Part shown: positions 1 through 64,000 of the stretch, one piece after another
Layout of the letters: each line of letters opens with the position of its first letter
Position numbering within the stretch: the first letter of the stretch is position 1
Source: an uncultured Fibrobacterota bacterium
GTDB lineage: Bacteria > Fibrobacterota > Chitinivibrionia > Chitinivibrionales > FEN-1185
Length of the DNA: 64,000 nt
Assembly (NCBI GenBank): GCA_963729895.1
Contig: CAVSQB010000009.1
Location: 1 to 64,000 of the forward strand
Direction of reading: 5' to 3'
Position numbers and translations under genes: made by a program
Notes under the pieces: generated by a model
The model's input: the letters and a program-made list of their open reading frames with translations, nothing else
Told to the model about the DNA's origin: nothing
Database searches by the model: none

Positions 1-2
1 TA

Positions 3-245
3 ATCTCAACTATAGTGGCAGTGACGATTTCGGGAAAGGTCAAGCATGAACTGATTCCGTTCCTAATATTAGCTACTTCACTCACCTGGGTTGGACAAAT
101 TGGATTTTTCGCATCGAGTTGGATTTCTCAGAAACTGGACCCGAGCGCGGGTCGTGTCGGTCCGACAATTTATTTAGGTTGGCCAAATCGCATTATGGTT
201 TTGTTCTATGCTTCTTGGATTTGCACAATCTCATGGATGATTTGA
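3..245 (+). CDS. 3' part of a hydrophobic membrane protein (possibly DUF998-like), truncated by the window start
   Basis: Frame is open from the window edge to TGA at 243-245; two hydrophobic segments, ending GWPNRIMVLFYASWICTISW; AT-rich. Confidence 0.4.
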   Translation: MSTIVAVTISGKVKHELIPFLILATSLTWVGQIGFFASSWISQKLDPSAGRVGPTIYLGWPNRIMVLFYASWICTISWMI

Positions 246-357
246 ATTCGATTGAGGTGAAGCGTTAAGCGCATCCATGCGCTAAAGAGTTGTGCGCCAT
301 TAAAGACAAGAAAAAGAGCGGCGGCGAGAATTACACTAAGGTAGCGTTCAAATTTAC

Positions 358-476
358 AGACCGCCAACAGCTAAAGCAATCAATGCCCGGTTTGATGCCC
401 TCCGTCACCGTCTGTAAACAAGCGGTGTCATGTCGGGCAATCTGGGAACAGCTTGCGTTTAGCAAACGTTGGTTCT
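358..476 (+). other. attC-like imperfect palindrome (candidate integron cassette recombination site)
   Basis: Outer ends CCAAC (364-368) and GTTGG (468-472); inner boxes GCTAAAGCAA and TTGCGTTTAGC pair with one extra G; central stems GATGCCC/GGGCAATC and CACCG/CGGTG; AT-rich context between two plus-strand ORFs. Confidence 0.45.
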
Positions 477-599
477 ACGTTGGAAATCTTTCAATCATAT
501 CGCTTTTACCGTAATTTTCCTAAAAACCATTTTTAAAACTCCAAAATCAAGATGACTTCAATTAAAACCGTATGTTTTGAAAGGTAACAACAGCACAAA

Positions 600-1166
600 A
601 TGCCAAGAACAAATCATGTAAGTGTCAAAGGGACAGATTTTGATCAATTATTCAAACACATTTCTCCGGAAGAGATATGCGACAATGTGTTTACGTTGGT
701 AGGAAAAGTTTTTCCGGTTATTACTGCGGGCAAGGAAGATCATTACAATTCCATGACGGCCAGCGGGGGTGGTTTGGGGATGCTTTTCAAGAAACCCACC
801 ACGTGGTGTATTCTTCAAGCAGGCCGTTATACGCTTGAACTGATTCAAAAAGAGCAAACCTATACGATGTCTTACTTCCCGGACGAATATAAGGAGCAAA
901 TACTCTTTTTGGGAAGTAAATCAGGAAGAGATAGTGAGAAAATGAAGGAAGTCGAATTGACAAGTGTTCAAACTCCTTCCGGAGACATGTCTTTCAAAGA
1001 GGCCAGACTAATTATCGAATGCAAATTAACGGAAGTTACTACCCCAAATCCCGTTGATTTTTGCACACAGGAAGCCAAAGACTATATAACCGAAGCTTAC
1101 AAAGAAGCAAACGATTATCGCAAATATGTATTTGGGGAAATCACCCATGTTTGGGTAAAGAAATGA
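600..1166 (+). CDS. flavin reductase-like / flavoredoxin family FMN-binding protein
   Basis: Motifs ITAG..YNSMTASGG, RYTLELI, GSKSGRD..K, EARLIIECK, VFGEI. Confidence 0.8.
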   Translation: MPRTNHVSVKGTDFDQLFKHISPEEICDNVFTLVGKVFPVITAGKEDHYNSMTASGGGLGMLFKKPTTWCILQAGRYTLELIQKEQTYTMSYFPDEYKEQILFLGSKSGRDSEKMKEVELTSVQTPSGDMSFKEARLIIECKLTEVTTPNPVDFCTQEAKDYITEAYKEANDYRKYVFGEITHVWVKK

Positions 1167-1248
1167 GAATTACCCGGAATTAACGCACGAGTGCCCCATC
1201 TATCGTGTGAAAAAATATAAAAACAGCCCGTGCGGCTTGGAAATCCGC

Positions 1249-1366
1249 CGCTGATTGTCGAGTGCCGCTCCCCTCGATACGTCCCCGTCTCGATACATCC
1301 ACAGAGTGGATTACTCGACGATCGGCGGGACACTCGGGGAGCGGTATATCGAGACAAAGCGGCATA
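1249..1366 (-). repeat. nested palindromic REP-like element (TCGATAC...CACTCGA type)
   Basis: Reverse complement matches 12040-12120 (TATGCCGCT.TGTCTCGATA.ACCGCTCCCCGAGTGTCCCG ... GAGGGGAGCGGCACTCGACAATCAGCG). Confidence 0.75.
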
Positions 1367-1701
1367 TCTGCGCAAAGGCGATTGGGAACTCCGCTTCGCT
1401 GCGAAAGTCGCCCGCGCGCTGGGCAGAAATAGCGCTGTCCTACATCAACGTCTCACCAGAAACAAACAGCCATTTCCCTGTTGGTTCTTTGATAGCCGCG
1501 AAGCGGCATACCTACGCGAAGGCGTTGCGGAAACGTGACACCCGTACTGCGCAAGCAGTACGCCTTGCGCACGTTTCCGCTGGAAGGGGTGTGCCGCAAG
1601 ACCCCGCAGGCGCGCAACGCGCGACGAGGAGGCTTGTGGCCAGGGGAAACCACGCAGTGGTTTCCCCACCAAATTTGAATTTGAATAAGAAGGAATCGAA
1701 A

Positions 1702-3105
1702 TTAACAATGGCCCTTTTCGCCAAACGGCGCCACCGGATACTTCCCGTTGAAACATGCCGCGCAGAAATTCTCTTTGGGCTCGCTCACCACCGACAGCAG
1801 CCCCTCAATCGACAGATATCCCAGCGAATCCACTTCGAGATACTGCCGTATTTCTTCCACTTTTTTCTCCGACGCGATGAGTTCTTTTTTGGTGGGCATG
1901 TCGATGCCGTAAAAACAGGGACCGATGATGGGCGGCGACGATATGCGCAAATGAAGTTCCGCCGGCTCGGCCGTGCGCAGCAGCCGGACGATTTTCTTCA
2001 TGGTGGTGCCGCGCACGATGGAATCGTCGACCACTACCACCTTCTTGCCTTTGAGCACCCCTTTAACGGGATTGAACTTGATGCGAACGCCGAGGTCTCT
2101 ACCCGACTGCGCCGGCTGGATGAAGGTCCTGCCCACGTAGTGGTTGCGGATGAGGCCGATGTCAAACCTGATTTTGCTCTCCTGCGCAAACCCGAGCGCC
2201 GCGGTTGTGGCCGAGTCCGGCACTCCCATCACCATGTCGGCACCGGTCACGGGATGCTCTTTGGCCAGCTTCCGCCCCAGCCGCCTGCGGATCTTGTCGA
2301 CATTGTCGCCGAACACATAGGAATCGGGCCGCGAGAAATAGATGTATTCGAAAATGCAGTACGACGGCCGCTGCACGTGCTCGAACACCGGTATGGCAAA
2401 ACTCTCAATTCCGTTCTTGTCGATCTTCACCATTTCGCCCGGTTTCACCTCGCGAACCATTTCGGCGCCCACAAGGTCGAACGCGCAGGTTTCCGACGAC
2501 AGGAAGGAAACGTCGCCCGCCTGGCCCAGAATAAGCGGCCTGAACCCGTGCGGGTCGCGCGCGCCGTAGAGCGCGTCTTTGGTGAGGAACAAAATGGAAT
2601 ACGATCCCTTGACCCGCGAGAGTGCGTCGAGGATCATCGACTCCGGGGTCTCGCGTTTCGACCGTGCGATGAGGTGCACGATCACCTCGGTGTCGGTGGT
2701 GGATGAGAAAATCGACCCGTCGTTTTCCATCTCGCTTCGCAGCTGGACCATATTGGTGAGGTTGCCGTTGTGGGCGGCCGCGATCTGTCCTATCCGGCAG
2801 TTGATGAGGATGGGCTGGGCATTGCTGATATCCGACGACCCGGTGGTGGAATACCGGTTATGGCCGATGGCGCTCGATCCCTTGAGATTGTCAATCGTGG
2901 TCTGATGCTTAAAGACCTGGTTCACCAGCCCCATCGCCTTGTGCATGCTGACCGCAGTCTGGTTCGACACCGCGATGCCCGAGCTTTCCTGGCCCCTGTG
3001 CTGAAGCGCATACATACCGAGGTAGGTAAGCTCGGCCGCTTCGTGGCTGTTGAAAACGCCGAAAATCCCGCATTCTTCGTGGATGCCGTCCAGCATAGTG
3101 CTCAT
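1702..3105 (-). CDS. purF: amidophosphoribosyltransferase
   Basis: HEECGIFG propeptide/Cys nucleophile, LQHRGQES, GHNRYSTTG, AHNGN, PRPP motif VVVDDSIVRGTT, PCFYGID, FCAACF. Confidence 0.97.
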   Translation of the reverse strand: MSTMLDGIHEECGIFGVFNSHEAAELTYLGMYALQHRGQESSGIAVSNQTAVSMHKAMGLVNQVFKHQTTIDNLKGSSAIGHNRYSTTGSSDISNAQPILINCRIGQIAAAHNGNLTNMVQLRSEMENDGSIFSSTTDTEVIVHLIARSKRETPESMILDALSRVKGSYSILFLTKDALYGARDPHGFRPLILGQAGDVSFLSSETCAFDLVGAEMVREVKPGEMVKIDKNGIESFAIPVFEHVQRPSYCIFEYIYFSRPDSYVFGDNVDKIRRRLGRKLAKEHPVTGADMVMGVPDSATTAALGFAQESKIRFDIGLIRNHYVGRTFIQPAQSGRDLGVRIKFNPVKGVLKGKKVVVVDDSIVRGTTMKKIVRLLRTAEPAELHLRISSPPIIGPCFYGIDMPTKKELIASEKKVEEIRQYLEVDSLGYLSIEGLLSVVSEPKENFCAACFNGKYPVAPFGEKGHC

Positions 3106-3192
3106 AATGGTACATCGTCCATTCTTTTCGCAGATAATGAATTCGTCACACCGGCCCGATAATTGCCGCGCCGCGAAACATCCCGCGCCACC

Positions 3193-4800
3193 CTATTTTT
3201 TGGCCGGATACTTCAAGCTCGCTCCCACAAAATCCCTGAACAGCGGATGCGGGTCAACGGGCCTCGATTTGAATTCCGGGTGGAACTGCACGCCGACGAA
3301 CCAGGGATGATTGTGAATTTCAACCATCTCCACCAGCATGCCGTCGGGCGATTCGCCGCACACCACGAGTCCCGCCTTTTCGAAGCGTTCACGGTATTCG
3401 TTGTTGTACTCGTACCGGTGACGGTGCCGTTCGCTTATCTGGTCCTTGCCGTATGCTTTACGGGCAAGAGTGCCCTTTTCGAGCGAGCAGGGATAGGCGC
3501 CCAGCCGCATGGTTGCGCCCTTGTTGATGATTTCCTTCTGCTCCTCCATGAGGTGGATCACGGGATCTTTGGTGTCCGCGCAGTGTTCGGTGCTGTCGGC
3601 GTCCTTGAGCCCGAGCACGTTGCGCGCGAACTCGATCACCGCCATCTGCATGCCGAGGCAGATTCCAAAGAACGGCACCTTCTTCTCGCGGGCGTATTTG
3701 ATCGCCATGATTTTTCCCTCCAGCCCGCGCGATCCGAACCCTCCCGGCACGAGGATGCCGTTTGCCGCGCTCAGGATTTCGTGAGCGCCGGATTTCTCGA
3801 TGTCTTCGGACGAAACGCTCAATATGTTCACCGTGGCCGAATGCGCCGCGCCCGCGTGGTTCAGCGATTCGTGGATCGACTTGTACGCGTCAAGCAGCTC
3901 GGAGTATTTGCCTACCACCGCTATGGTAACGGCGCGGTCGGCCGTTATCACCCGGTCGACATACTCGCGCCACGCTTTCAGGTTGCGCCTTCCGGCGCGC
4001 AGTCCCATCACGTCGATGATCACCTGGTCGATGTCCTGCGCCGCAAAATCGAGCGGCACTTCGTAGATGGTGTGCGGCGTGTCGAACGCCTCGATCACCG
4101 CTTCCTCGTCGACGTTGCAGAACAGCGAGATTTTCTTTCTCGCATCCTTGTCGATGTGCATTTCGGTCCGGCAGATCAGCATATCCGGTATGATGCCGAT
4201 TTCCCTTAATTTTCCCACGGAATGCTGGGTGGGTTTCGTCTTTATTTCTCCCGCTTTCCGCAGGTACGGGATGAGGGTCACATGGACGAACAGCACGTTG
4301 TTGCGGCCTTCCTGCAGCCTGAACTGCCGCAGCGCTTCGAGAAACGGCAGGCTCTCGATGTCGCCCACGGTGCCGCCTATTTCGCATATCACGACATCAA
4401 CCTCGCTCGAGGCCACGCTGCGGATGCTGTTGCATATTTCGGTGGTCACGTGCGGCACCACCTGCACCGTGCCGCCCAGGTAATCTCCCCTGCGCTCCTT
4501 CTTGATTATTGCGTCGTAAATGCGTCCCGCGGTATAGTTGCAGTTCTTGTTGGTGGTGACGCCGGTAAAGCGCTCGTAGTGACCGAGGTCGAGGTCGGTT
4601 TCCGCGCCGTCGTCGGTGACATACACCTCGCCGTGCTGGTACGGGTTCATCGTGCCGGGATCCACGTTGAGGTACGGGTCGAATTTCTGGTGCACAACCC
4701 GCAGCCCCCGGGACTTGAGAAGCACGCCGATTGACGCTGCGGTAATTCCCTTGCCGAGCGACGACACGACTCCGCCGGTCACAAAAATGTACTTGGGCAT
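3193..4800 (-). CDS. pyrG: CTP synthase
   Basis: [46 protein letters not shown]. Confidence 0.98.
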
Positions 4801-4840
4801 GGTCAGGCTCCCATAAATAGAGTGGTTTTAGACTAAAAGT

Positions 4841-6147
4841 CAGCCCTGTCCGGCTAAACCTCTTGACCAATGGCTAATAGAATGATAATTGCACTGGAGC
4901 GGAGCGCAAAGAACGTAACCGCTCGTAATTGACCCGTAGTAATTCAATCAAGCTTTCAAAACCAAGCAGCCTTTCTCGGATAACCCGCAGTAATTCCAGC
5001 ATGGTGAAGGCATACCGTGCTTGGAATTTTATAAACGACAACAGGAGATACAAGATCATGGCTATCCACACCTGTGTCATTACCGCGTTTTCGCTGGTCC
5101 CGTAGAACGTCTTTATCTTCAAGTGCTGCTTGATCCACTTGAAAAATGTTTCTATCTCCCATCTTCCCTTGTACAGTGCAGCAATTGTCGTTGCCGACAA
5201 CGTGAAATTGTTCGTCAGAAAGACCAGGTTCTTGTTTAACTCCTTGTTGTAATACTGTATCAGTCGCAGCTTCTCCGGATATGCCTTGCTTTCGTAAAAA
5301 TTCGACATTTCGACTTCCTGATCACGGATAATTCCGCGTCTTACGTTCGGTTCTTTGTGCTGTCCGACAAGATGATATGCCATGTTGGATTTTGCCAGGA
5401 TCACGAATGTAACACCAGTCGTATGCAGTGAATGAAGCCAGCCAAAATCTGTGTAGCCTCGATCAATGGTGAGGATGCTGTCCGGCGGAAGCGCAGGAAA
5501 ATCATATTCGGCATCTTTCACCACCCGAATGTCATGGACTTTCCCGTCCGTCATCCGGATAAACGACGGTAGGTAACCGTCATGGTCCAGAAGCATATGA
5601 AGTTTCAATCCACCTTTGCGCCTGCGATACCGTGCCCATGGAAACGATGACAGACATACGCTGATCAAGGTTGAATCATGCGTAAATACCGGAACCTTTA
5701 CCCGAAAGTCATGACGAGGTGCCAATCGCTGGCATTTATCCAGAAACTGATAGAAAAGATCTTCAAACATCTTGTATGGCCGGAGAGCGAGTGCATCTGC
5801 CAGTGTACTGCGGGCTACACTCGCAAGACCAATATGTTCCCACTTATCCGCATTGCTCTTCAGACACGCTTCTACATCCCGAAAGCTGACCAAATCCTTT
5901 ACCAGCGAAAAGAGCAAAATCTGCATCTCCTGCCAGCAGGTCATGCTCTTTACGTACCTGTCTCCTTCGTACCGATTAACAATGCGCCAGAATCCCTTCC
6001 GATTCAACAGTTGCGTTATCTGATTGAATATTGTATTTCTTCTGTTCAAGGGCTGCCTCCTCTTTTTAATCGTCAAAAACTAAACCTTCAACGATAAAAA
6101 TAGGTTGGTAGCCCTTCTCTTGTTGTCAATTTAACCGGACACTACTG
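4841..6147 (-). mobile_element. IS4-family insertion sequence, 1307 bp, apparently complete
   Basis: Terminal inverted repeats CAGCCCTGTCCGGCTAAA (4841-) and reverse complement CAGTAGTGTCCGGTTAAA (-6147); 9-bp direct repeat ACTAAAAGT at 4832-4840 and 6148-6156; lower GC than flanks. Confidence 0.93.
4874..6049 (-). CDS. IS4-family DDE transposase (DUF4372-like N-terminus)
   Basis: DST, GGLKLH, DRGY, FLTN and YREK-like YKGRWEIETFFKWIKQ; start placed at TTG 6049 behind GGAGG. Confidence 0.93.
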   Translation of the reverse strand: MNRRNTIFNQITQLLNRKGFWRIVNRYEGDRYVKSMTCWQEMQILLFSLVKDLVSFRDVEACLKSNADKWEHIGLASVARSTLADALALRPYKMFEDLFYQFLDKCQRLAPRHDFRVKVPVFTHDSTLISVCLSSFPWARYRRRKGGLKLHMLLDHDGYLPSFIRMTDGKVHDIRVVKDAEYDFPALPPDSILTIDRGYTDFGWLHSLHTTGVTFVILAKSNMAYHLVGQHKEPNVRRGIIRDQEVEMSNFYESKAYPEKLRLIQYYNKELNKNLVFLTNNFTLSATTIAALYKGRWEIETFFKWIKQHLKIKTFYGTSENAVMTQVWIAMILYLLLSFIKFQARYAFTMLELLRVIRERLLGFESLIELLRVNYERLRSLRSAPVQLSFY

Positions 6148-6179
6148 ACTAAAAGTAATTCCAAATAGAATAGAAACTT

Positions 6180-6293
6180 GGGCGTTCCCCTCGCCTTCGT
6201 CAAGACTCAGGCCCGGGTCGGCCGTCCCTACCGCCTTCGGCCAGGGATCAGGCAGCACCGCGCTCCGGCGCGGCCTCCAGTCCTGCCTAACGC
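6180..6293 (+). repeat. intergenic structured repeat family A (GGGCGTTCCCCTCG...CCTAACGC), copy 1
   Basis: Shared termini and stem layout with 11966-12172, 14907-14982 and 39404-39540. Confidence 0.75.
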
Positions 6294-6425
6294 GCGAAAA
6301 CAGGACTCCTATCAGCAAACCACTTCTTCTCGCGCAGGCCGGTAACCCATAATAGAAATCAACGTGCCTTGAACTTTTTCAACTTTTTGTCTTCTCAACC
6401 TCTCAACCCTTCAACTACTCTTCTC

Positions 6426-6549
6426 GGGTGCCCCCGCAACGACGTATCGCGTTTGCCGCTGCGCCATCGAGGGGTGCACCCAGGAGGGGGCAGCGGAAGA
6501 CGACGTGGCCGCAGGCCACGGTGGCTGAAGCGAGGGGGAAACTTCCCCC
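6426..6549 (+). repeat. intergenic structured repeat family B (GGTGCCCCGCA...GGGG..CACC..AGGGGGC...AAACTTCCCCC), copy 1
   Basis: Same ordered motifs at 39622-39794; first stem also at 12413-12470. Confidence 0.6.
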
Positions 6550-6586
6550 ACATGAGCACATTTTCACTGACCTTTTATCCGCATAG

Positions 6587-9880
<3,294 letters not shown>

Positions 9881-9892
9881 ACTTAAACCTTG

Positions 9893-10399
9893 CTAATGCG
9901 TATAGGCGTGAATGCGTATAAGCGTGTAGGGATAAAGGTGTTTATTCGTGATAAAAGAATAATCATTTAGGATAACTTTCCTTTGAGATGTTTGATAAAA
10001 TTCAGTAACTTCCGCCGTAATTTTTCTATCATCTCGGGAAATTCCAAATCACCAAAAAATTTGAGCCTCCGCGATATTTCAACATGGGTTTCGAGTTCCG
10101 AAAGAGAACCAAGGCTGACATAGAGAAATTGAATATATTCCTTGATGGTATGACGTGCCGCACCTTCGGCTATATTCGAGGGAATGGAAACTGCGCATCG
10201 CCTCATTTGTGACACGAGACCGTATTGTTCCTCTCTGGGAAAGTCAGCGGTACTCTTGTAAACATATTCAACCATTTCAATTCCCAATTGCCAGATTTCA
10301 AGATCTTTGTGGGTTCGAATCAGATTTATTTCCATCACCGTGACCTTTACACTCCGCCTTTGCCGCATTTACGCATATTCGCATACACGCTCAAACGCT
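9893..10399. mobile_element. four-helix-bundle gene cassette bounded by inverted arms of 8-nt tandem repeats
   Basis: Left arm AATGCGTA TAGGCGTG AATGCGTA TAAGCGTG (9895-9926); right arm CCGCATTT ACGCATAT TCGCATAC ACGCTCAA ACGCT (10363-10399); interrupts carA-carB; AT-rich interior. Confidence 0.55.
9967..10335 (-). CDS. four helix bundle protein (23S rRNA intervening-sequence protein-like family)
   Basis: HKDLEIWQ..FPREEQYGLVSQMRRCAVSIPSNIAEG..GSLSELETH signature. Confidence 0.92.
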   Translation of the reverse strand: MEINLIRTHKDLEIWQLGIEMVEYVYKSTADFPREEQYGLVSQMRRCAVSIPSNIAEGAARHTIKEYIQFLYVSLGSLSELETHVEISRRLKFFGDLEFPEMIEKLRRKLLNFIKHLKGKLS

Positions 10400-11491
10400 C
10401 TAACTTTTTTCCATCATCTCAATAAACTGCTTGAACAGATACCCCGAATCGTGCGGGCCGGGTGAAGCCTCGGGATGATACTGGACGCAGAACATCCTGT
10501 TCGCCTTGTCGGAAAGCCCTTCGCAGGTGTGGTCGTTGAGGTTGACATGCGTCATTTTCACCCCTGCAGACGCAAGGCTTTCCACGTCCACGCAAAACCC
10601 GTGGTTTTGCGACGTGATCGCAATACCGCCTGTTTCAAGGTTCTTGACAGGATGGTTGGCGCCCCGGTGGCCGAACTTGAGTTTGTAGGTTTTCGCCCCG
10701 AGCGCCAGGCCGAGCAACTGGTGGCCGAGGCAGATGCCGAATACCGGCAGCTTTCCCAGCAGCCGGCGGATGGCTTCTACGGCGTAGGTGACCGCTGCCG
10801 GATCGCCGGGGCCGTTGCTGAGGAATATGCCGTCCGGTTTGTAGGCCAGCGCCTGCTGCGCCGTTGTGGACGCGGGCACCACCGTCACCTTGCAGCCGAG
10901 CGATTTCAGGATGCGCAGGATGTTGAACTTGACCCCAAAATCGTACGCCACCACGTTATACCGGTGGCCGTTCTTCGAGGGTTCCCATTCGTACGGCTTT
11001 GCGCACGTCACGTTCTTGACAATGTCGACATCCGCCAGGCCCTTCCAGGCTTTTGCCTTGTCGACAAGATCCGCCGTGGAAGGCGCCTTCTCTCCCGCCC
11101 AGATGACGCTTTTCATGGCGCCGCCGATCCGCAGGCGCCGCGTGAGTTTGCGTGTGTCTATGCCGCACACGCCCGTCACGCCGCTTTCCCGAAGGTAATC
11201 GCCGAGCGACCCCTGCGACCGGAAATTGGACGGATACGGGCACAGTTCCTTTACCACGAACCCCGCAACCTGGACGCGCGACGATTCCACGTCCGCTTCG
11301 TTGACGCCGTAATTGCCGATAAGCGGGTAGGTCATGGCGACGATCTGGGAACAATAGGAAGGATCGGTCAGCACTTCCTGATACCCGGAGAGGCTTGTGT
11401 TGAACACCGCCTCGCCGAAGCATTCTCCGGCAGCGCCGAATCCTTCACCCTCAAATACGGTTCCGTCTTCTAAGGCCAGTATTCCTTTCAA
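10400..11491 (-). CDS. carA: carbamoyl-phosphate synthase small subunit
   Basis: [54 protein letters not shown]; start at TTG 11491 with GAGG RBS. Confidence 0.97.
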
Positions 11492-11579
11492 GCGGTACCT
11501 CTCTACCTGTTTCCAAAAGCAAAAATCCAAAAAATCTTCTTCATCCTGCCCGATCCTGCCCTCTCCCGGTCATCCTGAC

Positions 11580-11619
11580 AAAAAAAAAGACACCTACCCT
11601 TGTCACGGTAGATGTCTTT
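11580..11619 (-). terminator. intrinsic terminator/attenuator hairpin in the carA leader
   Basis: Minus strand AAAGACATCTACC-GTGACAAG-GGTAGGTGTCTTT followed by a further U run, about 90 nt upstream of carA. Confidence 0.75.
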
Positions 11620-11743
11620 CGGAAAAAATCCGGTTCTCGAAGACCGCGTCTCCCGGAGGCCACACGCCCCCGTGAAGGAGAGAAGAGAAGAATGCCCGGT
11701 GCGGTAGAAAGAGTAACCAGAAATGCCCGGCATTCTTCGGCAT
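11603..11743 (-). CDS. putative 46-aa leader peptide (pyrL-like arrangement)
   Basis: ATG 11743 to TGA 11603: MPKNAGHFWLLFLPHRAFFSSLLHGGVWPPGDAVFENRIFSERHLP; stop codon lies in the terminator loop; RBS weak. Confidence 0.35.
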   Translation of the reverse strand: MPKNAGHFWLLFLPHRAFFSSLLHGGVWPPGDAVFENRIFSERHLP

Positions 11744-11852
11744 TTTCTAAATCCCGGTGCCTTTCAGGGCGCTCGCCGACACCCCATATTTGGGATAGGA
11801 AATATGACCTTTACACAACATTTTGTATTTCTTCCCTCTTTTGGCCTGTACC

Positions 11853-11881
11853 AAAATAATGTTTTCTGAAATGAGAGTCAA
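11853..11881 (-). promoter_or_regulatory. sigma70-type promoter for the carAB leader
   Basis: TTGACT-17 nt-TATTTT on the minus strand. Confidence 0.55.
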
Positions 11882-11965
11882 GGTGAGATTGCGAGAAAAA
11901 TGTTATGAAATTATTAGAAGTGAATGTTCCGATTTCCCGGCTGCCTGCCGTCGGACATGTGTTAT

Positions 11966-12172
11966 GGGCGTTCCCCTCGCCGAGCTCGGGTCGGCCCTCC
12001 CTCCGGGCTCGGCTGGTCAGCCTCGGTGCCGGACCGCCCTATGCCGCTGTGTCTCGATACACCGCTCCCCGAGTGTCCCGCAGGGATGTACCGAGGGGAG
12101 CGGCACTCGACAATCAGCGCCGGGGTCGGCCGGCACTGCGCTCCTGCGCACCACTCCGGTCCGGCCTAACGC
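11966..12172 (+). repeat. repeat family A, copy 2, carrying a nested TCGATAC...CACTCGA element (about 12045-12120)
   Basis: Colinear with 39404-39540 except for the inserted element that matches 1249-1366. Confidence 0.8.
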
Positions 12173-12619
12173 ATAAATCAAGAAGTGCAAACCTCACCTG
12201 GCTCATCAGCCCCCTATTGAACCTGGATCAATCGCCATCGTTATTTCTCCATGGTAAACCACTTTTCCGTGTCTCGCTTCTCGACAAGGGCCTTTGCAAA
12301 GTACCGGAACGCAGCATGCTTTGTCTGCCAGGTTGGGGCAAACGATCATTACAATTACGTCAACGATCAAGACCATCGCTCAATGGTTCTCTACAGTCCA
12401 GGTGCACGGCGCGGGTGCCCCCCAACCGAGGATTGGATGCTTGCAGTCACTTCCACTTGGGGGGTCACCCGGCTCAGCCATCCAAACGCATTTGCTTTTT
12501 CCCTTAATCGCCCATCAACCCGTTCGGGCCGCTCAAACATTTCCCCAAAGCCCGGCTTCATAAAGTAATTTTCTATCAGCAATTTCAATCCGACCCGACA
12601 ACCCCGGAAACACCGGATC

Positions 12620-13462
12620 ATGCCGAAAATTCTGAAGATTGAACGCCTGTCGGACCTTGTCTTTCGCTACAGGATAGACGCTCCGCGTATTGCCAAAATG
12701 CGAAAGGCGGGCCAATTCGTCATCGTGCGGGCCACCACCGAAGGCGAGCGGATTCCGCTCACTATTGCAAATGCAAGTCCCGCGGAAGGCTGGATAGAAC
12801 TCATTTTTCAGGTTGCTGGAAAATCCACCAAGATCCTGTCGATCCTGAGGGAGGGAAACGAAATCATCGACCTTGCGGGACCGCTGGGCAAACCGACCCG
12901 CATCGCCAGGTTCGGCAGATGCCTGTGCGTCGGCGGCGGCGTGGGCGTCGCCGCGCTGTATCCTATTGTCAATGCGCTCAAGGCCGCGGGCAACGAGATA
13001 GTCACAATATTGGCCGCCCGCAGCTCGAAGTTGTTATTGTTGGAAAACGAAATGGGCCGGATTTCCAACAGGCTTATCATCGCCACCGACGACGGTTCAA
13101 AAGGCGGCAAAGGGTTTGCGGCGGACGCCGTAAAACAGGTGCTTGCCGAAGGTGAAGCATTCGATTTCAGCGTGATCATCGGGCCGGCAATGATGATGAA
13201 GATCACTTCGGCCGTGACCGTGGGGGCAGGTATCAAGACGGTGGTATCGCTCAACCCGATCATGATCGACGGCACGGGTATGTGCGGCGGGTGCCGCCTC
13301 ACGGTCGGCGGCGAGACCAAGTTCGGGTGCGTCGACGGGCCCGAATTCGATGCCGCAAAAATAGACTGGGATGAAATGATCAAGCGGCTCAACGGCTACC
13401 GCGGCTTCGAAATAAGCGCCGCGGAGAGACACAATTGCATTGTGACAGGCAGGCCGGCATGA
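12620..13462 (+). CDS. nfnA: NfnA/SudB-type FAD/NAD-binding [2Fe-2S] subunit of electron-bifurcating transhydrogenase
   Basis: GQFVIVR..GERIPLTIA, GPLG, GGGVG, SLNPIMIDGTGMCGGCR, CVDGPEFD. Confidence 0.88.
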   Translation: MPKILKIERLSDLVFRYRIDAPRIAKMRKAGQFVIVRATTEGERIPLTIANASPAEGWIELIFQVAGKSTKILSILREGNEIIDLAGPLGKPTRIARFGRCLCVGGGVGVAALYPIVNALKAAGNEIVTILAARSSKLLLLENEMGRISNRLIIATDDGSKGGKGFAADAVKQVLAEGEAFDFSVIIGPAMMMKITSAVTVGAGIKTVVSLNPIMIDGTGMCGGCRLTVGGETKFGCVDGPEFDAAKIDWDEMIKRLNGYRGFEISAAERHNCIVTGRPA

Positions 13463-14865
13463 CGACAAGCAGGAAAAGTGCCGTGTGCGGAGAGCGCATT
13501 CCCATGAAAGAACAAGACCCGAAGGTGCGGGTGAAGAATTTTAACGAAGTGCCCCTCGGTTACTCCGAATCCGAGGCTGTTCTGGAGGCACGGCGCTGCC
13601 TGCAATGCAAGAATCCTGTGTGCATCAAAGGCTGCCCCGTGAGCGTGAACATCCCGGAATTTGTCGGGCTTATTGCAAACGGAAAATTTGTGGAGGCCGC
13701 ACGCCGCATCAAGGAAGACAACGCACTGCCAGCGATTTGCGGCCGCGTGTGTCCGCAGGAAACCCAGTGCGAAGAGAAATGCATTCTGGGAAAAAAGGGC
13801 GCCCCCCTCGCCGTCGGCAACCTCGAACGCTTTGCCGCGGATTTCCAAATGGCGCGCGGTGAATTCGCCGCGCCCGAGATGCGGCCGAAGAACGGGAAGA
13901 AAGTTGGCGTGGTCGGCTCCGGTCCCGCAGGGCTCACCGCCGCGGGCGAACTTGCCAAACAGGGGTTCGAGGTCACGGTTTTCGAAGCCTTTCACGAGCC
14001 GGGCGGCGTGCTCGTATACGGTATTCCCGAGTTCAGGCTGCCCAAGGAAATTGTCAGAAAAGAAATCAACTGTCTGGAAAAACTCGGCGTGCATGTCGAA
14101 CGCAATTTCATTGTGGCCAGGACCGCAACCATCGACGGGCTGTTGAACGAAGAAGGATTCAGCGCCATTTTCGTGGGCTCGGGCGCCGGCCTGCCGTCGT
14201 TCATGCGCATTCCCGGAGAAAACAGCATCGGCGTGTATTCGGCAAACGAATACCTCACGCGCAGCAATCTGATGAAGGCCTACAAGGAAGACGCCGACAC
14301 GCCGATTATCCGCGGCAGGCACGTGGTAACCGTGGGCGGCGGCAACGTCGCCATGGACTCGGCGCGAACCGCCGCCAGGCTTGGCGCGGAAACGTCCTCC
14401 ATCGTGTACCGGCGGACCGAAACCGAAATGCCCGCTCGCTCGGTGGAGATCCATCACGCAAAGGAAGAAGGCATTCTCTTTCGCCTGCTTACCAATCCTG
14501 TTGCAATCCTTGCCGACGCCCATGGATTTGTCAAGGCCGTCCGCTGCATCCGCATGGAACTGGGCGCTCCGGACGATTCCGGCCGCAGGCGGCCCCTGCC
14601 CGTTACGGGCAGCGAGTTCGACATCGAATGCGATGTCGTGATTGTCGCAATAGGCAACAACCCTCATCCGCTCATCCGGGAAACCACGCCGGACATTGCC
14701 GTTACCAAACACGGCGCCATCGTTGCCGATGAAGCCGACGGCAGGACGTCAAAGAAGTTCGTCTATGCCGGAGGCGACATCGTGACCGGGGCGGCAACGG
14801 TGATTCTCGCCATGGGCGCGGGGAAGAACGCGGCGAAGAGTATTGCTGAGGATCTTGCTAAATAA
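13459..14865 (+). CDS. nfnB: NfnB/SudA (GltD-like) NADPH-binding subunit
   Basis: EARRCLQC..PVC..GCPV, CGRVCPQETQCE, GSGPAG, GGGNVAMD, YRR, AGGDIVTGAATV; ATGA overlap with nfnA. Confidence 0.88.
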   Translation: MTTSRKSAVCGERIPMKEQDPKVRVKNFNEVPLGYSESEAVLEARRCLQCKNPVCIKGCPVSVNIPEFVGLIANGKFVEAARRIKEDNALPAICGRVCPQETQCEEKCILGKKGAPLAVGNLERFAADFQMARGEFAAPEMRPKNGKKVGVVGSGPAGLTAAGELAKQGFEVTVFEAFHEPGGVLVYGIPEFRLPKEIVRKEINCLEKLGVHVERNFIVARTATIDGLLNEEGFSAIFVGSGAGLPSFMRIPGENSIGVYSANEYLTRSNLMKAYKEDADTPIIRGRHVVTVGGGNVAMDSARTAARLGAETSSIVYRRTETEMPARSVEIHHAKEEGILFRLLTNPVAILADAHGFVKAVRCIRMELGAPDDSGRRRPLPVTGSEFDIECDVVIVAIGNNPHPLIRETTPDIAVTKHGAIVADEADGRTSKKFVYAGGDIVTGAATVILAMGAGKNAAKSIAEDLAK

Positions 14866-14906
14866 CAAAGTCCCTTCCTTTTTCGATTCCCATTAAGAAA
14901 GATTCT

Positions 14907-14982
14907 GGGCGTTCCCCGTGCAGGGCCGCAAATTTCCTCAGCCCTGCACGGGGCCGGCGCGCCTTCCAGTCCTGCCTTGCGC
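14907..14982 (+). repeat. repeat family A, short/degenerate copy 3
   Basis: GGGCGTTCCCC start and CCAGTCCTGCCT end shared with copy 1. Confidence 0.55.
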
Positions 14983-15064
14983 TGGGCATAAGAACTATTC
15001 CACAATCGTCAAGCTTGGCAACTGCATTCACAGAAGCATGCGCGTTGGCGTTGTTTTTCGCCAT

Positions 15065-15308
15065 CAGCGACGCCCCCGAGGCCGGCGGATTGGCCGCTCG
15101 TGTTGTTCGAGCCCGGCACGTTCGGCACGAAGATTTGTTATGCGTTTGTGCCGATGCAAAACTCTTGACGGATAACCTTGCCGGGCGAGTTCACGAGCGG
15201 CCCGGCGGCCGAAGGACGAGGCGGCGCTGCAGGCGCGGCGTTCTTTGCTTACTTTCTTTCGCTGCAGAAAGAAAGTAAGTCTGGGTTCGGGAGTGAAGCT
15301 CCCGAACC
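15065..15308. repeat. long palindromic REP/MITE-like intergenic element
   Basis: GGCCGCTCGTG/CACGAGCGGCC inverted pair, CTTACTTTCTTTC-GCTGCA-GAAAGAAAGTAAG hairpin and GGTTCGGGAG..CTCCCGAACC hairpin. Confidence 0.5.
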
Positions 15309-15338
15309 TGTTGAAGCGCAGGCCACTCCGACAACCAA

Positions 15339-15370
15339 CAAAAAGGGCATCCTTTTGGATACCCTTTTTG
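15339..15370. terminator. bidirectional intrinsic terminator downstream of the GH2 gene
   Basis: CAAAAAGGGCATCC-TTTT-GGATACCCTTTTTG. Confidence 0.7.
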
Positions 15371-15390
15371 TCAAGACATGGTTTAAGTCT

Positions 15391-18192
15391 TTACTTAAGC
15401 ACTATCACCCGTTTGACAAACGTGCTCCCCTGGTCCACCGAACAGCGGACGAAGTAAACGCCGTTTCCATTCGCGCCGCTGATGCCGTCGCCCAGCGCCA
15501 GCGGGTGCCAGCCTTCCACCTGCCTGAAGCGCGCGACATGATGCACCACCCTGCCGCCTGCGTCAAGAATGTCGAACGACAGCATTGCGGGCACGTTGAG
15601 GAAATACCGCAGCGTTCGTCCTATCATCCGCATCTGCACCGTTGCGGCGGCAGAGACCTTTTGGCCGTATATGGGGCTGAGCACGGAAACCGAAGGAATC
15701 GGCGGCATGGCAACCGTGGTGAACGTTGCAGTGCCCTGGCACAACCCGGCCGAATTGGCGGTCACGGTAACCGTCCCGGGGTTGAATGTCGAGCGCACGG
15801 CCACCTTGCACATCCCGCCTTCGGCCGTCAGCTCGGGATCGCCGGGAGAATGATAATTGGCCCCGCCGCCGCCGGTATTGTTGTCCGCGCCGCCGCGGTA
15901 ATTACCCTCGCCGGACACGGCAAAGGTGACGTTGGGGGTCGACGTGGGGCACCAATTTCCCTGAGCATCAACAATGGTGGCTAGAATGAGGGCCGCATCC
16001 GAACCGTTGGCGTAAATTTTGAAGGTGTCGCCGTTGTCGGGCCGGACAACCGGCGCTAAAACGGTCAGCGCGACGCATGCGGGCGCGCCTGCGGTTTTCT
16101 TCACATCGGAACACACCACGTTTCCGTTCGCGTCAAGTCCCTCGGCCATCAGGGTTCCCGATGCCCAGGTCACGTTCCACTGGCACTGGCCGGGAAGCAG
16201 CGCGGTGCCCACGGTGTCCGGATAGGGTATTTGATCGTTACCCTGCTTAGCCCCGTTAATGAGCAGCCGTACCGAAGGGCAGTTGCTGAACGCGTTTACC
16301 GTCACCGCACCCGCGCGGTTCCAGTGGTATGCAAGGTTGACAACAGGCGTCACCGAATAATTGGTCCAGCACGCCTGAAAGATCTTATACAGCATTTTGG
16401 GAAGGCGGTTCCAGTCCATCATCGCGCAGCCGAACGAGCGGCCGATGCCGTCTTCTCCCGGAGTTTCCGCCATGTACCACTGGGTATAGCCGAAGACCTT
16501 TGCTTTCACCATGGTTCTCCAGTTATTCACATAGCCGTTTGCGAAGGCGAGCTCGCCGTCGTAGTCAAACCTGAAGTCGGTGCCGGCGCCCCATTCCTCG
16601 GCGCCCCACGTAGGTATCGTGGGATACTGTTGATGGAACGGCGTGGCGCAGCCTGCACCCGAGCAGGAAATGATGCTGGTGGCGCCCGCTTGCACATTGG
16701 GAACGTCGGGCCAGTAGCCCCGATCGGAGCTGGCGCGGGTGTGAACCGGGTCCCACACGCTGTCCAGCTGTGAACGGATTGCCGCTGCAAAGGTCAAATC
16801 GATGGGGCCGTTGCTCACCTCCCATGCCAGTATCGAAGGATCGTTCCTGTCCCGTATGAGCATGTCCCTGTGCGTTTCGTATTTTAGTCCGGCGTTGTAG
16901 TTTGAATCCCATGGCGCTATCTGCGAGGTCATGAAACTTCCCTCAATGTCGCCGCTGGGCTGCATGAGCATGACGCCGTACGCATCGCAGGCGGCCACGA
17001 ATTCGGAACTGCTCGTGGCATGTCCCGGTCTCCAGAGGTTGCCGCCGCAGTCGGCCATCAGTTTTGCGTCGCGCCACTGCACTTCTTCGGGCACGGCCGA
17101 GCCGAGCGCGGGATAATCGTACCGCGAGGAGCCGCCCCACAGGTAATGCGGGTGGCCATTGATAACAGGGAAATCGTTGTTCCAGGTTATCACCCGTATT
17201 CCGAGGGGGCTTTCGAAAACGTCAACCGTTGTTGCGCCGATCTTGACTATATGGTAGACCCGGTACATGTTGGGCTTGCCCCAGGGGCTGTTGGCGGGAT
17301 ACCACAGTTTGGGATCGGTCACGGTGGCGGTCTGGTCGAAAACAAAACTGCTGTCCGCGCTTATCGCCTGCGTCACGTCACCGCTCCAGACAACGATGGT
17401 GGATGCGGCCTCCACGATTTTTGTGGTGAGGGTCACGGTTGCCGCGGCGCCGCTTGCGTTCTGGACATGCGTAAGGATTTTCACGTCCGCCGAGGCGTCG
17501 GTGGCTGTTATTGCCGCGACATAGGTGCCCCAGTTATTGACAACAGAGTACACGTTGGCCGGAACGTAGACCTTGTTGACAACGTGCATCCACACGGGCC
17601 GAAACAGGCCGCCGTCACCCATGCCGTACTTGAATTCACACGAAAAATGGGGATACGTGTAAAAGCCCTCGACGTTGCTTATCTTGACCGCCAGAACGTT
17701 GTCCCCTCCCCCGAACACCGCGTTGGAGGTAATGTCCACGATAAAAGGTTCAAAACCGATCACGTGGGTGGCGCTCGGATTGTATTTGCTGTTGGTTTTA
17801 ATCATGGTGCCGTTGATGTATACTTGAGCGCCGATATGCGCTCCCTCGAATTCGACGAAAATCTTCCGCGAGGAGTACGCGTTGTCAAGCGTGAAGTGTT
17901 TCCGGTACCAGACCACCTCGCCTATGCCGTTGCCCGGGCCTCCCGCAGCCATATTGAGAAATGACTGCACGTCGGCCCATGTGTGCGGGATGCCAACGGT
18001 GGTCCACGCCGCATCGTTGAAGGCCGTGCCCGAGGCGCCGGTCGGATCGCCGATATTGAACTTCCACGGTGTGGCGCCCAGGTTGATTTTGAGCCGGACC
18101 GAAGGGTCCGGAACATACGTTTCGGCCCAGCATGCGGCGACAGCTACCAGCATCACAACAGAGACCGAGACCAGTATCCTCTTGAAAACCAT
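15391..18192 (-). CDS. secreted glycoside hydrolase family 2 protein (sugar-binding, Ig, TIM barrel, DUF4982-like domains; C-terminal sorting-like domain)
   Basis: Signal peptide; WYRKHF, FVEFEG, GGLFRPVW, GIRVI..INGH, RDRNDPSILAW, HWN..V.AFSNC.SVRLLING; C-terminal GVYFVR motif. Confidence 0.85.
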   Translation of the reverse strand: MVFKRILVSVSVVMLVAVAACWAETYVPDPSVRLKINLGATPWKFNIGDPTGASGTAFNDAAWTTVGIPHTWADVQSFLNMAAGGPGNGIGEVVWYRKHFTLDNAYSSRKIFVEFEGAHIGAQVYINGTMIKTNSKYNPSATHVIGFEPFIVDITSNAVFGGGDNVLAVKISNVEGFYTYPHFSCEFKYGMGDGGLFRPVWMHVVNKVYVPANVYSVVNNWGTYVAAITATDASADVKILTHVQNASGAAATVTLTTKIVEAASTIVVWSGDVTQAISADSSFVFDQTATVTDPKLWYPANSPWGKPNMYRVYHIVKIGATTVDVFESPLGIRVITWNNDFPVINGHPHYLWGGSSRYDYPALGSAVPEEVQWRDAKLMADCGGNLWRPGHATSSSEFVAACDAYGVMLMQPSGDIEGSFMTSQIAPWDSNYNAGLKYETHRDMLIRDRNDPSILAWEVSNGPIDLTFAAAIRSQLDSVWDPVHTRASSDRGYWPDVPNVQAGATSIISCSGAGCATPFHQQYPTIPTWGAEEWGAGTDFRFDYDGELAFANGYVNNWRTMVKAKVFGYTQWYMAETPGEDGIGRSFGCAMMDWNRLPKMLYKIFQACWTNYSVTPVVNLAYHWNRAGAVTVNAFSNCPSVRLLINGAKQGNDQIPYPDTVGTALLPGQCQWNVTWASGTLMAEGLDANGNVVCSDVKKTAGAPACVALTVLAPVVRPDNGDTFKIYANGSDAALILATIVDAQGNWCPTSTPNVTFAVSGEGNYRGGADNNTGGGGANYHSPGDPELTAEGGMCKVAVRSTFNPGTVTVTANSAGLCQGTATFTTVAMPPIPSVSVLSPIYGQKVSAAATVQMRMIGRTLRYFLNVPAMLSFDILDAGGRVVHHVARFRQVEGWHPLALGDGISGANGNGVYFVRCSVDQGSTFVKRVIVLK

Positions 18193-18505
18193 GCGTCCCC
18201 CCTTTTTTGAACCGTTAATCGTTTAATCCTGATAGGAAAACCCATTCTCGCTGTCGAATCGCACTTCGCGACAACTTTCCAGAATCCTGGAGACCTTATC
18301 GTGCCAGAAGCAGTGGGAAAAACCGCCGGAAGAAATATGCAACATATCACCGTCGTGTCGCGGGCCGGTACCCTGCCTCTAAATATATTAAATAAAATCA
18401 GGAGAAACCCAGGAATCTTTGGCGGGATTCCGGGAGGTTTTGTAGACTGTCTGCCGTCGCACCACGAAAGACGTGAGGAGGGAATGGCTCTGTGGTGAAT
18501 CTTCT

Positions 18506-19861
18506 CTAAAATCGAACGTCCGCGGTGAGTCTGAGGGTCAGGGACTCGCCGGGAAACGTGTATTCCGTTGCCTGCGGCCCCGCGTAGCCGATGATCATCG
18601 CGCCGAGGGTGAGGTTGCTCAGCGTGGTGTAAGCGACGGAACCGGTGACGATGCCGCAGCGCTGGGAGATGTTCATGATCCCGTTGACGTTAAAGGTGAG
18701 CTCGCTCAGAATGAACCGGCTGATCCCGATGAACACCGCGGCGTAATACGGCGAATGGTAATTCGCGTCGTACAACCCGCTCGATAGGAGAAATTGCGCT
18801 TTGGTAACGCGTGGCTGCGGAACAGGAAGTCCCGCGGGCAGCGAAGCAACGGACCCGGCAACCGGGTAGTGGTTCGTGTCGGCGAACACGTTATCCCAGT
18901 ACCCGCTGCCGTTGTAGAACCCCTCCGCCTCAACGGTAAGCGCATCGTGAAAACCCATGAAGTCGAACGACCTGCTCACTCCCGCACTCACGCGCGGGAT
19001 CACCCCGTTTCGCAACGTGTCAAAGGTGAGCGCCGAGTCTTGCAACGCAATATGGGGCATGACGTTTCCGTTCGAAACCGTCGCTTCCCCGGTAATGTCG
19101 AGTCCAAGCGCCCTGGTGGAAATTGCGTAGCCGAGCACAAGGGGCTTGCCGCGCTTTCCCCACGCGGACAGCGCCATTTCCGTTGCGCCCACCAGATATT
19201 CACCCTTGACGCTCAGGGCGAGGCTGTCCGCCCGCGTCGCGCTGTGCATGTCGAGAAAAGCGTACAGGTTGTACTTCGTCGTGAAGGGAACGTGGATCTT
19301 TGCGCCCAGCGTCCCTTCGCGCGAACCGATCTTGTCGATAAACGGTTTCCTCTCCACGTTGATCAGGTCGGTGGGGTTCCAGAAGAAGCAGGTGCCCCAT
19401 TGGAGCACCTGCTTTCCAATCCGGAAATAGGCGTGCCGGTTCGCGTTGAAATCGAGGAACAACTCCCGCATGAAAACCGAATACACCTGGGCGGAATCGA
19501 GGGACGGAACATAGTCCACTTCAAGATTGCCGAACACCTTGGTGCCTTCGATGAGCCGGGCGTCGAGGTCCAGGGATCCTACCAGCAGGTCCGTGATGGC
19601 GGTGTTGCTCAGTCTCGCATGTGTCAAGAAATCTCTGTTTGTCGCGCCTATCGACGCCACGGTGACGTCACCGCCGATGCTCGTTCCCTTCTTTTCGGTG
19701 GCGTCCTTCATGTGCGCGGTATCCACCAGGCCCTTTTGCGGGGCAATGGACACGGTGTCCGCGAACAGGGCGTTTTCGTCGACGGAAGAAGAGTCGCCGG
19801 CCCGTGCGGACGCACCTGCAAGCAGCGTGAGGGACAGAACGATTTTCAGGAAGTCGGTCAT
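18506..19861 (-). CDS. putative outer-membrane beta-barrel protein of the ABC/LolA-like operon
   Basis: Signal peptide, RELFLDF..RIGKQVLQWG..FWNPTD, terminal Phe (LTADVRF). Confidence 0.65.
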   Translation of the reverse strand: MTDFLKIVLSLTLLAGASARAGDSSSVDENALFADTVSIAPQKGLVDTAHMKDATEKKGTSIGGDVTVASIGATNRDFLTHARLSNTAITDLLVGSLDLDARLIEGTKVFGNLEVDYVPSLDSAQVYSVFMRELFLDFNANRHAYFRIGKQVLQWGTCFFWNPTDLINVERKPFIDKIGSREGTLGAKIHVPFTTKYNLYAFLDMHSATRADSLALSVKGEYLVGATEMALSAWGKRGKPLVLGYAISTRALGLDITGEATVSNGNVMPHIALQDSALTFDTLRNGVIPRVSAGVSRSFDFMGFHDALTVEAEGFYNGSGYWDNVFADTNHYPVAGSVASLPAGLPVPQPRVTKAQFLLSSGLYDANYHSPYYAAVFIGISRFILSELTFNVNGIMNISQRCGIVTGSVAYTTLSNLTLGAMIIGYAGPQATEYTFPGESLTLRLTADVRF

Positions 19862-19883
19862 GGAATTGTTCCTTAATCAACAA

Positions 19884-20006
19884 AGCGTAAATGCGTATAT
19901 GTGTATATGTGTATATGCGTATATGCGGAAATCAAAATGAATTCAGCACTTGTATCCTTCTTCGCATTCACGCATACACGCATACTCACATCAACGCATA
20001 CACGCC
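19884..20006. repeat. gene-less copy of the 8-nt inverted tandem-repeat arms
   Basis: AGCGTAA ATGCGTAT ATGTGTAT ATGTGTAT ATGCGTAT ATGCGG, 33-bp spacer, then TCGCATTC ACGCATAC ACGCATAC TCACATCA ACGCATAC ACGCC. Confidence 0.8.
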
Positions 20007-20007
20007 T

Positions 20008-20763
20008 TCACTTGCTCAAATTCTCAAGATACGCCTTCGTAAATATGTCGTCGTTCAGTTTTTCGGTGGATATGCCGGCAATCTCCACTTTCGTCTTGTT
20101 CCCCTTTTCAAACTCGTCGATGAACATCTGGCTCACCGGAATGTACTTCCCTTTGATGCTCGTGTATTTGAGGAAATACGCGGTTTGCATCAGGGTCCCG
20201 GATGCGGAAAACGCTTCCTGTTTGAGCAATAGCGCATTATCGGTGCGCACCCAAAAGGTCTTCCGCGGGTAATCCACATCGTTGACTTTGGCTTTGACGG
20301 AGAACTTGTACACCGGAATCTTGCCAAGTTTTTCCTCGGTCACCCCTTGGTTGCCCGACGAATCCGCGGCCTCGTACAGTTCCGTCATGGGTCTGCGCTC
20401 GAAATCCTCGCCCTTGGCGTCCGACCCGGCAATGCTTTCATCGCGGTTGATGTGCTGGAACGTGCGGGTGTTCTGCCGGTACATCCAGAAGTTGTCTTCA
20501 ACGCGCAGGTACCCGTTGCCTTTTTCTGATTCCGGACCGGTCATCACGATGAGGTAGGAATTGTCCCGGTCGCGCCTGAAGTACAGCACGTCGAATTCCT
20601 TGATGCCCTGGCCCACCTTCTGCTGGGTAAGGGTGACGTCGGCCTTGACATCCAAGGAAAGGTTGTTGCTGTCCTCAAGCTTCTTGAGAAGTTCGAAGAC
20701 CGTGGGCGTCGCGAAAAGCGGGACCGCCGACACAAGCGATATAAGCAGTACTTTCCCGACCAT
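20008..20763 (-). CDS. outer membrane lipoprotein-sorting (LolA-like) protein
   Basis: P.SEKGNGYL...NFWMY, SIAGSD..EDF, L.DDIFTKAYL; ATG 20763 with GGAGG. Confidence 0.8.
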   Translation of the reverse strand: MVGKVLLISLVSAVPLFATPTVFELLKKLEDSNNLSLDVKADVTLTQQKVGQGIKEFDVLYFRRDRDNSYLIVMTGPESEKGNGYLRVEDNFWMYRQNTRTFQHINRDESIAGSDAKGEDFERRPMTELYEAADSSGNQGVTEEKLGKIPVYKFSVKAKVNDVDYPRKTFWVRTDNALLLKQEAFSASGTLMQTAYFLKYTSIKGKYIPVSQMFIDEFEKGNKTKVEIAGISTEKLNDDIFTKAYLENLSK

Positions 20764-20861
20764 CGCACCTCCATGATTCGAAAAATGGGTTAGATTCTCG
20801 TCCGATAGACCCTTCAACGAACTCGGGGTTACTTCACCCGTCAGGTTACTCAAAACCCGTG

Positions 20862-22634
20862 TCATTCATAATGCCTGAATGCCGCGGCGGCCGACATGTT
20901 TGCCGCGCGCCGCGCCGGGAAATATGCCGTGACAACCGCGATGAGAAGGATAAGAAGGATGTATGCCGTCGTTCCGACGGCGGTCGGCGCGAAATTCAAA
21001 TGCCCGTTCACCAGGAGCATTCCCAACGGATTGTCCTGTGCGTGTATCTTGACAAAAGTCAACAAACCCATTGCCCCAAACGCACACACGGTTCCGGTAA
21101 CGGTCGAGAACAACGCGAGAAAGAAGGTTTCGAGCAGAAACGAATTGCGCACGTCGTTCTTCTGCATGCCGATCGACCGCATGGTGCCGATCTCCCGCGT
21201 GCGCTCCCTGATCGTCATGCGAAGGGTGTTTACCACGCCGATCAGAATGATGAAGAACAGCACCATCACCGCGCCCACGGTGATCAGGTTGATGGCGTAT
21301 TCGAGATTGACCACCATGCTCGCACTTTCGTACATCGACTGCACGTTCACGGTGAACGCATGCGTTCGCATCCTCGTGACCTCTTTGGTCTGCTTCTGCA
21401 TCTCGGTAGTGGTCCTGGTTCGCGCAAGCAGGATGTATTCCGGCGCAAGCGCCGCGTAGAACGGGCTTGTCTTGACAGGAAGGAGCGCCGCGGCCGCGGA
21501 ATCGAGAGGCCGGGGCCAGTGATCGTAGAAGAACTTGTAGAACTTCGTTTCGTTCACAAGCACCACGTTCCCGGGAAGGCCGTTCGACGGCGCGAGCACG
21601 GTGGTTATCGCAAGCTTTTCGGTACAATCGCGGTCCTCGTACTTCGGCCGGTACGTAAACAGGCACGTGTCGCCGGCGCGGGCGGCCAGCGCACGGGCAA
21701 GGCCGGCGCCGATTGCGATGCTCTCACGGCCGAAGGGTTGTTTGCCCGGCGCCACGGCGGCGATCTTTGTCGAATCGGAGAGTCGCGTTCGAACCAGGGA
21801 ATCGTTCTTGAAACAGAGCACGATTGCCGCTGCGCGTGCGGCGCCGATCTGCGCGGTCCCGCTTGCGGCGGCCACGGAAGGTTCCAGCGCAGCGTGTAAT
21901 TTGTCAGCGTACTGTTTCGCATATTTTTTCGGGTCGCGCTTGAGCATGATGTACAGTTGTCCGATGTCGTGGGGGCCATAGCCTGCCAGACGCTTCAGAT
22001 CGTGAATGTTGAGAAATATCGGTGCGGACATAAAGACATTGGCGGGCTTGAAGATGCCCGCCACGGTGAGCCGTGCGGCCTGGTTCTGGCCGTTTATGTC
22101 CTGGAACCGCACGCGAAGAATGTCGTTCTTCTTGACATTAAGCGACTTGGCCTTGGTTTGCGCCAGAAGCACCGGGTTCTCCAGGTCGGCGCGTGAGAGG
22201 TCCGCAAACGACCCTTCGAGCATCTTGAAATTCTCGGCAGCGTCTTCTTTTTCCTTCTTCGTGCCCGAGGCGTTCGGGTCCATGCCGACCATAATCACGT
22301 TGTCGTTGGCGCCGTTGCCGATGGCGCGCGCCATCACGCCGACGGCTTCCTGAATGTGCGCCACGTCCGGGATTTCCTTCTTGGCAATTGCCAACATCCG
22401 GTCGCCGTCCGTAAACAGCATCCGGTACATGTTGCCGTTCTGGGAAAAACTCACGCTGACGTGGCCGGACGTATACTGCAGGATCTTGTTGAAGATCACG
22501 TCGGAAATTCCGTGCGAGAACGCGTTGGCAAGCACCAGGATCATCATGCCGAAGGCAATGGCCGTACCCAGCAGGATGTTCCTGCGTTTCTGGCGCACCA
22601 GGTTTCGCAGGGCGATGGTGGATATGACGTTCAT
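20862..22634 (-). CDS. ABC transporter permease (FtsX/LolE-like)
   Basis: IALRNL.RQKRR, NTLRMTIRERTREIGTMRSIG, YFPARRAA. Confidence 0.9.
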   Translation of the reverse strand: MNVISTIALRNLVRQKRRNILLGTAIAFGMMILVLANAFSHGISDVIFNKILQYTSGHVSVSFSQNGNMYRMLFTDGDRMLAIAKKEIPDVAHIQEAVGVMARAIGNGANDNVIMVGMDPNASGTKKEKEDAAENFKMLEGSFADLSRADLENPVLLAQTKAKSLNVKKNDILRVRFQDINGQNQAARLTVAGIFKPANVFMSAPIFLNIHDLKRLAGYGPHDIGQLYIMLKRDPKKYAKQYADKLHAALEPSVAAASGTAQIGAARAAAIVLCFKNDSLVRTRLSDSTKIAAVAPGKQPFGRESIAIGAGLARALAARAGDTCLFTYRPKYEDRDCTEKLAITTVLAPSNGLPGNVVLVNETKFYKFFYDHWPRPLDSAAAALLPVKTSPFYAALAPEYILLARTRTTTEMQKQTKEVTRMRTHAFTVNVQSMYESASMVVNLEYAINLITVGAVMVLFFIILIGVVNTLRMTIRERTREIGTMRSIGMQKNDVRNSFLLETFFLALFSTVTGTVCAFGAMGLLTFVKIHAQDNPLGMLLVNGHLNFAPTAVGTTAYILLILLIAVVTAYFPARRAANMSAAAAFRHYE

Positions 22635-22655
22635 AGGTACTCTGAAAAGAGAAAT

Positions 22656-23147
22656 TTCACCGCAAAGGCGCAAAGAACGCAAAGAATTATTTGGCTTGAA
22701 AATTAAAGACTATTTACCAGCCTCTTAATTCCGCTTCTCAGAACGGGAACGTTGAAATTAATGATCAGGCCAAGTTTCAAGCCGGAAAGCCGCAAATACG
22801 TCAAGAGTTGCGCTTCATGAACAGGTTCCAATCGGTCAACACATTTTAGTTCCACTATGACAAGGCTCTCGACCACGATATCCAGCCTGTAAGCGCAATC
22901 AAGTTGTACACCTTTATACGATACTGGCAGCTGCTTCTGCCGTTCGTATGAAATGCCTTGTAAACCCAGTTCATGGCAAAGACAATTCTCATAGGCATTT
23001 TCGAGAAGTCCCGGGCCTATCGATTTATGAACCTCGATCGCCGCGCCGATTATGCTGTTCGATAGGAAGTCTTCCGGCTTTTCCATGACCTATCACCATC
23101 TTCATTATCTTTGCGTCTCTTTGCGAGCTTCGCGCCTTTGCGGTGAA
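22656..23147. mobile_element. GxxExxY gene cassette bounded by inverted CGCAAAG-repeat arms
   Basis: Left TTCACCGCAAAGGCGCAAAGAACGCAAAGA (22656-22685); right arm reverse complement TTCACCGCAAAGGCGCGAAGCTCGCAAAGAGACGCAAAGA (23108-23147); interrupts two permease genes. Confidence 0.6.
22703..23086 (-). CDS. GxxExxY protein (PD-(D/E)XK nuclease-like family)
   Basis: [25 protein letters not shown]...[21 protein letters not shown]. Confidence 0.93.
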
Positions 23148-23155
23148 GCCTTACT

Positions 23156-24685
23156 TCAGTCTCTTGTCACCGCATCCAGCGGCGTGATGCTCTGTGCAAT
23201 CTTGGTCGGGTACACCACCGCGATAAACGTCACGATCGCGAGCTGGACGATACTCAAAACGATGTCCATCGTAGTGAGCAACGGATGAAACGTGTCGCCG
23301 CCGAACAGCAATTGCACCATGTCGTTGTCCGAGGTCCAGCCAAAAAGCGCGAGCACATTGACGCCTGCGATGCCGCACAGGATCCCTGCGCCCCCGAACA
23401 CAAACGAGAGCATGGCTGTTTCCGCAAGGAACATGACGGAAATAAACCCCTTTTTTGCGCCCACCGCGCGCATCATGCCGATTTCGGTAGTGCGCTCGAT
23501 GGCGGCCATGCTCAGCGTATTCACGATGATGATGATCGCCACGAAGAACAGGAACATGACAAACACGAACAAAGCGCCTTTGATGATGGTGGCCATGCTG
23601 CCCACCGGGCCCAGGGCCCTTTTCCAGGAAACGGCTCGCACCCCGAGTTTTTGCTCTTTGAGGACCGCGTTGAGCTTCTTGATCGACGACGCTTCGTCCT
23701 CGCCGCTCTTGAGAAGCACGAACACCATGTTGTACGCTCCGGCGTCAACATCAACGGCAGCGGGGGACGGCGCGGCCGGGGTTGCGCGGGCGGAAACAGG
23801 CTTCAAGCTCTTCTTTGCGGTATTTTGCACCATAAGGGATTCGGACGAAAACATGGCATCAAGGTTTTCGTCCGCCATGGTAAACAGCTTCCGATCGGAC
23901 GCGGGTATGGCGATCTTGTCGGCCGCCGCAAAATATCCCAGGCACCGGCGGTACGATTCGATATCGATGACAATGAACCTTCCCCACAACGAATTAAGCG
24001 CACGGTACTGGATTATTCCCTTGATAGCGAGCCGGATGTCGGTGGTGGAATTGTCCTCGTTGAATCCCATCAGAACTGCATTCGTCTTTGGAATCAGGCT
24101 CGCGTAATCGGGTTTCACTTCTTTCGGAAGACGGGAAGAGTCGAGCGTCGTGCCTTCGGGCATGAACCAGATATTGGTGTAGGCCTGGAATTCTTTGCGT
24201 GCTTCCGCGGGCACAAGCGCACCGTGTTCGTTGTCGCCCAGCATCTGGCCGTCAATCACCTTGCAGTTCCCGGGAAACATGCTCCGGTATTTTTTCACGT
24301 CCACACCCAGAAGAAACGCAGTGCCCGGGGTGCCGCCTTCTTCGTTGAGCACCATGGCCATATTCTTTCCGGCAGGCAGGGCCCTTTCGACGTACGGTTG
24401 CTTTCCGAGCACTTTCTTAATGTCGCCGTAGTTGTAAATGGGAGCCACGGCCTTGCCCAGAAACTCGAAGAACACGTTGTCGGATTCCTGTTTGTCGGAG
24501 ATCAGCACCATATCGCCCGTAAAGCTGTGCACGATGGTCCTCTGCAGGCCCGCATCCATGCCCGATATCACACCGTTGCCCATTGTCATGATGAGCGCGC
24601 CCACAAACAGGATCGCGCCGATAATCAGGCTTTTCCCCCGGTGCCGCATGATGTTGCGCCATGCGATTTTTACGATAAGATTCAT
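23156..24685 (-). CDS. ABC transporter permease (FtsX/LolE-like)
   Basis: IAWRNI.RHRGK, NTLSMAAIERTTEIGMMRAVG. Confidence 0.9.
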   Translation of the reverse strand: MNLIVKIAWRNIMRHRGKSLIIGAILFVGALIMTMGNGVISGMDAGLQRTIVHSFTGDMVLISDKQESDNVFFEFLGKAVAPIYNYGDIKKVLGKQPYVERALPAGKNMAMVLNEEGGTPGTAFLLGVDVKKYRSMFPGNCKVIDGQMLGDNEHGALVPAEARKEFQAYTNIWFMPEGTTLDSSRLPKEVKPDYASLIPKTNAVLMGFNEDNSTTDIRLAIKGIIQYRALNSLWGRFIVIDIESYRRCLGYFAAADKIAIPASDRKLFTMADENLDAMFSSESLMVQNTAKKSLKPVSARATPAAPSPAAVDVDAGAYNMVFVLLKSGEDEASSIKKLNAVLKEQKLGVRAVSWKRALGPVGSMATIIKGALFVFVMFLFFVAIIIIVNTLSMAAIERTTEIGMMRAVGAKKGFISVMFLAETAMLSFVFGGAGILCGIAGVNVLALFGWTSDNDMVQLLFGGDTFHPLLTTMDIVLSIVQLAIVTFIAVVYPTKIAQSITPLDAVTRD

Positions 24686-24688
24686 GCG

Positions 24689-25366
24689 CTATTCTTTGGT
24701 AACAAGGCCGTCTTTTATCTTTACCACGTGATTGGCGTACTTGAGCACGTTCGCGTCGTGCGTTGAAAAAATGAACGTGGTCTGTTCGCGTTTATTCATT
24801 TCCCGCATCGCGTCGAGGATCGACGCCCCGGTGACGGAGTCGAGGTTTGCCGTGGGTTCATCGGCCAGGATGATGTCCGGCTTGGTCACCAGGGCGCGGG
24901 CAATGGCCACGCGCTGACGCTGGCCCCCCGAAAGTTCGGCCGGTTTGTGCTTTACGTATTCCCCCAGTCCTACCGCATCAAGCAACTGCTCAGCCTTCTT
25001 CTTGACGTCCATTTTGGAATGGTTCTTCATGAGAAGAAGCGGGAACTCGACGTTCTCAATCGCGTTGAGCACCGGAATAAGGTTGAATGTCTGAAAAATA
25101 AACCCGATTTTGTGCAGGCGGATGTCGGTGATCTGCCGGTCGGACAACGACGTGATGTCCCGGTCCCCAACCCGCACGCTTCCCTCGGTGGCGAAATCGA
25201 TGCACCCGATGATGTTGAGAAGCGTCGTCTTGCCGCTGCCGGACGGGCCGACGATGCTCAGGAAATCTCCTTTTTCGATGGCGAGGTCGATTCCACGAAG
25301 GGCGTGGACGGTGGTGGTGCCCAGCGCGTAGTCTTTCTTGAGACCGCGTGTTTCGATGATATTCAC
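24689..25366 (-). CDS. ABC transporter ATP-binding protein (LolD/MacB-like)
   Basis: GPSGSGKT, LSGGQRQRVAIARAL, LADEPTANLD, STHD. Confidence 0.95.
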   Translation of the reverse strand: MNIIETRGLKKDYALGTTTVHALRGIDLAIEKGDFLSIVGPSGSGKTTLLNIIGCIDFATEGSVRVGDRDITSLSDRQITDIRLHKIGFIFQTFNLIPVLNAIENVEFPLLLMKNHSKMDVKKKAEQLLDAVGLGEYVKHKPAELSGGQRQRVAIARALVTKPDIILADEPTANLDSVTGASILDAMREMNKREQTTFIFSTHDANVLKYANHVVKIKDGLVTKE

Positions 25367-25518
25367 GAACGCCTCCGATCGTTTTTTCCGGGATTGACGG
25401 GCGAAATAAAATAGTATGTTCCGGGAATTTACGCCACCACCCTACGCTGAAATCATATTTTCTTTATGGTATTCCCCGAGATTTGGAATGACCTCTTCTC
25501 TTTTCCGAGGACATGCGC

Positions 25519-26001
25519 ATGCCCACCGTCCATTTTGTCGAAGGCGGCCCCGAGCTCCTTGACGCTATCGGCCCGTTGTGGAAAAAGCTCACGCTCCATC
25601 ATTCGGGCATTTCTACGCATTTCTCCGGCCGGTTCGCGTCCATGCAATTTCCCGAACGTAAACATGACCTGCAGGAAAAGGCAGCCGCGGGCAAGGCGCG
25701 TATCGTGATTGCCCGCGCGGCGGGCAACAAAAGTATAGGCTATTGCGTCGCTGCAATCGATGCCAAGGGCCATGGCGAAATAGAATCGCTGTACGTTGAG
25801 GCGGTCCATCGTACGCAGGGCATCGGTACGGCGCTCGTGCAAAGAATTCTGAAGTGGTTCGATACGGAGAACGTAACGTCTGCTTCCGTCAATGTTGCGG
25901 TCGGCAACGAATCGGCGTTCAGGTTCTACGAACAATGGGGATTTTATCCGTGGGTCACGGCGCTGGTGCGAAAAGGTAAAACAGGCAAACGAAAAAGATA
26001 A
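25519..26001 (+). CDS. GNAT family N-acetyltransferase
   Basis: GEIESLYV..HRTQGIGTAL, GNESAFRFYEQWGF. Confidence 0.88.
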   Translation: MPTVHFVEGGPELLDAIGPLWKKLTLHHSGISTHFSGRFASMQFPERKHDLQEKAAAGKARIVIARAAGNKSIGYCVAAIDAKGHGEIESLYVEAVHRTQGIGTALVQRILKWFDTENVTSASVNVAVGNESAFRFYEQWGFYPWVTALVRKGKTGKRKR

Positions 26002-26179
26002 TTACCCTGCTGCCGGCGTCTGCAAGCATCGTATCAGTTACTTCTGCTTTAAAAACGGCACCAGCAACCTCCTGAAACCCTCCGCGAATGATCTCTTTTC
26101 CTCTTCGGTATCAAGAAACAGGCAGGTTTCTTCGTGGACGGGCACGGTTTGTCTTGCAGAACAATAACATGCAGTTATT

Positions 26180-26369
26180 AAGTGAATGAAGTCACATATT
26201 AACAACCCAAGTCATTTTTATTGTGAAACTGTAACTATTAAATAAATCACAAAGTCGCCGATGTTTATAGCCAATATTCTTTTTTATTGTGATTATTGTC
26301 ACTTTTTTGATTGACTTTCGTACTTTTCGTTTGTATATTTATGGTGTATTAATGTGAATGAAGGTGCAA
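26180..26369 (+). promoter_or_regulatory. promoter and Rex-like boxes of the rex1-kinase-hydrogenase operon
   Basis: TTGACT(26311)-17-TATATT(26334); Rex-like 18-mers AAGTGAATGAAGTCACAT (26180), TTGTGATTATTGTCACTT (26287), ATGTGAATGAAGGTGCAA (26352). Confidence 0.65.
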
Positions 26370-27023
26370 ATGAAAGCAAATCACAGATCGGTTTCGAGAC
26401 TCTCCCGGTATCGCAGCGTGCTGTGCCGGTTCAAATCCTACAATGTCAAATGGGTGTTCTCCGAGCAGATCGCTTCAGCGCTCGGCATTACCGCGGCCCA
26501 GGTGCGAAAGGACTTCTCTCATTTCGGGGTCACCGGCAAACGGAAGATCGGGTATTCGGTGGATCCTATCATAGAGCATCTGAACAAGATCCTCAGAAAA
26601 GACGAACGCAATACGGCGATCATCGCCGGGTTCGGGCCGCTTGGCAAAGCCGTATATAAGGAATACTTTCTTGGAAGCAAGGGGTTGGAGATTTTGGCCG
26701 CATTTGATACTAAACAAGGCATGGAGCCGGAATACGACGAAGAAACCGGACTTACGGTATTCCGCTTCGATGACCTCATAAAGTATGCGGCAGACAACGA
26801 TATCCGTTTCGGCGTTATCGCCATTGCAAACAAAACGGCCCAGACGGCCCTGGATCTGATGGTGCTGGCTGGCATCCGGGGCATCCTCGCCCTTTCGCCA
26901 ATCGATCTCAAGAGCCCAAAAACGTGTTTTGTCAACGCCATCAACGTGGTGCGGGAATTTGAAAACGTGGTCTTCTTTGCCGGCGCTCACGGCCGCGGAA
27001 AACGGAGCGCAGGCGATGCCTAA
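26370..27023 (+). CDS. rex: redox-sensing transcriptional repressor Rex, divergent paralog 1
   Basis: RLSRYR, ITAAQVRKDFSHFG..G....GY, Rossmann GFGPLG, AAFD. Confidence 0.85.
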   Translation: MKANHRSVSRLSRYRSVLCRFKSYNVKWVFSEQIASALGITAAQVRKDFSHFGVTGKRKIGYSVDPIIEHLNKILRKDERNTAIIAGFGPLGKAVYKEYFLGSKGLEILAAFDTKQGMEPEYDEETGLTVFRFDDLIKYAADNDIRFGVIAIANKTAQTALDLMVLAGIRGILALSPIDLKSPKTCFVNAINVVREFENVVFFAGAHGRGKRSAGDA

Positions 27024-28908
27024 GACCAGCATCAGAACAAGGCTGCTGCTTTCCTTTCTTTTGGTAATCCTGGTACTCGGGGCCGTAAGCGCATTGTTCG
27101 GGTACAGCATCATCAAGTCCAACGTAATCAAGCGCGCGCAGAACCAGGTGAAAAACGACCTGAATGCCGCACGCGCCGTCTACGACGGCGAAATCGGCCA
27201 GATGGAAAAATCTTTCCAGCTTATTTCCGCCATCGACAACCCTGCGCGTCTCAAATCGCAACTCGGCCTCGATTACCTGTATGTGATCGATTTCGACAAG
27301 AAAGAATTCGTTCATAGCGACATCGTGCGGCGCGCGTTTATGGGAAACCCGAACGGCGGCACGCGCGCCATCGACAGCGGGGAACTTGCGGCTATGGGCA
27401 ACAAAGTATTCTCCGCCGCGCGTATCGAGCTTAAAGAAACGCCCATGGCGCACCCCACCTCGAAAACCGCACTGGAAAGCGCCATCGCCATGGAATACGC
27501 CATGCCGTTTTTCGGCGAAAACGGCGCCGTAAGCCGGGTGCTGTATGGAGGGAAGCTGGTCAACCGGTATTTCGGGCTTATTGACAAAATACATGACATC
27601 GTCTACGAATCGAAGCTGTACCATTCCAAGCCCGTGGGCACGGTCACCATCTTTAAAGACGACGTGAGAATCGCCACCAACGTACTCGACAAAGACGGTG
27701 AGCGCGCCATCGGAACGCGCGTGTCGGCGCGGGTGTACGACAACGTGGTCGGCAAAGGGAAACCGTGGCTCGACCGCGCATTCGTCGTCACCGACTGGTA
27801 CCTTACCGCGTATGAGCCTATCCGCGACGTGAGCGGCGCAATCGTCGGCATCTTCTACGTGGGGATCCTGGAACAGCCGTTTACCGACATGATCCGTTCG
27901 GTTCTCATGAAATACCTGGTCATCATGGGCATAGCCGCGGTGTTCGCGGGTGGCGTCGCCTTCGTGCTTGCCGGCGCCATTGCACAACCGCTCACCCGCG
28001 TGGCAACGGCAACCGACAATCTTGCCAAAGGAGATCTTTTGCACCGCGTTGAATCGGGCTCGTCCATCTCCGAAATCAACCGGCTTGCGGGATCCTTCAA
28101 CGTTATGGCCCAGAAGCTTCACGAACGCGAATTGGCGCTTGTGGACAAAAACGAACAGCTCGCGGTGCTCAACGGCCGGTATCTCGACCTGGTGGGCATG
28201 GTGTCGCACGAGCTCAAAGGCATCCTCTCGTCCACGGTGCTCAATACCTGCACGGTACGGGACGGCCACCTCGGCGACATAACGGCGCCGCAGAAGAAAG
28301 CGCTCGATTCGGTGGTGAGAAACCTGGAATACTTCGACCATACCGTGCGCAATTTCCTCAACCTCAGCAGGGTTGAAAAACAGGAACTCACGCTGGCGCG
28401 CACCACCGTGGCGCTCCGGGAAGACATCGTAGACGTGTCGGTGGACGCCTATCTGCGCCAGGCGCACGAAAAGGAGATTAACATCGACAACCGCGTGCCG
28501 CCGTCGTATTCCGTTCACGTTGACGCATCGCTCATGCTCATGGTGACAAACAACCTGATCGGCAATGCCATCAAGTACGGCTGCAAACAGGGAAAAATCC
28601 ACATCAGCCTGACCCATGAGGAAACGGGCGCGGTTGTTGAGGTGTTCAACACCGGCCGGCCGCTCACCTGCGACGAAGTGCAGCGGCTCTTCAAGCGGTT
28701 CTCCAGACTTGACGCATGCGTCGATGGCAAGAAGGTGCGCGGCACCGGGCTTGGCCTGTTCTTGTCCAAGGAAACCGTGGAGCGCCACGGCGGAACCATG
28801 TGGTGCGAGCCGCGCGACAACGGAAATGCATTCATCTTTACCATACCAAAATGCGAGGCGGAGACCTTCACGACCGCCTCGGACGTAAAGGAGTACAACT
28901 ATGCATGA
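27016..28908 (+). CDS. sensor histidine kinase (periplasmic Cache, HAMP, HisKA, HATPase)
   Basis: Two TM segments, TIFKDDVRIATNV..GERAIGT, YLTAYEPI, SHELKG, NLIGNAIKY, GTGLGL. Confidence 0.92.
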   Translation: MPKTSIRTRLLLSFLLVILVLGAVSALFGYSIIKSNVIKRAQNQVKNDLNAARAVYDGEIGQMEKSFQLISAIDNPARLKSQLGLDYLYVIDFDKKEFVHSDIVRRAFMGNPNGGTRAIDSGELAAMGNKVFSAARIELKETPMAHPTSKTALESAIAMEYAMPFFGENGAVSRVLYGGKLVNRYFGLIDKIHDIVYESKLYHSKPVGTVTIFKDDVRIATNVLDKDGERAIGTRVSARVYDNVVGKGKPWLDRAFVVTDWYLTAYEPIRDVSGAIVGIFYVGILEQPFTDMIRSVLMKYLVIMGIAAVFAGGVAFVLAGAIAQPLTRVATATDNLAKGDLLHRVESGSSISEINRLAGSFNVMAQKLHERELALVDKNEQLAVLNGRYLDLVGMVSHELKGILSSTVLNTCTVRDGHLGDITAPQKKALDSVVRNLEYFDHTVRNFLNLSRVEKQELTLARTTVALREDIVDVSVDAYLRQAHEKEINIDNRVPPSYSVHVDASLMLMVTNNLIGNAIKYGCKQGKIHISLTHEETGAVVEVFNTGRPLTCDEVQRLFKRFSRLDACVDGKKVRGTGLGLFLSKETVERHGGTMWCEPRDNGNAFIFTIPKCEAETFTTASDVKEYNYA

Positions 28909-29431
28909 GACCACGGCCTGCGCCTGCGGCGGGGCAACGGCAACGGAGGAACAGCTCATGACGCGGCTCGACGATGTGCTTGACGAGTACAGATCGAAAC
29001 CGGGCGCGCTCATTCCTGTTCTGCAGACCGCGCAGACGATGTTCGGCTATCTTCCGGACCAGGCAATCCGTAAAATCGCCAGGGAACTCAACAAGTCTTA
29101 TTCCGAAGTGGCGGGGGTCGTCGGCTTCTACTCGTTCTTTTCCAGATACCCGCGCGGCAAATACCTGGTGCGCGTATGCCTCGGCACCGCGTGCTATGTC
29201 CGCGGGGGCAATGAAGTGCTGGCAGCCATGAAGAAAGCGCTCAAAATAGACATCGGGCAGACGACTCCGGACCGTCTGTTCTCGCTTGACATAGGCCGTT
29301 GCTTCGGCGCATGCGGACTGGCGCCCGTCATCATGATAAACGACGACGTCCACCAGCGCGTGAAACCGTCCAAGGTCGTGGAATTGCTGGACGCCTATCG
29401 GGCGAAAGGCACGGAGGAATCGAACGCATGA
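28901..29431 (+). CDS. hydC: [FeFe]-hydrogenase NuoE-like [2Fe-2S] subunit
   Basis: LIPVLQ..Q..FGYLP, FYSFF, VCLGTAC, CFGACGLAP. Confidence 0.9.
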   Translation: MHETTACACGGATATEEQLMTRLDDVLDEYRSKPGALIPVLQTAQTMFGYLPDQAIRKIARELNKSYSEVAGVVGFYSFFSRYPRGKYLVRVCLGTACYVRGGNEVLAAMKKALKIDIGQTTPDRLFSLDIGRCFGACGLAPVIMINDDVHQRVKPSKVVELLDAYRAKGTEESNA

Positions 29432-32400
29432 GCACGGAAACAATGATTCTCAAAACTATCGGCGATCTGGGCGCCCTCAAAGACAAACTGATGCGGCAGG
29501 ATGCGGCATTTCTCAAGAAGGTTCCGTACCGTATTCTCGTCTGCACCGGCGGCGGATGCCTCGCATCCGGTTCGCTTAACGTCAAGGAAGCCCTGGAACG
29601 TGAACTCGCCGCGCAACACTGCGGGAACAAGGCCGTGGTGATCCCCACCGGCTGCCTGGGGCCCTGTGTTATCGGACCCGTGGTGCTCATCGCTCCCGAC
29701 CGGGTGCTGTACCAGAATGTTTCTCCGCAGGACGCTGCGGACATCGTTTCGCTCCATATCAAGACCGGCCGGATTGTGGAACGGCTTGTGGTGAAGGAGC
29801 CGGTGTCGGCACGACCGCTGCCTCTGCAGGACGATATCGCGTTTTTCAAGCGCCAGACCAAAATCGTGCTCCGCAACTGCGGCATCGTCGACCCGCTTGA
29901 CATCACTCAGTATATCGCCCGCGACGGATATGCGGGACTCGCACATGCACTGACCATGACGCCCGACGCGGTTATCGAGGAAATGCTCGCCTCCGGCCTT
30001 CGCGGACGCGGCGGAGCAGGATTCCCCGCAGGCATGAAATGGAAACTCACTGCCAAGGCGGCCGGGGACGTCAAGTATGTACTGTGCAACGCCGATGAAG
30101 GCGACCCGGGCGCATTCATGGACAGGAGCGTCCTTGAAGGCGATCCGCATTCCGTGATCGAGGGAATGGCCGTTGCCGCGCACGCAATCGGCGCGCATCA
30201 GGGATATGTATACGTCCGCGCGGAATACCCGCTTGCCGTGGAACGCCTCGGCATCGCGCTGGTTCAGGCGCGGGCCGTGGGACTGCTTGGCGCCAACATC
30301 CTCGGCACCGGATTCTCGTTCGACGTGGAGATACGCATGGGGTCCGGAGCGTTCGTCTGCGGCGAGGAAACCGCGCTCATGACCTCCATAGAGGGCAACC
30401 GCGGCGAACCAAGGACAAGGCCGCCGTTCCCTGCGGTAAAGGGGTTGTGGGGAAAACCCACGCTGCTTAACAATGTGGAAACGTATGCCAATGTGGGCGC
30501 CATTCTCACCAGGGGCGCCACATGGTATGCATCGTACGGTACCGAAAAAAGCAAAGGCACCAAAGTATTCGCCCTGGCCGGCGCAGTGCGAAACACGGGT
30601 CTGGTAGAAGTTCCCGTCGGCACCGCGCTCGGCGATCTCATCTACGACATCGGCGGCGGAATCCGGAACAACAAGAATTTCAAGGCCGCGCAGATCGGCG
30701 GCCCGAGCGGCGGGTGCATTCCAAAGCAGCATCTCAACGTGCCGCTCGACTACGAAAATCTCAACAAGCTCGGCGCGATCATGGGATCGGGCGGGCTCAT
30801 CGTGATGGACGACGATTCGTGCATGGTTGACATCGCGCGCTACTTCATCGAATTCGTGCAGGAGGAATCCTGCGGCAAGTGCGTGCCGTGCCGTGTGGGA
30901 ACCAAGCGCATGCACGAGATCCTCAATCGCATATGTGAAGGAAACGGCGAAGAGGGCGACGTGGAACGGCTCATCACCCTGGGCGAGCAGATCCGCGACA
31001 CCGCGCTCTGCGGCCTGGGACAGAGCGCGCCCAATCCGGTTCTCTCCACCATCCGGTATTTCCGCCACGAATACGACGCGCACATCCGCGACAAACATTG
31101 CGAGGCAGGCGTCTGCGCCGGTCTGGTGCGCGCGCCGTGCCAGAGCGCGTGTCCGGCGGGCGTCGACGTGCCGGGATTCGTTTCGCTCGTGGCGGAAAGG
31201 CGGTACGGCGAAGCCATGGGGCTTCACCGCGAGCGTAACCCGCTCGCGTCCGTCTGCGCGCGCGTGTGCTTCCACGCCTGCGAGGGCAAATGCAGGCGCG
31301 CGTCCCTCGACGCGCCGGTGTCCATCAGGGCGGTGAAACGGTTCATGGCCGACGCGGAAAAAGAACCCGCGCTGCCGACGGTTGTTGCAAACGAAAAGAA
31401 CTCGGCTCGGAAAATAGCGATCGTGGGCGCCGGTCCGGCCGGCATCACCTGCGCGTATTTCCTCACACGGCTCGGGTACAAACCGGTTGTGTTTGAGGCG
31501 GAAAAGAAACCCGGCGGCATGCTGGTTCAGACCATACCCGCGTACCGCCTGCCGCGCGCAACGCTCGACAAGGAAATAAGAATGATTGAATCGCTCGGCG
31601 CGATGATGACTACCGGGAAACGCCTGGGCAAAGACTTTACGCTTGCGAGCCTCAGGGACGACGGCTACGAAGCCGCGTTCGTGGCCGTGGGCGCGCAGGT
31701 CCCGCTCAAGCTCAACGTTCCCGGCGAAAACAGCACGGAAGTCACCGAGGCGCTGGCATTCCTTCGTCAATTCAATCTGACGGGAAAAGTGCCGGTGGGC
31801 GAAAACGTGGCGGTTGTCGGCGGCGGTAACGCCGCGATCGACGCGGCACGCACGGCGATCCGGCTTGGCGCAAAAACCGTCACCATCCTCTACCGCCGCA
31901 CCCGTGAAGAGATGCCTGCCTGGGCAGAAGAAATCGAGGAGGCGCACAAGGAAGGAGTGCGCCTCGTGCTGCTCACCGCGCCGGTTGAAATAGTGTCGGT
32001 GCACGGAAAAGTGACCGGCGTGAGATGCAGGCCTATGCGGCCGGGTCAGTTCGACAATTCGGGCCGCCGCAGGCCGGAACCGGTCGATGGAAAAGACTAC
32101 GTCCTTGAAGCCGACCAGGTGATCGCGGCCATCGGCCAGCGCGTTGACACAAAAGAAGTTTTCGACGGCATCACCCTCGCAACCACCGCATGGGGCACCA
32201 TCGAGACGAACCGCGCCAACGGCCGGACTTCGGTGCCGTGGATATTTTCCGGCGGCGACGCCGCCAGCGGCCCGTCGAGCGTGGTCGAGGCAATTGCGGC
32301 AGGCGAACGCGCCGCGGTTGGTATCGACGCGTTCCTCACCGGCGAAAGCCACGCGTTCTGGCGTCACGAAGCGGAGACGGCAACCGCGTTCGACCCGGAC

Positions 32401-32571
32401 GCCGATCCCGTGCCCTACGGCCGGGAAAAGCAGCCGGCAATCAGCATTGACAAAAGGCGCAACAACTTCAACGAGGTTGAACAGAGCTGGACCGAAGACG
32501 TGGCCATTTGCCAGGCAAAACGCTGCCTGCGCTGCGACTGGGGCAAAAAAACAGTGCACGAAAGGAGATAA
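29428..32571 (+). CDS. hydB: NuoF/HydB-like NADH-binding subunit fused to a GltD/NfnB-like FAD oxidoreductase
   Basis: N-terminal [2Fe-2S]; GRGGAGFP, CNADEGDPGAFMDR, GAFVCGEETAL, ESCGKCVPCR; then PCQSACP, CARVCFHACE, GAGPAG, GGGNAAID, YRR, SGGD, C-terminal RCLRC. Confidence 0.88.
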   Translation: MSTETMILKTIGDLGALKDKLMRQDAAFLKKVPYRILVCTGGGCLASGSLNVKEALERELAAQHCGNKAVVIPTGCLGPCVIGPVVLIAPDRVLYQNVSPQDAADIVSLHIKTGRIVERLVVKEPVSARPLPLQDDIAFFKRQTKIVLRNCGIVDPLDITQYIARDGYAGLAHALTMTPDAVIEEMLASGLRGRGGAGFPAGMKWKLTAKAAGDVKYVLCNADEGDPGAFMDRSVLEGDPHSVIEGMAVAAHAIGAHQGYVYVRAEYPLAVERLGIALVQARAVGLLGANILGTGFSFDVEIRMGSGAFVCGEETALMTSIEGNRGEPRTRPPFPAVKGLWGKPTLLNNVETYANVGAILTRGATWYASYGTEKSKGTKVFALAGAVRNTGLVEVPVGTALGDLIYDIGGGIRNNKNFKAAQIGGPSGGCIPKQHLNVPLDYENLNKLGAIMGSGGLIVMDDDSCMVDIARYFIEFVQEESCGKCVPCRVGTKRMHEILNRICEGNGEEGDVERLITLGEQIRDTALCGLGQSAPNPVLSTIRYFRHEYDAHIRDKHCEAGVCAGLVRAPCQSACPAGVDVPGFVSLVAERRYGEAMGLHRERNPLASVCARVCFHACEGKCRRASLDAPVSIRAVKRFMADAEKEPALPTVVANEKNSARKIAIVGAGPAGITCAYFLTRLGYKPVVFEAEKKPGGMLVQTIPAYRLPRATLDKEIRMIESLGAMMTTGKRLGKDFTLASLRDDGYEAAFVAVGAQVPLKLNVPGENSTEVTEALAFLRQFNLTGKVPVGENVAVVGGGNAAIDAARTAIRLGAKTVTILYRRTREEMPAWAEEIEEAHKEGVRLVLLTAPVEIVSVHGKVTGVRCRPMRPGQFDNSGRRRPEPVDGKDYVLEADQVIAAIGQRVDTKEVFDGITLATTAWGTIETNRANGRTSVPWIFSGGDAASGPSSVVEAIAAGERAAVGIDAFLTGESHAFWRHEAETATAFDPDADPVPYGREKQPAISIDKRRNNFNEVEQSWTEDVAICQAKRCLRCDWGKKTVHERR

Positions 32572-32576
32572 AGGCC

Positions 32577-34349
32577 ATGCCGGCCATAACCATCAACAAT
32601 ACGCAGGTTACCGTTCCGGAGGGAACAACCATTCTCGCAGCTGCAAAGCGCGCGGGAGTTCACATACCCACGCTTTGTTTTCTTGAAGGACTCGACGCAA
32701 TCGGCGCATGCCGCATCTGTGTCGTGGAGGTTGAAGGCGCAAAGAGCCTTGTTGCCTCGTGCTCCGTCCCGGTCACGGAGGGTATGAAAGTCAGAACCAA
32801 TTCCAAGCGCGTTCGCGAAGCGCGCCGCACCGTGATGGAATTGCTGCTTTCCGAGCACGACGGAGACTGCCAGACCTGCGAGCGGAACGAAGACTGCGAG
32901 CTGCAGAAAATAGCAAGCGACCTCGGCATCCGCTCGGTGCGGTATGCAGGCGAGAGGACCTCGGCTCGTCTTGACGAGAGCACGCCGGGGCTGGTGCGCA
33001 ACAACTCCAAGTGCATCAAGTGCAGGCGATGCGTTGCGGTATGCAACAACACGCAGAAGGTCGGCGCGTTGTTCCCGCAGTGGCGCGGCTTTAAGACCGT
33101 TATCGGGCCGGCGTTCGCTTCGGATCTTGGCAGCGTGACATGCGTTCAATGCGGCCAGTGCGCCGCCGTCTGCCCTGTCGGCGCAATAGTGGAACACAGC
33201 CACATCCAGAAAGTCTGGGACGCGCTCGAGGATCCGAAAAAAACCGTTGTGGTGCAAACCGCCCCGGCGGTTCGCGCAGCGCTCGGCGAGTGCTTCGGGT
33301 ATGAACCCGGAACCCTTGTGACAGGCAAAATGGTGTCGGCCCTGCGGCGTCTCGGGTTTGCTACCGTATTCGATACCAATTTCACCGCAGACCTTACCAT
33401 CATAGAAGAAGGAACCGAACTCCTCACCCGTCTCAAGAAAGCTATCCTGGACAAGGAACCGGTTGCGCTTCCGCAGTTTACAAGCTGCTCGCCCGGATGG
33501 ATCAAGTATGTGGAACATTTCTATCCGGAACTTCTCCCCAACCTTTCCACCTGTAAATCGCCGCAGCAGATGTTCGGCGCGCTTGCCAAAACGTACTGGG
33601 CGCAGAAAGTAGGCAAGCGGCCTGAGGAGATCTTTGTCGTGTCGATCATGCCGTGCACCGCCAAGAAATTCGAAGCCGCCAGGCCCGAAATGAACGACAG
33701 CGGGTCGCAGGACGTTGACGCTGTGCTGACCACACGCGAACTGGCCCGCATGATCAAACAGGCCGGCATCGACTTTGCGGGGCTGGAAGACGACACGTTC
33801 GACCGTGTGATGGGCGTATCCTCGGGAGCGGGCGACATTTTCGCCAACACCGGCGGCGTCATGGAAGCGGCGCTGCGCACCGCATACGAAATTGTGACCG
33901 GCAGGCCGCTCCCGTTCGATCTCCTGCACGTGCAGCCGATAGCCGGACTCGAAGGCATAAAGGAAGCGCGGCTCACCATCACCGGCACCGTGCCCGAATG
34001 GTCGTTTCTCGAAAACGTGACCCTGAGCGTTGCCGTGTCGCACGGCCTGGGAAATGCGCAGAAGGTGATAGAGCGGATCACGTCCGGCAAGGCCGCATAC
34101 CACTTTGTCGAGGTCATGACCTGCCCGGGCGGTTGCATCGGCGGCGGCGGTCAGCCCCGGCTCACCAATGACGCCAAACGGAAGCAGAGGATCAAGGCAA
34201 TTTACAAAGAAGATGAAAGCAAGAAACTGCGCAAGTCGCATGACAATCCGAAAGTGAAACAGGTGTATGGAGAATTTCTCAAGATTCCGCTTGGAGAAAA
34301 ATCACACCACCTGTTGCATACCACCTATACGGTGAGGGAACGCGTATAG
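32577..34349 (+). CDS. hydA: group A [FeFe]-hydrogenase catalytic subunit
   Basis: [2Fe-2S], His-ligated and two [4Fe-4S] motifs; H-cluster motifs FTSCSPGW, MPCTAKKFE, EVMTCPGGCIGGGGQP; C-terminal HHLLHT. Confidence 0.95.
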   Translation: MPAITINNTQVTVPEGTTILAAAKRAGVHIPTLCFLEGLDAIGACRICVVEVEGAKSLVASCSVPVTEGMKVRTNSKRVREARRTVMELLLSEHDGDCQTCERNEDCELQKIASDLGIRSVRYAGERTSARLDESTPGLVRNNSKCIKCRRCVAVCNNTQKVGALFPQWRGFKTVIGPAFASDLGSVTCVQCGQCAAVCPVGAIVEHSHIQKVWDALEDPKKTVVVQTAPAVRAALGECFGYEPGTLVTGKMVSALRRLGFATVFDTNFTADLTIIEEGTELLTRLKKAILDKEPVALPQFTSCSPGWIKYVEHFYPELLPNLSTCKSPQQMFGALAKTYWAQKVGKRPEEIFVVSIMPCTAKKFEAARPEMNDSGSQDVDAVLTTRELARMIKQAGIDFAGLEDDTFDRVMGVSSGAGDIFANTGGVMEAALRTAYEIVTGRPLPFDLLHVQPIAGLEGIKEARLTITGTVPEWSFLENVTLSVAVSHGLGNAQKVIERITSGKAAYHFVEVMTCPGGCIGGGGQPRLTNDAKRKQRIKAIYKEDESKKLRKSHDNPKVKQVYGEFLKIPLGEKSHHLLHTTYTVRERV

Positions 34350-34366
34350 ACGGAATTAAGACAGGA

Positions 34367-34396
34367 TTCACCGCAAAGACGCGAAGAACGCAGAGA
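34367..34396 (+). repeat. solo CGCAAAG-type arm
   Basis: TTCACCGCAAAGACGCGAAGAACGCAGAGA, 17 nt after the hydA stop. Confidence 0.75.
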
Positions 34397-34453
34397 AGAA
34401 ATAAGAAGATGAAATGGGGGTTTTACCGTTGCGGGAAAATATACCGATTCCAG

Positions 34454-34482
34454 CGTCATTGCGAGCGGAGCGCGGCAATCTC
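34454..34482 (+). repeat. GTCATTGCGAG...GCAATCT REP-like half element
   Basis: CGTCATTGCGAGCGGAGCGCGGCAATCTC hairpin; single copy in the window. Confidence 0.45.
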
Positions 34483-34566
34483 CGGTTGCTATTTTAGGAA
34501 AGAAAAGTCTTGTGCAGAAAACAAACGTGACAAATAGAAATCCACTCTAACAAACGAGGTGCTTGT

Positions 34567-34953
34567 ATGAACAACAAGATTCTTGTCGTCGACGACGACG
34601 TCGATTTCGTAGAAGCCACCACTACCCTGCTGGAAGCCAAAGGCTACAGTGTTGTGAGCGCGGCAAACGGTGAAGAAGGCTATGCAAAAGCGAAGGCCGA
34701 AAAACCGAACGCCATGCTGCTTGACGTGATGATGACGCACGACAGCGAAGGGTTCGACGTTGCCAGAAAGCTCAAGGAAGATCCGGCAACCAAGGGGATC
34801 CCTATTGTCATGATCACCGGAATCCGTAAAAGCAAGGCGCTTCCGTTCTCGTTTGAGCCGGATGATGACTGGCTGCCCGTTAGGGTGGTGCTGGAAAAGC
34901 CCGTGAAGCCGGATGAACTGCTCAAAACGGTGAAGGACGCGATTGCGTGCTGA
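34567..34953 (+). CDS. single-domain response regulator receiver
   Basis: ILVVDDD, LLDVMM, MITG, EKP. Confidence 0.92.
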   Translation: MNNKILVVDDDVDFVEATTTLLEAKGYSVVSAANGEEGYAKAKAEKPNAMLLDVMMTHDSEGFDVARKLKEDPATKGIPIVMITGIRKSKALPFSFEPDDDWLPVRVVLEKPVKPDELLKTVKDAIAC

Positions 34954-35189
34954 GACGCGATGCTGGAAAAGTTGCTTTTCGCATCAGGAAAAGATAGTTT
35001 TTTGAGGGTGAGCAGGTCTAAACGGTTCACACGGAGTAAAACGAACAGAACACATTGCAATCAAGACTCTCTAGTGGCAGGAAAATGACGGCGGTCCGCC
35101 CGACTGCTCGTGCTAAGATACTGTTCTGCAAAGAGAGTTCACAGTCGTAGTCCGGCATTGTACCATTGGCGCTGCCCCAGAAGACTTCC

Positions 35190-35714
35190 ATGACCAAGAA
35201 GAGGATCATTTTCATCATCGCGTCACTCGTGTTTATTTTTTGCCATTGGTACTTTGGAACAAGGGTATTCACTTTCTATTCCTATCCGATTTTTGATAAG
35301 CAACACTGGTATGCCGAACTATTGAAGACCTGGATTCACGACGAAGACAAGAAAAGGTTGCATGTTTGGAAAGACACCATTCCCGTTTTCATGTATGAAA
35401 GGAATATTGCATTGCCGAATGTGGAGGGCTTTACCATCATTTCACTCAATCCAAGATCGGCGGCATGGAACAGGTATCGCAACGGAAGATTTTGTCAGAT
35501 AATACAGGAAAAAGTCCATCGCACTCTGATGGGAAGAGAAATCAAATTAAGAATACGGGATAATTACAATGAGGATACGTCCGCATTCGATATCACGAAA
35601 TCGCGCATTTCCGTGCCGAGGGATTTGGACTTCCTGCTCATCGGGACTAAATACAGGTGGTCTATTCTGAAAGACGAAAAGGGAAAGGCCGGATCTTCAT
35701 CGCTTCATCTTTAA
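35190..35714 (+). CDS. hypothetical protein with N-terminal membrane anchor
   Basis: 174-aa ORF, AT-rich, KKR then a hydrophobic stretch; stop overlaps the next start (TAATG). Confidence 0.55.
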   Translation: MTKKRIIFIIASLVFIFCHWYFGTRVFTFYSYPIFDKQHWYAELLKTWIHDEDKKRLHVWKDTIPVFMYERNIALPNVEGFTIISLNPRSAAWNRYRNGRFCQIIQEKVHRTLMGREIKLRIRDNYNEDTSAFDITKSRISVPRDLDFLLIGTKYRWSILKDEKGKAGSSSLHL

Positions 35715-36715
35715 TGCACAGGCGCCTGCCGTGCCTGTTTTCCGTGTGCCTTGCATCGTGTATCCTTGCCCCGCTTGCATATTCACAAACATTCCTTGCC
35801 CCGGGCCGCCACAAAATCACCTTCAAGAGCAGTTACGATTCCACTTCGCAAACCGCGTACATCATTGTTCCTCAAAGCGCGAAACGGTCGTCGGCAGCAG
35901 TACCGGTTGTCGTTGCTTTGCACACCTGGAGCGCGAACGTGGAACAGCGCGACATGTACGGCGAACTTGAACGCCAGGCGCAGAAACGCGGCTGGCTGTA
36001 CCTGTTCCCGGACTTCCGGGGCGCCAACAACCACCCGCTTGCCTGCGGGTCAGACGCCGCTTGCCGCGACGTGATTGACGCGCTGGAATGGACCGTTGCG
36101 CATTTCACGGTGGATTCCAACCGCGTCTACCTTGCCGGAATGTCGGGCGGCGGGTACATGGCACTGCTGCTCGCCGCCCGCTATCCGTGGCGATGGACCG
36201 CGGTGAGCGCATGGGTGGGGATATCCGATCTGACATCCTGGTATGCGATGCATGCGCACCAGCAGTACGGCGACGACATGCGGCGCTGCTTCGGCGGTGC
36301 GCCGGAAAGCGGCCCGGACATTCGCGCCAGGTACCAATCGCGCTCTCCGCTTGCATTCCTGGCAATCGCCAGGAACGTCCCCTTCGATTTCGCGGCGGGC
36401 CGGGACGACGGCCACGGGAACAACCCGGTTCCCATTAGTCAAACGCTGGCTGCATTCAACGTCATTGCCCGGGCGCTGGGCACCGACACCGTTTCCGACG
36501 AGGAGACCACGCAGCTTTCCGCGTATGGCGGGAGGCTCTCCGCTCCGCACCCAAACGATACTGCGCAGGACCCTGTCTTTGCCCGGCGGATCTTCCTGCG
36601 CCGCTGTGCGGGTAACAGCCGCGTCACCATTTTCAGCGGCGGCCACGAATGGATCCCTGCCGCGGCGGCGGAATGGCTGGGAAATCATGTCGGGCTGGCA
36701 CCGGGCGGCAAATAG
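35714..36715 (+). CDS. secreted alpha/beta hydrolase (prolyl oligopeptidase/esterase-like)
   Basis: Signal peptide, VVALHTWS, PDFRG, nucleophile GMSGGG, C-terminal GGHE. Confidence 0.8.
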   Translation: MHRRLPCLFSVCLASCILAPLAYSQTFLAPGRHKITFKSSYDSTSQTAYIIVPQSAKRSSAAVPVVVALHTWSANVEQRDMYGELERQAQKRGWLYLFPDFRGANNHPLACGSDAACRDVIDALEWTVAHFTVDSNRVYLAGMSGGGYMALLLAARYPWRWTAVSAWVGISDLTSWYAMHAHQQYGDDMRRCFGGAPESGPDIRARYQSRSPLAFLAIARNVPFDFAAGRDDGHGNNPVPISQTLAAFNVIARALGTDTVSDEETTQLSAYGGRLSAPHPNDTAQDPVFARRIFLRRCAGNSRVTIFSGGHEWIPAAAAEWLGNHVGLAPGGK

Positions 36716-36761
36716 CGGCCGGAGTAAACGGTGTGAACGGTGATTACTGCGCTCGTCTCCC

Positions 36762-38141
36762 CTACTCCGTTATCGCCGGTTCAATTACCCGAAACCCTTT
36801 CCATTTCCCCCCTGCAAACCTTACCCACCACACAACAGCCTGAATCACCACAAACGCGGTCGCAATGAGCCATTCCGTAAACAACGTCCGATGGAAAACA
36901 TCCGCCGCTGCAAGCGCGACGATAAACCCGCCGTTCAGCACCAGAGAGGCAACCAGCGTCCACCGGGTGTCTCCGGCCGCAACAAGCGCGGCCACGAGCA
37001 CATAGTTCAACGCGTCAAGCAGGCAGTACAGCGCCACAAACCGCAGCAACATCACGCCAAGCCCGGCAAACCGGGCCAGCGATTCATGCGGCACTGCGTC
37101 GGCGGACACGAAAATGCCGAACAACTGCCGGGGAAACACAACGAAAACGACGGCCAGGGCGATCATCCACACCTGGGACAGAATGGTCCCCCGCAAAGTA
37201 GCTTTTGCGGAAATCTCGGGCCGCCGGGCGCCCTGGCCGTTTCCCACCAGAATCGCCACCGCCTGCGACAGGCCGATAACGGGGAAAAACGCGATGCCGT
37301 TTATCCTCCATGCAATGTTGGTGGCCGCAAGCTCTATGGCGCCGATGCGACCTACAAAAAACACAAAGACCGTCCATGCCGCCATTTCTACCGAAAACCG
37401 GATGCCGCCGGGAAATCCGAATCTCACAAGGCGGCCCAGCAGGTGCCAGTCCGGGCCGCGCGACCGCCACGTTGCCCATTGCCTGCGATTGGCCCGGCGC
37501 AGAAACGTCATGCCGAAAATCAAGGTAATGAGCGCCTGGGAAGAAACGGTTGCCAGCGCGGCGCCCGTAATGCCGAGTCGCGGCATGCCGAATTTGCCGA
37601 ATATCAACACATAGTCGAGCGTGCCGTTGACAGCGAGTCCCACGATATTCACGATCATCACCGCCCGTGTTTCGCCCCTGCCGGAAAAAAAACCGGACAG
37701 CGCGCTTCCGGCGACAAAGAAGAATGCACCGCAGCTGATGATGGTGAAGAACCTGACCTCCATGGCCTGAATAGGCGCGCTATGGCCAACAAAGGCAAAA
37801 AGCGGCTTTGCGCCGAACGCGACAAGTGCGAGCACAACGCCGGAAAATACCGAAAAGTAAATTCCCTGCCACACCGCCGAGGCAACCCGCTCCACCCGTT
37901 TGGCGCCGACATACTGGGCAACGAACGTGGAGGTGTACCCGGCCGTACCGGTGAATGCGCTTGACAAAAGCATTGCCGACATGAACGCCGGCACAACCGC
38001 GGCAATGGCGTCCGACGAGTACCACGAAAGGAAAATGGCGTCCATGAACTGCATGAGTACCACGCCGCTCATGGAAAGAATGAGCGGCGTGGCGAGCTTG
38101 AGGATGCCACGGTAGCTGACGGAGGCGTCGGTGCGAAGCAC
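36762..38141 (-). CDS. MATE family efflux transporter (start approximate)
   Basis: ILKLATP, MQFMDAIF, FVAQYVGA, LIFGKFGMPRLGITGAALAT, LVGNGQGA, GDT. Confidence 0.9.
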   Translation of the reverse strand: MLRTDASVSYRGILKLATPLILSMSGVVLMQFMDAIFLSWYSSDAIAAVVPAFMSAMLLSSAFTGTAGYTSTFVAQYVGAKRVERVASAVWQGIYFSVFSGVVLALVAFGAKPLFAFVGHSAPIQAMEVRFFTIISCGAFFFVAGSALSGFFSGRGETRAVMIVNIVGLAVNGTLDYVLIFGKFGMPRLGITGAALATVSSQALITLIFGMTFLRRANRRQWATWRSRGPDWHLLGRLVRFGFPGGIRFSVEMAAWTVFVFFVGRIGAIELAATNIAWRINGIAFFPVIGLSQAVAILVGNGQGARRPEISAKATLRGTILSQVWMIALAVVFVVFPRQLFGIFVSADAVPHESLARFAGLGVMLLRFVALYCLLDALNYVLVAALVAAGDTRWTLVASLVLNGGFIVALAAADVFHRTLFTEWLIATAFVVIQAVVWWVRFAGGKWKGFRVIEPAITE

Positions 38142-38194
38142 TATTTCAGTTTTCCGTTGATTAGGGTCGGCGAATGACAGGCATTCTTGCGTAA

Positions 38195-39319
38195 TTAATA
38201 TACGTGCGGAGGAACCGCCGCGGCGCATCGTGCCGCAAAATGCCTCGGATCACCCCATGCGTTCAGCGTGATGTCCCTGCCCAGGGACCGTATCCTTTGT
38301 TCGAGACAGGTCCTGCAAACATCCGCGTTTTCATCCAAACACGGTTTTCCCTCGTAAAGCTGGTATTCCCTGCGAACGCGGGGCGGCGTTGCCTGCGGCA
38401 TCACAACGTTGGCGCCGTGCTGCAAACCCAACTCCCTTCCGAGCGGTTCCATCGCCTGCAACGCGGTTGTGGATGCAATGTTCACATCACGGCATACGAG
38501 CCTGGCGACCGCGATCATTCGCAGCGCGAGATCGAACACCTGTTTCTTGCGACCGGCCGCTTCCTGTCCAAGCCCGGCCAGGGGGGTCTGTTTGTGAACG
38601 ATGTACGGCCCCATGCCGATCATGTCGACATCCTGCCGTTTGAAAAACAAAATGTCGTCTGCCAGATCCGCGATGGCTTGACTGGGCAGGCCGATCATCA
38701 CCCCCGTGCCGACCTGATACCCTATGTCCCGGAGACAGATCAGGCTTTGCATACGGGCATCGAATGTTTGCCCGGCCGGATGCAGCCGCGAAAAGAGTTC
38801 GGGCGACGACGTTTCGATTCTCAGCAGGTACCGGTGCGCGCCGGCCTCAAAGAAGCGCCGGTACGTTTCCGGCGTTTGTTCGCCCACGCTCAGAGTAATC
38901 CCCAGCCCCTGCGGAAGGCCGGCGCTTGCCGTTTTTGCCTTGATCGCGGCAACCACATCTTCCACAAACACAACGAATTGACCGTCACGGCGTTCACCGG
39001 ACTGCAGAACCATCGATCCGTATCCCGCCTCTGCGCAGAACACGGCGGCTTCGACGATTTCCTCTTTGGACAAAGTGTACCGGTTCACTGCCGCGTTGCT
39101 TCTCCGTATGCCGCAGTAGCGGCAGTCGCACCGGCACTCGTTGGAAAATTCCACAAGGCCGCGCAAATAAACGTTGGTTCCGCAATTATCAACAAGAGTA
39201 TGGAACGCGGCCCGGCGGACGGCCTCGGCGTCCAAAGGGTCGGTTGCGGACAGCAGGGCGATGATGTCGTTTTTGTCAAATGATTGCTTAGTGAGAATAC
39301 GAGTTATGTTGCTGGACAT
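38195..39319 (-). CDS. hydE: [FeFe]-hydrogenase H-cluster radical SAM maturase HydE
   Basis: RGLVEFSNECRCDCRYCG, LQSGE, ITLSVGE, RYLLRIET, STTAL, YQLYEGKPC. Confidence 0.93.
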   Translation of the reverse strand: MSSNITRILTKQSFDKNDIIALLSATDPLDAEAVRRAAFHTLVDNCGTNVYLRGLVEFSNECRCDCRYCGIRRSNAAVNRYTLSKEEIVEAAVFCAEAGYGSMVLQSGERRDGQFVVFVEDVVAAIKAKTASAGLPQGLGITLSVGEQTPETYRRFFEAGAHRYLLRIETSSPELFSRLHPAGQTFDARMQSLICLRDIGYQVGTGVMIGLPSQAIADLADDILFFKRQDVDMIGMGPYIVHKQTPLAGLGQEAAGRKKQVFDLALRMIAVARLVCRDVNIASTTALQAMEPLGRELGLQHGANVVMPQATPPRVRREYQLYEGKPCLDENADVCRTCLEQRIRSLGRDITLNAWGDPRHFAARCAAAVPPHVY

Positions 39320-39403
39320 CTGTTGCCCTTTAGCTAAGACATAGTTATACAAGAATCATTTGGATTGCTGAGCCGGTTCAGCCAGAGCTCTGGAAAAAGA
39401 TTT

Positions 39404-39540
39404 GGGCGTTTCCCTCGCTACGCTCGGGCCGGTCTCCCTCCGGGCTCGGCCGAAAGGCCTCGTTGCCACCCGCCCTACGCCTGTCGGCCGGGTCGGCCGG
39501 CAATCCCGCTTTGGCGGGACCGCTCCGGTCCACCTAACGC
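39404..39540 (+). repeat. repeat family A, copy 4
   Basis: GGGCGTTTCCCTCG...CTCCCTCCGGGCTCGG...CTCCGGTCCACCTAACGC, between hydG and hydE. Confidence 0.8.
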
Positions 39541-39621
39541 AAATCAAAACCAAAAAGTACGACACTCCTTTCCCTCAAAATTCACTTTCGCCTGTCAACT
39601 TTTGTTCGTCAACCGTTCTAT

Positions 39622-39794
39622 AGGTGCCCCGCACGAGTGCTTGCTTTCAGCAACCGCACTTGCTTGGGGGCCACCTGCAGAGGGGGCGTGGGTTCAGACA
39701 ACCGGCTACAATCGGTTCCGACAGTTGCAGCACGCCGGTTGACTGAACCTCAGGGGACGACGCTTGGAAGTACCCGACGGGGTAAACTTCCCCC
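39622..39794 (+). repeat. repeat family B, copy 2
   Basis: AGGTGCCCCGCA...GGGGGCCACCT..AGGGGGC...GGGTAAACTTCCCCC. Confidence 0.6.
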
Positions 39795-39831
39795 ATCAAA
39801 AAACCAATTCTCTAATCCATCATTTTTGATC

Positions 39832-41322
39832 CTAAAAATACAGGTCTCTCTCCCCTGCTTTTGTCCTCCCATAATTCTTCATGAATGCCTCATACACCAT
39901 CGGATTCCTTTCCCGTATTTCAGCTATTTCTTTGTCAATGACAACTTCTCCTGCCGCCTTTGTGGGCTCGCTTGCAAAATCATCCAGCCATTCCCGGAAA
40001 GTAATCACCGCGTTCAATTTGCAGAATTTGCCTTCCTGCCCGCTGCGCAGCAGATCCATGATGCATTTTCCCGTCCTTCCGCAACGGTATCCGGCGGTGC
40101 AGAACGAGGTGATGCAGCCCCGGTTTGCTAAATACCCGATGAGTTCGTCGAGCGAGCGGGTGTCGCCCAGAATAAACTGCTGGCGGTCCGGCTGCTGCTG
40201 TGGCTTCGCGTCGCTATACGCGCCAAGCCCCACTTTCGAGGACGCGTCCATCTGGGTGATGCCGAGGGGAACAAGGTTGTTTCGCATGTCGGCCGATTCG
40301 CGCGCAGTGAGGATCATGCCGGTATACGGAACCGCGAGCCTGAGCACGGTTATTGCCCGTCTGAATTCGTCGTCGGCGGGCGGATGCGGCAGGGCCGCGG
40401 TGAGCGGCGTGTTCTGCGCAGGCTCAATGCGGGGGAACGAAATGGTGTGCGGGCCGATGCCGAAAGTCCGTTCGAGCTCAATGGCGTGACAGAGCAGCCC
40501 CATCACCTCAAACTTCCATTTGTAAAGTCCGAACAGGGCGCCTATCCCGACATCCTCGATTCCCGCCTCCATGGCGCGATGCATGCAGTACAGCCGCCAC
40601 TGGTAATCCCCCTTGAGCGTGTCGGCCGGATGCATGGTGCGGTATGTCTCGTGGTGATACGTCTCATGGAACACCTGATAGGTGCCGAGGCCTACCTCGT
40701 GAAGGACCCGCAGGTCTTCCACGGTCATGGGCGCGGCATTCACATTGACGCGGCGAATGGAGCCGGACCCGTTTTTTGTTTTTGTTCGGACGCTGTAAAT
40801 TGTCCGAAGCGTCTCGGCAATATAGTCGGTATCGGACGCAGGATGTTCGCCATAGACCGCAATGAGCCGTTTGTGGCCGATCCCGCCAGCCAGGACCTCG
40901 GTCTCGCGCCGGACTTCGTCCTGCGTGAGAACGCCGCGTTTCATCTCGGCGTTTTCGTTTCTGAAACCGCAGTACCGGCAATTGTTGACGCACCTGGTGC
41001 TCATGTACAGCGGCGCAAATGTCACGATGCGGTTGTCATACACTTTTTTCTTTATGGCGAGCGCCGCCTCTTCCATTTCCGCAACAAGCGAGGGATCGCG
41101 CACGTTAAGCAGCGTTGCGGTCTCGGAGGGAGTCAGGGTCTGAATCGCGAGAGATTTCTGGATGATCGCGCGAACCGCCGCGGCGTCGCTCTTTGTGTTC
41201 TCGGCGAGAGCGCGTTCAAGTGCGCCATCGTCGATAAAATCCGTTGTCCCGGCCATGTATTTCACGCGCTGGCCACGGGGGATTCTTTTCTCGATCCACG
41301 AACCGATTGTTGTGGTACTCAT
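39832..41322 (-). CDS. hydG: [FeFe]-hydrogenase H-cluster radical SAM maturase HydG
   Basis: FAPLY...CVNNCRYCGF, GIGPHTISFPR, C-terminal CX5CX19C (CTAGYRC...FC), GERDLYF. Confidence 0.93.
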   Translation of the reverse strand: MSTTTIGSWIEKRIPRGQRVKYMAGTTDFIDDGALERALAENTKSDAAAVRAIIQKSLAIQTLTPSETATLLNVRDPSLVAEMEEAALAIKKKVYDNRIVTFAPLYMSTRCVNNCRYCGFRNENAEMKRGVLTQDEVRRETEVLAGGIGHKRLIAVYGEHPASDTDYIAETLRTIYSVRTKTKNGSGSIRRVNVNAAPMTVEDLRVLHEVGLGTYQVFHETYHHETYRTMHPADTLKGDYQWRLYCMHRAMEAGIEDVGIGALFGLYKWKFEVMGLLCHAIELERTFGIGPHTISFPRIEPAQNTPLTAALPHPPADDEFRRAITVLRLAVPYTGMILTARESADMRNNLVPLGITQMDASSKVGLGAYSDAKPQQQPDRQQFILGDTRSLDELIGYLANRGCITSFCTAGYRCGRTGKCIMDLLRSGQEGKFCKLNAVITFREWLDDFASEPTKAAGEVVIDKEIAEIRERNPMVYEAFMKNYGRTKAGERDLYF

Positions 41323-42578
41323 GACGTTTTCCCTTTGTTAATGCAAGCCCGGTTGAACGCATCCAACGCGGCCGGAAAAGGCTGCAGAACACGCTCGACA
41401 ACTCCCTGGATGAACGAAATGCACAAACCGTAATTCGTAACGGCCACGCCTGCCTCAACGGCCGTACGGATTCGCACCAGTGTTTCCCTTCGTGTCAACA
41501 TGCACGAGCCGCAATGCACCACAAGCTTGTAGTCGGCAAGGTCTGCCGGATAGTCGCGGCCGCAGGACACCTCGAAGGAAAGGTCGGCCCCGGTGTACTG
41601 CCGGAGCCATCGCGGAATTTTCACCCTGCCGATATCGTCCTGAAGCGCATGGTGCGCACAAGCCTCCGCTATAAGCACCCGGTCGCCGTTTGCAAGCGAA
41701 TCGATGGCGGCCAGACCTGCCGCCTGGGCGACAAGATCGCCTTTGCTTCGCGAAAACAAAATGGAAAACGTGGTGCACGGTACGGCAGTCGGCGTGTCCG
41801 CCACCATTTTCATCACCGCCTGGGAATCGCATACGACAATGTCCGGCCTTACCGACAATGTGCCGAGCAGCGACGCATATTCACGCTCTTTGACCACAAT
41901 AACCGCGGCATCGTTGTCCAACGCATCGCGGATGGTCTGCACCTGCGGCAGAATGAGCCGCCCCCGGGGCGCTCCAAGATCGACGGGCACAACCAGCACT
42001 GCGATGCCGCCCGGCGAAACCAGATCGCCCACCAGCGGAAGTTCCTGTGGCTGCGAACCTGCAGCGAGCATGGCAATGTTTTTCTTGAACTCATTGACGC
42101 ACGCGTCCCGTCCGGGCAGGTCAAGGCAGGAGGAAGTCATCACGGCGCCGCCCGCGCGCGCGCACTGCTCCAGAAATTCCGAAGATGCGGCGTTCATGTC
42201 TGCCTTGTTCGCAACGATCAGACATCCTGCGCCGCGTTTCTTCGCCTCCGCGCAGACCGAATCTTCATACCGCGTCCACAGGCCGCCGTCGGTCACAAGC
42301 ACAAACACATCCGCCCGATCAAACACGCCCTGCGTTTTTTTCAGCCGGGCTGCCGAAAGCGCCGATTCATCGTCCACGCCGGCCGTATCAAGGAACACCA
42401 CAGGTCCAACCGTGCCGAGTTCCATGGCCTTTTCCACCACGTCGGTGGTGGTACCGGGGATCGCGCTGGTCACGCTGATATCCTGGCCCGCAAGGTAATT
42501 GAGAAAACTCGACTTCCCCACGTTGGTCCTTCCGAATATCCCGATCTGCAGCCGCATCGATTTTGGAGTTGTTTCCAT
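41319..42578 (-). CDS. hydF: [FeFe]-hydrogenase H-cluster maturation GTPase HydF
   Basis: GRTNVGKSS, GTTTD, DTAG, NKAD, GRLILPQ, EACAHH, HCGSCM. Confidence 0.95.
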   Translation of the reverse strand: METTPKSMRLQIGIFGRTNVGKSSFLNYLAGQDISVTSAIPGTTTDVVEKAMELGTVGPVVFLDTAGVDDESALSAARLKKTQGVFDRADVFVLVTDGGLWTRYEDSVCAEAKKRGAGCLIVANKADMNAASSEFLEQCARAGGAVMTSSCLDLPGRDACVNEFKKNIAMLAAGSQPQELPLVGDLVSPGGIAVLVVPVDLGAPRGRLILPQVQTIRDALDNDAAVIVVKEREYASLLGTLSVRPDIVVCDSQAVMKMVADTPTAVPCTTFSILFSRSKGDLVAQAAGLAAIDSLANGDRVLIAEACAHHALQDDIGRVKIPRWLRQYTGADLSFEVSCGRDYPADLADYKLVVHCGSCMLTRRETLVRIRTAVEAGVAVTNYGLCISFIQGVVERVLQPFPAALDAFNRACINKGKTS

Positions 42579-42581
42579 GTG

Positions 42582-43985
42582 TTATACCTTGTTTCCCCTT
42601 GCAGCCGGGCCGGGCATCCGGTGCCCGGGCGCCATGAGACGCTGCGGAGACAGAGCGTCGTCAACAATCGATTTCCCCAATTTCCTTTCGAGAAAACCGC
42701 GGAACGACCTTTCGCCGGATGCGGCAAACTCAGTCACCAGGTTCTGCCCCGCCTCGTAGCCTATTTCCGGCAGAAACGCGGTCACGATAGCAGTGCTCTC
42801 CTCGACATGTTTGCCGCACACATCGGGTCGGGCAACGATGCCGTCAACGTGCCGCGCAAGCATGCGGTCGACTGCAGCGCACACATCCATTGCATCAAGC
42901 AACGCGTGGCCGAGCAGCGGAAGGAATTCGTTGATCTGAAAGGTCCCCATTGCGGCAGTTTCGGTCACCACGGCAACATCGGCCTTTGCCTGAACAGCAG
43001 CGTTAATCGCCGCTTCACACATCACGGGATTTACCTTCCCCGGCATCGCCGACGAACCTGTCTGGACCGCCGGCAGCAGGATCTCGCCGAAATAATGCAG
43101 CAGCCGCAGGTCGCCGGCGATCTTCTGAAGATTGACGGCATGCGCCGCGATCATTCCCGCAACCTCCACGAACATGTCCGCGTTTGCCGTGAGGTCCATG
43201 GCATTTTCCGCCCGCGACAGGCCCAGTCCCGTGGCCTCCCGCAGTTTTTCAATTACCAGAAATAGGTAGTTCGTCGGCGCCGCCAAACCCGTTCCGATGG
43301 CTGTGCCGCCGATCGTAACGACACGCAACCGTTCTTCGCTCTTGAAGGTCCTCCAGCGGTCACGGCCGATTGCTTCGGCAAAGCACGCAAACTGGCTCCC
43401 CAGCGTCATGGGGACCGCGTTCTGCATCTCGGTGCGGCCAATCGTCACGATGCGCGAAAACTCATTCTCCTTCTTCTGAAATGATCCCTGCAGCAACGCC
43501 GCCGCTTCCGATAGTGCGCGAAGCCCGTTGATTGCCGCTACTTTGAGCGCAGTAGGATACACGTCGTTGGTTGATTGATGCAGATTGACGTGGCTGAGGG
43601 GGTGGATCGTTTCGTAATCCCCCTTGGGCTTTCCAATCAATTCCAGGGCGCGGTTGGCCACCACTTCGTTGACATTCATGTTGGTCGACGTGCCGGCCCC
43701 GCCCTGGAGAGCATCCAGCACGAACTGCCCGGCCAGACCGCCGGCGATAATCTCGTCGCAGGCCGCCGCAATCGCGCCCGCCTTCCGCACCTCCAGATAG
43801 CCGAGCTGTGCATTGGCGGCGGCGCACGCCTTCTTGACATTTGCAATTGCCGCGACAAGTCCGGGGTGCACGCGCCGTCCGCCCAGCACGAAGTTCTCGT
43901 GCGCGCGAAGCGTGTGGATTCCCCAATATGCCTCGGCCGGAATTTCGCGTTCGCCGAGAAGATCATGTTCGGTGCGGGTTTTCAT
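42582..43985 (-). CDS. aspA: aspartate ammonia-lyase
   Basis: QGGAGTSTNMNVNEV, QSTNDVYPT, GRTEMQNA, GSSAMPGKVNP. Confidence 0.9.
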   Translation of the reverse strand: MKTRTEHDLLGEREIPAEAYWGIHTLRAHENFVLGGRRVHPGLVAAIANVKKACAAANAQLGYLEVRKAGAIAAACDEIIAGGLAGQFVLDALQGGAGTSTNMNVNEVVANRALELIGKPKGDYETIHPLSHVNLHQSTNDVYPTALKVAAINGLRALSEAAALLQGSFQKKENEFSRIVTIGRTEMQNAVPMTLGSQFACFAEAIGRDRWRTFKSEERLRVVTIGGTAIGTGLAAPTNYLFLVIEKLREATGLGLSRAENAMDLTANADMFVEVAGMIAAHAVNLQKIAGDLRLLHYFGEILLPAVQTGSSAMPGKVNPVMCEAAINAAVQAKADVAVVTETAAMGTFQINEFLPLLGHALLDAMDVCAAVDRMLARHVDGIVARPDVCGKHVEESTAIVTAFLPEIGYEAGQNLVTEFAASGERSFRGFLERKLGKSIVDDALSPQRLMAPGHRMPGPAARGNKV

Positions 43986-43988
43986 GGC

Positions 43989-44249
43989 CTACTCGATCCC
44001 GTTCTGTTTACCGAGCATCGATTTCACCGAAACACCCGTGAGCGTCCCCAGCTTTCCCGTGAGCGCGCCCACATGGTCGGTGGTTGCGTCCACCACGAGC
44101 ATGATCACGGAATACTGGTCGCGCACATGCGGCACGCCCGTGCGCACGACGATCATGTCGCCGAATGCCGACAGGATCTTGTTGACTTCGTCCGCCCACT
44201 TCTTCCGGTCGTGGATTATTATTCCGACGAATCCGACGCGCTTCTCCAT
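43989..44249 (-). CDS. TM1266 family iron-only hydrogenase system putative regulator
   Basis: KRVGFVGIII..VNKILS....IVVRTGVP..GALTGKLG.L.GVSVKS; GGAGG RBS; first gene of the maturation operon. Confidence 0.85.
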   Translation of the reverse strand: MEKRVGFVGIIIHDRKKWADEVNKILSAFGDMIVVRTGVPHVRDQYSVIMLVVDATTDHVGALTGKLGTLTGVSVKSMLGKQNGIE

Positions 44250-44276
44250 TGTTCCTCCTTCGTGCGAGACGCCCGA

Positions 44277-44325
44277 CAAAAAAATCCCGCCTCCGGCTCC
44301 CCGTGAAGAGCCGAAATCGGGATTG
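44277..44325 (-). terminator. premature terminator in the leader of the maturation operon
   Basis: Minus strand AATCCCGATTTCGGCTC-TTCACGGG-GAGCCGGAGGCGGGATT then a U run; G-U pairs form only on the minus strand. Confidence 0.7.
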
Positions 44326-44450
44326 CTATTTGAAATGGAATTGTTCTTTTCACCGGTAACCCTTGGCCTTAGAGCCGTGCTCCGCATCCTCAGGAAATTC
44401 TTGCTTGCGAGGTCTGCGCCTCAGAAGCATCACAGTGGGTTCAATCCAGG

Positions 44451-44550
44451 TTATATGTGACTGTTTTCACATATAATGCTTCATGCGCATACATGCATTC
44501 GCTAATAGTATACCACGTTTTTGGCATGAAGTCAATATTTATTGTGAAAT
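44451..44550 (-). promoter_or_regulatory. promoter and Rex box of the hydrogenase maturation operon
   Basis: TTGACT(44535)-17-TATACT(44512) with extended TG; palindrome TTATATGTGA-CTGTTT-TCACATATAA (44451-44476); half-site TTGTGAA at 44542. Confidence 0.75.
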
Positions 44551-44672
44551 ATATGATATTAGTTTCCTGATCAATCGTAGAGCCGTGGCAACCTCCGGCA
44601 TCCTTTCCGCCTGTTAAAGATCCGTAATCACCGGCTTTCACATTTTCCTCTATGATCCGTGGCGCTGCTATT

Positions 44673-44768
44673 ATGTGAAAAGTGTTACGACAAACTTGAC
44701 TGTCACGGTATGTTGACCTATATTACATCGGAATGAGAATTCAGCAACTTTTGTGAGAAGGGGAACAT
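44673..44768 (+). promoter_or_regulatory. promoter and Rex-like boxes of rex2
   Basis: ATGTGAAAAGTGTTACGA (44673); TTGACT(44696)-17-TATATT(44719); TTGTGA half-site over the RBS (44751). Confidence 0.6.
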
Positions 44769-44769
44769 A

Positions 44770-45399
44770 ATGATCAGCAACAAAAACTGCATTATTCGCC
44801 TCTCCCGCTACAAGAATGCCCTTGTCCGTTTCAAGACTCTGGGGTTCATCAAGATCTTTTCGGAGTATCTCGCCGATGCGGTGGGCGGAACTTCCGCCCA
44901 GGTACGCAAAGACTTTTCTCTCTTCGGAATTTCGGGAAACAAGCGCGGCGGGTACCAGATCGATGCGCTTATCGCGAAACTCAACGACATTCTTGGAAAA
45001 AACGAGATCCAGAAGGTGGTGCTTGTGGGAGCGGGCCAGCTCGGATCGGCCCTTATCCGGTACAACAGTTTTGAAAAGGAGGGCATCAAAATTGTCACGG
45101 CATTCGACATCGATCCAGCGAAGATCAATGCCAAGGGTCCCACGCCGATTCTGGGTATTGACGAAATGGCAAAGTACGTTCAGAAGAACGGCATCCGCAT
45201 CGCCATACTCACGGTTCCGGACGTTGCGGCCCAGCAGACCCTCGACATGCTTGTCAAAGCCGGAATAAAAGGCGTACTCAACTTTGCGCCCATTGAGCTG
45301 AAGGGTACCAGCGATTGCATCATCAACAACGTGAACCTTGCCGTGGAACTGGAGAATCTCATCTACTTTGTGAACGTGAGCGCCAAGGCTTCGGCATAG
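44770..45399 (+). CDS. rex: redox-sensing transcriptional repressor Rex, paralog 2
   Basis: RLSRYK, SAQVRKDFSLFG..G..GGY, GAGQLGSAL, AFDIDP, ILTVP, GVLNFAP. Confidence 0.93.
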   Translation: MISNKNCIIRLSRYKNALVRFKTLGFIKIFSEYLADAVGGTSAQVRKDFSLFGISGNKRGGYQIDALIAKLNDILGKNEIQKVVLVGAGQLGSALIRYNSFEKEGIKIVTAFDIDPAKINAKGPTPILGIDEMAKYVQKNGIRIAILTVPDVAAQQTLDMLVKAGIKGVLNFAPIELKGTSDCIINNVNLAVELENLIYFVNVSAKASA

Positions 45400-45466
45400 G
45401 GACATTCCATCCTGTCCATCCGCTCTTTTCGTCCGCAATGGGGAATGCCGCACCACCAAAGGCCAC

Positions 45467-46315
45467 TTAGAGGCCTTTATCCTCAATTTCCTTGATCTGC
45501 GCATAGCTGAACACGGGCCCGTCCTTGCAGACGTATTTGCTTCCCATGTTGCACCTGCCGCATTTGCCGATGCCGCAACTCATCTTCCGTTCCTGGGACG
45601 TGATGATGGTCTCCGGCGAAAAACCGAGCGTCAGCAACGGCGGGATGGTGAATTTGAGCATGATGGGCGGTCCGCACACAATGCAGGAGGCATTTGCGGA
45701 TGATGGGGCGACCTGGCTCACCACCGCAGGGACAAAACCTTCGCGGCCTTTCCACGATGCGTCGCCTTTGTCGACGGTAATGTGGGTCTGAACATCTTTG
45801 CGCTGCTGCCATTGCCGGAGCTCCGGTTTGTACAGGAGCTCGCCCGGGCTGCGCGCGCCGTAGATAACGGTGATGGCGCCGAACTGCGTGCGAACGGAAT
45901 CATCCAGCAAATAACGGATGGTCGCCCGCAGCGTGGTGAAGGCAAATCCGCCGCCGACGATCACGACGTTCTTTCCGGTCAGGTCTTTGAGCGGAAAGCT
46001 GTTTCCCATCGGGCCGCGCAGGCCGACGATGTCGCCCTCCGACAGGTCGTGCAGGGCATTTGTCACCACGCCGGTCGGGTAGCGTTTTACCGTGAATTCA
46101 ACATACCCTTTGTCAAGTGGTGACGAGGCTATTCCTATGGGGATTTCGCCCGCGCCGGGCACCGACAGCATGGCAAACTGGCCGCACTCGTGGCTGAAGC
46201 CGTTGCCGTTGCAGAAAACAAGGCGGAACGTCTTAAGGTCTTTTTCGTCGTTTTCAACGACTATTGTCTCGATGCGCGCCTGCACCGGGACATAGGGATT
46301 GCCGCTCGTGCTCAT
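45467..46315 (-). CDS. FlxA/AsrB-like FAD/NAD(P)-binding [2Fe-2S] subunit
   Basis: GQFAML, GEIPI.IAS, RGPMGN, GGG, CGPPIM, ERKMSCGIGKCGRC, CKDGPVF. Confidence 0.85.
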   Translation of the reverse strand: MSTSGNPYVPVQARIETIVVENDEKDLKTFRLVFCNGNGFSHECGQFAMLSVPGAGEIPIGIASSPLDKGYVEFTVKRYPTGVVTNALHDLSEGDIVGLRGPMGNSFPLKDLTGKNVVIVGGGFAFTTLRATIRYLLDDSVRTQFGAITVIYGARSPGELLYKPELRQWQQRKDVQTHITVDKGDASWKGREGFVPAVVSQVAPSSANASCIVCGPPIMLKFTIPPLLTLGFSPETIITSQERKMSCGIGKCGRCNMGSKYVCKDGPVFSYAQIKEIEDKGL

Positions 46316-47319
46316 GAATTCACCTTGGCTATGGTCTCTCTTATGTCAATATTGCTGGGGCAGTGCTCCACGCAGCGGCCGCACCCGACGCAAAACACGG
46401 CGCCGAAGTTCTCGGGAGCATACGAGAACTTGTGCATCACCCGCTGGCGCATGCGCTCGCCTTTTCTTGCACGCGGGTTATGGCCCGAGGCCTCGCGCGT
46501 AAACGAAGGGAACATGCACGCGTCGTGCAGCCGGATTCGCGCACTCGCGCTCCCCCGCTTTTCCTCGTACAAATCGAAACAATGACAGGTTGGGCACAAG
46601 AAGGTGCATGCGCCGCAGCTCAGGCACGTCTCGGCGAGCTCCTCCCAGAACCGGGAGTCGTTTCTCTTCTCCAAAGCTTTGGGGGCACCGCTCACGGCGA
46701 CTGTGGAAATCCGTTTGGCAGATTCCGACTCCTGCCTCTTCTTGTTCTGCAATTCATGCGCCGTCGGCGCACGGAATAAAGCGCTGTTCTTCTTGAGAAA
46801 GGCCTCGCCCTTTTTCGTTACCGGCTCAAACAGAAGCGACGCGGCCTGGCCGGCCGCCGCAATATCCGCCCCCGCTGTTGCGGACGGGCCGCAGCCCGTG
46901 GACATGCAGAAGCATGCCTCGCCGGGTTCGCTGCAGGCGAGGGAAATCACCAGCGCACTGTCCCTTCTGGCCTGATAATACGGATCCGTGTACGCGGCGT
47001 CGCTAAACACTTTGTCAAGGTACGCAAGCGCCTGCCCGTCGCAGGGACGCACACCGAAAATCACGCTTGCCTGGCCGCGGACCGGTTCTTCGGAGACCTT
47101 TGTACCGTCGAATCTGGTGATCACTTCGCATTGCGGAAAAAATTCCCGCTTCGGAGGCAGCTTGAAATTGGCGTAGTCCAGCACGATGTCGCTCTTCGCA
47201 GACAACTCGCCCAATACCGTTCCGTTTTCGGTGGCCACCGGCCCCAAGGCCTTGCCCTGCTTGAGCATGGCCCCGACGAATTTCTTGAGGTTCTTCTTGT
47301 CCAGCGCAACGGAAACCAC
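46312..47319 (-). CDS. FlxB/AsrA-like 4Fe-4S dicluster protein
   Basis: FGVRPCD, DPYY, CFC, CLSCGACTFLCPTCHCF, CVGCGRCVEHCP; GTG start with GGAGG. Confidence 0.85.
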   Translation of the reverse strand: MVSVALDKKNLKKFVGAMLKQGKALGPVATENGTVLGELSAKSDIVLDYANFKLPPKREFFPQCEVITRFDGTKVSEEPVRGQASVIFGVRPCDGQALAYLDKVFSDAAYTDPYYQARRDSALVISLACSEPGEACFCMSTGCGPSATAGADIAAAGQAASLLFEPVTKKGEAFLKKNSALFRAPTAHELQNKKRQESESAKRISTVAVSGAPKALEKRNDSRFWEELAETCLSCGACTFLCPTCHCFDLYEEKRGSASARIRLHDACMFPSFTREASGHNPRARKGERMRQRVMHKFSYAPENFGAVFCVGCGRCVEHCPSNIDIRETIAKVNS

Positions 47320-47320
47320 T

Positions 47321-48235
47321 CTATTTTTCCTCCGGATCGGTAATGAAACACTGGCTGTCGTCCTGTGCGAACGTGTTGAGCATAGGCACCTCGTCACCGG
47401 CCGTTCCCGGCACGCTGCCGAACAGCTCCTGCGCATCGCACACAAGTTTCTGGGTGAACCGGCGCAGGTCTATTCCCATGGGACAGGCATTGACGCATGC
47501 GTCGCATGCAACGCAGCGGCCGGCCTGATGGAACATTCTCCCCATGTGGAACACGATGGTTTCAGAAAGCTCGTTGGCCGGAGACACCCACGACGGCTTT
47601 CTCTGGTCCGCAAAGCATGTTTTGCAATAGCAGTTCGGGCACGCCTCGCGGCATGCGTTGCACCGGATGCACTTTGAGATTTCTTTGACAAAGGCCTTCC
47701 ACCGCTCTTCCGAAGACTTTCGCGCGAACGCCTTGACGCGCTCATATCCCGGCTTTGCCGGCTTCCGGCTTTCACCGGCTATGGTTATATCAGCATTCGT
47801 AACCGTCGGGCTCACGCATTCCTGGCAGGCGCGGGCGACTTCTTCCTTCTTGGGCTTTGCGCCTTTGTTCGAGGCAGCCATTCCGCTGCACGGCATGCCG
47901 ATAACAATGAGATTCGCCTTGGGCACCTGGTTTTCCTTCACAAGACCGGAAACCGACCGGCTGTCGCAGCCCTTGGCGATAATTGCTATGTGCGGGGGTT
48001 TGTACCCGTCTTTGGGTCGTGCCGGTTTTTCAAAAAGGCTTGGCAGGAATGCGGCCAGATTCGCCGTGCAGAAGCCGTTCCAGACAAGATGCTCCACGTC
48101 CGCCGCGCTGCGGGCAAAATACGGGCGCGATGAATTGGGAAGGGACCCTCTTCTGAAGCCCACGACCACGTCCACCTTCTTGTCGTCGAACAGCCTCTTC
48201 GCCGCCGCTTTCATCTTTCTTTCTTGGTCCTGCAT
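47321..48235 (-). CDS. FlxC-like 4Fe-4S protein
   Basis: KGCDSRS, GMPC, CIRCNACREACPNCYC, GRCVACDACVNACP. Confidence 0.82.
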   Translation of the reverse strand: MQDQERKMKAAAKRLFDDKKVDVVVGFRRGSLPNSSRPYFARSAADVEHLVWNGFCTANLAAFLPSLFEKPARPKDGYKPPHIAIIAKGCDSRSVSGLVKENQVPKANLIVIGMPCSGMAASNKGAKPKKEEVARACQECVSPTVTNADITIAGESRKPAKPGYERVKAFARKSSEERWKAFVKEISKCIRCNACREACPNCYCKTCFADQRKPSWVSPANELSETIVFHMGRMFHQAGRCVACDACVNACPMGIDLRRFTQKLVCDAQELFGSVPGTAGDEVPMLNTFAQDDSQCFITDPEEK

Positions 48236-48265
48236 CCTTACTTCTCTCTTGCTGTCAATGTTACG

Positions 48266-48718
48266 TTAACAAGCGTTCGCTGCGGCTCTTTCTTTCCTGG
48301 CTATCTTCTTTGATGTCGTAAGGCTGCGAACGTCGTTCACCACCTTTTCGATGAGCGAAGCAAAACGCCCGCCTTCCGAGGCCGACACCCATGAAAACTG
48401 CACCCGTTCCGGCTCGATCCCCAGATATTCCAGAAAGCTCTTGAGCATGGCGAATTTACGACGCGCGACCAGGTTCCCGGAAATGTAATGACAGTCTCCC
48501 GGATGACAACCCGAAACAAGAACGCCGTCGGCCCCTTCCTGGAGCGCCTTGATAATGTAAAGAGGATCAACCCGGCCCGAACACGGTACGCGGATCACAC
48601 GCACGTTCGCCGGATACTGCAGCCTGCTCACGCCGGCAAGGTCCGCCCCGGCATAGGAGCACCAGTTGCACAAAAAGGCGACAATGGTCGGTTCTCGAAT
48701 TTCCGTTGATTTAGTCAA
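48266..48718 (-). CDS. mvhD: MvhD/FlxD-type [2Fe-2S] subunit
   Basis: FLCNWCSYAGAD, RVPCSGR, GCHPGDCHY..GN, WVSASEG. Confidence 0.9.
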   Translation of the reverse strand: MTKSTEIREPTIVAFLCNWCSYAGADLAGVSRLQYPANVRVIRVPCSGRVDPLYIIKALQEGADGVLVSGCHPGDCHYISGNLVARRKFAMLKSFLEYLGIEPERVQFSWVSASEGGRFASLIEKVVNDVRSLTTSKKIARKERAAANAC

Positions 48719-48739
48719 TTACTCTCTCCTCAAAAAGGC

Positions 48740-48812
48740 TTCACCACGGAGACAAACATCCAACACGATTTTGCTCTTCTTCTTCTCTGCGTTCTCCGTG
48801 CCTCCGTGGTGA
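48740..48812. repeat. gene-less element with inverted TCACCACGGAG-type arms
   Basis: TTCACCACGGAGAC ... TCTCTGCGTTCTCCGTGCCTCCGTGGTGA between hdrA and mvhD. Confidence 0.7.
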
Positions 48813-48819
48813 TTTTACT

Positions 48820-51800
48820 TCATATCGTTGCGAGCATGCTCAATATCTGCTCGTTCCTGAACCCGTTCAGGTCTATGGCACCCGCTCTGCACGATGCCGC
48901 GCATGCGCCGCACCCTTTGCATAGCGCCTCGTTGACAACTGCAATGCCCTTCACCGGATCGAGCTCTACGGCGCCGTAGGCGCATACGGCCACACAGGTT
49001 CCGCACCCGCTGCACATGTCCGCCCGGATGGTTGAGATCTTTCCCTCGGACTCAATTGACTTCTTAGAAAGCACGGTGGCCGCCCTCCCTGCCGCCGCGC
49101 GCGCCTGCGCAATGGTCTCCCCGATGTCCTTGGGATAATGGGCCAGGCCGCACACAAACACGCCGTCGGTGGCGAAATCGACCGGCCGCAGCTTGACATG
49201 CGCTTCGAGAAAGAAGCCGTCGGATTCAAGCGGCACCTTAAAGAACTGGGACAGCGCCTTGTTGTCGGGATTTGCAACGATGCCCGCGCTGAGCACCAGG
49301 AGGTCGGGCTTTATCTTTACGGTCCTTCCAAGGATCGTATCGTTGACCGACACAACAAGATCGTTCCCGAGTTTCTTAACCTCAGGTTTTTTGGCTGCAT
49401 CAAACCGGATGAATAGCACGCCCTTCTCGCGCGCGAGCCGGTAATATTTCTCCCGCAAACCATAGCTTCGGATATCCCTGAACAGAAGGTAAACCGCAGT
49501 TGCGGGACTCCGCTCTTTGATCGCTATGGCGTTCTTGAGCGCGTTGGAACAGCATACGCGGCTGCAGTAGTCGCGCGTTTCATCGCGGGAGCCGACGCAT
49601 TGAATCATCACAACTGATTTCAGATTGCCGATTGCGGATTGCGAATTGTCGGCCGCGGTCTGTTCATGGTCCGATCCCGGGTATAGCATCGCTTCGAACC
49701 GGCGCTGGGTAATGATCCGTTCATCCTTGCCGTAAAGGTAGTCTGCCGGCTGAAGCTCATCGGCCCCGCTGGCGACAATCACGACTCCGTGATCGATTGG
49801 CGCACCGTTGCCTTCGAGCTCGGTGTGGAAATTACCGACATAGCCGGATACTTTCTTGATCTTCGAATTCAAGTGCGTCTTGATCTTCGGGTGATGCGTC
49901 ACGTTCTCAATCATATGGCTCAACTCGGGTCTCGTCGCTTTTCCGGAAAGCGTTGAGCGCACGTGCAGCAGGTTGCCGCCGAGCTCGCCTGTTTTCTCCA
50001 GCAGGGTGACGTTGAAATCCTGATTTGCGAGGTCGAGGGCGGCCGTCATGCCCGCAAGGCCGCCGCCGATGACCAGCGCGCCTTTGGTCACTCCCATGCT
50101 CTTTTTATACAGCGGCGCGGCAAGCTTCACTTTCGCAACGGAGGCGCGAACCAGATCGCAGGCCTTGCGCGTCGCGTTTGCGGACTCTTTCTGGTGCACC
50201 CATGCACAGTGTTCGCGGATATTGGCGAAATCAAAAAGATACGGATTAACACCGGCCTCTTCGAGCGTCTTTTGGAACAGCGGCTCATGGGTGCGCGGGG
50301 TGCACGCAGCCACCACAAGCCTGTTGAGCCTGTGCTGCTCCACTGCGGCCTTGATTGCCTTTTGTGAATCCTGCGCGCAGGAAAACATGAGCTCACCGGC
50401 GAATTTCACGCCGGGCAGGCTTTGAGCGTAGTGCACCACGGCCGGGACATCCACAACGGAGGCTATGTTGATGCCGCAACGGCACACGTACACGCCTATC
50501 CTCGGCGGCTCACCGCGCAAATCCTTCTGTCGGGGGAGATCTACCTTTATCTCCTTGACCGGCACATTGCCAAGCGTTGATGCCGCAGCCGACGCAGCGC
50601 CGCTCGCCTCGATTACCGATTCGGGAATGTCCTTGGGCCCGCTCACGCTGCCGCACACAAAGATGCCTGCACGGTTTGTGGAAACGGGTTCCATTGTGTC
50701 AACGCTCACGAAACCGGCCGCATCGATCCGGACGTTCAGGCTGCCGGCGGCGGCCATGGACGACACGGACGGTTGAATGCCGACCGACAGCACGAGCATG
50801 TCGAATTTCCGGGTGGAGACTTTTCCGTCCTGCGTGATGTAATGAATGGTGAGGTCGTTGGTGACAGGGTCGCTTTCCACGGACGCAATGCGACCGTTGA
50901 TCAGCGTGGTGTCGTGCCGGTCCCGAGCCTTGTCGATAAACCGGTCGAAACCCTTGCCGTATGCGCGTATGTCCATGTAGAAAATGGTCGTCTTCGCTTT
51001 TGGCAGGTGCTCCTGGGTGATGATCGCGTCCTTTGCAGCCTGCATGCAGCAAATTGCCGAGCAATGTTCGTTTCCGGCCGAGATGTCCCTTGAGCCAACG
51101 CACTGGAGTATGGCTATCCTTGCCGGCTCTTTCTTGTCCGACGGCCGCAGGATATGTCCGCCCGTTGGGCCGGACGCGCTCAGAAGCCGTTCGTATTCGA
51201 TGCTGGTGACCACGTTGGGAAACACGCCGTATCCGTATTCGCCCTTGAGCTTCGCGTCGAACTCGGTGGTTCCGCAGGCAAGGATCACCGATCCCACATC
51301 GACGGCCATCGCTTCTTCTTTTTGTGTAAAGTCAATGGCATTGGTGCCGCACGACTTCTGGCACAGGCGGCATGTGCCCTTCGTGAGATACAGGCATTTT
51401 GCGGCATCAATAACCGCAACCGCGGGAACAGCTTGCGGAAAAGGAATTCTTATGGCCTTGGTCTGGGACAGGCCTTTGTTATAGGGATCGGGAACCTTGA
51501 CGGGGCACTTGGTAACGCAGATACCGCATCCGGTGCATTTACTTTCGTCAACATAGCGTGGCCGCCTGCGAACTTTCACGGTGAACCTGGGCGGCTCGCC
51601 CTCGATCCCGGTGACTTCGCTGTTGGTCATGATGTGCAGGTAGGGATGACCGCCTGCCTGGACGAGTTTGGGCGAAAGGATGCACATGGCGCAGTCGTTG
51701 GTGGGAAACGTCTTGTCGAGTTGCGACATGCGCCCGCCGATGGATGGCCCGGTTTCCACCAGAAACGTTTCAATGCCCATGTCGGCAAGATCCAATGATG

Positions 51801-51849
51801 CCTGGATCCCCGCTACGCCGCCGCCGACCACCATCGCCTTTTTATGCAT
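48820..51849 (-). CDS. hdrA: heterodisulfide reductase subunit A-like protein (tandem two-FAD form, 1009 aa)
   Basis: GGGVAG, LDKTFPTNDCAMC, inserted ferredoxin domain, QCVGSR..CS.ICC twice, ACTPRTHE, NIREHCAWVH, GGGLAG, C-terminal CSGCGTC/CKGCGAC. Confidence 0.92.
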   Translation of the reverse strand: MHKKAMVVGGGVAGIQASLDLADMGIETFLVETGPSIGGRMSQLDKTFPTNDCAMCILSPKLVQAGGHPYLHIMTNSEVTGIEGEPPRFTVKVRRRPRYVDESKCTGCGICVTKCPVKVPDPYNKGLSQTKAIRIPFPQAVPAVAVIDAAKCLYLTKGTCRLCQKSCGTNAIDFTQKEEAMAVDVGSVILACGTTEFDAKLKGEYGYGVFPNVVTSIEYERLLSASGPTGGHILRPSDKKEPARIAILQCVGSRDISAGNEHCSAICCMQAAKDAIITQEHLPKAKTTIFYMDIRAYGKGFDRFIDKARDRHDTTLINGRIASVESDPVTNDLTIHYITQDGKVSTRKFDMLVLSVGIQPSVSSMAAAGSLNVRIDAAGFVSVDTMEPVSTNRAGIFVCGSVSGPKDIPESVIEASGAASAAASTLGNVPVKEIKVDLPRQKDLRGEPPRIGVYVCRCGINIASVVDVPAVVHYAQSLPGVKFAGELMFSCAQDSQKAIKAAVEQHRLNRLVVAACTPRTHEPLFQKTLEEAGVNPYLFDFANIREHCAWVHQKESANATRKACDLVRASVAKVKLAAPLYKKSMGVTKGALVIGGGLAGMTAALDLANQDFNVTLLEKTGELGGNLLHVRSTLSGKATRPELSHMIENVTHHPKIKTHLNSKIKKVSGYVGNFHTELEGNGAPIDHGVVIVASGADELQPADYLYGKDERIITQRRFEAMLYPGSDHEQTAADNSQSAIGNLKSVVMIQCVGSRDETRDYCSRVCCSNALKNAIAIKERSPATAVYLLFRDIRSYGLREKYYRLAREKGVLFIRFDAAKKPEVKKLGNDLVVSVNDTILGRTVKIKPDLLVLSAGIVANPDNKALSQFFKVPLESDGFFLEAHVKLRPVDFATDGVFVCGLAHYPKDIGETIAQARAAAGRAATVLSKKSIESEGKISTIRADMCSGCGTCVAVCAYGAVELDPVKGIAVVNEALCKGCGACAASCRAGAIDLNGFRNEQILSMLATI

Positions 51850-51852
51850 GGG

Positions 51853-52320
51853 TTATTTTCCGACCTTCGCCTTGGTTTTCTTCGCAACAGGTTTTTTTCC
51901 CGCAACCGCACCCTTCACCAGTTCACGCCTCAGCGTCTGCGCCTTCTTGTCGAACTCACCCTCTTTCGCAAGCATCTCCGCCGGAGCAAACCCGTCCCGT
52001 ACGGCCATGTGCCGGAGCGCGCGCATGACATCGGTAAAATTCACCTGCTGGGGACACCGGGCATAGCACCGGTAGCACATCATGCACAGCCAGATCGCGG
52101 GCGACGCCAGAACTTCCTGACGCATGCCGTAGAGCACCTTGCGGATGATGGTCCTGCAGTTGTACTCCTCGTCGATGTTCGTGACGGGACACCCGGCCGC
52201 GCAGGTGCCGCAGGCGAAACATTTCGTGATGTTCGCCCCGCCGGGCATGAGCGCCACTTCGTCCCGGAAGGTAGGATCGAGTTCTTCTACGACTATGACC
52301 TCTGAGTTACTTTTTGTCAT
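51853..52320 (-). CDS. hdrC: heterodisulfide reductase subunit C-like 4Fe-4S protein
   Basis: CFACGTCAAGCP, IWLCMMCYRCYARCPQ. Confidence 0.85.
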   Translation of the reverse strand: MTKSNSEVIVVEELDPTFRDEVALMPGGANITKCFACGTCAAGCPVTNIDEEYNCRTIIRKVLYGMRQEVLASPAIWLCMMCYRCYARCPQQVNFTDVMRALRHMAVRDGFAPAEMLAKEGEFDKKAQTLRRELVKGAVAGKKPVAKKTKAKVGK

Positions 52321-52359
52321 GATCAATCCACCTCTTGTATTTCTCAGAATTCCGCTTTT

Positions 52360-52431
52360 CAATCTTCAATCGACAATTCTTCCAGGGATTTTCACTCAAT
52401 CCGCAATCTACAATCTAAAATCTGCAATTCT
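52360..52431. repeat. heptamer tandem repeats (CAATCNN)
   Basis: CAATCTT CAATCGA CAATTCT and CAATCCG CAATCTA CAATCTA AAATCTG CAATTCT between metV and hdrC. Confidence 0.75.
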
Positions 52432-52432
52432 T

Positions 52433-53125
52433 CTACGCCTTCGGCCCCATCCCTGCAATGCACTGATCTTCGCGCACCACTTTCCGTGCACCGCCGTCAT
52501 TTGACGTGGACCAGTCCTGCGGAACTGCGAGCGACTCAAGCATCGAAACTTTGTTCAGCGCCTTTGCCCGATCGTAGATGAGCTGCCACGCGCAATCCGT
52601 TTGGTCGCTCACTTCGCATTTACCGTTTCTGGAACTGCCGCACGGGCCGTTCAACTGCCGTTTGGAGCAACGGGTGATGGGACAAATTCCAAAGTACTGG
52701 CCCAGCCGGCAATTGCCGCAGCCCGCGCACTTCTCGGCCCACACTCCTTGCGATTCAAGAATTCCCATGAACTGCGTGTTGAGGCCGGGATACACTGCGG
52801 TTTTGGGAAACCGTTCGGCAAGCGCCTGGACCCCTGCACCGCAGCCGAGCGACAGGACCGCGTCGTAGTCGCCGACCCGCTGGCTCAACACGTCGATGAA
52901 CGCGTCTTCGCACTGGCGTTCGATGGTACACTCATGCACCACCACGCTTTCGCGTCCGGCAAGCTTGAGCGACATACGCAGCGCGGAACCTATGATGCCG
53001 GTCTCGCGCTCGCCTCCGGCAAGACATACGGTGACGCAGGTGCCGCAGCCCACAACGAGCACGCGCTTGTAGTCCTTTACCATGTCGCGAATTTCCGGAA
53101 TCTTCTTACGGTCGGCAACGATCAT
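52433..53125 (-). CDS. metV: MetV-like protein (methylenetetrahydrofolate reductase C-terminal domain family)
   Basis: GCGTCVTVCLAGG, RQCE, GCGAGVQ, CAGCGNC, GICPITRCSK..LNGPCG, CAWQLIY. Confidence 0.88.
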   Translation of the reverse strand: MIVADRKKIPEIRDMVKDYKRVLVVGCGTCVTVCLAGGERETGIIGSALRMSLKLAGRESVVVHECTIERQCEDAFIDVLSQRVGDYDAVLSLGCGAGVQALAERFPKTAVYPGLNTQFMGILESQGVWAEKCAGCGNCRLGQYFGICPITRCSKRQLNGPCGSSRNGKCEVSDQTDCAWQLIYDRAKALNKVSMLESLAVPQDWSTSNDGGARKVVREDQCIAGMGPKA

Positions 53126-53604
53126 CTGTTTCCTCCTTGAACGGCCTGTTCGGCCTGGGCCGCCATCTCGGCGATACCGCTTTCCAAATGCGTTTCACTC
53201 CTGTGCAGTGGACTTACGCCGAGCGGCGCAATGCGCGCATTCATTTCCTTTACGATCTCCGCAAACCGCGGACCTTCGGCGGACGAGAGGTTAAACATCT
53301 CCAGGCGCTCGGGCTCGATTCCGATTTCAGCAAGGATCTGCTTTACACGCTGGACCCGTTTCCTGGCCCGCAAATTTCCTTCGAGGAAATGGCACCCGCC
53401 CTCAAGGCAGCCCGCCACCAAGACTCCGTCCACGCCTTTTTCAAACGCGGCAAGAAGGTAATTCTCCTCGATCTTCCCGGTGCACGGGAACCGCAGCACG
53501 CGCACGTTTGAAGGATACTGCAGGCGCATGGATCCCGCCATGTCGGCCGCGGCATACGCGCAGTAGTGGCAGCAGAAGGCCAGGATCACGGGTTGTCGGG
53601 TCAT
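53122..53604 (-). CDS. mvhD: MvhD-type [2Fe-2S] subunit (second copy)
   Basis: FCCHYCAYAAAD, RFPCTGK, GCLEGGCHF..GN, NLSSAEG. Confidence 0.9.
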   Translation of the reverse strand: MTRQPVILAFCCHYCAYAAADMAGSMRLQYPSNVRVLRFPCTGKIEENYLLAAFEKGVDGVLVAGCLEGGCHFLEGNLRARKRVQRVKQILAEIGIEPERLEMFNLSSAEGPRFAEIVKEMNARIAPLGVSPLHRSETHLESGIAEMAAQAEQAVQGGNR

Positions 53605-53634
53605 TTTCGTATTTGTCCTGTCAAAAGAAAACTC

Positions 53635-53761
53635 TCACCGCAAAGACGCAAAGGTCGCAAAGAAAAATCGAATAGTTAAGAGCAACATTGCTTTCGTTGC
53701 AAATTTCTGTCACAATTTTGGTAACTTTTTTGACTTCGCGTTCTTTGCGCCTTTGCGGTGA
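53635..53761. repeat. gene-less element with inverted CGCAAAG arms
   Basis: TCACCGCAAAGACGCAAAGGTCGCAAAGA ... CTTCGCGTTCTTTGCGCCTTTGCGGTGA. Confidence 0.85.
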
Positions 53762-53774
53762 ATCTTATGTCTTT

Positions 53775-56700
53775 CTATTTCTTCCATCTGGGCTGTGCCA
53801 CGCCAACCTGTTCCAGATACATAGTCTCCGCGGGCTTCTCTTCAAACGACCCGGCAAGCAGGCTGTTTATAGCGCCGAGTATCTGCACATCGAGATAATG
53901 GTGCAGCGTGATCGCCTTTGCGGGACACGACGATGTGCAGCTTCCGCAGCCCATGCACACCGCGCCCTGAACTTCCGCCTTGTTGTCCTTGCCGATCTGC
54001 GGCGCCAGGTACGGACACACATGCACGCAGGTCATGCACGCGATGCACTTGGCCGGGTCCACCCAGGCGGTCTGCGCGCCCACGGGCATTACTTTACGCG
54101 AGAGAATCGACGCGGATCTCGCCGCAACCGCGTTTGCCTGCGCTATGGTCTCACTGATGAATTTGGGCGCATGCGCCGTGCCGCACAGGAAGAGTCCTTC
54201 GCTGGCGAAATCCACCGGCCGCAGCTTGACATGCGCTTCCAGGAAAAATCCGTCGGCGTTGAGCGGAACGCGCAGCAGATCCGACAGTTCCTGACGGTCG
54301 TCGCGCGCAACGATAGGCGCGGCAAGCACGAGAAGATCGGGCGTCATGATGAGTTCGCGTCCGAGAATCTTGTCCGTGACGCGCACCGTGAGCCCGGCAT
54401 CCGTGCTCACGTCCGGAAGGCGCTTGTCGTCGTACCGGATGAACATGATCCCTTTTTCGCGCGCCTCGCGGTACGCAGCTTCCCGGAACCCGTAAGTGCG
54501 CATTTCGCGATACAGCACGAGGATTTTCGCCTTGAGATAGCGCTTGCGCAGAAGGAGCGCGTTTTTGACCGCCGTCGTGCAGCATACCCTGCTGCAGTAC
54601 GGGCGCTCGTCGTTTCGCTGCTCAACGCACTGTATCATCACAATCGTGGACTTGTCCGGCAAAGCAAGCTCATTTCTCGCGATGCGGCCGGACAGTTCGA
54701 GCTGCGTAATGACCTTGTCGATTTTCCCGTAACCGAACGATTTCGGTTTGAGTTCTCGTGCGCCGCTCGCAAGGATCACAACCCCGTGTTCCACCTTGAG
54801 CGTCGCTTCCGGCGTAACAATGTCCGAGGTGAAATCACCCACGTGGCCGTCGACTTTCTTAACCGTGGAATGCAGATACACTTTGATACGCGGATGGGAT
54901 GCCACCCGTTCGATCAGGCTCGACACAAACGCCGACACGTCGCTCTTGTCAAGAGTCTCGTGAATGTCCCGCGCCATGCCGCCCAGGATATTTTCCTTTT
55001 CCACAAGGTGCACCTGGTATCCCTGGTCTGCAATGGAAAGCCCTGCGGTCATGCCGCCGACGCCTCCGCCGATAATGAGCGCGGCGTTCTTTACGGGCAC
55101 CGTTGATTCCACCAGCGGAAGAAGTCCCACGGTGCGGCCCACGGTCATGCGAACCAAATCTTTGGCCTTCTCGGTTGCCTTTTCAGGTTCGGCGGAATGC
55201 ACCCACGAGCATTGGTCGCGGATGTTCGCCATTTCAAGCAGGTACGGATTGAGCCCGGCATCGCGGAGCGTATCGCGGAAGATGGCCTCATGCGTGCGCG
55301 GCGTGCACGATGCCACGATCACGCGGTTGAGACGATGCTTGATGATTTTGTCCTTGATCTGGTTCTGGGTGTCGTCTGCGCATGTGTAAACGTTGCGTTC
55401 CGCAAGCACGACATACGGCAGTTTTCTGGTACGCTGCACCACCGCTTCCACGTCCACCACCGAGGCGATGTTGCTGCCGCAATGGCAGATAAACACGCCC
55501 ACGCGCGGCGGTTCGTCGGTAACGTCGCGCTCCGGCGGATAGATTTTCGTCTTTACACGCGTTCCGCGGGCCGGTGCAAGCAGCGCCATGGCCTTGGCGG
55601 CAACGGCCGATGCCTGCATCACGGTATCGGGAATGTCCTTGGGCTCGCTCAGCGCGCCGCCGACAAACACCCCGGGCCGCGATGTTTCCAAAGGAGAAAG
55701 CTCGCCGGTCCCTACAAATCCCCACCGGTTCACCATCACGTTGAACCGTTCGATCTGTTCCTTGAGGCTTGCGCTGGGTTCAAGACCAAGCGACAGCACG
55801 ACCAGATCGTGTTCCGCCGTGATGCAGCGGTTGTCCTCGCCCATATATGTTATCTTTAGATTTTTGGTGTCGTTGACCTGTTCAACAGACGAGGGACGGC
55901 ACCGGACGTACGAAACGCCCATTTCTTTTGCGCGGTTGTAATACCGGTCGAAATCCTTGCCGTAGGCACGTATATCCATATAATAAACGGTGACCGCGGT
56001 GTCGGGCTCGTGCTGTTTTGCGAGAATGGCTTCCTTGGTCGCGGCCATGCAGCACACCGATGAGCAGTAATCGTTGCACATTTTGGAATCGCGCGATCCC
56101 ACGCACTGAATAAACGCGAGGCTCTTGGGGGTAGTGTTATCGGAAGGCCGGCGCACGTGGCCCTGTGTTGGACCGGCGGCCGAAAGCAACCGCTCAAACT
56201 GGGTATTGGCGATGACGTTGGCGTCGAAACCCGAACCGTATTCGATGCGCCGCATCGGGTCAAATGCGGAAAATCCGGGCGTGAGCAATACTGCGCCCAC
56301 GTCAAGCTCCCGGACCGTTTCTTCCTGCTCGTAGTCGATTGCGCCCGCGCCGCACACTTTTGCACACAGCCCGCACTCGCCCGTTGTGAGGTGCACGCAG
56401 GTTTTGCGGTCTATCGCGGGAACGCGGGGCACTGCCTGCGGATGCGCCATGTCGATATTCGGACGCGCTTCGAGATATTGATTATACGCCGTGTAATGTT
56501 TTTTTGCGGCAATCGTCGCAACGTGCGTATGGTCCGACGCCCCCGTGGGGCACACAAAATCGCATGCTCCGCACACCTGGCACTGCTCGCTTTTTTCATC
56601 GTACGCTGGCAGCACTTCCCGTTTTGCCCCGCGGCCGAACATGCTGATTGCACCCCTGCCCATGAGATCACCGCACACCTTGACGCACAAACCGCACAGG

Positions 56701-57095
56701 ATGCATTCGCCATCGGGCTTTTTCTCAAACGGCGTGGATGTCACGCCGAGAGATGCGGCGAATTCCGCGAGTTTCTTCGATTTCGGCGCTTCGGCAAGAA
56801 GCAGCTCAAGAATGATCTTCCGGTTCTCCCTGACACCGGCCGTGTCGGTTCTTACCGTCATGCCGTTTTCCACGGGGTAGTTGCATGACGAAACCTGTTT
56901 GGGCCCGCGGGGAGTTTCCAGTTCCACAATGCAAACCCGGCACGCGCCGATTGGTTCCATGCCCCGGTAATTGCAAAGCGTTGGTATGGAAATTCCCATC
57001 TGCCGCGCCGTATCCAGGATGGTTGTGCCAGGGGATACCTCGGATGTGCGTCCGTCAATGGTGATGCCGATCTTGTCTGGAGCTGATGTTTCCAT
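53775..57095 (-). CDS. fusion: NuoG/HydA-like N-terminal Fe-S module plus HdrA lacking its first approx. 115 residues
   Basis: IPTLC..GACRVC..SSC, CILCGLC, CQVCGAC; then PQAVP, QCVGSRD, SCTPRTHE, NIRDQCSWVH, GGGVGG, C-terminal ferredoxin. Confidence 0.85.
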   Translation of the reverse strand: METSAPDKIGITIDGRTSEVSPGTTILDTARQMGISIPTLCNYRGMEPIGACRVCIVELETPRGPKQVSSCNYPVENGMTVRTDTAGVRENRKIILELLLAEAPKSKKLAEFAASLGVTSTPFEKKPDGECILCGLCVKVCGDLMGRGAISMFGRGAKREVLPAYDEKSEQCQVCGACDFVCPTGASDHTHVATIAAKKHYTAYNQYLEARPNIDMAHPQAVPRVPAIDRKTCVHLTTGECGLCAKVCGAGAIDYEQEETVRELDVGAVLLTPGFSAFDPMRRIEYGSGFDANVIANTQFERLLSAAGPTQGHVRRPSDNTTPKSLAFIQCVGSRDSKMCNDYCSSVCCMAATKEAILAKQHEPDTAVTVYYMDIRAYGKDFDRYYNRAKEMGVSYVRCRPSSVEQVNDTKNLKITYMGEDNRCITAEHDLVVLSLGLEPSASLKEQIERFNVMVNRWGFVGTGELSPLETSRPGVFVGGALSEPKDIPDTVMQASAVAAKAMALLAPARGTRVKTKIYPPERDVTDEPPRVGVFICHCGSNIASVVDVEAVVQRTRKLPYVVLAERNVYTCADDTQNQIKDKIIKHRLNRVIVASCTPRTHEAIFRDTLRDAGLNPYLLEMANIRDQCSWVHSAEPEKATEKAKDLVRMTVGRTVGLLPLVESTVPVKNAALIIGGGVGGMTAGLSIADQGYQVHLVEKENILGGMARDIHETLDKSDVSAFVSSLIERVASHPRIKVYLHSTVKKVDGHVGDFTSDIVTPEATLKVEHGVVILASGARELKPKSFGYGKIDKVITQLELSGRIARNELALPDKSTIVMIQCVEQRNDERPYCSRVCCTTAVKNALLLRKRYLKAKILVLYREMRTYGFREAAYREAREKGIMFIRYDDKRLPDVSTDAGLTVRVTDKILGRELIMTPDLLVLAAPIVARDDRQELSDLLRVPLNADGFFLEAHVKLRPVDFASEGLFLCGTAHAPKFISETIAQANAVAARSASILSRKVMPVGAQTAWVDPAKCIACMTCVHVCPYLAPQIGKDNKAEVQGAVCMGCGSCTSSCPAKAITLHHYLDVQILGAINSLLAGSFEEKPAETMYLEQVGVAQPRWKK

Positions 57096-57096
57096 G

Positions 57097-58839
57097 TTAT
57101 GCTTTTTTCATTTCGCACACGCCGGCCGGACATTTCCGTCCCGCGATGTGCATGTCGAGATCGTCCCGGAAATGGAGCAGCGCGTTTGTCACCGGACCGG
57201 ACGCGGTGGTGCCGAGCCCGCACACGCTTGCGGCGTTCATTGCCCTGCTGAGCCGCTCGAGCTGTTCGATGGTTTCGGCATTACCCTTTCCCTCGCAGAT
57301 CCTATTCAACATGCCGTACATCTGCCTGGTGCCTTCCCGGCACGGCGTACACCTGCCGCACGACTCGTCCACAAAGAACCCGAGCAAGAATCGCGTCATG
57401 TCAACCACGCAGGAATCGGAGTCCATCACGATGATGCCGCCGGTCCCCATATTGGCGGACTTTCCCGGCACGTCCTGCGAGTCTATTGCCAGGTCGAGCA
57501 TGGACGGCGGCACGCAGCCGATTGACGGCCCGCCCACCTGCACTGCCTTGCATGCCTTATCTCCGCGGATGCCGCCTCCCATTCCGTAAATCATGTCACG
57601 CAGGGTGATCCCGAACGGCACTTCCACCAGTCCGGAAGTTTTTACCGACCCTTCGAGGGAGAAAATCGTCGTGCCGGTCGTCGTCTTCGATCCGATGGAG
57701 GCGTACCACTGCGATCCCCTGGTAATAATCGGCGCAACGCTTGCCCAGGTCTTGACATTGTTCACAACCGTCGGCTTGCCCCAGAGACCCGCGGTCACGG
57801 GAAACGGCGGCCTGCCGCGCGGCTCGCCGGAATGGCCTTCAATGGATTCGATGAGCCCGGTCTCCTCGCCGCACACGTATGCGCCCGCGCCGCGGCGCAC
57901 GCTCAGGCGGAAACTCCAGCCTGAACCGAAAATATCGTCGCCGAGTATCCCATGCTTTTCCGCTTCCGCAATTGCGTGTTCAAGCGTGGTGATGGCGAGA
58001 GGGTATTCGCTGCGGACATAGACATATCCCTGCCTCGCGCCTATCGCGTAGGATCCGATGATCATGCCCTCGATAATCGCGTGCGGGTCGCCTTCGATCA
58101 CGCTGCGGTCCATGGAGGATCCGGGTGCGCCCTCGTCCGCATTGCACACGACATATTTCACATCGCCTTTCGCGTTCCGCGCGAACCGCCATTTCTGGCC
58201 GGTGGGGAAATACGCGCCGCCCCGCCCGCGCAGGCCCGAGGCCGTGATCTCGTCGAGCACGTTCTCAGGTTTCATCGACGAAAGCGCCTTCTGCGCTCCC
58301 CGGTATGCTCCGCGTGCGATGGATTCTTCTATAGACATCGGATCAATGGAACCGCAGTTCCGCATGATCACTTTTTTCTGGTGCCGGAAGAAATCGAGCT
58401 TTGACCATTCCGGAATTCCCTCTGCCGCCGGGCTCGAACCGTAACAATGGACGTCACCGGTGGACACATGCTCTTCAGAGGAGAACCTGCCGAGCGGCTT
58501 TTCGCCGCCGAAATTGCCTTTTGTGAAATATGCCGTGAGCACGGAACGGGTTTTCCGGGCCGTCATGCCGCCGAAGCTCACACGCGGGCCGCCCGGCATA
58601 ACGATGTCGAGCAGGGGCTCCTGGCTGCAGAAACCGATGCAGCCGGTGCGCGACACGGTGGCGTCGGCCTTACATTTCTTTACAGTTGCAAGCGCCGCCT
58701 CCTCCACTTTGCGCGCACCCATGGCAAGCCCGCAGGTGCCGGACCCGATGAGGATCTTCAGCTTCTTCGGATACAGCGAGGCGCTGCCGAGAGCCGCAAG
58801 CCTGTCGAGATCGACCATGGTTTTCACCGCAGTGCTCAT
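57097..58839 (-). CDS. NuoF/HydB-like FMN/NAD(P)H-binding subunit
   Basis: GRGGAYFP, CNADEG, GAGAYVCGEET, NNVKT, ESCGRCTPCR, CGLG; no C-terminal ferredoxin domain. Confidence 0.9.
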   Translation of the reverse strand: MSTAVKTMVDLDRLAALGSASLYPKKLKILIGSGTCGLAMGARKVEEAALATVKKCKADATVSRTGCIGFCSQEPLLDIVMPGGPRVSFGGMTARKTRSVLTAYFTKGNFGGEKPLGRFSSEEHVSTGDVHCYGSSPAAEGIPEWSKLDFFRHQKKVIMRNCGSIDPMSIEESIARGAYRGAQKALSSMKPENVLDEITASGLRGRGGAYFPTGQKWRFARNAKGDVKYVVCNADEGAPGSSMDRSVIEGDPHAIIEGMIIGSYAIGARQGYVYVRSEYPLAITTLEHAIAEAEKHGILGDDIFGSGWSFRLSVRRGAGAYVCGEETGLIESIEGHSGEPRGRPPFPVTAGLWGKPTVVNNVKTWASVAPIITRGSQWYASIGSKTTTGTTIFSLEGSVKTSGLVEVPFGITLRDMIYGMGGGIRGDKACKAVQVGGPSIGCVPPSMLDLAIDSQDVPGKSANMGTGGIIVMDSDSCVVDMTRFLLGFFVDESCGRCTPCREGTRQMYGMLNRICEGKGNAETIEQLERLSRAMNAASVCGLGTTASGPVTNALLHFRDDLDMHIAGRKCPAGVCEMKKA

Positions 58840-59744
58840 GAGAATTGTTCCAGTATCGCGTCCATATCTTCGGGATCAACCTTGCCGAAGCTCACGTCGT
58901 CGATGCGCATGGACGGCGACAAGGCGCACAGGCCCAGGCAGCGCACGGTACGCAAGGTAAAGCGTCCGGTCGTGTCGGTTCCGCCGTCGCTCACGCCGAG
59001 TTTCTTTTCGAGAAGAGAGAGCAACGCGCCGGAATGCTGCGAGTGGCAGCTTGTGCCGCTGCATACCTGGATAACGTGGCGCCCGGCCGGCTCGAACCTC
59101 ATCTTGTCGTAAAAACTCGCCACCTTGAGGGCGCTCGCCAGCGGAATGGCGAGCCGCGACGCAGCGTGTTCCACAATGGGGCGCGGCAGAAAGCCGTAGG
59201 TCCTGTTGGTTGCCTCGAGCACGGGCATCAGCGCGCCCGCATCACCCTGGTGCTTTGCAATGATATCCGTCAGAAATGCCTCATCTTTTTTGTCAAGTTT
59301 GGCGGCGGGCTTTGGTTCCGTCACGGTCCTTGGAATGTTTCGCACCGGGCATCGCTCTATGCAGTCGCCGCAGCCGGTGCATTTGTCCTGGTCAACGAAG
59401 CGCGGCCTGGTTCTCACGGTTGCCTTGAAATTCCCAGCCTCGCCCTCGAGTTTCACCACCTCGGACATGGTAATCACGTCGATGTTCAGGTCGCGCATGC
59501 AGGCGACAACCTTCGGTGAAATGATGCATGTGGCGCAGTCGCCCGTGGGAAATGTCTTGTCGAGCCGCGCCATGTTTCCTCCGATGGTGGCGCTCTCCTC
59601 AACAAGATACACGTAGAACCCTGCTGCGGAAAGATCCAACGATGCCTGAATGCCCGCGATCCCGCCGCCGCATACAAGCACGGCGCCTACAGGCTCTTTC
59701 TTGGCTTTAGCCGGGACCGGTTCCTTAAGAGTTTCCGCGATCAT
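58836..59744 (-). CDS. fusion: HdrA N-terminal FAD-binding segment plus NuoE-like [2Fe-2S] domain
   Basis: GGGIAG, LDKTFPTGDCATC, CTGCGDCIERCPV; then LMPVLE..YGFLP, VCSGTSC, CLGLCALSP. Confidence 0.85.
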   Translation of the reverse strand: MIAETLKEPVPAKAKKEPVGAVLVCGGGIAGIQASLDLSAAGFYVYLVEESATIGGNMARLDKTFPTGDCATCIISPKVVACMRDLNIDVITMSEVVKLEGEAGNFKATVRTRPRFVDQDKCTGCGDCIERCPVRNIPRTVTEPKPAAKLDKKDEAFLTDIIAKHQGDAGALMPVLEATNRTYGFLPRPIVEHAASRLAIPLASALKVASFYDKMRFEPAGRHVIQVCSGTSCHSQHSGALLSLLEKKLGVSDGGTDTTGRFTLRTVRCLGLCALSPSMRIDDVSFGKVDPEDMDAILEQFS

Positions 59745-59786
59745 GACGTTTTGTCCCTTTTTGTTCCGTCAAAAGAAATGCAAGAC

Positions 59787-59905
59787 TCACCGCAAAGACA
59801 CAAAGGTCGCAAAGGAATGCAGAATTGTTACGTCAAGAAAGTTGACAATATGCTGCATTTGCTCTATTTCCAGTTTTCTTTGCGTCCTTCGCGCCTTTGC
59901 GGTAA
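59787..59905. repeat. gene-less element with inverted CGCAAAG arms
   Basis: TCACCGCAAAGACACAAAGGTCGCAAAG ... CTTTGCGTCCTTCGCGCCTTTGCGGTAA. Confidence 0.85.
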
Positions 59906-59979
59906 ATCTCCTCTTCCGAACGATCAATTTCCAGGATCTTTCCCTTCACCGGTAAAAGCCTAACGTACTCTCCGGTACT

Positions 59980-60009
59980 TCTCTGTGTTCTCCGTGTCTC
60001 CGTGGTGAA
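59980..60009 (-). repeat. TCACCACGGAG-type arm (partner degenerate)
   Basis: Reverse complement TTCACCACGGAGACACGGAGAACACAGAGA, 11 nt after the stop at 60021. Confidence 0.7.
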
Positions 60010-60020
60010 TCCTATTCCCC

Positions 60021-62648
60021 TCATTCTTCCGTCTCTTCCCCGGCCGTCTTGCTCTTCGGCATCACCTTGCGATAGACCGCACCCGGCTTTTTCACAACAC
60101 CGCCGACCGTGAGAAGATCCCGCTCTATTTGAATATCAAACAGCCGCTCGTTTTCCTGCAGATACGGCAGTAGAAGCTTCCAGTCCTCATTCGTGAAGCG
60201 CCCGAACATGCCGCCGTTGAGCTGTTCGTTCACGAGGGTACGCTGAGGGTCGCGCAGGTAAATCGCCCCGCCCGAGGCCAGCGACAGCAGGTTGCTGCCC
60301 GGGTACGGGAGGTCGAGTCCAACAATGTCTCCGTTGTCTTCAACGCGAAGCCCATTGACAATTGCAAATCCGCCGCCCGCCAGCGGGTCGCCGGCCATGA
60401 ACGATTCCGCGAGAAAGTCCAGCGCGGTGCCATTGATCACCACCTTCGGCTTTCCCACGGCGTTGATCATAGGCCTGCCGGCCGCGTTACCCATCACGTA
60501 GATCTCTCCGCCCTTTGCGCCGTACAGGAATGTCTGGCCGACGTCTCCGTACACCACCACTTTCCCGCGCTTGGAAATCTGGCACAACTGGTCCTGCGCG
60601 TTTCCATGAACATAGGCCTCGAGCCCGTCGATGCCGGAGCCCAGATAGTCGCCCGGATTGTCGTAACAGTCGACTCGAAGTCCGTCTGTTGCGGGGCCAA
60701 AGCCCGCGGCGTGAAATCGCGTGCCGCGGGAATTGTAATGCACGATATGCCGCCATCCGAGCTTGTATGCATCAACGGCAAGGTGCGCATCGCAATCGTC
60801 GCCCTCGGCCTGGAAACCCGTTGCATCAATAAGAAGCGTTGTCTCACCTTCGTGCGGGCCGCGGAGGGATTGCCGTGTGTCAAACGTAATGCGGCGGCAC
60901 GCGCTTGCGGCTTCCCGGCCGATGCCGGGCTGCACCGAAAAGATTGTTTCCAATCCGCTTCGAAGCGCCGCAACCACCGAACTGCGTTTTTTGTCGCCCG
61001 TGGGATACCGGCGGTCGATTGCCAAGGTGAGCGCCTGGATGCCGAACGCCGGTTCGTCTTTCGCACAGCTTGCTGCAACCTGCTCCGCGCACCAGCGCAG
61101 CCGGTTGTAATCCATGGCACGGATGTTTTCGCGCAGGTACTCGAACATCATCTGCGGATTGTTGTCCTGCAGGGCCTGCGATATCGCCGCAGCATCGGCA
61201 TCTTTACTTGAAGGAACCGTCACCGGAATCGAAAAATCGCAATGCGCCTGTCCGGGCCGCGTTCCCACCTGCTGGCCGAATTTGTTGGTAACGTTCAGGG
61301 TGTAGTCCGGCGAGGTTCCGTTGTGCCCGTTGCCCGACGGGACAACGTTCAGCAGGAAAGCGCCTCCGTCCGTCGAACTGCCGCCGCGCGCGTTCCAGTA
61401 CATGTCGGCAATGGGCGAAAACCGCGAATCCTCGCGCGCCAGACTCGCCAGCGTTGCGTCGATGGCCTGCTTCTCGGAACAGATGAGCCCGATGGAGACT
61501 TTGCCTTCCTGAAGCGCAAACACCTGAGGACGCAGCATGGCCGTGTCGGTGATGCCGAGCAATTGAAATCCCATTTTATCAAGATTGCGCGCGATGATGA
61601 AAAACCACGGGCCGTCGGGCGACGCATGGATCTGCGCGGCCTGGATTTCTTTGTATACTCGCTGTTTTTCCACGGGCAGCCGGTCGAAATCGAGCTCGGT
61701 GGTGGGCGCGAGCGATTCTATGATGTATTCCACCGGATACTTGTACACGCGGTTCATGAGGTCGAACAGCATGATGGACGCTTCGGTGTCGGTCAGGAAC
61801 TGCGGGAACAGGTTGCGCTGCGCGAGATATTCGCACACCGAAAGGTAATTTGCGAAGTCGCCGTTGTGGACGAGCGCCTCGTTCATGCCGATAAACGGGT
61901 GGCAGCCGCCCGGATGCCACACGCGGCCGCGCGTGGGGTACCGCTGGTGCGCGATCCACACGTGCGCTCGCGAGTCTTCCATGCGGTAATACTGGACCAC
62001 GGCTTCGGCGTATCCCACCACCTTGAGAATAATCAGATTGCGCGCATGCGAAAGCACGAATGCGCGCTTCTCGCCGAGTGACGCGTAGAATCGGTTGTTG
62101 AGCTTGCTGGAATTCTGGAACACGAACTCGTCTTCGATCTCACGCGGCTCAAGGCCGGTCAGTTTCTTCTCGTCTGCAAACTTTGCGAGCGCATCCTGTT
62201 TTGCGCGGACAAAGTAGCGCGCCACGTCGGGCGGCTTCACCTGCAACAGCGGTACGTCGCGATAATCGCTCACCGTGGGAATGATGCCGCCCTGGTCTAT
62301 GGTGAAAAACGGCTCGATGCATTCCTTCTCAACCTCGCCTTTAGCACCGGCATCGAGGAGCGCGACCTGCAGGCAGTAATCCTCTTCGAGCACCGACCTC
62401 GACACGCCAAAATCCTCGGGCACGAGCCCGCAGGCGGCAATACCGCCGCCTTTGCCGTTGCCGCGGTTGCGCATCTGGATGCTCGGCTCGTAAATGTGCT
62501 TCCCGCGCACCGGGATGGTACAGGCGAAACCGGTAACGCCGCATCCGCCTTCGGCTTCCTGAGGTTTGCCGATCCATTCGCCGGAAGGCCGGAGGCCGTC
62601 GCGGCTGCGGATGAGGGCTTCCGCCCGGTCAAGAGACGAAACCGTCAT
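60021..62648 (-). CDS. glutamate synthase-like protein: class II amidotransferase domain fused to GXGXG beta-helix domain (GltB domains 1+3)
   Basis: GGCGV nucleophile, HQRYPT, HPF, HNGD, TDTE, DGPW, LRP; C-terminal GDYLGSG, GNAQDQ, GDVGQ, GNAAGR, SGGAIY. Confidence 0.85.
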   Translation of the reverse strand: MTVSSLDRAEALIRSRDGLRPSGEWIGKPQEAEGGCGVTGFACTIPVRGKHIYEPSIQMRNRGNGKGGGIAACGLVPEDFGVSRSVLEEDYCLQVALLDAGAKGEVEKECIEPFFTIDQGGIIPTVSDYRDVPLLQVKPPDVARYFVRAKQDALAKFADEKKLTGLEPREIEDEFVFQNSSKLNNRFYASLGEKRAFVLSHARNLIILKVVGYAEAVVQYYRMEDSRAHVWIAHQRYPTRGRVWHPGGCHPFIGMNEALVHNGDFANYLSVCEYLAQRNLFPQFLTDTEASIMLFDLMNRVYKYPVEYIIESLAPTTELDFDRLPVEKQRVYKEIQAAQIHASPDGPWFFIIARNLDKMGFQLLGITDTAMLRPQVFALQEGKVSIGLICSEKQAIDATLASLAREDSRFSPIADMYWNARGGSSTDGGAFLLNVVPSGNGHNGTSPDYTLNVTNKFGQQVGTRPGQAHCDFSIPVTVPSSKDADAAAISQALQDNNPQMMFEYLRENIRAMDYNRLRWCAEQVAASCAKDEPAFGIQALTLAIDRRYPTGDKKRSSVVAALRSGLETIFSVQPGIGREAASACRRITFDTRQSLRGPHEGETTLLIDATGFQAEGDDCDAHLAVDAYKLGWRHIVHYNSRGTRFHAAGFGPATDGLRVDCYDNPGDYLGSGIDGLEAYVHGNAQDQLCQISKRGKVVVYGDVGQTFLYGAKGGEIYVMGNAAGRPMINAVGKPKVVINGTALDFLAESFMAGDPLAGGGFAIVNGLRVEDNGDIVGLDLPYPGSNLLSLASGGAIYLRDPQRTLVNEQLNGGMFGRFTNEDWKLLLPYLQENERLFDIQIERDLLTVGGVVKKPGAVYRKVMPKSKTAGEETEE

Positions 62649-64000
62649 TTCTTCCCTCTGTCGTTTTCATAGTCAAGATGCATCAGCAGGTCCGTTCTTC
62701 CCCGCAGGGCGGTGACCGATTCGAGGCCCAGGCGGTACAGTATGTCAACCAGGCATTCCCTGAAAGCGGTATGAAGGTTCACCAGGCGCTGCGTGCACCA
62801 CTCCACGGTGAGCAATTGCAGCAACTCCGGATCGGTGGTGCAGATTCCGCGCGCGCATCCCCGGCCGCTCTCGCAGCATCCGCAGCGGATGCACCCGAGC
62901 GAGACCAGCTCGGCCGTGCCGATCACGATCCCGTCGGCGCCCATGGCGATTGCCTTGGCAATGTCCCACGGATTGCGGATTCCGCCGGAAACGATGAGCG
63001 TGATCTCGTCGCGCACGCCTTCGGCCACCAGAAACTGGTGCACGTTGCTTATTGCGTATTCGATGGGCATGGCGATGTTCTTCTTGGCGATGTTCGGGGC
63101 GGCGCCCGTGCCGCCGTAGCTGCCGTCCATGTGCACAATGTGCGCGCCGGCGCAGTACGATCCTACCGCCACCATCTCCACGTCGTTGGGCGTGGAAACT
63201 TTTGCCGAAAGCAATGCGGTCCTGTTGACATGAGCGATCCAGTCGAGGTGCTTCTTGTGGTCCTCTATCGAATACACGCTGTGGAACGGAAACGGCGAGA
63301 ACAGTGACGTGCCCACAACAGCCTCGCGCATGGCGGCAACCGCAGGCGTATTCTTGTCGCCCAGAAGATGTCCGCCCAATCCCGGCTTGGCGCCTTGCGC
63401 GTATTTGAACTCAACGATGCGCGCGCGTTGGATGGTTTCTTCGCGCACGCCGAACAGGCCTGTGGCAACCTGGGTGATCATGTAATCTTTATAGGGAATA
63501 AAACGCTCCGGATATCCGCCCTCACCCGTGCAACTGAAGGTGTTCCACGCCTTGGCCGCTCTCACTTTACCCAGCTGCGCCCGGATATTGGTTGATCCGA
63601 ACGACATGCCTCCGCCGTACCATGGAACGTCGATCTTTATCTTCGGCCTCGAATCGTTCTTCCTCTTATTAAGGAGCAATTCGGTGGAAATGTCCTCGCG
63701 CCGGAGGCCGGACGGGATCTTGTCCGGAAAAACGAACCGCAGCCTGTCGAACCCGCCTCCCGAGTTTCCAACCTGGCTTTCGAGATGCGGAGGCGGCTGC
63801 CTGCCGGTTTCGGCCATGTGCCAGTTGCTCGCCAGAAGGTCCGGTGTCCAGCGATAATCGCCGAGTGTCTTGAAAACCTGATTCTCATCGAGCGAAAGCG
63901 CATGCTGCGGGCAGGTGGTGATGCAGAACCGGCCGGTCTTTTCGCAGTCCGGGCCTACACATTTATAATCGAACGGACGGATAACCTGACGGTAGCCAGC
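62645..64000 (-). CDS. glutamate synthase FMN-binding domain protein (GltB domain 2) with N-terminal Fe-S region, 5'-truncated by the window
   Basis: Frame open to the window end (CVGPDCEKTGRFCITTCP); GGMSFGS, TGEGG, AQGAKPGLGGHL, GGTGAAP, SGGIR, CIRCGCCESGRGCARGI. Confidence 0.88.
   Translation of the reverse strand, partial: AGYRQVIRPFDYKCVGPDCEKTGRFCITTCPQHALSLDENQVFKTLGDYRWTPDLLASNWHMAETGRQPPPHLESQVGNSGGGFDRLRFVFPDKIPSGLRREDISTELLLNKRKNDSRPKIKIDVPWYGGGMSFGSTNIRAQLGKVRAAKAWNTFSCTGEGGYPERFIPYKDYMITQVATGLFGVREETIQRARIVEFKYAQGAKPGLGGHLLGDKNTPAVAAMREAVVGTSLFSPFPFHSVYSIEDHKKHLDWIAHVNRTALLSAKVSTPNDVEMVAVGSYCAGAHIVHMDGSYGGTGAAPNIAKKNIAMPIEYAISNVHQFLVAEGVRDEITLIVSGGIRNPWDIAKAIAMGADGIVIGTAELVSLGCIRCGCCESGRGCARGICTTDPELLQLLTVEWCTQRLVNLHTAFRECLVDILYRLGLESVTALRGRTDLLMHLDYENDRGKK

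Follow-up and report, generated by a model that had tools for sequence, protein, structure and literature searches.

A GxxExxY nuclease gene between inverted arms of short tandem words: a candidate self-recognising DNA unit in an uncultured Fibrobacterota bacterium

What kind of genetic element consists of one small nuclease gene and two inverted arms built from short repeated words, with no recombinase of its own? This question is raised by a unit of 492 bp found between two genes for FtsX permeases in the window, the 64,000-nucleotide stretch of an uncultured Fibrobacterota genome that was analysed. A sequence-only reading of this DNA had described the unit as a gene plus inverted CGCAAAG arms of ~30-40 bp ending in TTCACC, inserted between two permease genes, 8 nt past the stop codon of the first and 21 nt ahead of the ATG of the second, and had proposed that it is the autonomous member of an element family mobilised or maintained by the nuclease. 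The structural part of this description has been confirmed, both from the sequence itself and with a repeat finder, and the coordinates of the insertion agree with it (Table 1). The repeat finder returned inverted arms at 22656-22685 and 23118-23147, each of 30 nt, with 90% complementarity and a separation of 432 nt; a fourth word in the right arm brings the full extent of this arm to 23109-23147. The outer end of each arm is TTCACC, followed by three or four CGCAAAG-type words in tandem with a period of 8-9 nt. On the gene strand, the upstream arm reads TTCACC and then GCAAAG, CGCGAAG, CGCAAAG, and CGCAAAG. The leader between this arm and the gene (23087..23108) contains GGTGAT 6-7 nt ahead of the start codon, probably a Shine-Dalgarno-like sequence. 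The whole cassette is located inside the operon, on the operon strand, and directly after the stop codon of the upstream permease gene (TGA at 23156-23158).

Table 1. Features of the 492-bp unit, its host genes, and related arms in the window
Feature	Coordinates	Strand	Basis or remark
Upstream arm (relative to the gene)	23109..23147	-	Loose ends of other copies mark the boundaries 23109 and 23147
Leader between arm and ATG, 22 nt	23087..23108	-	Sequence reading
GxxExxY / PDDEXK_3 gene, 127 aa	22703..23086	-	Profile matches, alignment, model
Downstream arm: TTCACC and three CGCAAAG words, inverted with respect to the other arm	22656..22685	+	Boundaries 22655/6 and 22686/7
Upstream host gene, FtsX-type ABC permease	23156..24685	-	TGA stop 8 nt from the arm
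Downstream host gene, FtsX-type ABC permease	20862..22634	-	ATG at 22634-22632; distance to the arm 21 nt
Gene-less hairpin, CGCAAAG arms as at the focal unit	53636..53760	.	Orthologous-site comparison
Gene-less hairpin, CGCAAAG-type arms	59788..59901	.	Orthologous-site comparison
Gene-less hairpin, second arm population (CACGGAG words), left arm truncated	48740..48813	.	
Solo arm, TTCACC then CGCAAAG, CGCGAAG, CGCAGAG	34366..34396	+	
Solo arm, CACGGAG type, adjoins the hairpin at 59788-59901	59980..60010	-	

The window contains the pattern of two words six times, where 0.10 occurrences were expected, and 0 of 100 shuffles reached this number, which excludes a chance palindrome. Contigs that derive from other copies part from the focal locus at 22655/6, 22686/7, 23109, and 23147, which are the boundaries of the arms. 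Terminal inverted repeats, one of the criteria used for insertion sequences and MITEs, are present. The claimed lack of a recombinase and of a target-site duplication was also borne out: no DDE, HUH, serine, or tyrosine transposase is encoded in the unit, whose single ORF with a family match is that of PDDEXK_3, and the 8-nt flanks of the focal unit, AGAGAAAT and GCCTTACT, differ. A clear duplication was not seen either when occupied sites were compared with the empty sites of the related genome G004. In the contigs of four DNA runs, which cover the locus in fragments, neither an excision joint nor a recent insertion was observed.

The protein encoded in the unit has a single Pfam match, PF13366 (E 2.7e-44; 150.7 bits against a cut-off of 22), and also scores 156.9 bits with the GxxExxY profile TIGR04256, for which the cut-off is 35. 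The family is very large: significance was reached by 7999 of the 8000 candidates that were scored. Its assignment to the PD-(D/E)XK nucleases with a D..ELK signature, made beforehand, holds, as D69 and E79-L80-K81 are present and the residues G26-L-L-E29-N-A-Y32, D69, E79, and K81 are invariant across 20 aligned homologues. The catalytic residues of a nuclease are intact, and nuclease activity is predicted. An AlphaFold2 model of the protein (pLDDT 91.8) was compared with known structures using VIA-align, and the top rows are all PD-(D/E)XK nucleases with Z values of 6-7.6, scores that show a shared fold only; the best of them is the nuclease domain of BpuSI (Z 7.6). A Foldseek search of the model against the PDB gave no match at E <= 0.001, and a search by sequence gave no solved structure, its lone row (E 0.93) being spurious. 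The protein shares ~57-82% identity with homologues from the listed phyla and is, judging from these values, under strong constraint. The only functional statement found in print for GxxExxY/PDDEXK_3 is the entry 'Unknown' in PMC3424549.

It had also been suggested that the flanks of GxxExxY homologues be searched for inverted tandem arms, and such arms have been found. An anchor consisting of ACC plus a word is present on both sides of the gene in 60 of 80 homologues from genome contigs, compared with 0 of 288 shifted controls, and arms of the same type surround 59 of 80 homologues in a separate sample of metagenome contigs. The best flanking inverted repeat exceeds the maximum of the 288 shifted controls in 65 of the 80 genome-contig loci, and the anchor is missing on at least one side in 20 of them. 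The TTC that precedes ACC lay outside the search pattern and is nevertheless conserved (T 73%, T 81%, C 63%); further out, conservation ends. Across cassettes the word has the form C-R-C-R-R-A-G (7 nt, two to four in tandem); relatives in other genera exhibit different words and a different end, GTCTGAACC. The association between gene and arms spans phyla, and the arm type is specific to the GxxExxY gene family. The source genome (G000) also carries two four-helix-bundle cassettes, and the parallel previously drawn with this kind of cassette stands for the architecture, which is the same, but not for the words, which are unrelated in both.

The way in which the two arms of a cassette resemble each other is informative about the level at which they are conserved. 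At the variable letters of the words, the left and right arm of one cassette agree in 95-98% of cases, compared with 41-61% between cassettes, while at the spacer letters the agreement is only 60% and 49% against a background of 40% (57 of 60 pairs usable in both comparisons). What is conserved is the words, and not the stem. This bears on the proposal that the unit is a cassette working in RNA, in which the arms would form a double-stranded stem cut by RNase III, thereby freeing the mRNA of the cassette while the operon stays functional, with the nuclease as an unrelated cargo. When the transcribed strand is folded as RNA, the arms do pair in the structure of minimum energy (z -5.45), as do the gene-less hairpins described below (z -5.6 and -9.7, also on the transcribed strand), and the position and orientation of the unit in its operon suit this proposal. 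So do the 27 loci with co-directional neighbours in which the gene runs with them, against 8 in which it runs in the opposite direction, the unrelated four-helix-bundle gene built alike in the source genome, and, in the available text of PMC4990558, the Coxiella intervening sequence, whose 28-bp terminal stem is cut by RNase III. However, TTCACC and words of the form C-R-C-R-R-A-G are found again in different phyla, although a stem needs no fixed sequence; complementarity is not kept at the spacer letters; and the 112 isolated arm mismatches, read on the sense strand, show no G.U bias (36 vs 33, plus 43 transversions). Moreover, 32 of the 67 cassettes with both neighbours called are located between convergent or divergent genes, and the covariation between protein and words has no place in an RNA mechanism. 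As the whole explanation of the unit, this proposal is considered unlikely, but it is compatible with recognition of the arms by the nuclease, and both can be true.

This covariation, another check that had been proposed from the sequence, was found between residue 10 of the protein and position 5 of the word across 142 cassettes, in columns that were chosen post hoc from ~127 columns x 3 positions and without correction. Residue 10 is N or K in 21 of the 24 cassettes whose words end in AAG, and in 6 of the 118 whose words end in GAG; a glutamate at this residue coincides 53 times with G at position 5 and never with A. The focal protein, with S9-N10, is of the type that accompanies words ending in AAG. 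The same holds within the genus at one and the same site, where G000 and G001 combine S-N with AAG words and G003 combines T-G with GAG words. The codons for residue 10 vary freely at synonymous positions, indicating that the link with the word is established at the protein level, and ruling out that a copy of the word hidden in codons 8-10 causes the covariation. AAG-type cassettes do not form one protein clade (AU test p 0.0011, with the N-terminal columns left out). Among 13 branch-disjoint pairs, residue 10 and position 5 differ as predicted in 11, in the opposite sense in none, and show no difference in two, on a protein tree that is weak and places only two contrast pairs on well-supported branches. 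Two further relations, exploratory and uncorrected, connect word position 2 with R104 (11 pairs in the same way, 0 opposite, 13 with no difference) and word position 4 with P114 (9 in the same way, 1 opposite, 6 with no difference). When word type is mapped on the protein tree, 18 changes are required for 44 labelled tips, compared with 26.0 on average and no fewer than 21 in 500 shuffles; word type is thus partly clustered, as under co-inheritance, yet switches frequently. These comparisons point to a protein that reads the words on either side of its own gene.

Word-level conservation and residue-letter covariation would suit any sequence-specific binder, and the upstream arm ends 22 nt ahead of the start codon. 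The arms could be operators only, with the protein acting as a self-repressor or as a restrained nuclease of the defence or toxin type, and with all other hairpins being decayed cassettes. However, neither a conserved outer end nor another inverted copy downstream of the gene would be required of an operator, and the alignment of 20 sequences shows no variation at the catalytic residues. In addition, the hairpin loops hold no trace of the gene, and 45 to 146 arms per genome are too many to result from the decay of a single-copy gene. This explanation is regarded as quite improbable.

The arms are indeed far more numerous than the gene. The source genome contains one gene and 45 arms, mostly in gene-less hairpins, among them 14 gene-less pairs of the CGCAAAG type as well as pairs of the CACGGAG type, a population located in intergenic DNA. 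The genomes G000, G001, and G003 each carry a single copy of the gene at the same site, together with 45, 63, and 146 arms, respectively (a reversed-pattern control gave 0-1). Relatives of G000 hold between 21 and 146 arms; the lowest number is that of G004 (94% complete), in which the gene was not found. Seventeen arms of G000 are of the GAG type, yet its only gene is of the AAG type, and G003 has 53 AAG-type arms beside a GAG-type gene. In many other genomes, according to descriptions of the family, the GxxExxY gene is multi-copy, a point of difference from the REPIN-RAYT systems discussed below. As for the other elements of the window, the hairpin that starts at 53636 is also present at the orthologous site of G003 and G005, with conserved arms and unalignable loops, and this site is empty in G004. 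At the site of the hairpin that starts at 59788, the element content is different in each of four genomes, and the right boundary beside a stop codon is common to them. The solo arm at 34366 has no detectable partner within 2.5 kb.

The presence or absence of the unit at its orthologous site is polymorphic, which had likewise been put forward as a check. Among five genomes, this site is occupied by a CGCAAAG cassette, a CACAGAG cassette, or a gene-less hairpin, or is empty, as in G004. In the tree of the flanking permeases, G000, G003, G004, and the pair formed by G001 and G005 appear as a polytomy; the two members of the pair are sisters (support 94/95), and G001 carries the gene whereas G005 carries a gene-less hairpin. 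The idea that this hairpin is a deletion remnant of the gene found no support, as no convincing similarity was detected in its loop. Between the species that share the focal cassette and the hairpin at 53636, the flanking proteins have an identity of only 67-77%, which indicates that the shared copies are old; the gene and several of the hairpins are old and vertically inherited within the genus. Regarding the proposed autonomous member of a mobilised or maintained family, gene-less copies with the same arms do exist (45 arms for one gene), but the role assigned to the nuclease fared less well, since no recent insertion, excision joint, or target-site duplication was seen and arm populations persist without a matching gene.

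The same observations could be explained if the hairpins were a repeat family of their own, serving the host or spread by other means, and GxxExxY a homing-type passenger of their loops. The nuclease would then cut gene-less hairpins and be copied into them by repair, with the arms providing the homology. Homing endonucleases with a PD-(D/E)XK fold exist, and the catalytic domain of I-Bth0305I is among the weak fold matches of the model. Hairpins greatly outnumber genes and occur without any gene, as in G004; the arms of gene-less hairpins are conserved and their loops have diverged past alignment; and one site can be found as cassette, gene-less hairpin, or empty, with the sisters G001 and G005 differing in precisely this respect. 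Nevertheless, a homing passenger should multiply its gene, yet G000, G001, and G003 have one copy each beside dozens of hairpins, and the loop of G005 holds no gene remnant. As to another mobiliser, no other candidate was found: the Y1_Tnp genes of the source genome belong to an IS200-like, multi-copy element of ~560 bp with its own, unrelated hairpin ends and no arm motif, and a RAYT/IS200 mobiliser was therefore discarded. The passenger explanation is, on balance, held to be improbable, to about the same degree as a purely RNA-level cassette.

Several known systems share part of this organisation. There are transposon ends with several subterminal binding sites, and the Tn7 subunit TnsA is a PD-(D/E)XK protein. 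What the focal unit would have in common with them is inverted ends holding tandem protein-binding words and a PD-(D/E)XK nuclease for end processing; it differs in encoding a single protein, of 127 aa, and in lacking a DDE partner and a target-site duplication. TnsA is entered as a transposase in a table of PMC3424549. Archaeal Hjc and other minimal PD-(D/E)XK nucleases are similar to the focal protein in size and core fold, with scores (1gef, Z 6.2, 87 residues aligned, rmsd 3.4; 2wiw, TM 0.45-0.47) that lie in the range of generic fold similarity and with no sequence relationship. A cruciform formed by the focal arms would be a four-way junction.

Another parallel is offered by the intervening sequences of 23S rRNA. 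According to the available text of PMC4990558, the one in helix 45 of Coxiella burnetii is also a unit of ~430-500 nt with one small ORF, long suspected to serve mobility, and with terminal inverted repeats that pair into a long stem, no transposase, and a sporadic distribution suggesting horizontal transfer. Leptospira is a further case with an ORF (Ralph and McClelland 1993, as cited there). In contrast, the focal unit is located between protein-coding FtsX genes and not in an rRNA helix, its ORF has a nuclease fold (PF13366) instead of the S23p four-helix bundle, and the sequence of its arms is built of words and conserved across phyla. A further parallel is the REPIN-RAYT system, in which REP doublets are associated with a single-copy REP-associated tyrosine transposase (PMC3116915, PMC3337134, bioRxiv 10.1101/2022.05.22.493013). 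As far as the accessible parts of these papers describe it, both systems have a single-copy enzyme gene between inverted copies of a short dispersed repeat, many gene-less, intergenic inverted doublets that form hairpins, a mostly vertical inheritance of gene and repeats, and genome-specific repeat populations. They differ in the enzyme, a 127-aa hydrolytic PD-(D/E)XK nuclease here and an HUH Y1 transposase there, and in the repeat, which consists here of tandem 7-nt words behind TTCACC and there of a single REP palindrome.

The preferred explanation, to which a probability of roughly 0.45 is given, is that the nuclease recognises its own arms in a partnership resembling REPIN-RAYT but based on a different enzyme fold, and that it would bind them, cleave them, and promote their movement. 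The 492-bp unit would belong to a widespread cassette class, in which a catalytically intact PD-(D/E)XK nuclease is packaged between self-recognised arms. Several copies of the protein would bind the words side by side, either on duplex DNA or on the stem, and the N-terminal end of helix 1, where residue 10 is located, would read position 5 of the word. Cutting may take place at the conserved end, close to it, or at an extruded hairpin. PD-(D/E)XK nucleases hydrolyse DNA and cannot join strands; on its own, such an enzyme is incapable of strand transfer, so that any spread depends on host repair. Sites that bear arms would interact through break repair or gene conversion, by which the arms would stay uniform and would occasionally be copied, with or without the gene, to further intergenic sites. 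The arms also pair in the predicted fold of the operon transcript, and this may help the host operon to tolerate the insert. Taken together, the sequence comparisons suggest that gene and arms constitute a self-recognising and occasionally mobile DNA unit.

A broader generalisation is more doubtful, namely that GxxExxY proteins are word-reading nucleases (through residue 10 and position 5, and possibly residue 104 and position 2) and the engine of a widespread, undescribed class of hairpins. No published description of such a unit of nuclease plus word-built arms was found in the literature searched. If this generalisation is true, the GxxExxY family would gain its first function, along with a candidate for its substrate and a recognition rule that can be tested, and the abundant word-built hairpins of many genomes would be explained. 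It would represent a second bacterial partnership between a repeat and an enzyme, with a mechanism unlike that of REPIN-RAYT. It would also provide a model for the origin of the ORF-bearing rRNA intervening sequences, and this link could be tested; in the available text of PMC4990558, both the origin of such sequences and their mobility are still described as unclear. Finally, a small nuclease whose specificity shifts by single residues could be of practical interest.

The GxxExxY gene inserted between two FtsX permease genes encodes a 127-aa protein that matches the profile PF13366 (PDDEXK_3) with an E-value of 2.7e-44 and scores 156.9 bits against TIGR04256 (GxxExxY; cut-off 35). Both of the inverted arms enclosing it hold TTCACC at the outer end, followed by words of 7 nt of the CGCAAAG type with a period of 8-9 nt, and the right arm is longer than the repeat finder reported because a fourth word is present there. 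One arm lies 8 nt from the TGA stop codon of the upstream permease gene, and the other 21 nt from the start of the downstream one. Where 0.10 occurrences of a two-word pattern are expected in the window, 6 are present, a number reached in none of 100 shuffles. No recombinase gene was found inside the 492-bp unit by ORF calling and family search, and the flanks of the unit contain no target-site duplication at this focal site. The sequence-only reading had therefore described gene, arms and permease setting accurately, since the ORF, the arm positions, the flanking genes and the two-word pattern all check out in the respective searches.

Coordinates of the features in the window, elsewhere in its own genome (G000) and in the relative G005
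Feature	Sequence	Position	Strand	Remarks
Four-helix-bundle (TIGR02436) cassette	window	9880-10400		inverted arms
Four-helix-bundle (TIGR02436) gene	window	9982-10296	minus	
ATG of downstream FtsX permease gene	window	22634		
Inverted arms, repeat finder	window	22656-22685 and 23118-23147		30 nt long, 90% complementary
GxxExxY/PDDEXK_3 gene	window	22703-23086	minus	127-aa ORF
Right arm with fourth word	window	23109-23147		
Solo arm	window	34366-34396		
Short palindromic motif	window	34440-34490		
Gene-less hairpin	window	48740-48813		
Gene-less hairpin	window	53636-53760		
Gene-less hairpin	window	59788-59901		
Solo arm	window	about 59980-60010		
Second four-helix-bundle cassette	G000, L002	about 1420-1900		
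CGCAAAG-armed hairpin with nested palindrome	G000, C5	366737-367002		266 bp
CGCAAAG-armed hairpin with nested solo arm	G000, C19	149448-149583		
Short palindromic motif	G000, C22	168576-168732		
IS200-like Y1 transposase gene	G000, C5	146214		144 aa
IS200-like Y1 transposase gene	G000, C5	430734		144 aa
IS200-like Y1 transposase gene	G000, C15	79585		144 aa
IS200-like Y1 transposase gene	G000, C31	83634		144 aa
IS200-like Y1 transposase gene	G000, C40	38630		144 aa
IS200-like Y1 transposase gene	G000, C22	78		144 aa
Partial GxxExxY match (L126)	G005, C10	26750-27031		model positions 24-116

A sequence search of solved structures found none related to the protein, and Foldseek returned weak matches only (best E 5.4e-3) for its AlphaFold2 model (pLDDT 91.8, pTM 0.85). 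The top rows of VIA-align are all PD-(D/E)XK nucleases, including the BpuSI nuclease domain (Z 7.6), Cas4 SSO0001 (7.5), BglII (7.1) and Hjc (6.2), and residues D69, E79 and K81 are invariant in 20 aligned sequences. As modelled, the protein is confirmed to have the PD-(D/E)XK fold, a match that is silent on the substrate. The function of PDDEXK_3 is tabulated as 'Unknown' in PMC3424549, whose entry for the family records prokaryotes, viruses and multiple transfers, and in a search covering mostly literature outside subscription journals no paper, judged by its title, dealt with the function or flanks of the family. For the intervening sequence of Coxiella (428-444 nt), PMC4990558 reports a 28-bp terminal stem cut by RNase III, calls the origin unclear and credits the idea of a mobility role of the ORF to Ralph and McClelland 1993.

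The family is large, with at least 7999 of 8000 scored candidates at E <= 1e-3; the 120 matches listed are 66-82% identical, the window's own protein aside. In a sample of 80 loci from genome contigs, which spans many bacterial phyla and two archaea, 65 have a best flanking inverted repeat above that of every one of 288 shifted controls (real median 18, control maximum 11). Of these 80 loci, 60 have an anchor consisting of ACC plus a word on both sides of the gene, 11 have it on one side and 9 lack it, and none of the 288 controls has it on both sides; among 80 metagenome loci, both sides were anchored in 59 and at least one in 70. Most homologues sampled are thus flanked by inverted tandem-word arms. 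The TTC preceding ACC is conserved even though it lies outside the search pattern, with no conservation further out, which identifies TTCACC as the real end.

The words follow C-R-C-R-R-A-G, and the first word is of the same type in both arms in cassettes with CACAGAG (14), CACGGAG (9), CGCAAAG (7), CGCAGAG (5) and CACGAAG (5), while 17 cassettes show rarer or mixed types. When words were compared with spacers in the 57 of the 60 cassettes with arms long enough, the variable word letters agreed between left and right arms in 95-98% of cassettes (41-61% between cassettes), whereas the spacer letters agreed in 60% and 49% (background 40%). Within an arm, the variable letters of the first and second words agree in 76%, against 48% between cassettes. 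Isolated arm mismatches comprise 36 of G.U type and 33 of A.C type in the sense RNA, and 43 transversions; in predicted RNA folds of the transcribed strand the arms pair, the z-scores being -5.45 (cassette) and -5.6 and -9.7 (two hairpins). This conservation pattern points to words that would be the units that are read, rather than to an optimised stem.

Both neighbours were called in 67 of the 80 genome-contig loci: they run in the same direction in 35, with the cassette gene following them in 27 and opposing them in 8, and are convergent in 14 and divergent in 18. Co-transcription with the host is favoured by the cassettes, but not required. Several database gene calls for homologues (P0024, P0028, P0034, P0042, P0091 and P0107) start or stop inside arms, and tandem words are mistranslated as low-complexity tails such as HKDTKDTK, SPQRRKGRKEK or ...SPRLRGEF. 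These annotation artefacts could mark such cassettes in searches.

Arm words co-vary with the protein at residue 10; the sequence-only reading had named co-variation with protein clade as a check. In an initial set of 44 cassettes with labels, the alignment column most informative on word position 5, the letter distinguishing AAG-type from GAG-type words, is column 9, which corresponds to N10 in the window protein (mutual information 0.61; 95th-percentile null 0.45); this column was picked after inspecting the data. The rule was then tried on cassettes outside the discovery set. Ten cassettes in relatives agree without exception (AAG-type with S-N, 4/4; GAG-type with T-E or T-G, 6/6), and in the metagenome sample N is enriched with A (Fisher p 0.007, not independent), K also being seen with A. 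In the combined 142 cassettes, N or K occupies residue 10 in 21 with AAG words (other residues, 3) and in 6 with GAG words (others, 112), and E is found with G in 53 cases and with A in none. That a copy of the word concealed in the coding DNA causes the link was rejected, since synonymous positions in codons 8-10 are free to vary. An AU test run without the N-terminal columns rejected grouping the 24 AAG-type proteins in one clade (p 0.0011, log-likelihood difference 97). Of 13 branch-disjoint AAG/GAG pairs in a FastTree phylogeny, 11 change in the predicted direction, none in the opposite and 2 show no difference (sign test p about 0.001, on a weak tree with just 2 pairs on well-supported branches). 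At the same site within the genus, G000 and the relative G001 combine S-N with AAG words, and G003 combines T-G with GAG words. Exploratory covariation also links word position 2 with R104 (36 A vs 3 G; pairs 11, 0 and 13) and word position 4 with P114. Proteins often contact adenine through Asn and the cytosine of a G:C pair through Glu; if such contacts apply here, the words would be read as duplex. Altogether, there is indirect evidence that the GxxExxY protein reads its own arms.

The own genome (4.41 Mb, 41 contigs, 96.7% complete) holds a single GxxExxY gene in a genome-wide search and 45 arms matching CACC-word-N-word, of which 23 carry two AAG-type words, 17 two GAG-type words (mostly CACGGAG) and 5 mixed words. 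CGCAAAG-type arms form 15 pairs, cassette included, enclosing 73-482 bp; the loops of the 14 gene-less pairs are unrelated, and part of the arms are solo. The hairpin on C5 holds in its loop an unrelated perfect palindrome (CCCCCTAAATCCCCCGAAGGGGG ... and its complement), and the solo arm nested on C19 is of CACAGAG type. In G003, CGCAAAG- and CACAGAG-type arms often lie within 40-130 bp of one another. The nesting on C19 and this close spacing suggest that one arm element can insert into another or next to it. The short motif CATTGCGAGCG..GCG..GCAATCTC, found beside or inside arm elements, seems to be a small repeat family of its own.

With a strict arm pattern, whose reversed control found 0-1, arms number 45 in G000, 63 in G001, 146 in G003, 21 in G004, 63 in G005 and 10 in G038, and 0-2 in each of the other 35 genomes. 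The GxxExxY gene was found in 26 of the 41 genomes, with one copy each in G000, G001 and G003, one in G002 at another site with other words, and none in a genome search of G004. The only match in G005 (L126) is partial and away from the focal site; immediately upstream, but not continuous with it, are the first ~22 codons (M R V N D N A I T E K A I G G A I E V H K A). Its arms are of GCCACAGAG type, and the copy may be frameshifted. Of AAG-type arms, G000 has 23, G001 41, G003 53, G004 2 and G005 29, so that arm populations are not simply tied to the presence of a matching gene. Relatives of other genera build their arms from other words (CACGGATGA, CGCGAATGA, CACGAAA, GGATTAC-type), the GGATTAC-type arms having GTCTGAACC as their end.

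The insertion is polymorphic at its orthologous site. Positions 22000-23800 of the window were searched against the 40 relatives, and the site was then read genome by genome. It shows four states within one genus: a cassette with CGCAAAG words (G000, G001), a cassette in which 6/6 words are of CACAGAG type (G003), a hairpin lacking the gene, its arms of two CGCAGAG words each and its loop ~55 nt long (G005), and an empty site with the permease genes 8 nt apart (G004). It is also empty in G002, G006, G007, G010, G013 and G033. Comparison of the G005 loop with the gene gave no convincing similarity that would indicate a remnant. The GxxExxY protein is 64% identical to that of G000 in G003 and 71% in G001, with values for the upstream permease of 75% (G003), 71% (G001), 73% (G005), 70% (G004), 61% (G007) and 56% (G002), and for the downstream permease of 77%, 76% (partial), 72%, 67%, 56% and 47%, respectively. 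These identities fit vertical inheritance of the cassette since long ago. As the upstream-permease tree joins G001 and G005 as sisters (support 94/95; G000, G003 and G004 unresolved), sister genomes differ in their gene-bearing or gene-less state.

The gene-less hairpin at 53636 recurs in G003 and G005, where the arms are conserved and the loops defy alignment, and its site is empty in G004. At 59788-60010, the element content differs in each of four genomes, and the right end lies within a few bases of the same stop codon in all four. In L141, the G004 orthologue of window 59750-60010, a hairpin shares the CTCACC...GGTGAG ends (CTCACCCCCGC...GCGGGGTGAG) and has no C-R-C-R-R-A-G words.

Both four-helix-bundle cassettes of G000 are built like the GxxExxY cassette, with GCGTATA/GCGTGAA-like words in the window and GTTGAAAAG-like words in the second. 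The proposed parallel thus holds for the architecture, which is common to both gene families, and not for the arm sequence, which is family-specific given these unrelated words. Among 8 Y1_Tnp matches in G000, the full-length copies are part of an IS200-like element of ~560 bp, which was rejected as mobiliser because its ends lack the arm motif and have hairpins of their own. Five of the six full-length transposase copies score identically (C22:78 slightly lower), and the identical copies suggest recent activity of this element.

The 492-bp unit of gene and arms is a genuine cassette specific to its family; copies without the gene exist, and its sites are polymorphic. The proposal of an element family mobilised or maintained by its nuclease is partly supported, and the nuclease may mobilise the arms; that the arms simply depend on the gene is made less likely by the orphan arm populations, the old, vertically inherited copies, the missing target-site duplication and the lack of excision joints in contigs of four DNA runs, which cover the locus in fragments. 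What this locus adds is an orthologous site with four states, a census of one gene and many hairpins together with the exceptions to it, a contrast in conservation of words and spacers, and a specific residue-letter covariation with its controls.

Follow-up and report, generated by a model that had tools for sequence, protein, structure and literature searches.

REPIN-RAYT systems consist of extragenic units of about 100 bp that occur in many copies, each with a variable spacer between two conserved inverted repeats; in the available text of this source, RAYTs are described as vertically inherited and REPINs as undetected in archaea (10.1101/2021.07.10.451892). ORF-bearing intervening sequences of 23S rRNA, according to the accessible part of PMC4990558, are selfish elements of about 0.45 kb with one small ORF in the host transcript. 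The TAACTGA repeats of the Beggiatoaceae are presented in the available sections of PMC4679880 as 7-mers that lie near start codons within operons and follow each other in direct, in almost no case inverted, orientation. The PDDEXK_3 or GxxExxY proteins (PF13366, TIGR04256) are listed as a family of unknown function with multiple transfers in the available text of PMC3424549. Our literature searches found no description of the arm/GxxExxY element family.

Here, we describe repeat arms in the window, i.e., the whole stretch of 64,000 nt that was analysed, enclosing in one place a gene of the GxxExxY family and in others only a spacer. Like REPIN-RAYT systems, as far as the accessible text on these goes, they form inverted-repeat units with a variable spacer, in many copies, with one cognate enzyme gene per genome and with long persistence. 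However, the enzyme is of the PD-(D/E)XK type (PF13366) and not HUH/Y1 as in RAYTs, each arm consists of 9-nt units repeated directly in tandem whereas REPIN repeats are short palindromes, the units sit at stop-start junctions with a fixed polarity, and phyla are intermingled in the GxxExxY tree, which also has an archaeal member, in contrast to what that text reports for RAYTs and REPINs. The two solo arms show no folding beyond shuffled sequences, so there is no palindrome within an arm. Membership of REPIN-RAYT was ruled out by the lack of a palindromic repeat and of an HUH/Y1 gene between arms, and by a tree that is not congruent with the hosts.

With MITEs, as outlined in the available part of 10.1101/2021.07.10.451892, our elements have in common gene-less units whose ends are those of a gene-bearing element. 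In contrast to MITEs, the partner is no known transposase, the interiors are unrelated, the units persist across species, and the gene-less copies are not the near-identical full-length copies of fresh MITEs. Target-site duplication is typical of MITEs; here, no consistent signal was seen across 17 pairs, and one of three lineage-specific gains has a 7-nt direct repeat. The 23S rRNA intervening sequences, on the accessible text, are similar as selfish elements of about 0.45 kb with one small ORF within a host transcript; ours differ in lying between protein-coding genes, without an Rfam match and with dozens of gene-less copies. The TAACTGA repeats are likewise short tandem units within operons near start codons, but they are direct 7-mers, hardly ever inverted, and no word beginning with "nuclease" occurs in the main text of PMC4679880 as available. 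The window protein is a full member of the PDDEXK_3/GxxExxY family, for which the available text of PMC3424549 mentions neither flanking arms nor gene-less copies. We propose, with a probability of roughly 0.6, that the arms are REPIN/MITE-like elements moved by the PD-(D/E)XK nuclease, both the mobility and the cleavage being putative.

Anatomy of the Elements

An arm is built of three 9-nt units of CRCRRAG and a TCACC outer end. The gene-bearing element is located on the minus strand between two ABC permease genes. Its 5' arm (23119–23146) follows the stop of the upstream permease gene after 9 nt, the gene encoding the 127-aa GxxExxY/PDDEXK_3 protein (22703–23086) is the sole copy found in the genome, and the 3' arm (22657–22684), of the CGCAAAG subtype with its motif reading on the plus strand, is followed after 22 nt by the downstream permease start.

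The sequence-only reading had placed five further repeats in this stretch, and all five are there, within 1 nt. A solo, partnerless CGCAAAG-type arm lies on the plus strand (34368–34395), 18 nt past the stop of a group A6 [FeFe]-hydrogenase gene; the remaining four lie on the minus strand. Two gene-less pairs occupy junctions of an hdrA-like gene and mvhD/flpD, namely a CACGGAG-type pair (48741–48812) 7 nt past the stop, with its 3' (left) arm shortened to 13 nt, and a CGCAAAG-type pair of 127 bp (53635–53761) 13 nt past the stop. A third gene-less pair, of the CGCAAAG type and 119 bp long (59787–59905), is found upstream of an HdrA/NuoE-like gene, stacked in one spacer with a solo CACGGAG-type arm (59981–60008) 12 nt past the stop of a glutamate-synthase-like gene; since the arm at 60008 precedes it in this spacer, the arm at 59905 stands 115 nt past the stop. 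The common TCACC start that had been claimed for all of these holds except for the arm at 59905, which begins with TTACC, and the claimed location inside operons does not extend to the arm at 34368, as the hydrogenase and response-regulator genes around it are 217 nt apart and need not share an operon. The motif GTCAAAAGAAA, said to precede both CGCAAAG-type pairs, is present at both, but 4 and 8 nt off; as a part of the element it was rejected, since just 2 of the 13 copies in the genome are at arms and it is no family feature. The spacers of these two pairs had correctly been called unrelated and AT-rich: their local score is 13 (after shuffling, 18 at the 95th percentile and 21 at most), and the mean GC content is 40% in gene-less spacers compared to 55% for the genome.

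Distribution in the Genome

The window genome (G000) contains 64 arms at about 41 loci (62 arms at ≥20 bits with a 19-nt matrix), and the reversed-genome control contains none; the arm family is not a product of chance. With gene calls from a codon model built for this analysis, which overlooks the GxxExxY gene and may set some starts wrongly, 28 of 63 arms begin at most 25 nt after a stop codon (null 4.4%, p = 1e-21), a strong positional bias, and 21 of 63 end at most 45 nt before a start codon (null 8.1%, p = 1e-8). The arms also have a polarity, since an AAGAT leader marks those after stops and is absent as a mark from those before starts.

The genome holds 19 pairs, in all of which the two arms agree in subtype, and only one encloses the GxxExxY/PDDEXK_3 gene, found as a single copy. 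The gene-less pairs measure 81–271 nt and have unrelated spacers; solo and truncated arms are common. The gene-less copies are not near-identical, the best spacer-spacer score among 15 spacers being 25 against a shuffled maximum of 21, and no target duplication was seen family-wide (mean longest shared word 4.94 vs. 5.16 in shuffled sequences, 17 pairs). Other, unrelated repeat families are stacked at the same junctions, which means that the preference for these sites could have a source other than the GxxExxY protein. A promoter/terminator scan of 48000–61000 gave counts at shuffle level, with no terminator-like site formed by an arm pair, and Rfam at gathering scores had no match in the whole window. 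Y1 transposases (PF01797) matched eight times in the genome, never at an arm locus.

Junctions in Related Genomes

Among six same-genus genomes, the permease junction is gene-filled in three, carries a gene-less pair in one (G005), and is empty in two (G004, G002). A separate arrival of the G003 gene at this junction finds no support, as the AU test does not reject a single origin of the three genes (p = 0.18). The junction at 48741–48812 is occupied by CGCAAAG pairs instead in G003 and G005, while that at 53635–53761 has pairs in both of these genomes too and a plain 13-nt spacer in G004, where the same hdr/mvhD genes are found without these arms. At three of nine further junctions, a pair is present only in G000; four to five relatives have no arm there, mostly showing a gap of 1–5 nt or overlapping genes, and these three are gains in the G000 lineage. 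One of them has CATGAAC on both sides as a 7-nt direct repeat. Spacers remain recognisable in some genome pairs (C16 in G000 and G001, C22:175k in G001 and G004), but in genome pairs that are just as close they bear no relation, and both arms are often switched as well. Unrelated spacers and switched arms at shared junctions point to a probable replacement of one unit by another.

Gene-less pairs might also be relics of decay, only the gene-bearing element being mobile and each gene-less pair a former full element that lost its gene by internal deletion. We regard this as unlikely: comparing 42 spacers with three interiors revealed no remnant of a gene interior (best score 29, shuffled maximum 28), the spacers of the three G000-only gains are among those free of remnants, and a near-complete deletion would have been required at each of about 40 loci, with one gene surviving. 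What speaks for it is that the gene-less pair of G005 lies exactly at the gene site of three relatives, together with the frequent solo and truncated arms and the dissimilarity of the gene-less copies.

Quite unlikely, in our view, is a service to the host as mRNA hairpins, the second idea of the sequence-only reading, where RNase III cutting or a block of decay would tune subunit ratios and the GxxExxY protein would be a passenger or act on RNA. The pairs do fold strongly (z −3.3 to −7.6), which is undiagnostic because any inverted repeat folds. Their fixed polarity, their preference for junctions of genes whose codon use resembles that of the host (median 0.45 vs. 0.33 per codon, p = 7e-8) and the retention of arms across species at 7 of 25 junctions, or, for four close relatives, at 14 of 33, would suit such a role, as would the better folding of the transcribed strand in all three window pairs and in most G000 pairs (13 of 16, p = 0.02), but this strand preference is not repeated in relatives (14/23, p = 0.24). 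Core G·U versus A·C counts (19:10, 23:16, 35:36, none of them significant, and 180:172 in a wider set) give no help either; a bias spotted by eye in units 1 and 2 of the G000 pairs came to the 19:10 on counting (p = 0.14) and is non-significant in relatives. Partner arms are no more alike than arms of one subtype drawn at random (17.2 vs. 17.3 of 19), solo arms keep the motif unfolded (z −0.03 and −0.71), and G004 has the same operon with the arms absent. An mRNA-hairpin role is unsupported.

Arm Subtype and Nuclease Lineage

The GxxExxY protein scores 150.7 bits with PF13366 (cut-off 22) and 156.9 bits with TIGR04256 (cut-off 35), and D69, E79, and K81, which in this superfamily would be the D...ExK catalytic-type residues, are invariant in 58 of 58 aligned relatives. 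Fold matches are generic for PD-(D/E)XK (BpuSI and Cas4 with Z 7.7, Hjc with Z 6.7, all below 8), so a junction-resolvase identity is not claimed; solved structures gave no sequence match and no Foldseek match at E ≤ 0.001.

Subtypes CGCAAAG/CACAGAG/CACGGAG were counted 30/2/15 times in G000, 44/11/2 in G001, 53/68/13 in G003, and 31/32/20 in G005. The arms of the resident gene are CGCAAAG in G000 and G001, CACAGAG in G003, and TTGCCACAGAG in G005, i.e., they are of the commonest subtype in all four genomes, marginally so in G005 (32 vs. 31), whose gene has a frame break. G002, with a GxxExxY gene from another clade, has no arm of the CRCRRAG class. In a quick tree of few columns, with 80 of its loci coming from a search seeded with the window protein and arm classes defined after the flanks were seen, 85 of 86 CRCRRAG-labelled genes fall on one side of a branch with 99% SH-aLRT support, with 15 named phyla represented. 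Phyla are interleaved, genes of the same genus are scattered, and an archaeon is included, with many forks weak; three genomes (G024, G059, G060) have genes on both sides of that branch, with different arms. Arm class tracks the nuclease clade across 15 phyla; a clustering of arm types on the tree would also arise from co-transfer alone.

GxxExxY genes flanked by CACGGAG arms on either side, for which the sequence-only reading had suggested a search, exist elsewhere, in 10 of 47 loci with both arms detected. No such paralog was found in the window genome (96.7% complete), where 15 CACGGAG arms have no matching gene, nor among the three same-genus genes with CRCRRAG-class arms. The proposal that the five repeats are non-autonomous relatives of the 22656–23147 element in two subtypes gains support from the position bias, the three states of the permease junction, and these CACGGAG-flanked genes. 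Because the bias is strong and GxxExxY genes with the variant arms exist, neither of the findings that had been named as speaking against it (no bias, no such gene) was made.

The arms could instead be spread by host recombination or another enzyme, with GxxExxY merely riding between them. G004, with 20 arms and no GxxExxY gene found in a 94% complete genome, would fit this, and so would the unrelated repeat families stacked at the same junctions; we nevertheless consider it very unlikely, given that arm class tracks the protein clade rather than the host, that the dominant subtype of a genome tracks its resident gene, and that in G000 no gene other than GxxExxY lies inside an arm pair, the Y1 transposases being elsewhere. 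A phage vector was set aside as too thin, with one locus in IMG/VR, which has arms.

Proposed Mode of Spread

Mobilisation by the GxxExxY nuclease would involve a small selfish element of the form arm, GxxExxY gene or free spacer, and inverted arm. A single GxxExxY protein, a stand-alone PD-(D/E)XK nuclease, would bind the tandem arm units in DNA and cut near the outer ends of the arms, after which host repair may copy gene-less units into new stop-start operon junctions and exchange units where a junction already has one. Insertion preserves the stop before it as well as the start behind it and follows the direction of transcription, so that the promoter-less gene would presumably be expressed from host operons and the host barely harmed. 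Against this reading stand the lack of a family-wide target duplication, the dissimilar gene-less copies, the 15 CACGGAG arms of G000 that have no matching gene, the arms of G004, the frame break and narrow subtype lead in G005, and the AU result for the permease junction. We tentatively go one step further, to a proposal that may well not hold: a class of mobile DNA in which a 127-aa PD-(D/E)XK nuclease reads its own repeat code, with one arm word per protein lineage, homes on the stop-start junctions of operons in heavy use, and time and again replaces insertions that it made before.

If true, this last proposal would amount to a natural integration system of very small size that is addressed by sequence and does no damage to the gene on either side. 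Movement of the elements by the nuclease would provide a function for PF13366, a widespread family whose function is listed as unknown, and add to the REPIN-RAYT way of life an enzyme class unrelated to the first. It would also account for long AT-rich spacers in otherwise tight energy-metabolism operons, which could wrongly pass for host regulatory RNA. Since arm word and resident gene agree, cognate and non-cognate arms offer built-in controls. A further outer end, TTGCC, occurs 15 times in G005 and 0–1 times in the other four genomes.

Arm anatomy and position at operon junctions

All five gene-less or solo arm copies proposed in the sequence-only reading are present, with coordinates right to within 1 nt: the pairs at 53635-53761 and 59787-59905, the solo arm at 34367, and the CACGGAG sites at 48740-48812 and 59980-60009. 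The claim that all begin with TCACC fails at the 59905 arm, which starts with TTACC, and GTCAAAAGAAA has 13 genomic copies, only 2 of them at arms. The nine full window arms were used to seed a matrix, which detected 57 arms at 22 bits or more in the genome and none in its reverse, the control; adding a 19-nt matrix raised this to 64 arms in 41 clusters, again with no control hit at 20 bits or more. Each arm consists of TCACC and three 9-nt units. Seven of its positions allow either purine; at position 6, 43 arms have G (CGCAAAG type) and 21 have A (CACGGAG/CACAGAG type). One arm (L261:280-783, corresponding to C5:82124-82682 of this genome, G000) is cut after two units, and the ORF that follows it, read from the other strand, encodes an IS1595-family transposase.

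According to our own gene calls, 63 of the 64 G000 arms are intergenic; 28 of these 63 start within 25 nt after a stop codon (expected 4.4%) and in 21 the end lies no more than 45 nt ahead of a start codon (expected 8.1%). Arm junctions are co-directional in 36 of 43 cases, compared with 1639 of 2561 spacers of at least 30 nt. An AAGAT leader is found on after-stop arms and is absent from before-start arms, and therefore unit direction is tied to transcription. Genes flanking arms show higher host-like codon use (33 vs 2001 junctions, p 7e-8); in the window, arms separate a hydrogenase from a response regulator, hdrA-like genes from mvhD twice, and a glutamate-synthase-like gene from a HdrA/NuoE-like one.

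RNA hairpin or protein-read motif

Pairs, unlike solo arms, fold, with z values of -3.3 to -7.6. Selection for mRNA pairing should leave an excess of G·U over A·C in the transcribed strand and a closer match between partner arms than between arms of different pairs. The core G·U:A·C ratio was not significant in 16 pairs of G000 (19:10), 23 pairs of relatives (23:16) or 47 filled loci (35:36), and partner arms, subtype-concordant in 19 of 19 pairs, matched no better than random same-subtype arms. Folding energy is lower on the transcribed strand for 13 of 16 pairs in G000 (p 0.02) and for 14 of 23 in relatives (p 0.24). These results are more in keeping with a motif that a protein reads than with a tuned RNA stem; that the pairs are host mRNA hairpins, as their folding and the strand bias in G000 might suggest, is quite unlikely. 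A weak or secondary influence on mRNA may exist.

The GxxExxY gene and its arms

The gene-bearing element at 22656-23147 carries, on the minus strand (22703-23086), an ORF for a GxxExxY/PDDEXK_3 protein, the only GxxExxY match in the 4.41-Mb genome (96.7% complete). All 58 aligned relatives keep D69, E79 and K81, which presumably form the PD-(D/E)XK triad known from the superfamily. The predicted structure is confident (pLDDT 95.1); compared with restriction-like nucleases, Cas4 and Hjc it reaches Z of only 6-7.7, and a search for solved structures with a sequence relationship returned none. The modelled fold is compatible with a nuclease and names no substrate.

GxxExxY loci with sufficient flanking sequence numbered 139, and at 92 of them the flanks match in inverted orientation with a score of at least 30, set against a 95th percentile of 25 and a maximum of 34 in shuffles; some of the 92 are hairpins wholly on each side of the gene. 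In a quick tree of 143 proteins, with 56 of 140 inner branches unresolved, arm labels set after the flanks were viewed and 80 loci from a search seeded with the window protein, 85 of 86 CRCRRAG-labelled genes fell on the same side of a branch with 99% support. They occur in 15 named phyla, an ANME-1 archaeon among them; the other side has other arm words, and three genomes (G024, G059, G060) hold genes of both sides. GxxExxY genes flanked by CACGGAG arms, expected from the sequence-only reading, were encountered outside this genome, both arms being CACGGAG at 10 of the 47 loci where two arms were identified. On a single 6.6-kb IMG/VR contig (L221:740-1240), a GxxExxY gene is flanked at either end by CACAAAG-type arms.

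The subtype of the resident gene is the commonest in G000 (30 of 47 counted) and in its congeners G001 (44 of 57) and G003 (68 of 134), and only marginally so in G005 (32 of 83); the TTGCC end of the G005 gene has 15 copies there and 0-1 elsewhere. The relative G002, whose gene belongs to another clade, has no CRCRRAG-class arm. Against a link between arms and gene stand G004, with 20 arms and no GxxExxY gene found, the CACGGAG arms of G000 without a matching gene, and a frame break near the 5' end of the G005 gene (L154, C10:26100-27700), which is either decay or an assembly error, in a genome that nevertheless has 131 arm matches. The G004 arms would suit another mobiliser spreading the arms, which we consider improbable given the tree and the subtype counts.

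The same junctions in related genomes

At the ABC permease-ABC permease junction, G000 and G001 have the gene with CGCAAAG-type arms, G003 the gene with CACAGAG arms, G005 a pair without a gene, and G004 and G002 plain spacers of 8 and 12 nt; separate origins of the three genes were not supported by a test. The three hdr-region junctions of the sequence-only reading also have arms in G003 and G005, with CGCAAAG pairs in both at hdrA2-mvhD2, where G000 has CACGGAG; G004 shows a plain spacer or another hairpin family at all three. The hydrogenase junction has no arm in G003, the sole relative comparable there.

Nine further G000 junctions, picked from six regions with paired arms, have arms in G003 (4 of 8), G001 (4 of 7), G005 (4 of 9), G004 (2 of 9) and G002 (0 of 8). 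Arms are confined to G000 at three of the nine, where relatives mostly have gaps of 1-5 nt or overlapping genes; at one of these, on C31, G005 has an arm-free spacer of 84 nt. The reverse comparison started from the first 30 each of the 181 G003 and 131 G005 matches (60 loci) and left 25 junctions after duplicates were merged and 15 without flank orthologs and 9 non-adjacent in G000 were dropped. G000 also has arms at 7 of these 25, of which 5 lie inside or beside the window, against a background of 35 of 2530 co-directional junctions.

At 4 of the 7 junctions with arms in common, subtype differs between genomes. At C16 the spacer is still visibly conserved between G000 and G001, as it is at C22:175k between G001 and G004. 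Replacement is therefore probably a better explanation than drift for spacers that are unrelated, and whose arms are switched, in genomes just as close. That gene-less pairs are decay relics, as the G005 pair at the permease junction could be taken to be, is unlikely. Two gene-less G003 pairs 72 kb apart on C2 (L162, L163) have a near-identical 61-nt spacer; either the complete unit was copied recently or one and the same heptamer element is nested in each.

Proposed mechanism

We favour, at a probability of about 0.6, a mechanism in which the GxxExxY nuclease would recognise the tandem arm units and set off the copying or exchange of units bounded by arms; these would land in sense direction at stop-start junctions. 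One of the gains, inserted where two genes overlap by 17 nt, is bordered at each end by CATGAAC, a pattern that a staggered cut would leave; no general signal of target duplication emerged across 17 pairs. The element would work like REPIN-RAYT or MITE systems; unlike in REPINs, its arms are not palindromic, and its enzyme is neither of the Y1 type nor, on the quick tree, vertically inherited. No description of the arm element with GxxExxY was found in the literature searched, which included few subscription papers and no supplements; PDDEXK_3 is listed with unknown function in PMC3424549, and one paper mentions GxxExxY in an aside on reverse-transcriptase neighbours.

Other repeat families

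Operon junctions appear to be hotspots common to several repeat families. Repeats of the GTCATTGCGAGC...GCAATCTC type, which may be linked to GIY-YIG genes, lie behind the solo arm (34457-34490) and in the spacers of two pairs (G000 C22:168572 and C28:167666). At an hdr-operon junction (52321-52432), G000, G003 and G004 have AGATTTT/AGATTGT heptamer-type repeats, which may be linked to four-helix-bundle genes; in G005 a CGCAAAG pair takes their place. Many G003 and G005 pairs contain nested heptamer arrays of a similar kind. A third hairpin family, of the CCCTCTCC/GGAGAGGG or CCCCCTAAATCCCCC type, occupies the hdrA2-mvhD2 and glt-nuoE junctions of G004 (L032) and is nested inside a pair at G000 C5:366733-367003. 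The window also contains near-identical long inverted copies at 1245-1366 and 12040-12123, and intergenic short tandem repeats of the GCGTATA/GCGTAAAT type at 9890-9948, 10360-10409 and 19877-19931.

Follow-up and report, generated by a model that had tools for sequence, protein, structure and literature searches.

Near the end of the window, the whole 64,000-nucleotide stretch of DNA analysed here, genes for a glutamate-synthase-like enzyme stand in one string with genes for Hdr, Nuo, MetV and Flx proteins. What does such a string encode, and which of its proteins would receive the electrons? An earlier note on this DNA listed at least 13 co-oriented, often overlapping genes and named 13. Open reading frame coordinates, together with Pfam and NCBIfam profile searches, place all 13 on the minus strand where the note had them (Table 1). 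Four gene pairs overlap by 4 nt (62645-62648, 58836-58839, 53122-53125 and 46312-46315), the first being the GATase-GXGXG and GltB-FMN genes. Reading the contig past position 64000 adds three further genes on the same strand, encoding GltB2, a MetF-like protein and an MvhD (MvhD0). The MvhD0 and MetF-like genes overlap, 6 nt separate the MetF-like gene from GltB2, and 15 nt separate GltB2 from GltB-FMN. The 13 listed genes are the 3' four-fifths of a predicted 16-gene minus-strand operon (contig 45467-66975). FlxB probably starts later than its longest open reading frame, and alignments of its relatives begin at residue 4-29. The FlxC label is one we take over from the flxABCD-hdrABC subunit scheme.

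Table 1. Features of the predicted operon, with contig positions for genes beyond the window
Feature	Position and length	Strand	Evidence or remark
GltB-FMN	62645..64000, cut by window; full 62645-64207, 520 aa	-	PF01645, 284 bits
GATase+GXGXG fusion	60021..62648, 875 aa	-	GXGXG PF01493 38.2 bits vs cut-off 32.5
Gap between Glt-like and Hdr-Nuo genes	59745..60020, 276 nt		hdrC-hdrB here in most relatives
HdrA(N)-NuoE fusion	58836..59744	-	HdrA residues ~13-135, NuoE ~149-301 ([2Fe-2S]); PF01257 134.6 bits over 159-301
NuoF (FMN, [4Fe-4S])	57097..58839, 580 aa	-	PF01512 160.8 bits, PF10589 100.1 bits; NF010120 398 vs cut-off 389
NuoG(N)-HdrA(C) fusion	53775..57095	-	NuoG/HydA-type Fe-S ~8-190, double HdrA remainder ~200-1106
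MvhD1, [2Fe-2S] adaptor	53122..53604	-	PF02662, 169.8 bits
MetV, Fe-S partner subunit of MetF-type reductases	52433..53125	-	PF12225, 113.1 bits
HdrC, 2x[4Fe-4S], no adjoining HdrB	51853..52362	-	TIGR03290 91.9 bits, below cut-off 160
Second double HdrA	48820..51849, 1009 aa	-	HdrA2 model 1001 bits, 3 stretches
MvhD2 (FlxD equivalent)	48266..48718	-	PF02662, 186.6 bits
FlxC-like Fe-S protein	47321..48235	-	Fer4 families only
FlxB-like Fe-S protein, sulfhydrogenase beta / AsrA type	46312..47445	-	PF17179 113 bits; ShyB model 190 bits
FlxA-like NAD(P)H:FAD [2Fe-2S] reductase	45467..46315	-	FAD_binding_6, NAD_binding_1, DHODB_Fe-S_bind
GltB2, beyond window	contig 64223-65620	-	second FMN-domain-like barrel
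MetF-like, beyond window	contig 65627-66649	-	PF02219, 89 bits (cut-off 24)
MvhD0, beyond window	contig 66556-66975	-	PF02662, 80 bits

The earlier note held that the cluster lacks both HdrB and MetF, and it suggested that the Glt-like FMN subunit may be the electron sink. The absence of HdrB extends to the whole genome. A profile search found no PF02754 (CCG) match in this 96.7%-complete assembly, and two HdrB proteins from sister operons, used as genome-wide tblastn queries, had no hit with an E-value below 0.048. The absence of MetF is true of the visible part only. The second gene upstream of GltB-FMN, in the same closely spaced string, is the MetF-like one, and the note itself had named such a finding as one that would refute its reading. 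The Glt-like enzyme thus has a rival for the role of electron sink.

GltB-FMN joins an N-terminal 2x[4Fe-4S] ferredoxin domain to a glutamate synthase (GltS) FMN barrel. It retains the Q, K and R of the AQGAKPG...R loop, residues which we take to bind 2-oxoglutarate in GltS, as well as the cluster cysteines GltS 1102, 1108 and 1113, plus extra cysteines. The alignment covers residues 857-1170 of A. brasilense GltS (2vdc). Where canonical GltS has GEGGQ, GltB-FMN has GLGGH, which is invariant in 66 family members. The GATase-GXGXG protein is a class II (Ntn) amidotransferase. Its catalytic Cys36 follows a 35-residue leader, whose predicted cleavage would expose an N-terminal cysteine. Across 60 sequences the motifs GGCGVxGF (with C36), HQRYPT, VHNGDFANY and TDTE vary little or not at all, and the same holds in a 30-sequence set. 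With its AF2 model (pLDDT 81.6), Foldseek retrieves GltS alpha chains first (7mfm_G, 1.4e-11), then GlmS and PurF. The GXGXG beta-helix is recognized by PF01493 above its cut-off and the Foldseek match spans GltS; hhalign, run against the canonical GltB of the same genome (residues 1313-1459), gives a probability of only 20%. A Pfam search for the GltS central domain found no operon protein with a full PF04898 match, and split archaeal-type GltS presumably lacks this domain too. GltB2 aligns to the GltS FMN domain (782-1194; VIA Z 23), not to the central domain, and is fused to GltB-FMN in other lineages. For its most conserved stretch (residues ~115-157) no placeable counterpart was found. 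Judged by its sequences, the module may catalyse Gln + 2-oxoglutarate + 2 e- -> 2 Glu.

Outside the operon, the neighbour or fusion partner of this trio of GltB2, GltB-FMN and GATase-GXGXG is a GlcD-like FAD dehydrogenase that carries an Fe-S domain, which fits a catalytic module fed by exchangeable partners. Two genomes of the same order (G008 and G016) have the trio without any Hdr or MetF gene, so it can work apart from Hdr. The genome studied here also encodes a canonical GltB (1548 aa) with GltD, and a 296-aa MetF; the operon is thus not needed for basic assimilation.

The MetF-like protein is divergent, its PF02219 score comparing with 323 bits for the housekeeping MetF. The equivalent of MetF Glu28 is kept in 68 of 70 MetF-like sequences. 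The Asp of the LRGD motif is absent, and SGxHQ stands instead in all 70. We assume that both are folate-site residues. The substrates of the GLGGH-type FMN subunit and of a MetF-like protein without the LRGD Asp may differ from those of the enzymes that lend them their names. A complex prediction for MvhD0 with GltB2 scored 0.48 (runs 0.41-0.55; best control 0.01), with at least 53% of contacts in common between runs and a partner pLDDT of at least 73. Of 157 solved complexes, 116 reached the mark applied, as did 2 of 215 mismatched pairs; scores of 0.60 or less that reached it include only 18 of the 157 solved complexes but both passing mismatches. The prediction hints that MvhD0 may pair with GltB2.

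The split of the first HdrA is real. Residues 13-135 of the NuoE fusion cover HdrA2 model positions 132-256; the NuoG fusion picks the model up again at 258, with 800 bits from there on. Against an intact 1036-aa HdrA, residues 6-135 of the NuoE fusion align to 1-130 and residues 171-1106 of the NuoG fusion to 116-1033. All features of a NuoEFG-type module are found, with just the first ~190 residues of the NuoG-like protein present (Fer2_4 at 8-85, Fer4_7 at 131-186). A Pfam scan of NuoF found no extra C-terminal Fe-S domain, so any bifurcation would sit in HdrA. The second HdrA is ~44% identical to the first. MetV, MvhD, HdrA and HdrC of the MetFV-HdrABC-MvhD type are all present, HdrC scoring below the TIGR03290 cut-off. 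FlxA, FlxB, FlxC and FlxD (MvhD-like) adjoin HdrA and HdrC, and HdrB is missing there.

Ranking loci by similarity to GltB2, we compared gene order in the best 80 of at least 583; these are its nearest relatives, and linkage across the whole family may be weaker. The 80 come from at least 10 phyla, and nearly all keep the core order MvhD, MetF-like, GltB2, GltB-FMN, GATase/GXGXG, HdrC(B)A, MvhD, MetV. Among the assessable loci of these best 80, MvhD lies upstream of the trio in 73 of 73 and the MetF-like gene directly upstream in 72 of 76. GltB-FMN is present in 70 of 70 and GATase/GXGXG in 61 of 62, and HdrC directly follows the trio in 54 of 59. No other neighbour gene recurs around them. 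In three of five distant genomes (Sedimentisphaerales, Bacteroidales, a deltaproteobacterium, Verrucomicrobia and Nitrospirales) the string runs MvhD, MetF-like, GltB2, GltB, GATase/GXGXG, HdrC, HdrB, HdrA, MvhD, MetV, with unrelated genes behind it. From the other two, the sequence retrieved covers parts of the core order. MetV follows MvhD in all five. In four, HdrC begins 5-30 nt after the trio; the fifth has no HdrC open reading frame among the picked genes, yet tblastn finds an HdrC-like stretch. On strong comparative support, the Glt-like proteins look like part of the Hdr/MetV machinery, not like chance neighbours. The tie between them that the earlier note drew gains support from synteny in the best 80 of at least 583 loci; its premise of an absent MetF was wrong. 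Judging from gene content, the operon type is one that recurs in anaerobes of many phyla. A literature search found no published description of an operon joining a split GltS-like enzyme to Hdr proteins.

HdrA is 1489-1530 aa long in four of the five distant genomes, and the one long HdrA that was scanned has Fer4_20 and Pyr_redox_2 where the window genome has NuoE-NuoF-NuoG. A GltD/NfnB-like insert and NuoE-NuoF-NuoG thus occupy the same position in HdrA, which indicates that NAD(P)H modules are swapped at one site. Within the best 80 of at least 583 loci, HdrA is split in 16 of 54 assessable cases and HdrB is present in 43 of 80. The full 16-gene form occurs in G003, G005 and G033 and, by FlxA position, in two Planctomycetota MAGs, in which a 67-68% identical FlxA is encoded ~19 kb away from GltB2 on one contig, just as here. 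By this comparison of sequences, the window form is a derived one: NuoE-NuoF-NuoG entered HdrA, HdrB was lost, and HdrC-HdrA-MvhD-FlxCBA was added at the end. The 276-nt gap behind the Glt-like genes holds no HdrB or HdrC remnant by tblastn and no terminator-like site. Three relatives in this family have a gap at the same place, of 113 nt (G003), 203 nt (G005) and 214 nt (G033). An internal promoter within it is possible, and the gap means that the two gene sets may be transcribed separately here.

We propose that the operon would encode one soluble iron-sulfur flavoprotein machine built of exchangeable modules. The trio would form a split, glutamine-dependent GltS-like reductase, and the MetF-like protein and MetV a flavin reductase pair. 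An Hdr-type hub without HdrB would be made up of one HdrC, two double HdrA and three MvhD. Two NAD(P)H entries would feed it, NuoE-NuoF-NuoG(N) in the first HdrA and FlxABC. NADH would be oxidized at NuoF and FlxA, and the electron pair split at the HdrA flavin. The high-potential electron would pass through Fe-S chains to the GltS-like FMN (Gln + 2-oxoglutarate -> 2 Glu), to the MetF-like flavin, or to both, and the low-potential electron to ferredoxin. The Glt-like module would then be one of two sinks, not the sole one. HdrA is homologous to the subunit that bifurcates electrons in MvhADG-HdrABC, which suggests bifurcation here. We regard it as an even chance that the proteins form a single complex of Hdr type, fed by NADH and probably electron-bifurcating, whose acceptors are the GltS-like and MetF-like modules. 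That the operon is specifically an electron-bifurcating glutamate synthase, in which NADH oxidation through HdrA drives reductive amination of 2-oxoglutarate together with ferredoxin reduction, is possible but on balance doubtful. If it is, the strongly exergonic reductive amination would let nitrogen assimilation return energy to energy-starved anaerobes. In that case the complex would also offer a definite candidate for the second acceptor, long unknown, of MetFV-HdrABC-MvhD-type enzymes.

The genes could instead encode three co-regulated but separate enzymes that form no joint complex: a ferredoxin-dependent archaeal-type split GltS, a Moorella-type MetFV/Hdr methylene-THF reductase of the Wood-Ljungdahl pathway and a Flx-Hdr NADH dehydrogenase. 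A CODH/ACS cluster on contig C14 of the genome fits this, as does the presence of ACS in all nine genomes of the order with a full-length GATase/GXGXG protein, versus 6 of 32 others. The gap behind the Glt-like genes and the occurrence of the trio alone, or fused to other dehydrogenases, agree with it too. Outside the order, however, ACS was seen in just 16 of 50 and 0 of 4 carrier genomes, which are MAGs of unknown completeness. In nearly all of the best 80 of at least 583 loci, the Glt-like and Hdr genes separate the MetF-like gene at one end from MetV at the other, the extra MvhD accompanies the trio in each of the 73 assessable loci, and no other neighbour gene recurs. We consider separate enzymes unlikely.

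Single-complex wiring could also run in reverse, with the MetF-like/MetV pair as donor (methyl-THF or another, near -200 mV) and HdrA passing electrons to the Glt-like sink at high potential and to NAD+ at the Nuo/Flx or GltD-like module at low potential. The trio is elsewhere paired or fused with a GlcD-like, 2-hydroxyacid-type dehydrogenase, presumably a donor of potential similar to methyl-THF that cannot reduce NAD+ alone. MvhD, the usual donor-side adaptor, is always encoded beside the MetF-like gene in the best 80 of at least 583 loci, and at least one of the five distant genomes has an HdrA (1036 aa) without an NAD(P)H insert. Sequence gives no direction of electron flow, however; catabolic flux would hang on a small nitrogen-assimilation flux, and no ACS was seen in most carriers, which leaves this arrangement very unlikely. 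It is quite unlikely that the trio and MetF-like protein act on imines or amines other than 2-iminoglutarate and methylene-THF, as in N-methylglutamate-synthase-like or other amidotransferase-coupled reductive amination. Such chemistry would suit the family-invariant GLGGH in the substrate loop, the divergent second FMN-type barrel of GltB2 with its unplaced stretch, the low PF02219 score and SGxHQ of the MetF-like protein, and the housekeeping GltBD and MetF. Against it stand the retained GATase motifs, the 2-oxoglutarate-binding Lys, Arg and Gln of GltS and the Glu28 equivalent, and the surroundings show no recurrent gene that would make another substrate.

The closest known system is the MetFV-HdrABC-MvhD methylene-THF reductase of Moorella thermoacetica and Sporomusa ovata (PMC7325909, PMC9012536, PMC5736913, PMC9430772, each in its accessible parts), for which NADH is a presumed donor and a second acceptor is still given as unknown (PMC7325909). 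As far as those parts describe it, the operon shares with it MetF, MetV, MvhD, HdrC and a double HdrA, and most relatives (43 of the best 80 of at least 583) also have HdrB. It differs in the three-gene GltS-like module and second MvhD between metF and hdr, in its divergent MetF-like protein and in a genome without HdrB. The setting differs as well, ACS not being seen in most carriers outside the order.

GltS occurs as bacterial GltBD and as Fd-GltS (PDB 1ea0, 2vdc, 1ofd), and as split archaeal enzymes, including a proposed F420-dependent form with an FrhB-like subunit (in the portions available of PMC8097209, PMC3087415 and PMC9012536). The operon enzyme resembles GltS in its Ntn amidotransferase with N-terminal Cys after a leader, its FMN barrel with Fe-S cluster and its GXGXG beta-helix. 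Like the forms in those portions, it would have an exchangeable electron-input subunit, which here appears to be Hdr/MvhD and not GltD, ferredoxin or FrhB. Unlike GltS, it has a second FMN-type barrel (GltB2) instead of a central domain, fused GATase and GXGXG parts, and GLGGH for GEGGQ. It is a paralogue alongside the canonical housekeeping GltBD.

Positions 45467-52362, with HdrC, HdrA, MvhD (=FlxD), FlxC, FlxB and FlxA, share their parts with an enzyme of Desulfovibrio vulgaris, the NADH dehydrogenase/heterodisulfide reductase FlxABCD-HdrABC (Ramos et al. 2015, cited in PMC7282089; named Hdr-IFO in PMC5736913), as these two papers describe it. Compared with that description, HdrB is missing here, the gene order is reversed and the set is appended to a Glt/MetF/Hdr operon.

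Pyridine-nucleotide modules are joined to HdrA in several known systems, as they are here, and class II benzoyl-CoA reductase, with BamB-I, has HdrA plus NuoEFG-like subunits. HdrL of Desulfobacterium autotrophicum is an HdrA with an inserted NAD(P)H module (PMC2702500), and HdrA with NfnB/GltD insertions is described from ANME and methanogens in the accessible parts of PMC9012536 and PMC12054007. Unlike in HdrL and the NfnB/GltD-inserted HdrA, a whole NuoE-NuoF-NuoG(N) set splits hdrA into two genes here, at the very position where sister operons have their GltD-like insert.

The contig that carries the window (C9) extends past position 64000, in an assembly of 4.41 Mb (96.7% complete), and the gene cluster extends with it. 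All 13 genes named in the earlier note are present on the minus strand from 45467 to 64000, as judged by an ORF listing and by Pfam and NCBIfam scans. Beyond the window the strand continues with a second GltB-like gene (GltB2), a MetF-like gene and, at the upstream end, an MvhD gene (MvhD0). Four gene pairs in the window overlap by 4 nt in the ORF listing. Past the window, spacers of 15 and 6 nt separate successive genes up to the MetF-like gene, which overlaps MvhD0. The predicted operon thus runs from 66975 to 45467 and comprises 16 genes, of which the MetF-like and FlxB genes have uncertain start codons. The note had described the cluster as lacking HdrB and MetF. The second absence is true of the visible part only; beyond 64000 lies a MetF-like gene, the neighbor that the note itself had named as evidence against its reading. 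The first extends to the whole genome, in which a search for the CCG domain (HdrB/HdrD) came back empty and tblastn with HdrB of the sister operons described below gave no significant match (best E, 0.048). The split of HdrA was also read correctly, since the NuoE fusion corresponds to positions 132–256 of the HdrA2 model and the NuoG fusion resumes at 258. No hydrogenase H-cluster domain was detected in the 16 genes by the Pfam and NCBIfam scans.

Features of the predicted operon and its flanks, in contig coordinates
Feature	Position	Strand	Remarks
1140-aa protein	69123-72545	plus	C-terminal Golvesin_C domain
Sigma-54-type site	67960-67975		TGGAATAGCAATTGCT
orf203	67252-67863		203 aa
MvhD0 (MvhD)	66556-66975	minus	precedes MetF-like
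MetF-like	65627-66649	minus	PF02219, 89 bits
GltB2 (second GltB-like)	64223-65620	minus	ferredoxin domain and partial PF01645 match
GltB-FMN	cut by window end; full gene reaches 64207	minus	520 aa, N-terminal ferredoxin domain
GATase+GXGXG	within 45467-64000	minus	875 aa (Pfam/NCBIfam)
HdrA(N)-NuoE fusion; NuoF; NuoG(N)-HdrA(C) fusion	within 45467-64000	minus	Pfam/NCBIfam
MvhD; MetV; HdrC	within 45467-64000	minus	Pfam/NCBIfam
HdrA (second)	within 45467-64000	minus	1009 aa
MvhD; FlxC; FlxB; FlxA	within 45467-64000	minus	Pfam/NCBIfam
orf277	44671-45504
Aspartate ammonia-lyase	42582-43985	minus
HydF	41319-42578	minus	[FeFe]-hydrogenase maturation
HydG	39832-41322	minus	[FeFe]-hydrogenase maturation
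HydE	38195-39352	minus	[FeFe]-hydrogenase maturation

The gene string is conserved far outside this genome. When a collection of genomes was scanned with an alignment of GltB2, at least 583 loci matched; the best 80, the nearest relatives of GltB2, were analyzed and counted wherever flanking DNA sufficed. They come from Fibrobacterota, Planctomycetota, Verrucomicrobiota, Desulfobacterota, Nitrospirota, Bacteroidota, Chloroflexota, Ignavibacteriota and others. The Fibrobacterota loci are from Chitinispirillaceae, which is probably the family of our organism, and the MAG labels also include Geobacteraceae, Syntrophorhabdus, Smithella and Sedimentisphaerales. Among these best 80 of at least 583 loci, a MetF-like gene lies immediately upstream of GltB2 in 72 of 76, and MvhD is upstream in 73 of 73. 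GltB-FMN is present in 70 of 70 and GATase/GXGXG in 61 of 62, with HdrC immediately after the latter in 54 of 59. The sole recurrent family outside this core, a protein of about 290 aa at 43 of the best 80 loci, carries a pair of CCG domains in each of the three copies scanned and is therefore HdrB. When sequence was extended in five distant genomes, three showed the complete core order of these sister operons (MvhD, MetF-like, GltB2, GltB-FMN, GATase/GXGXG, HdrC, HdrB, HdrA, MvhD, MetV) followed by unrelated genes, and the fetched stretches of the other two cover parts of it. MetV comes next in each of the five, and in four of them 5–30 nt separate GATase/GXGXG from HdrC. For GltB2 alone, grouping at 90% identity gives at least 7484 clusters, with 249 representatives at E ≤ 1e-30, and the family commonly occurs in anoxic soils, peat and sediments.

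Against this ten-gene family, the window adds a derived 16-gene form. HdrA is 1036 aa long in one of the five distant genomes and 1489–1530 aa in four. The one long HdrA scanned carries a GltD/NfnB-like insert (Fer4_20 and Pyr_redox_2, residues 159–550) at the position that NuoE, NuoF and NuoG(N) occupy here. Among the best 80 of at least 583 loci, 54 could be assessed for a NuoEFG-split HdrA, and 16 have it. The full form in our genome combines this split with an appended HdrC-HdrA-MvhD-FlxCBA set, and the trio (GltB2, GltB-FMN and GATase/GXGXG) is followed there by neither HdrC nor HdrB. In two Planctomycetota MAGs one contig holds GltB2 and, about 19 kb away, a FlxA of 67–68% identity, which indicates that they share the full form; in a Spirochaetaceae MAG the Flx/Hdr set lies upstream instead. 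The window adds a natural experiment in the exchange of modules, with NuoEFG in place of the GltD-like HdrA insert, HdrB dispensable and a Flx set added, and such variants narrow down which parts of the operon are essential.

Within the order, the full-length 875-aa protein is found in 9 of 41 genomes, and loci were fetched for five of the eight relatives that have it. Three (G003, G005 and G033) carry the whole gene string in the same order, with 14 of the 16 genes visible in G033, where the contig starts at GltB2. The other two (G008 and G016) have the trio only, adjoining a FAD_binding_4 and Fe-S protein and GlmS. At these Hdr-free loci (L021 and L022 in G016, L023 in G008) the neighbor is a 621-aa FAD_binding_4/FAD-oxidase_C and 4Fe-4S protein, a type fused to GltB2 in other lineages (1176 and 1218 aa). 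This arrangement points to the GlcD-type protein as a second redox partner of the trio.

The trio proteins retain glutamate synthase (GltS) features to different degrees. The 875-aa GATase-GXGXG protein has the motifs GGCGVxGF (with Cys36), HQRYPT, VHNGDFANY and TDTE, none of which varies across the family; these are marks of class II amidotransferases. The closest structural matches of its AF2 model (pLDDT 81.6) are GltS alpha chains, ahead of GlmS/PurF. Phmmer against PDB sequences gave no match for it, and hhalign of its family against canonical GltB aligned the GXGXG part only. GltB-FMN aligns to residues 857–1170 of A. brasilense GltS and keeps the substrate-loop Q, K and R and the cluster cysteines, with GLGGH in place of GEGGQ. 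GltB2 was considered as the missing central domain of GltS and rejected, the best alignment of its model (pLDDT 72.9) being to the FMN domain (Z 23, residues 782–1194). The most conserved stretch, around residues 115–157, is poorly modelled; phmmer against PDB sequences gave marginal TIM-barrel matches only. In other lineages GltB2 is fused with GltB-FMN or with a GlcD-like FAD dehydrogenase and Fe-S domains, a pattern that marks the trio as a catalytic unit whose redox partners can be exchanged. The MetF-like protein keeps the Glu28 equivalent in 68 of 70 sequences, has an invariant TRDRNR, and carries SGxHQ at the LRGD position. A complex prediction for MvhD0 with GltB2 scored 0.48 (best control, 0.01). 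For comparison, 116 of 157 solved complexes and 2 of 215 mismatched pairs attained the mark; those that attained it at 0.60 or under were only 18 of the 157, along with both of these mismatches. At least 53% of contacts are common to the runs, with partner pLDDT of at least 73. This is only a hint that MvhD0 may contact GltB2.

Two ORFs flanking the predicted operon, orf203 and orf277, are not counted among its genes. Neither has any Pfam or NCBIfam match, and both fall below the reporting threshold in G003, G005 and G033. Upstream of MvhD0, orf203 begins with a signal-peptide-like stretch and is followed by a divergently transcribed ABC transporter. The Golvesin_C protein adjoins an ABC transporter ATPase. 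Downstream of orf277, the aspartate ammonia-lyase and hydrogenase maturation genes span 38195–43985. Scanning 44001–64000 gave chance-level counts of promoter-like (10, 8.2 expected) and terminator-like sites (22, 24.6 expected), with neither type within the three larger gaps. The 276-nt gap between the Glt-like and Hdr/Nuo genes (59745–60020) was considered as a decayed hdrCB, an idea that was rejected, no similarity being detected by tblastn. Sigma-54-type sites with two mismatches numbered 10 at this locus (11.5 expected); none is upstream of MvhD0, and the site in the table is upstream of orf203. Across loci, 11 of 73 have such a site no more than 350 nt from the first gene, against about 2.7 expected from a background of about 0.037 per 360 nt. 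This modest enrichment is driven by Verrucomicrobiota and deltaproteobacterial MAGs. At eight loci (L101, L068, L096, L099 and the Verrucomicrobiota L063, L070, L078 and L097) sites with 0–2 mismatches lie 97–182 nt upstream of MvhD, the first gene of the sister operons.

Elsewhere in the genome, contig C41 carries GltD and a canonical GltB of four domains (1548 aa), and contig C40 a housekeeping MetF (296 aa; PF02219, 323 bits), so the Glt-like and MetF-like proteins of the operon are extra paralogues. A 2217-aa PA14-domain protein precedes this MetF (L106, C40:28324-32703), and a phage-type integrase and a DDE transposase come after it. A CODH/ACS cluster on contig C14 (L125, 34440-44174) encodes CdhD, CooS, two CooC-like ATPases and a 1172-aa fusion of ACS (CdhC and ACS_CODH_B_C) with a CdhD-like part, which suggests the Wood-Ljungdahl pathway's carbonyl branch in a Chitinispirillaceae-like genome. 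Within the order, ACS accompanies the 875-aa protein in 9 of 9 genomes and occurs in 6 of the 32 others, counts that are not independent because the genomes are kin. Outside it, ACS was found in a minority of carriers, 16 of 50 and 0 of 4 genomes of unknown completeness. A requirement for the pathway is therefore unsupported there, and the operon appears not to depend on it. In our genome it may nevertheless serve that pathway.

From the gene content, motifs and synteny observed here we infer electron flow, partners and substrates. The reading we prefer, which stands about an even chance of being right, is an NADH-fed bifurcation at HdrA. NADH would enter at NuoF and FlxA, and the HdrA flavin would bifurcate the electron pair. 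High-potential electrons would pass to the GltS-like FMN, the MetF-like flavin or both, and low-potential electrons would reduce ferredoxin. By a rough estimate from redox potentials, this reaction would be thermodynamically feasible. Rival readings start from the same genes: the enzymes could be co-located but work separately, the wiring could be reversed with the MetF-like protein as donor, or the substrates could differ. If the bifurcating assembly is one complex, it would represent a new acceptor class for Hdr-type electron bifurcation, an amidotransferase-coupled imine reductase. Such a complex would also couple ferredoxin energetics to the assimilation of nitrogen and possibly to the metabolism of one-carbon units.

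No description of this operon was found in the openly accessible full-text literature searched. Each module is known (Hdr, MetFV, Flx, NuoEF, split GltS), and it is their conserved union that is undescribed in that literature. The MetFV-HdrABC-MvhD complex of Moorella and Sporomusa, whose second acceptor has yet to be identified, is described in PMC7325909, PMC9012536 and PMC9430772. The remaining known pieces are FlxABCD-HdrABC (PMC7282089, PMC5736913), HdrA with NfnB/GltD inserts and HdrL (PMC9012536, PMC12054007, PMC2702500), and the split archaeal GltS together with a proposed F420-dependent GltS (PMC8097209, PMC3087415, PMC9012536).
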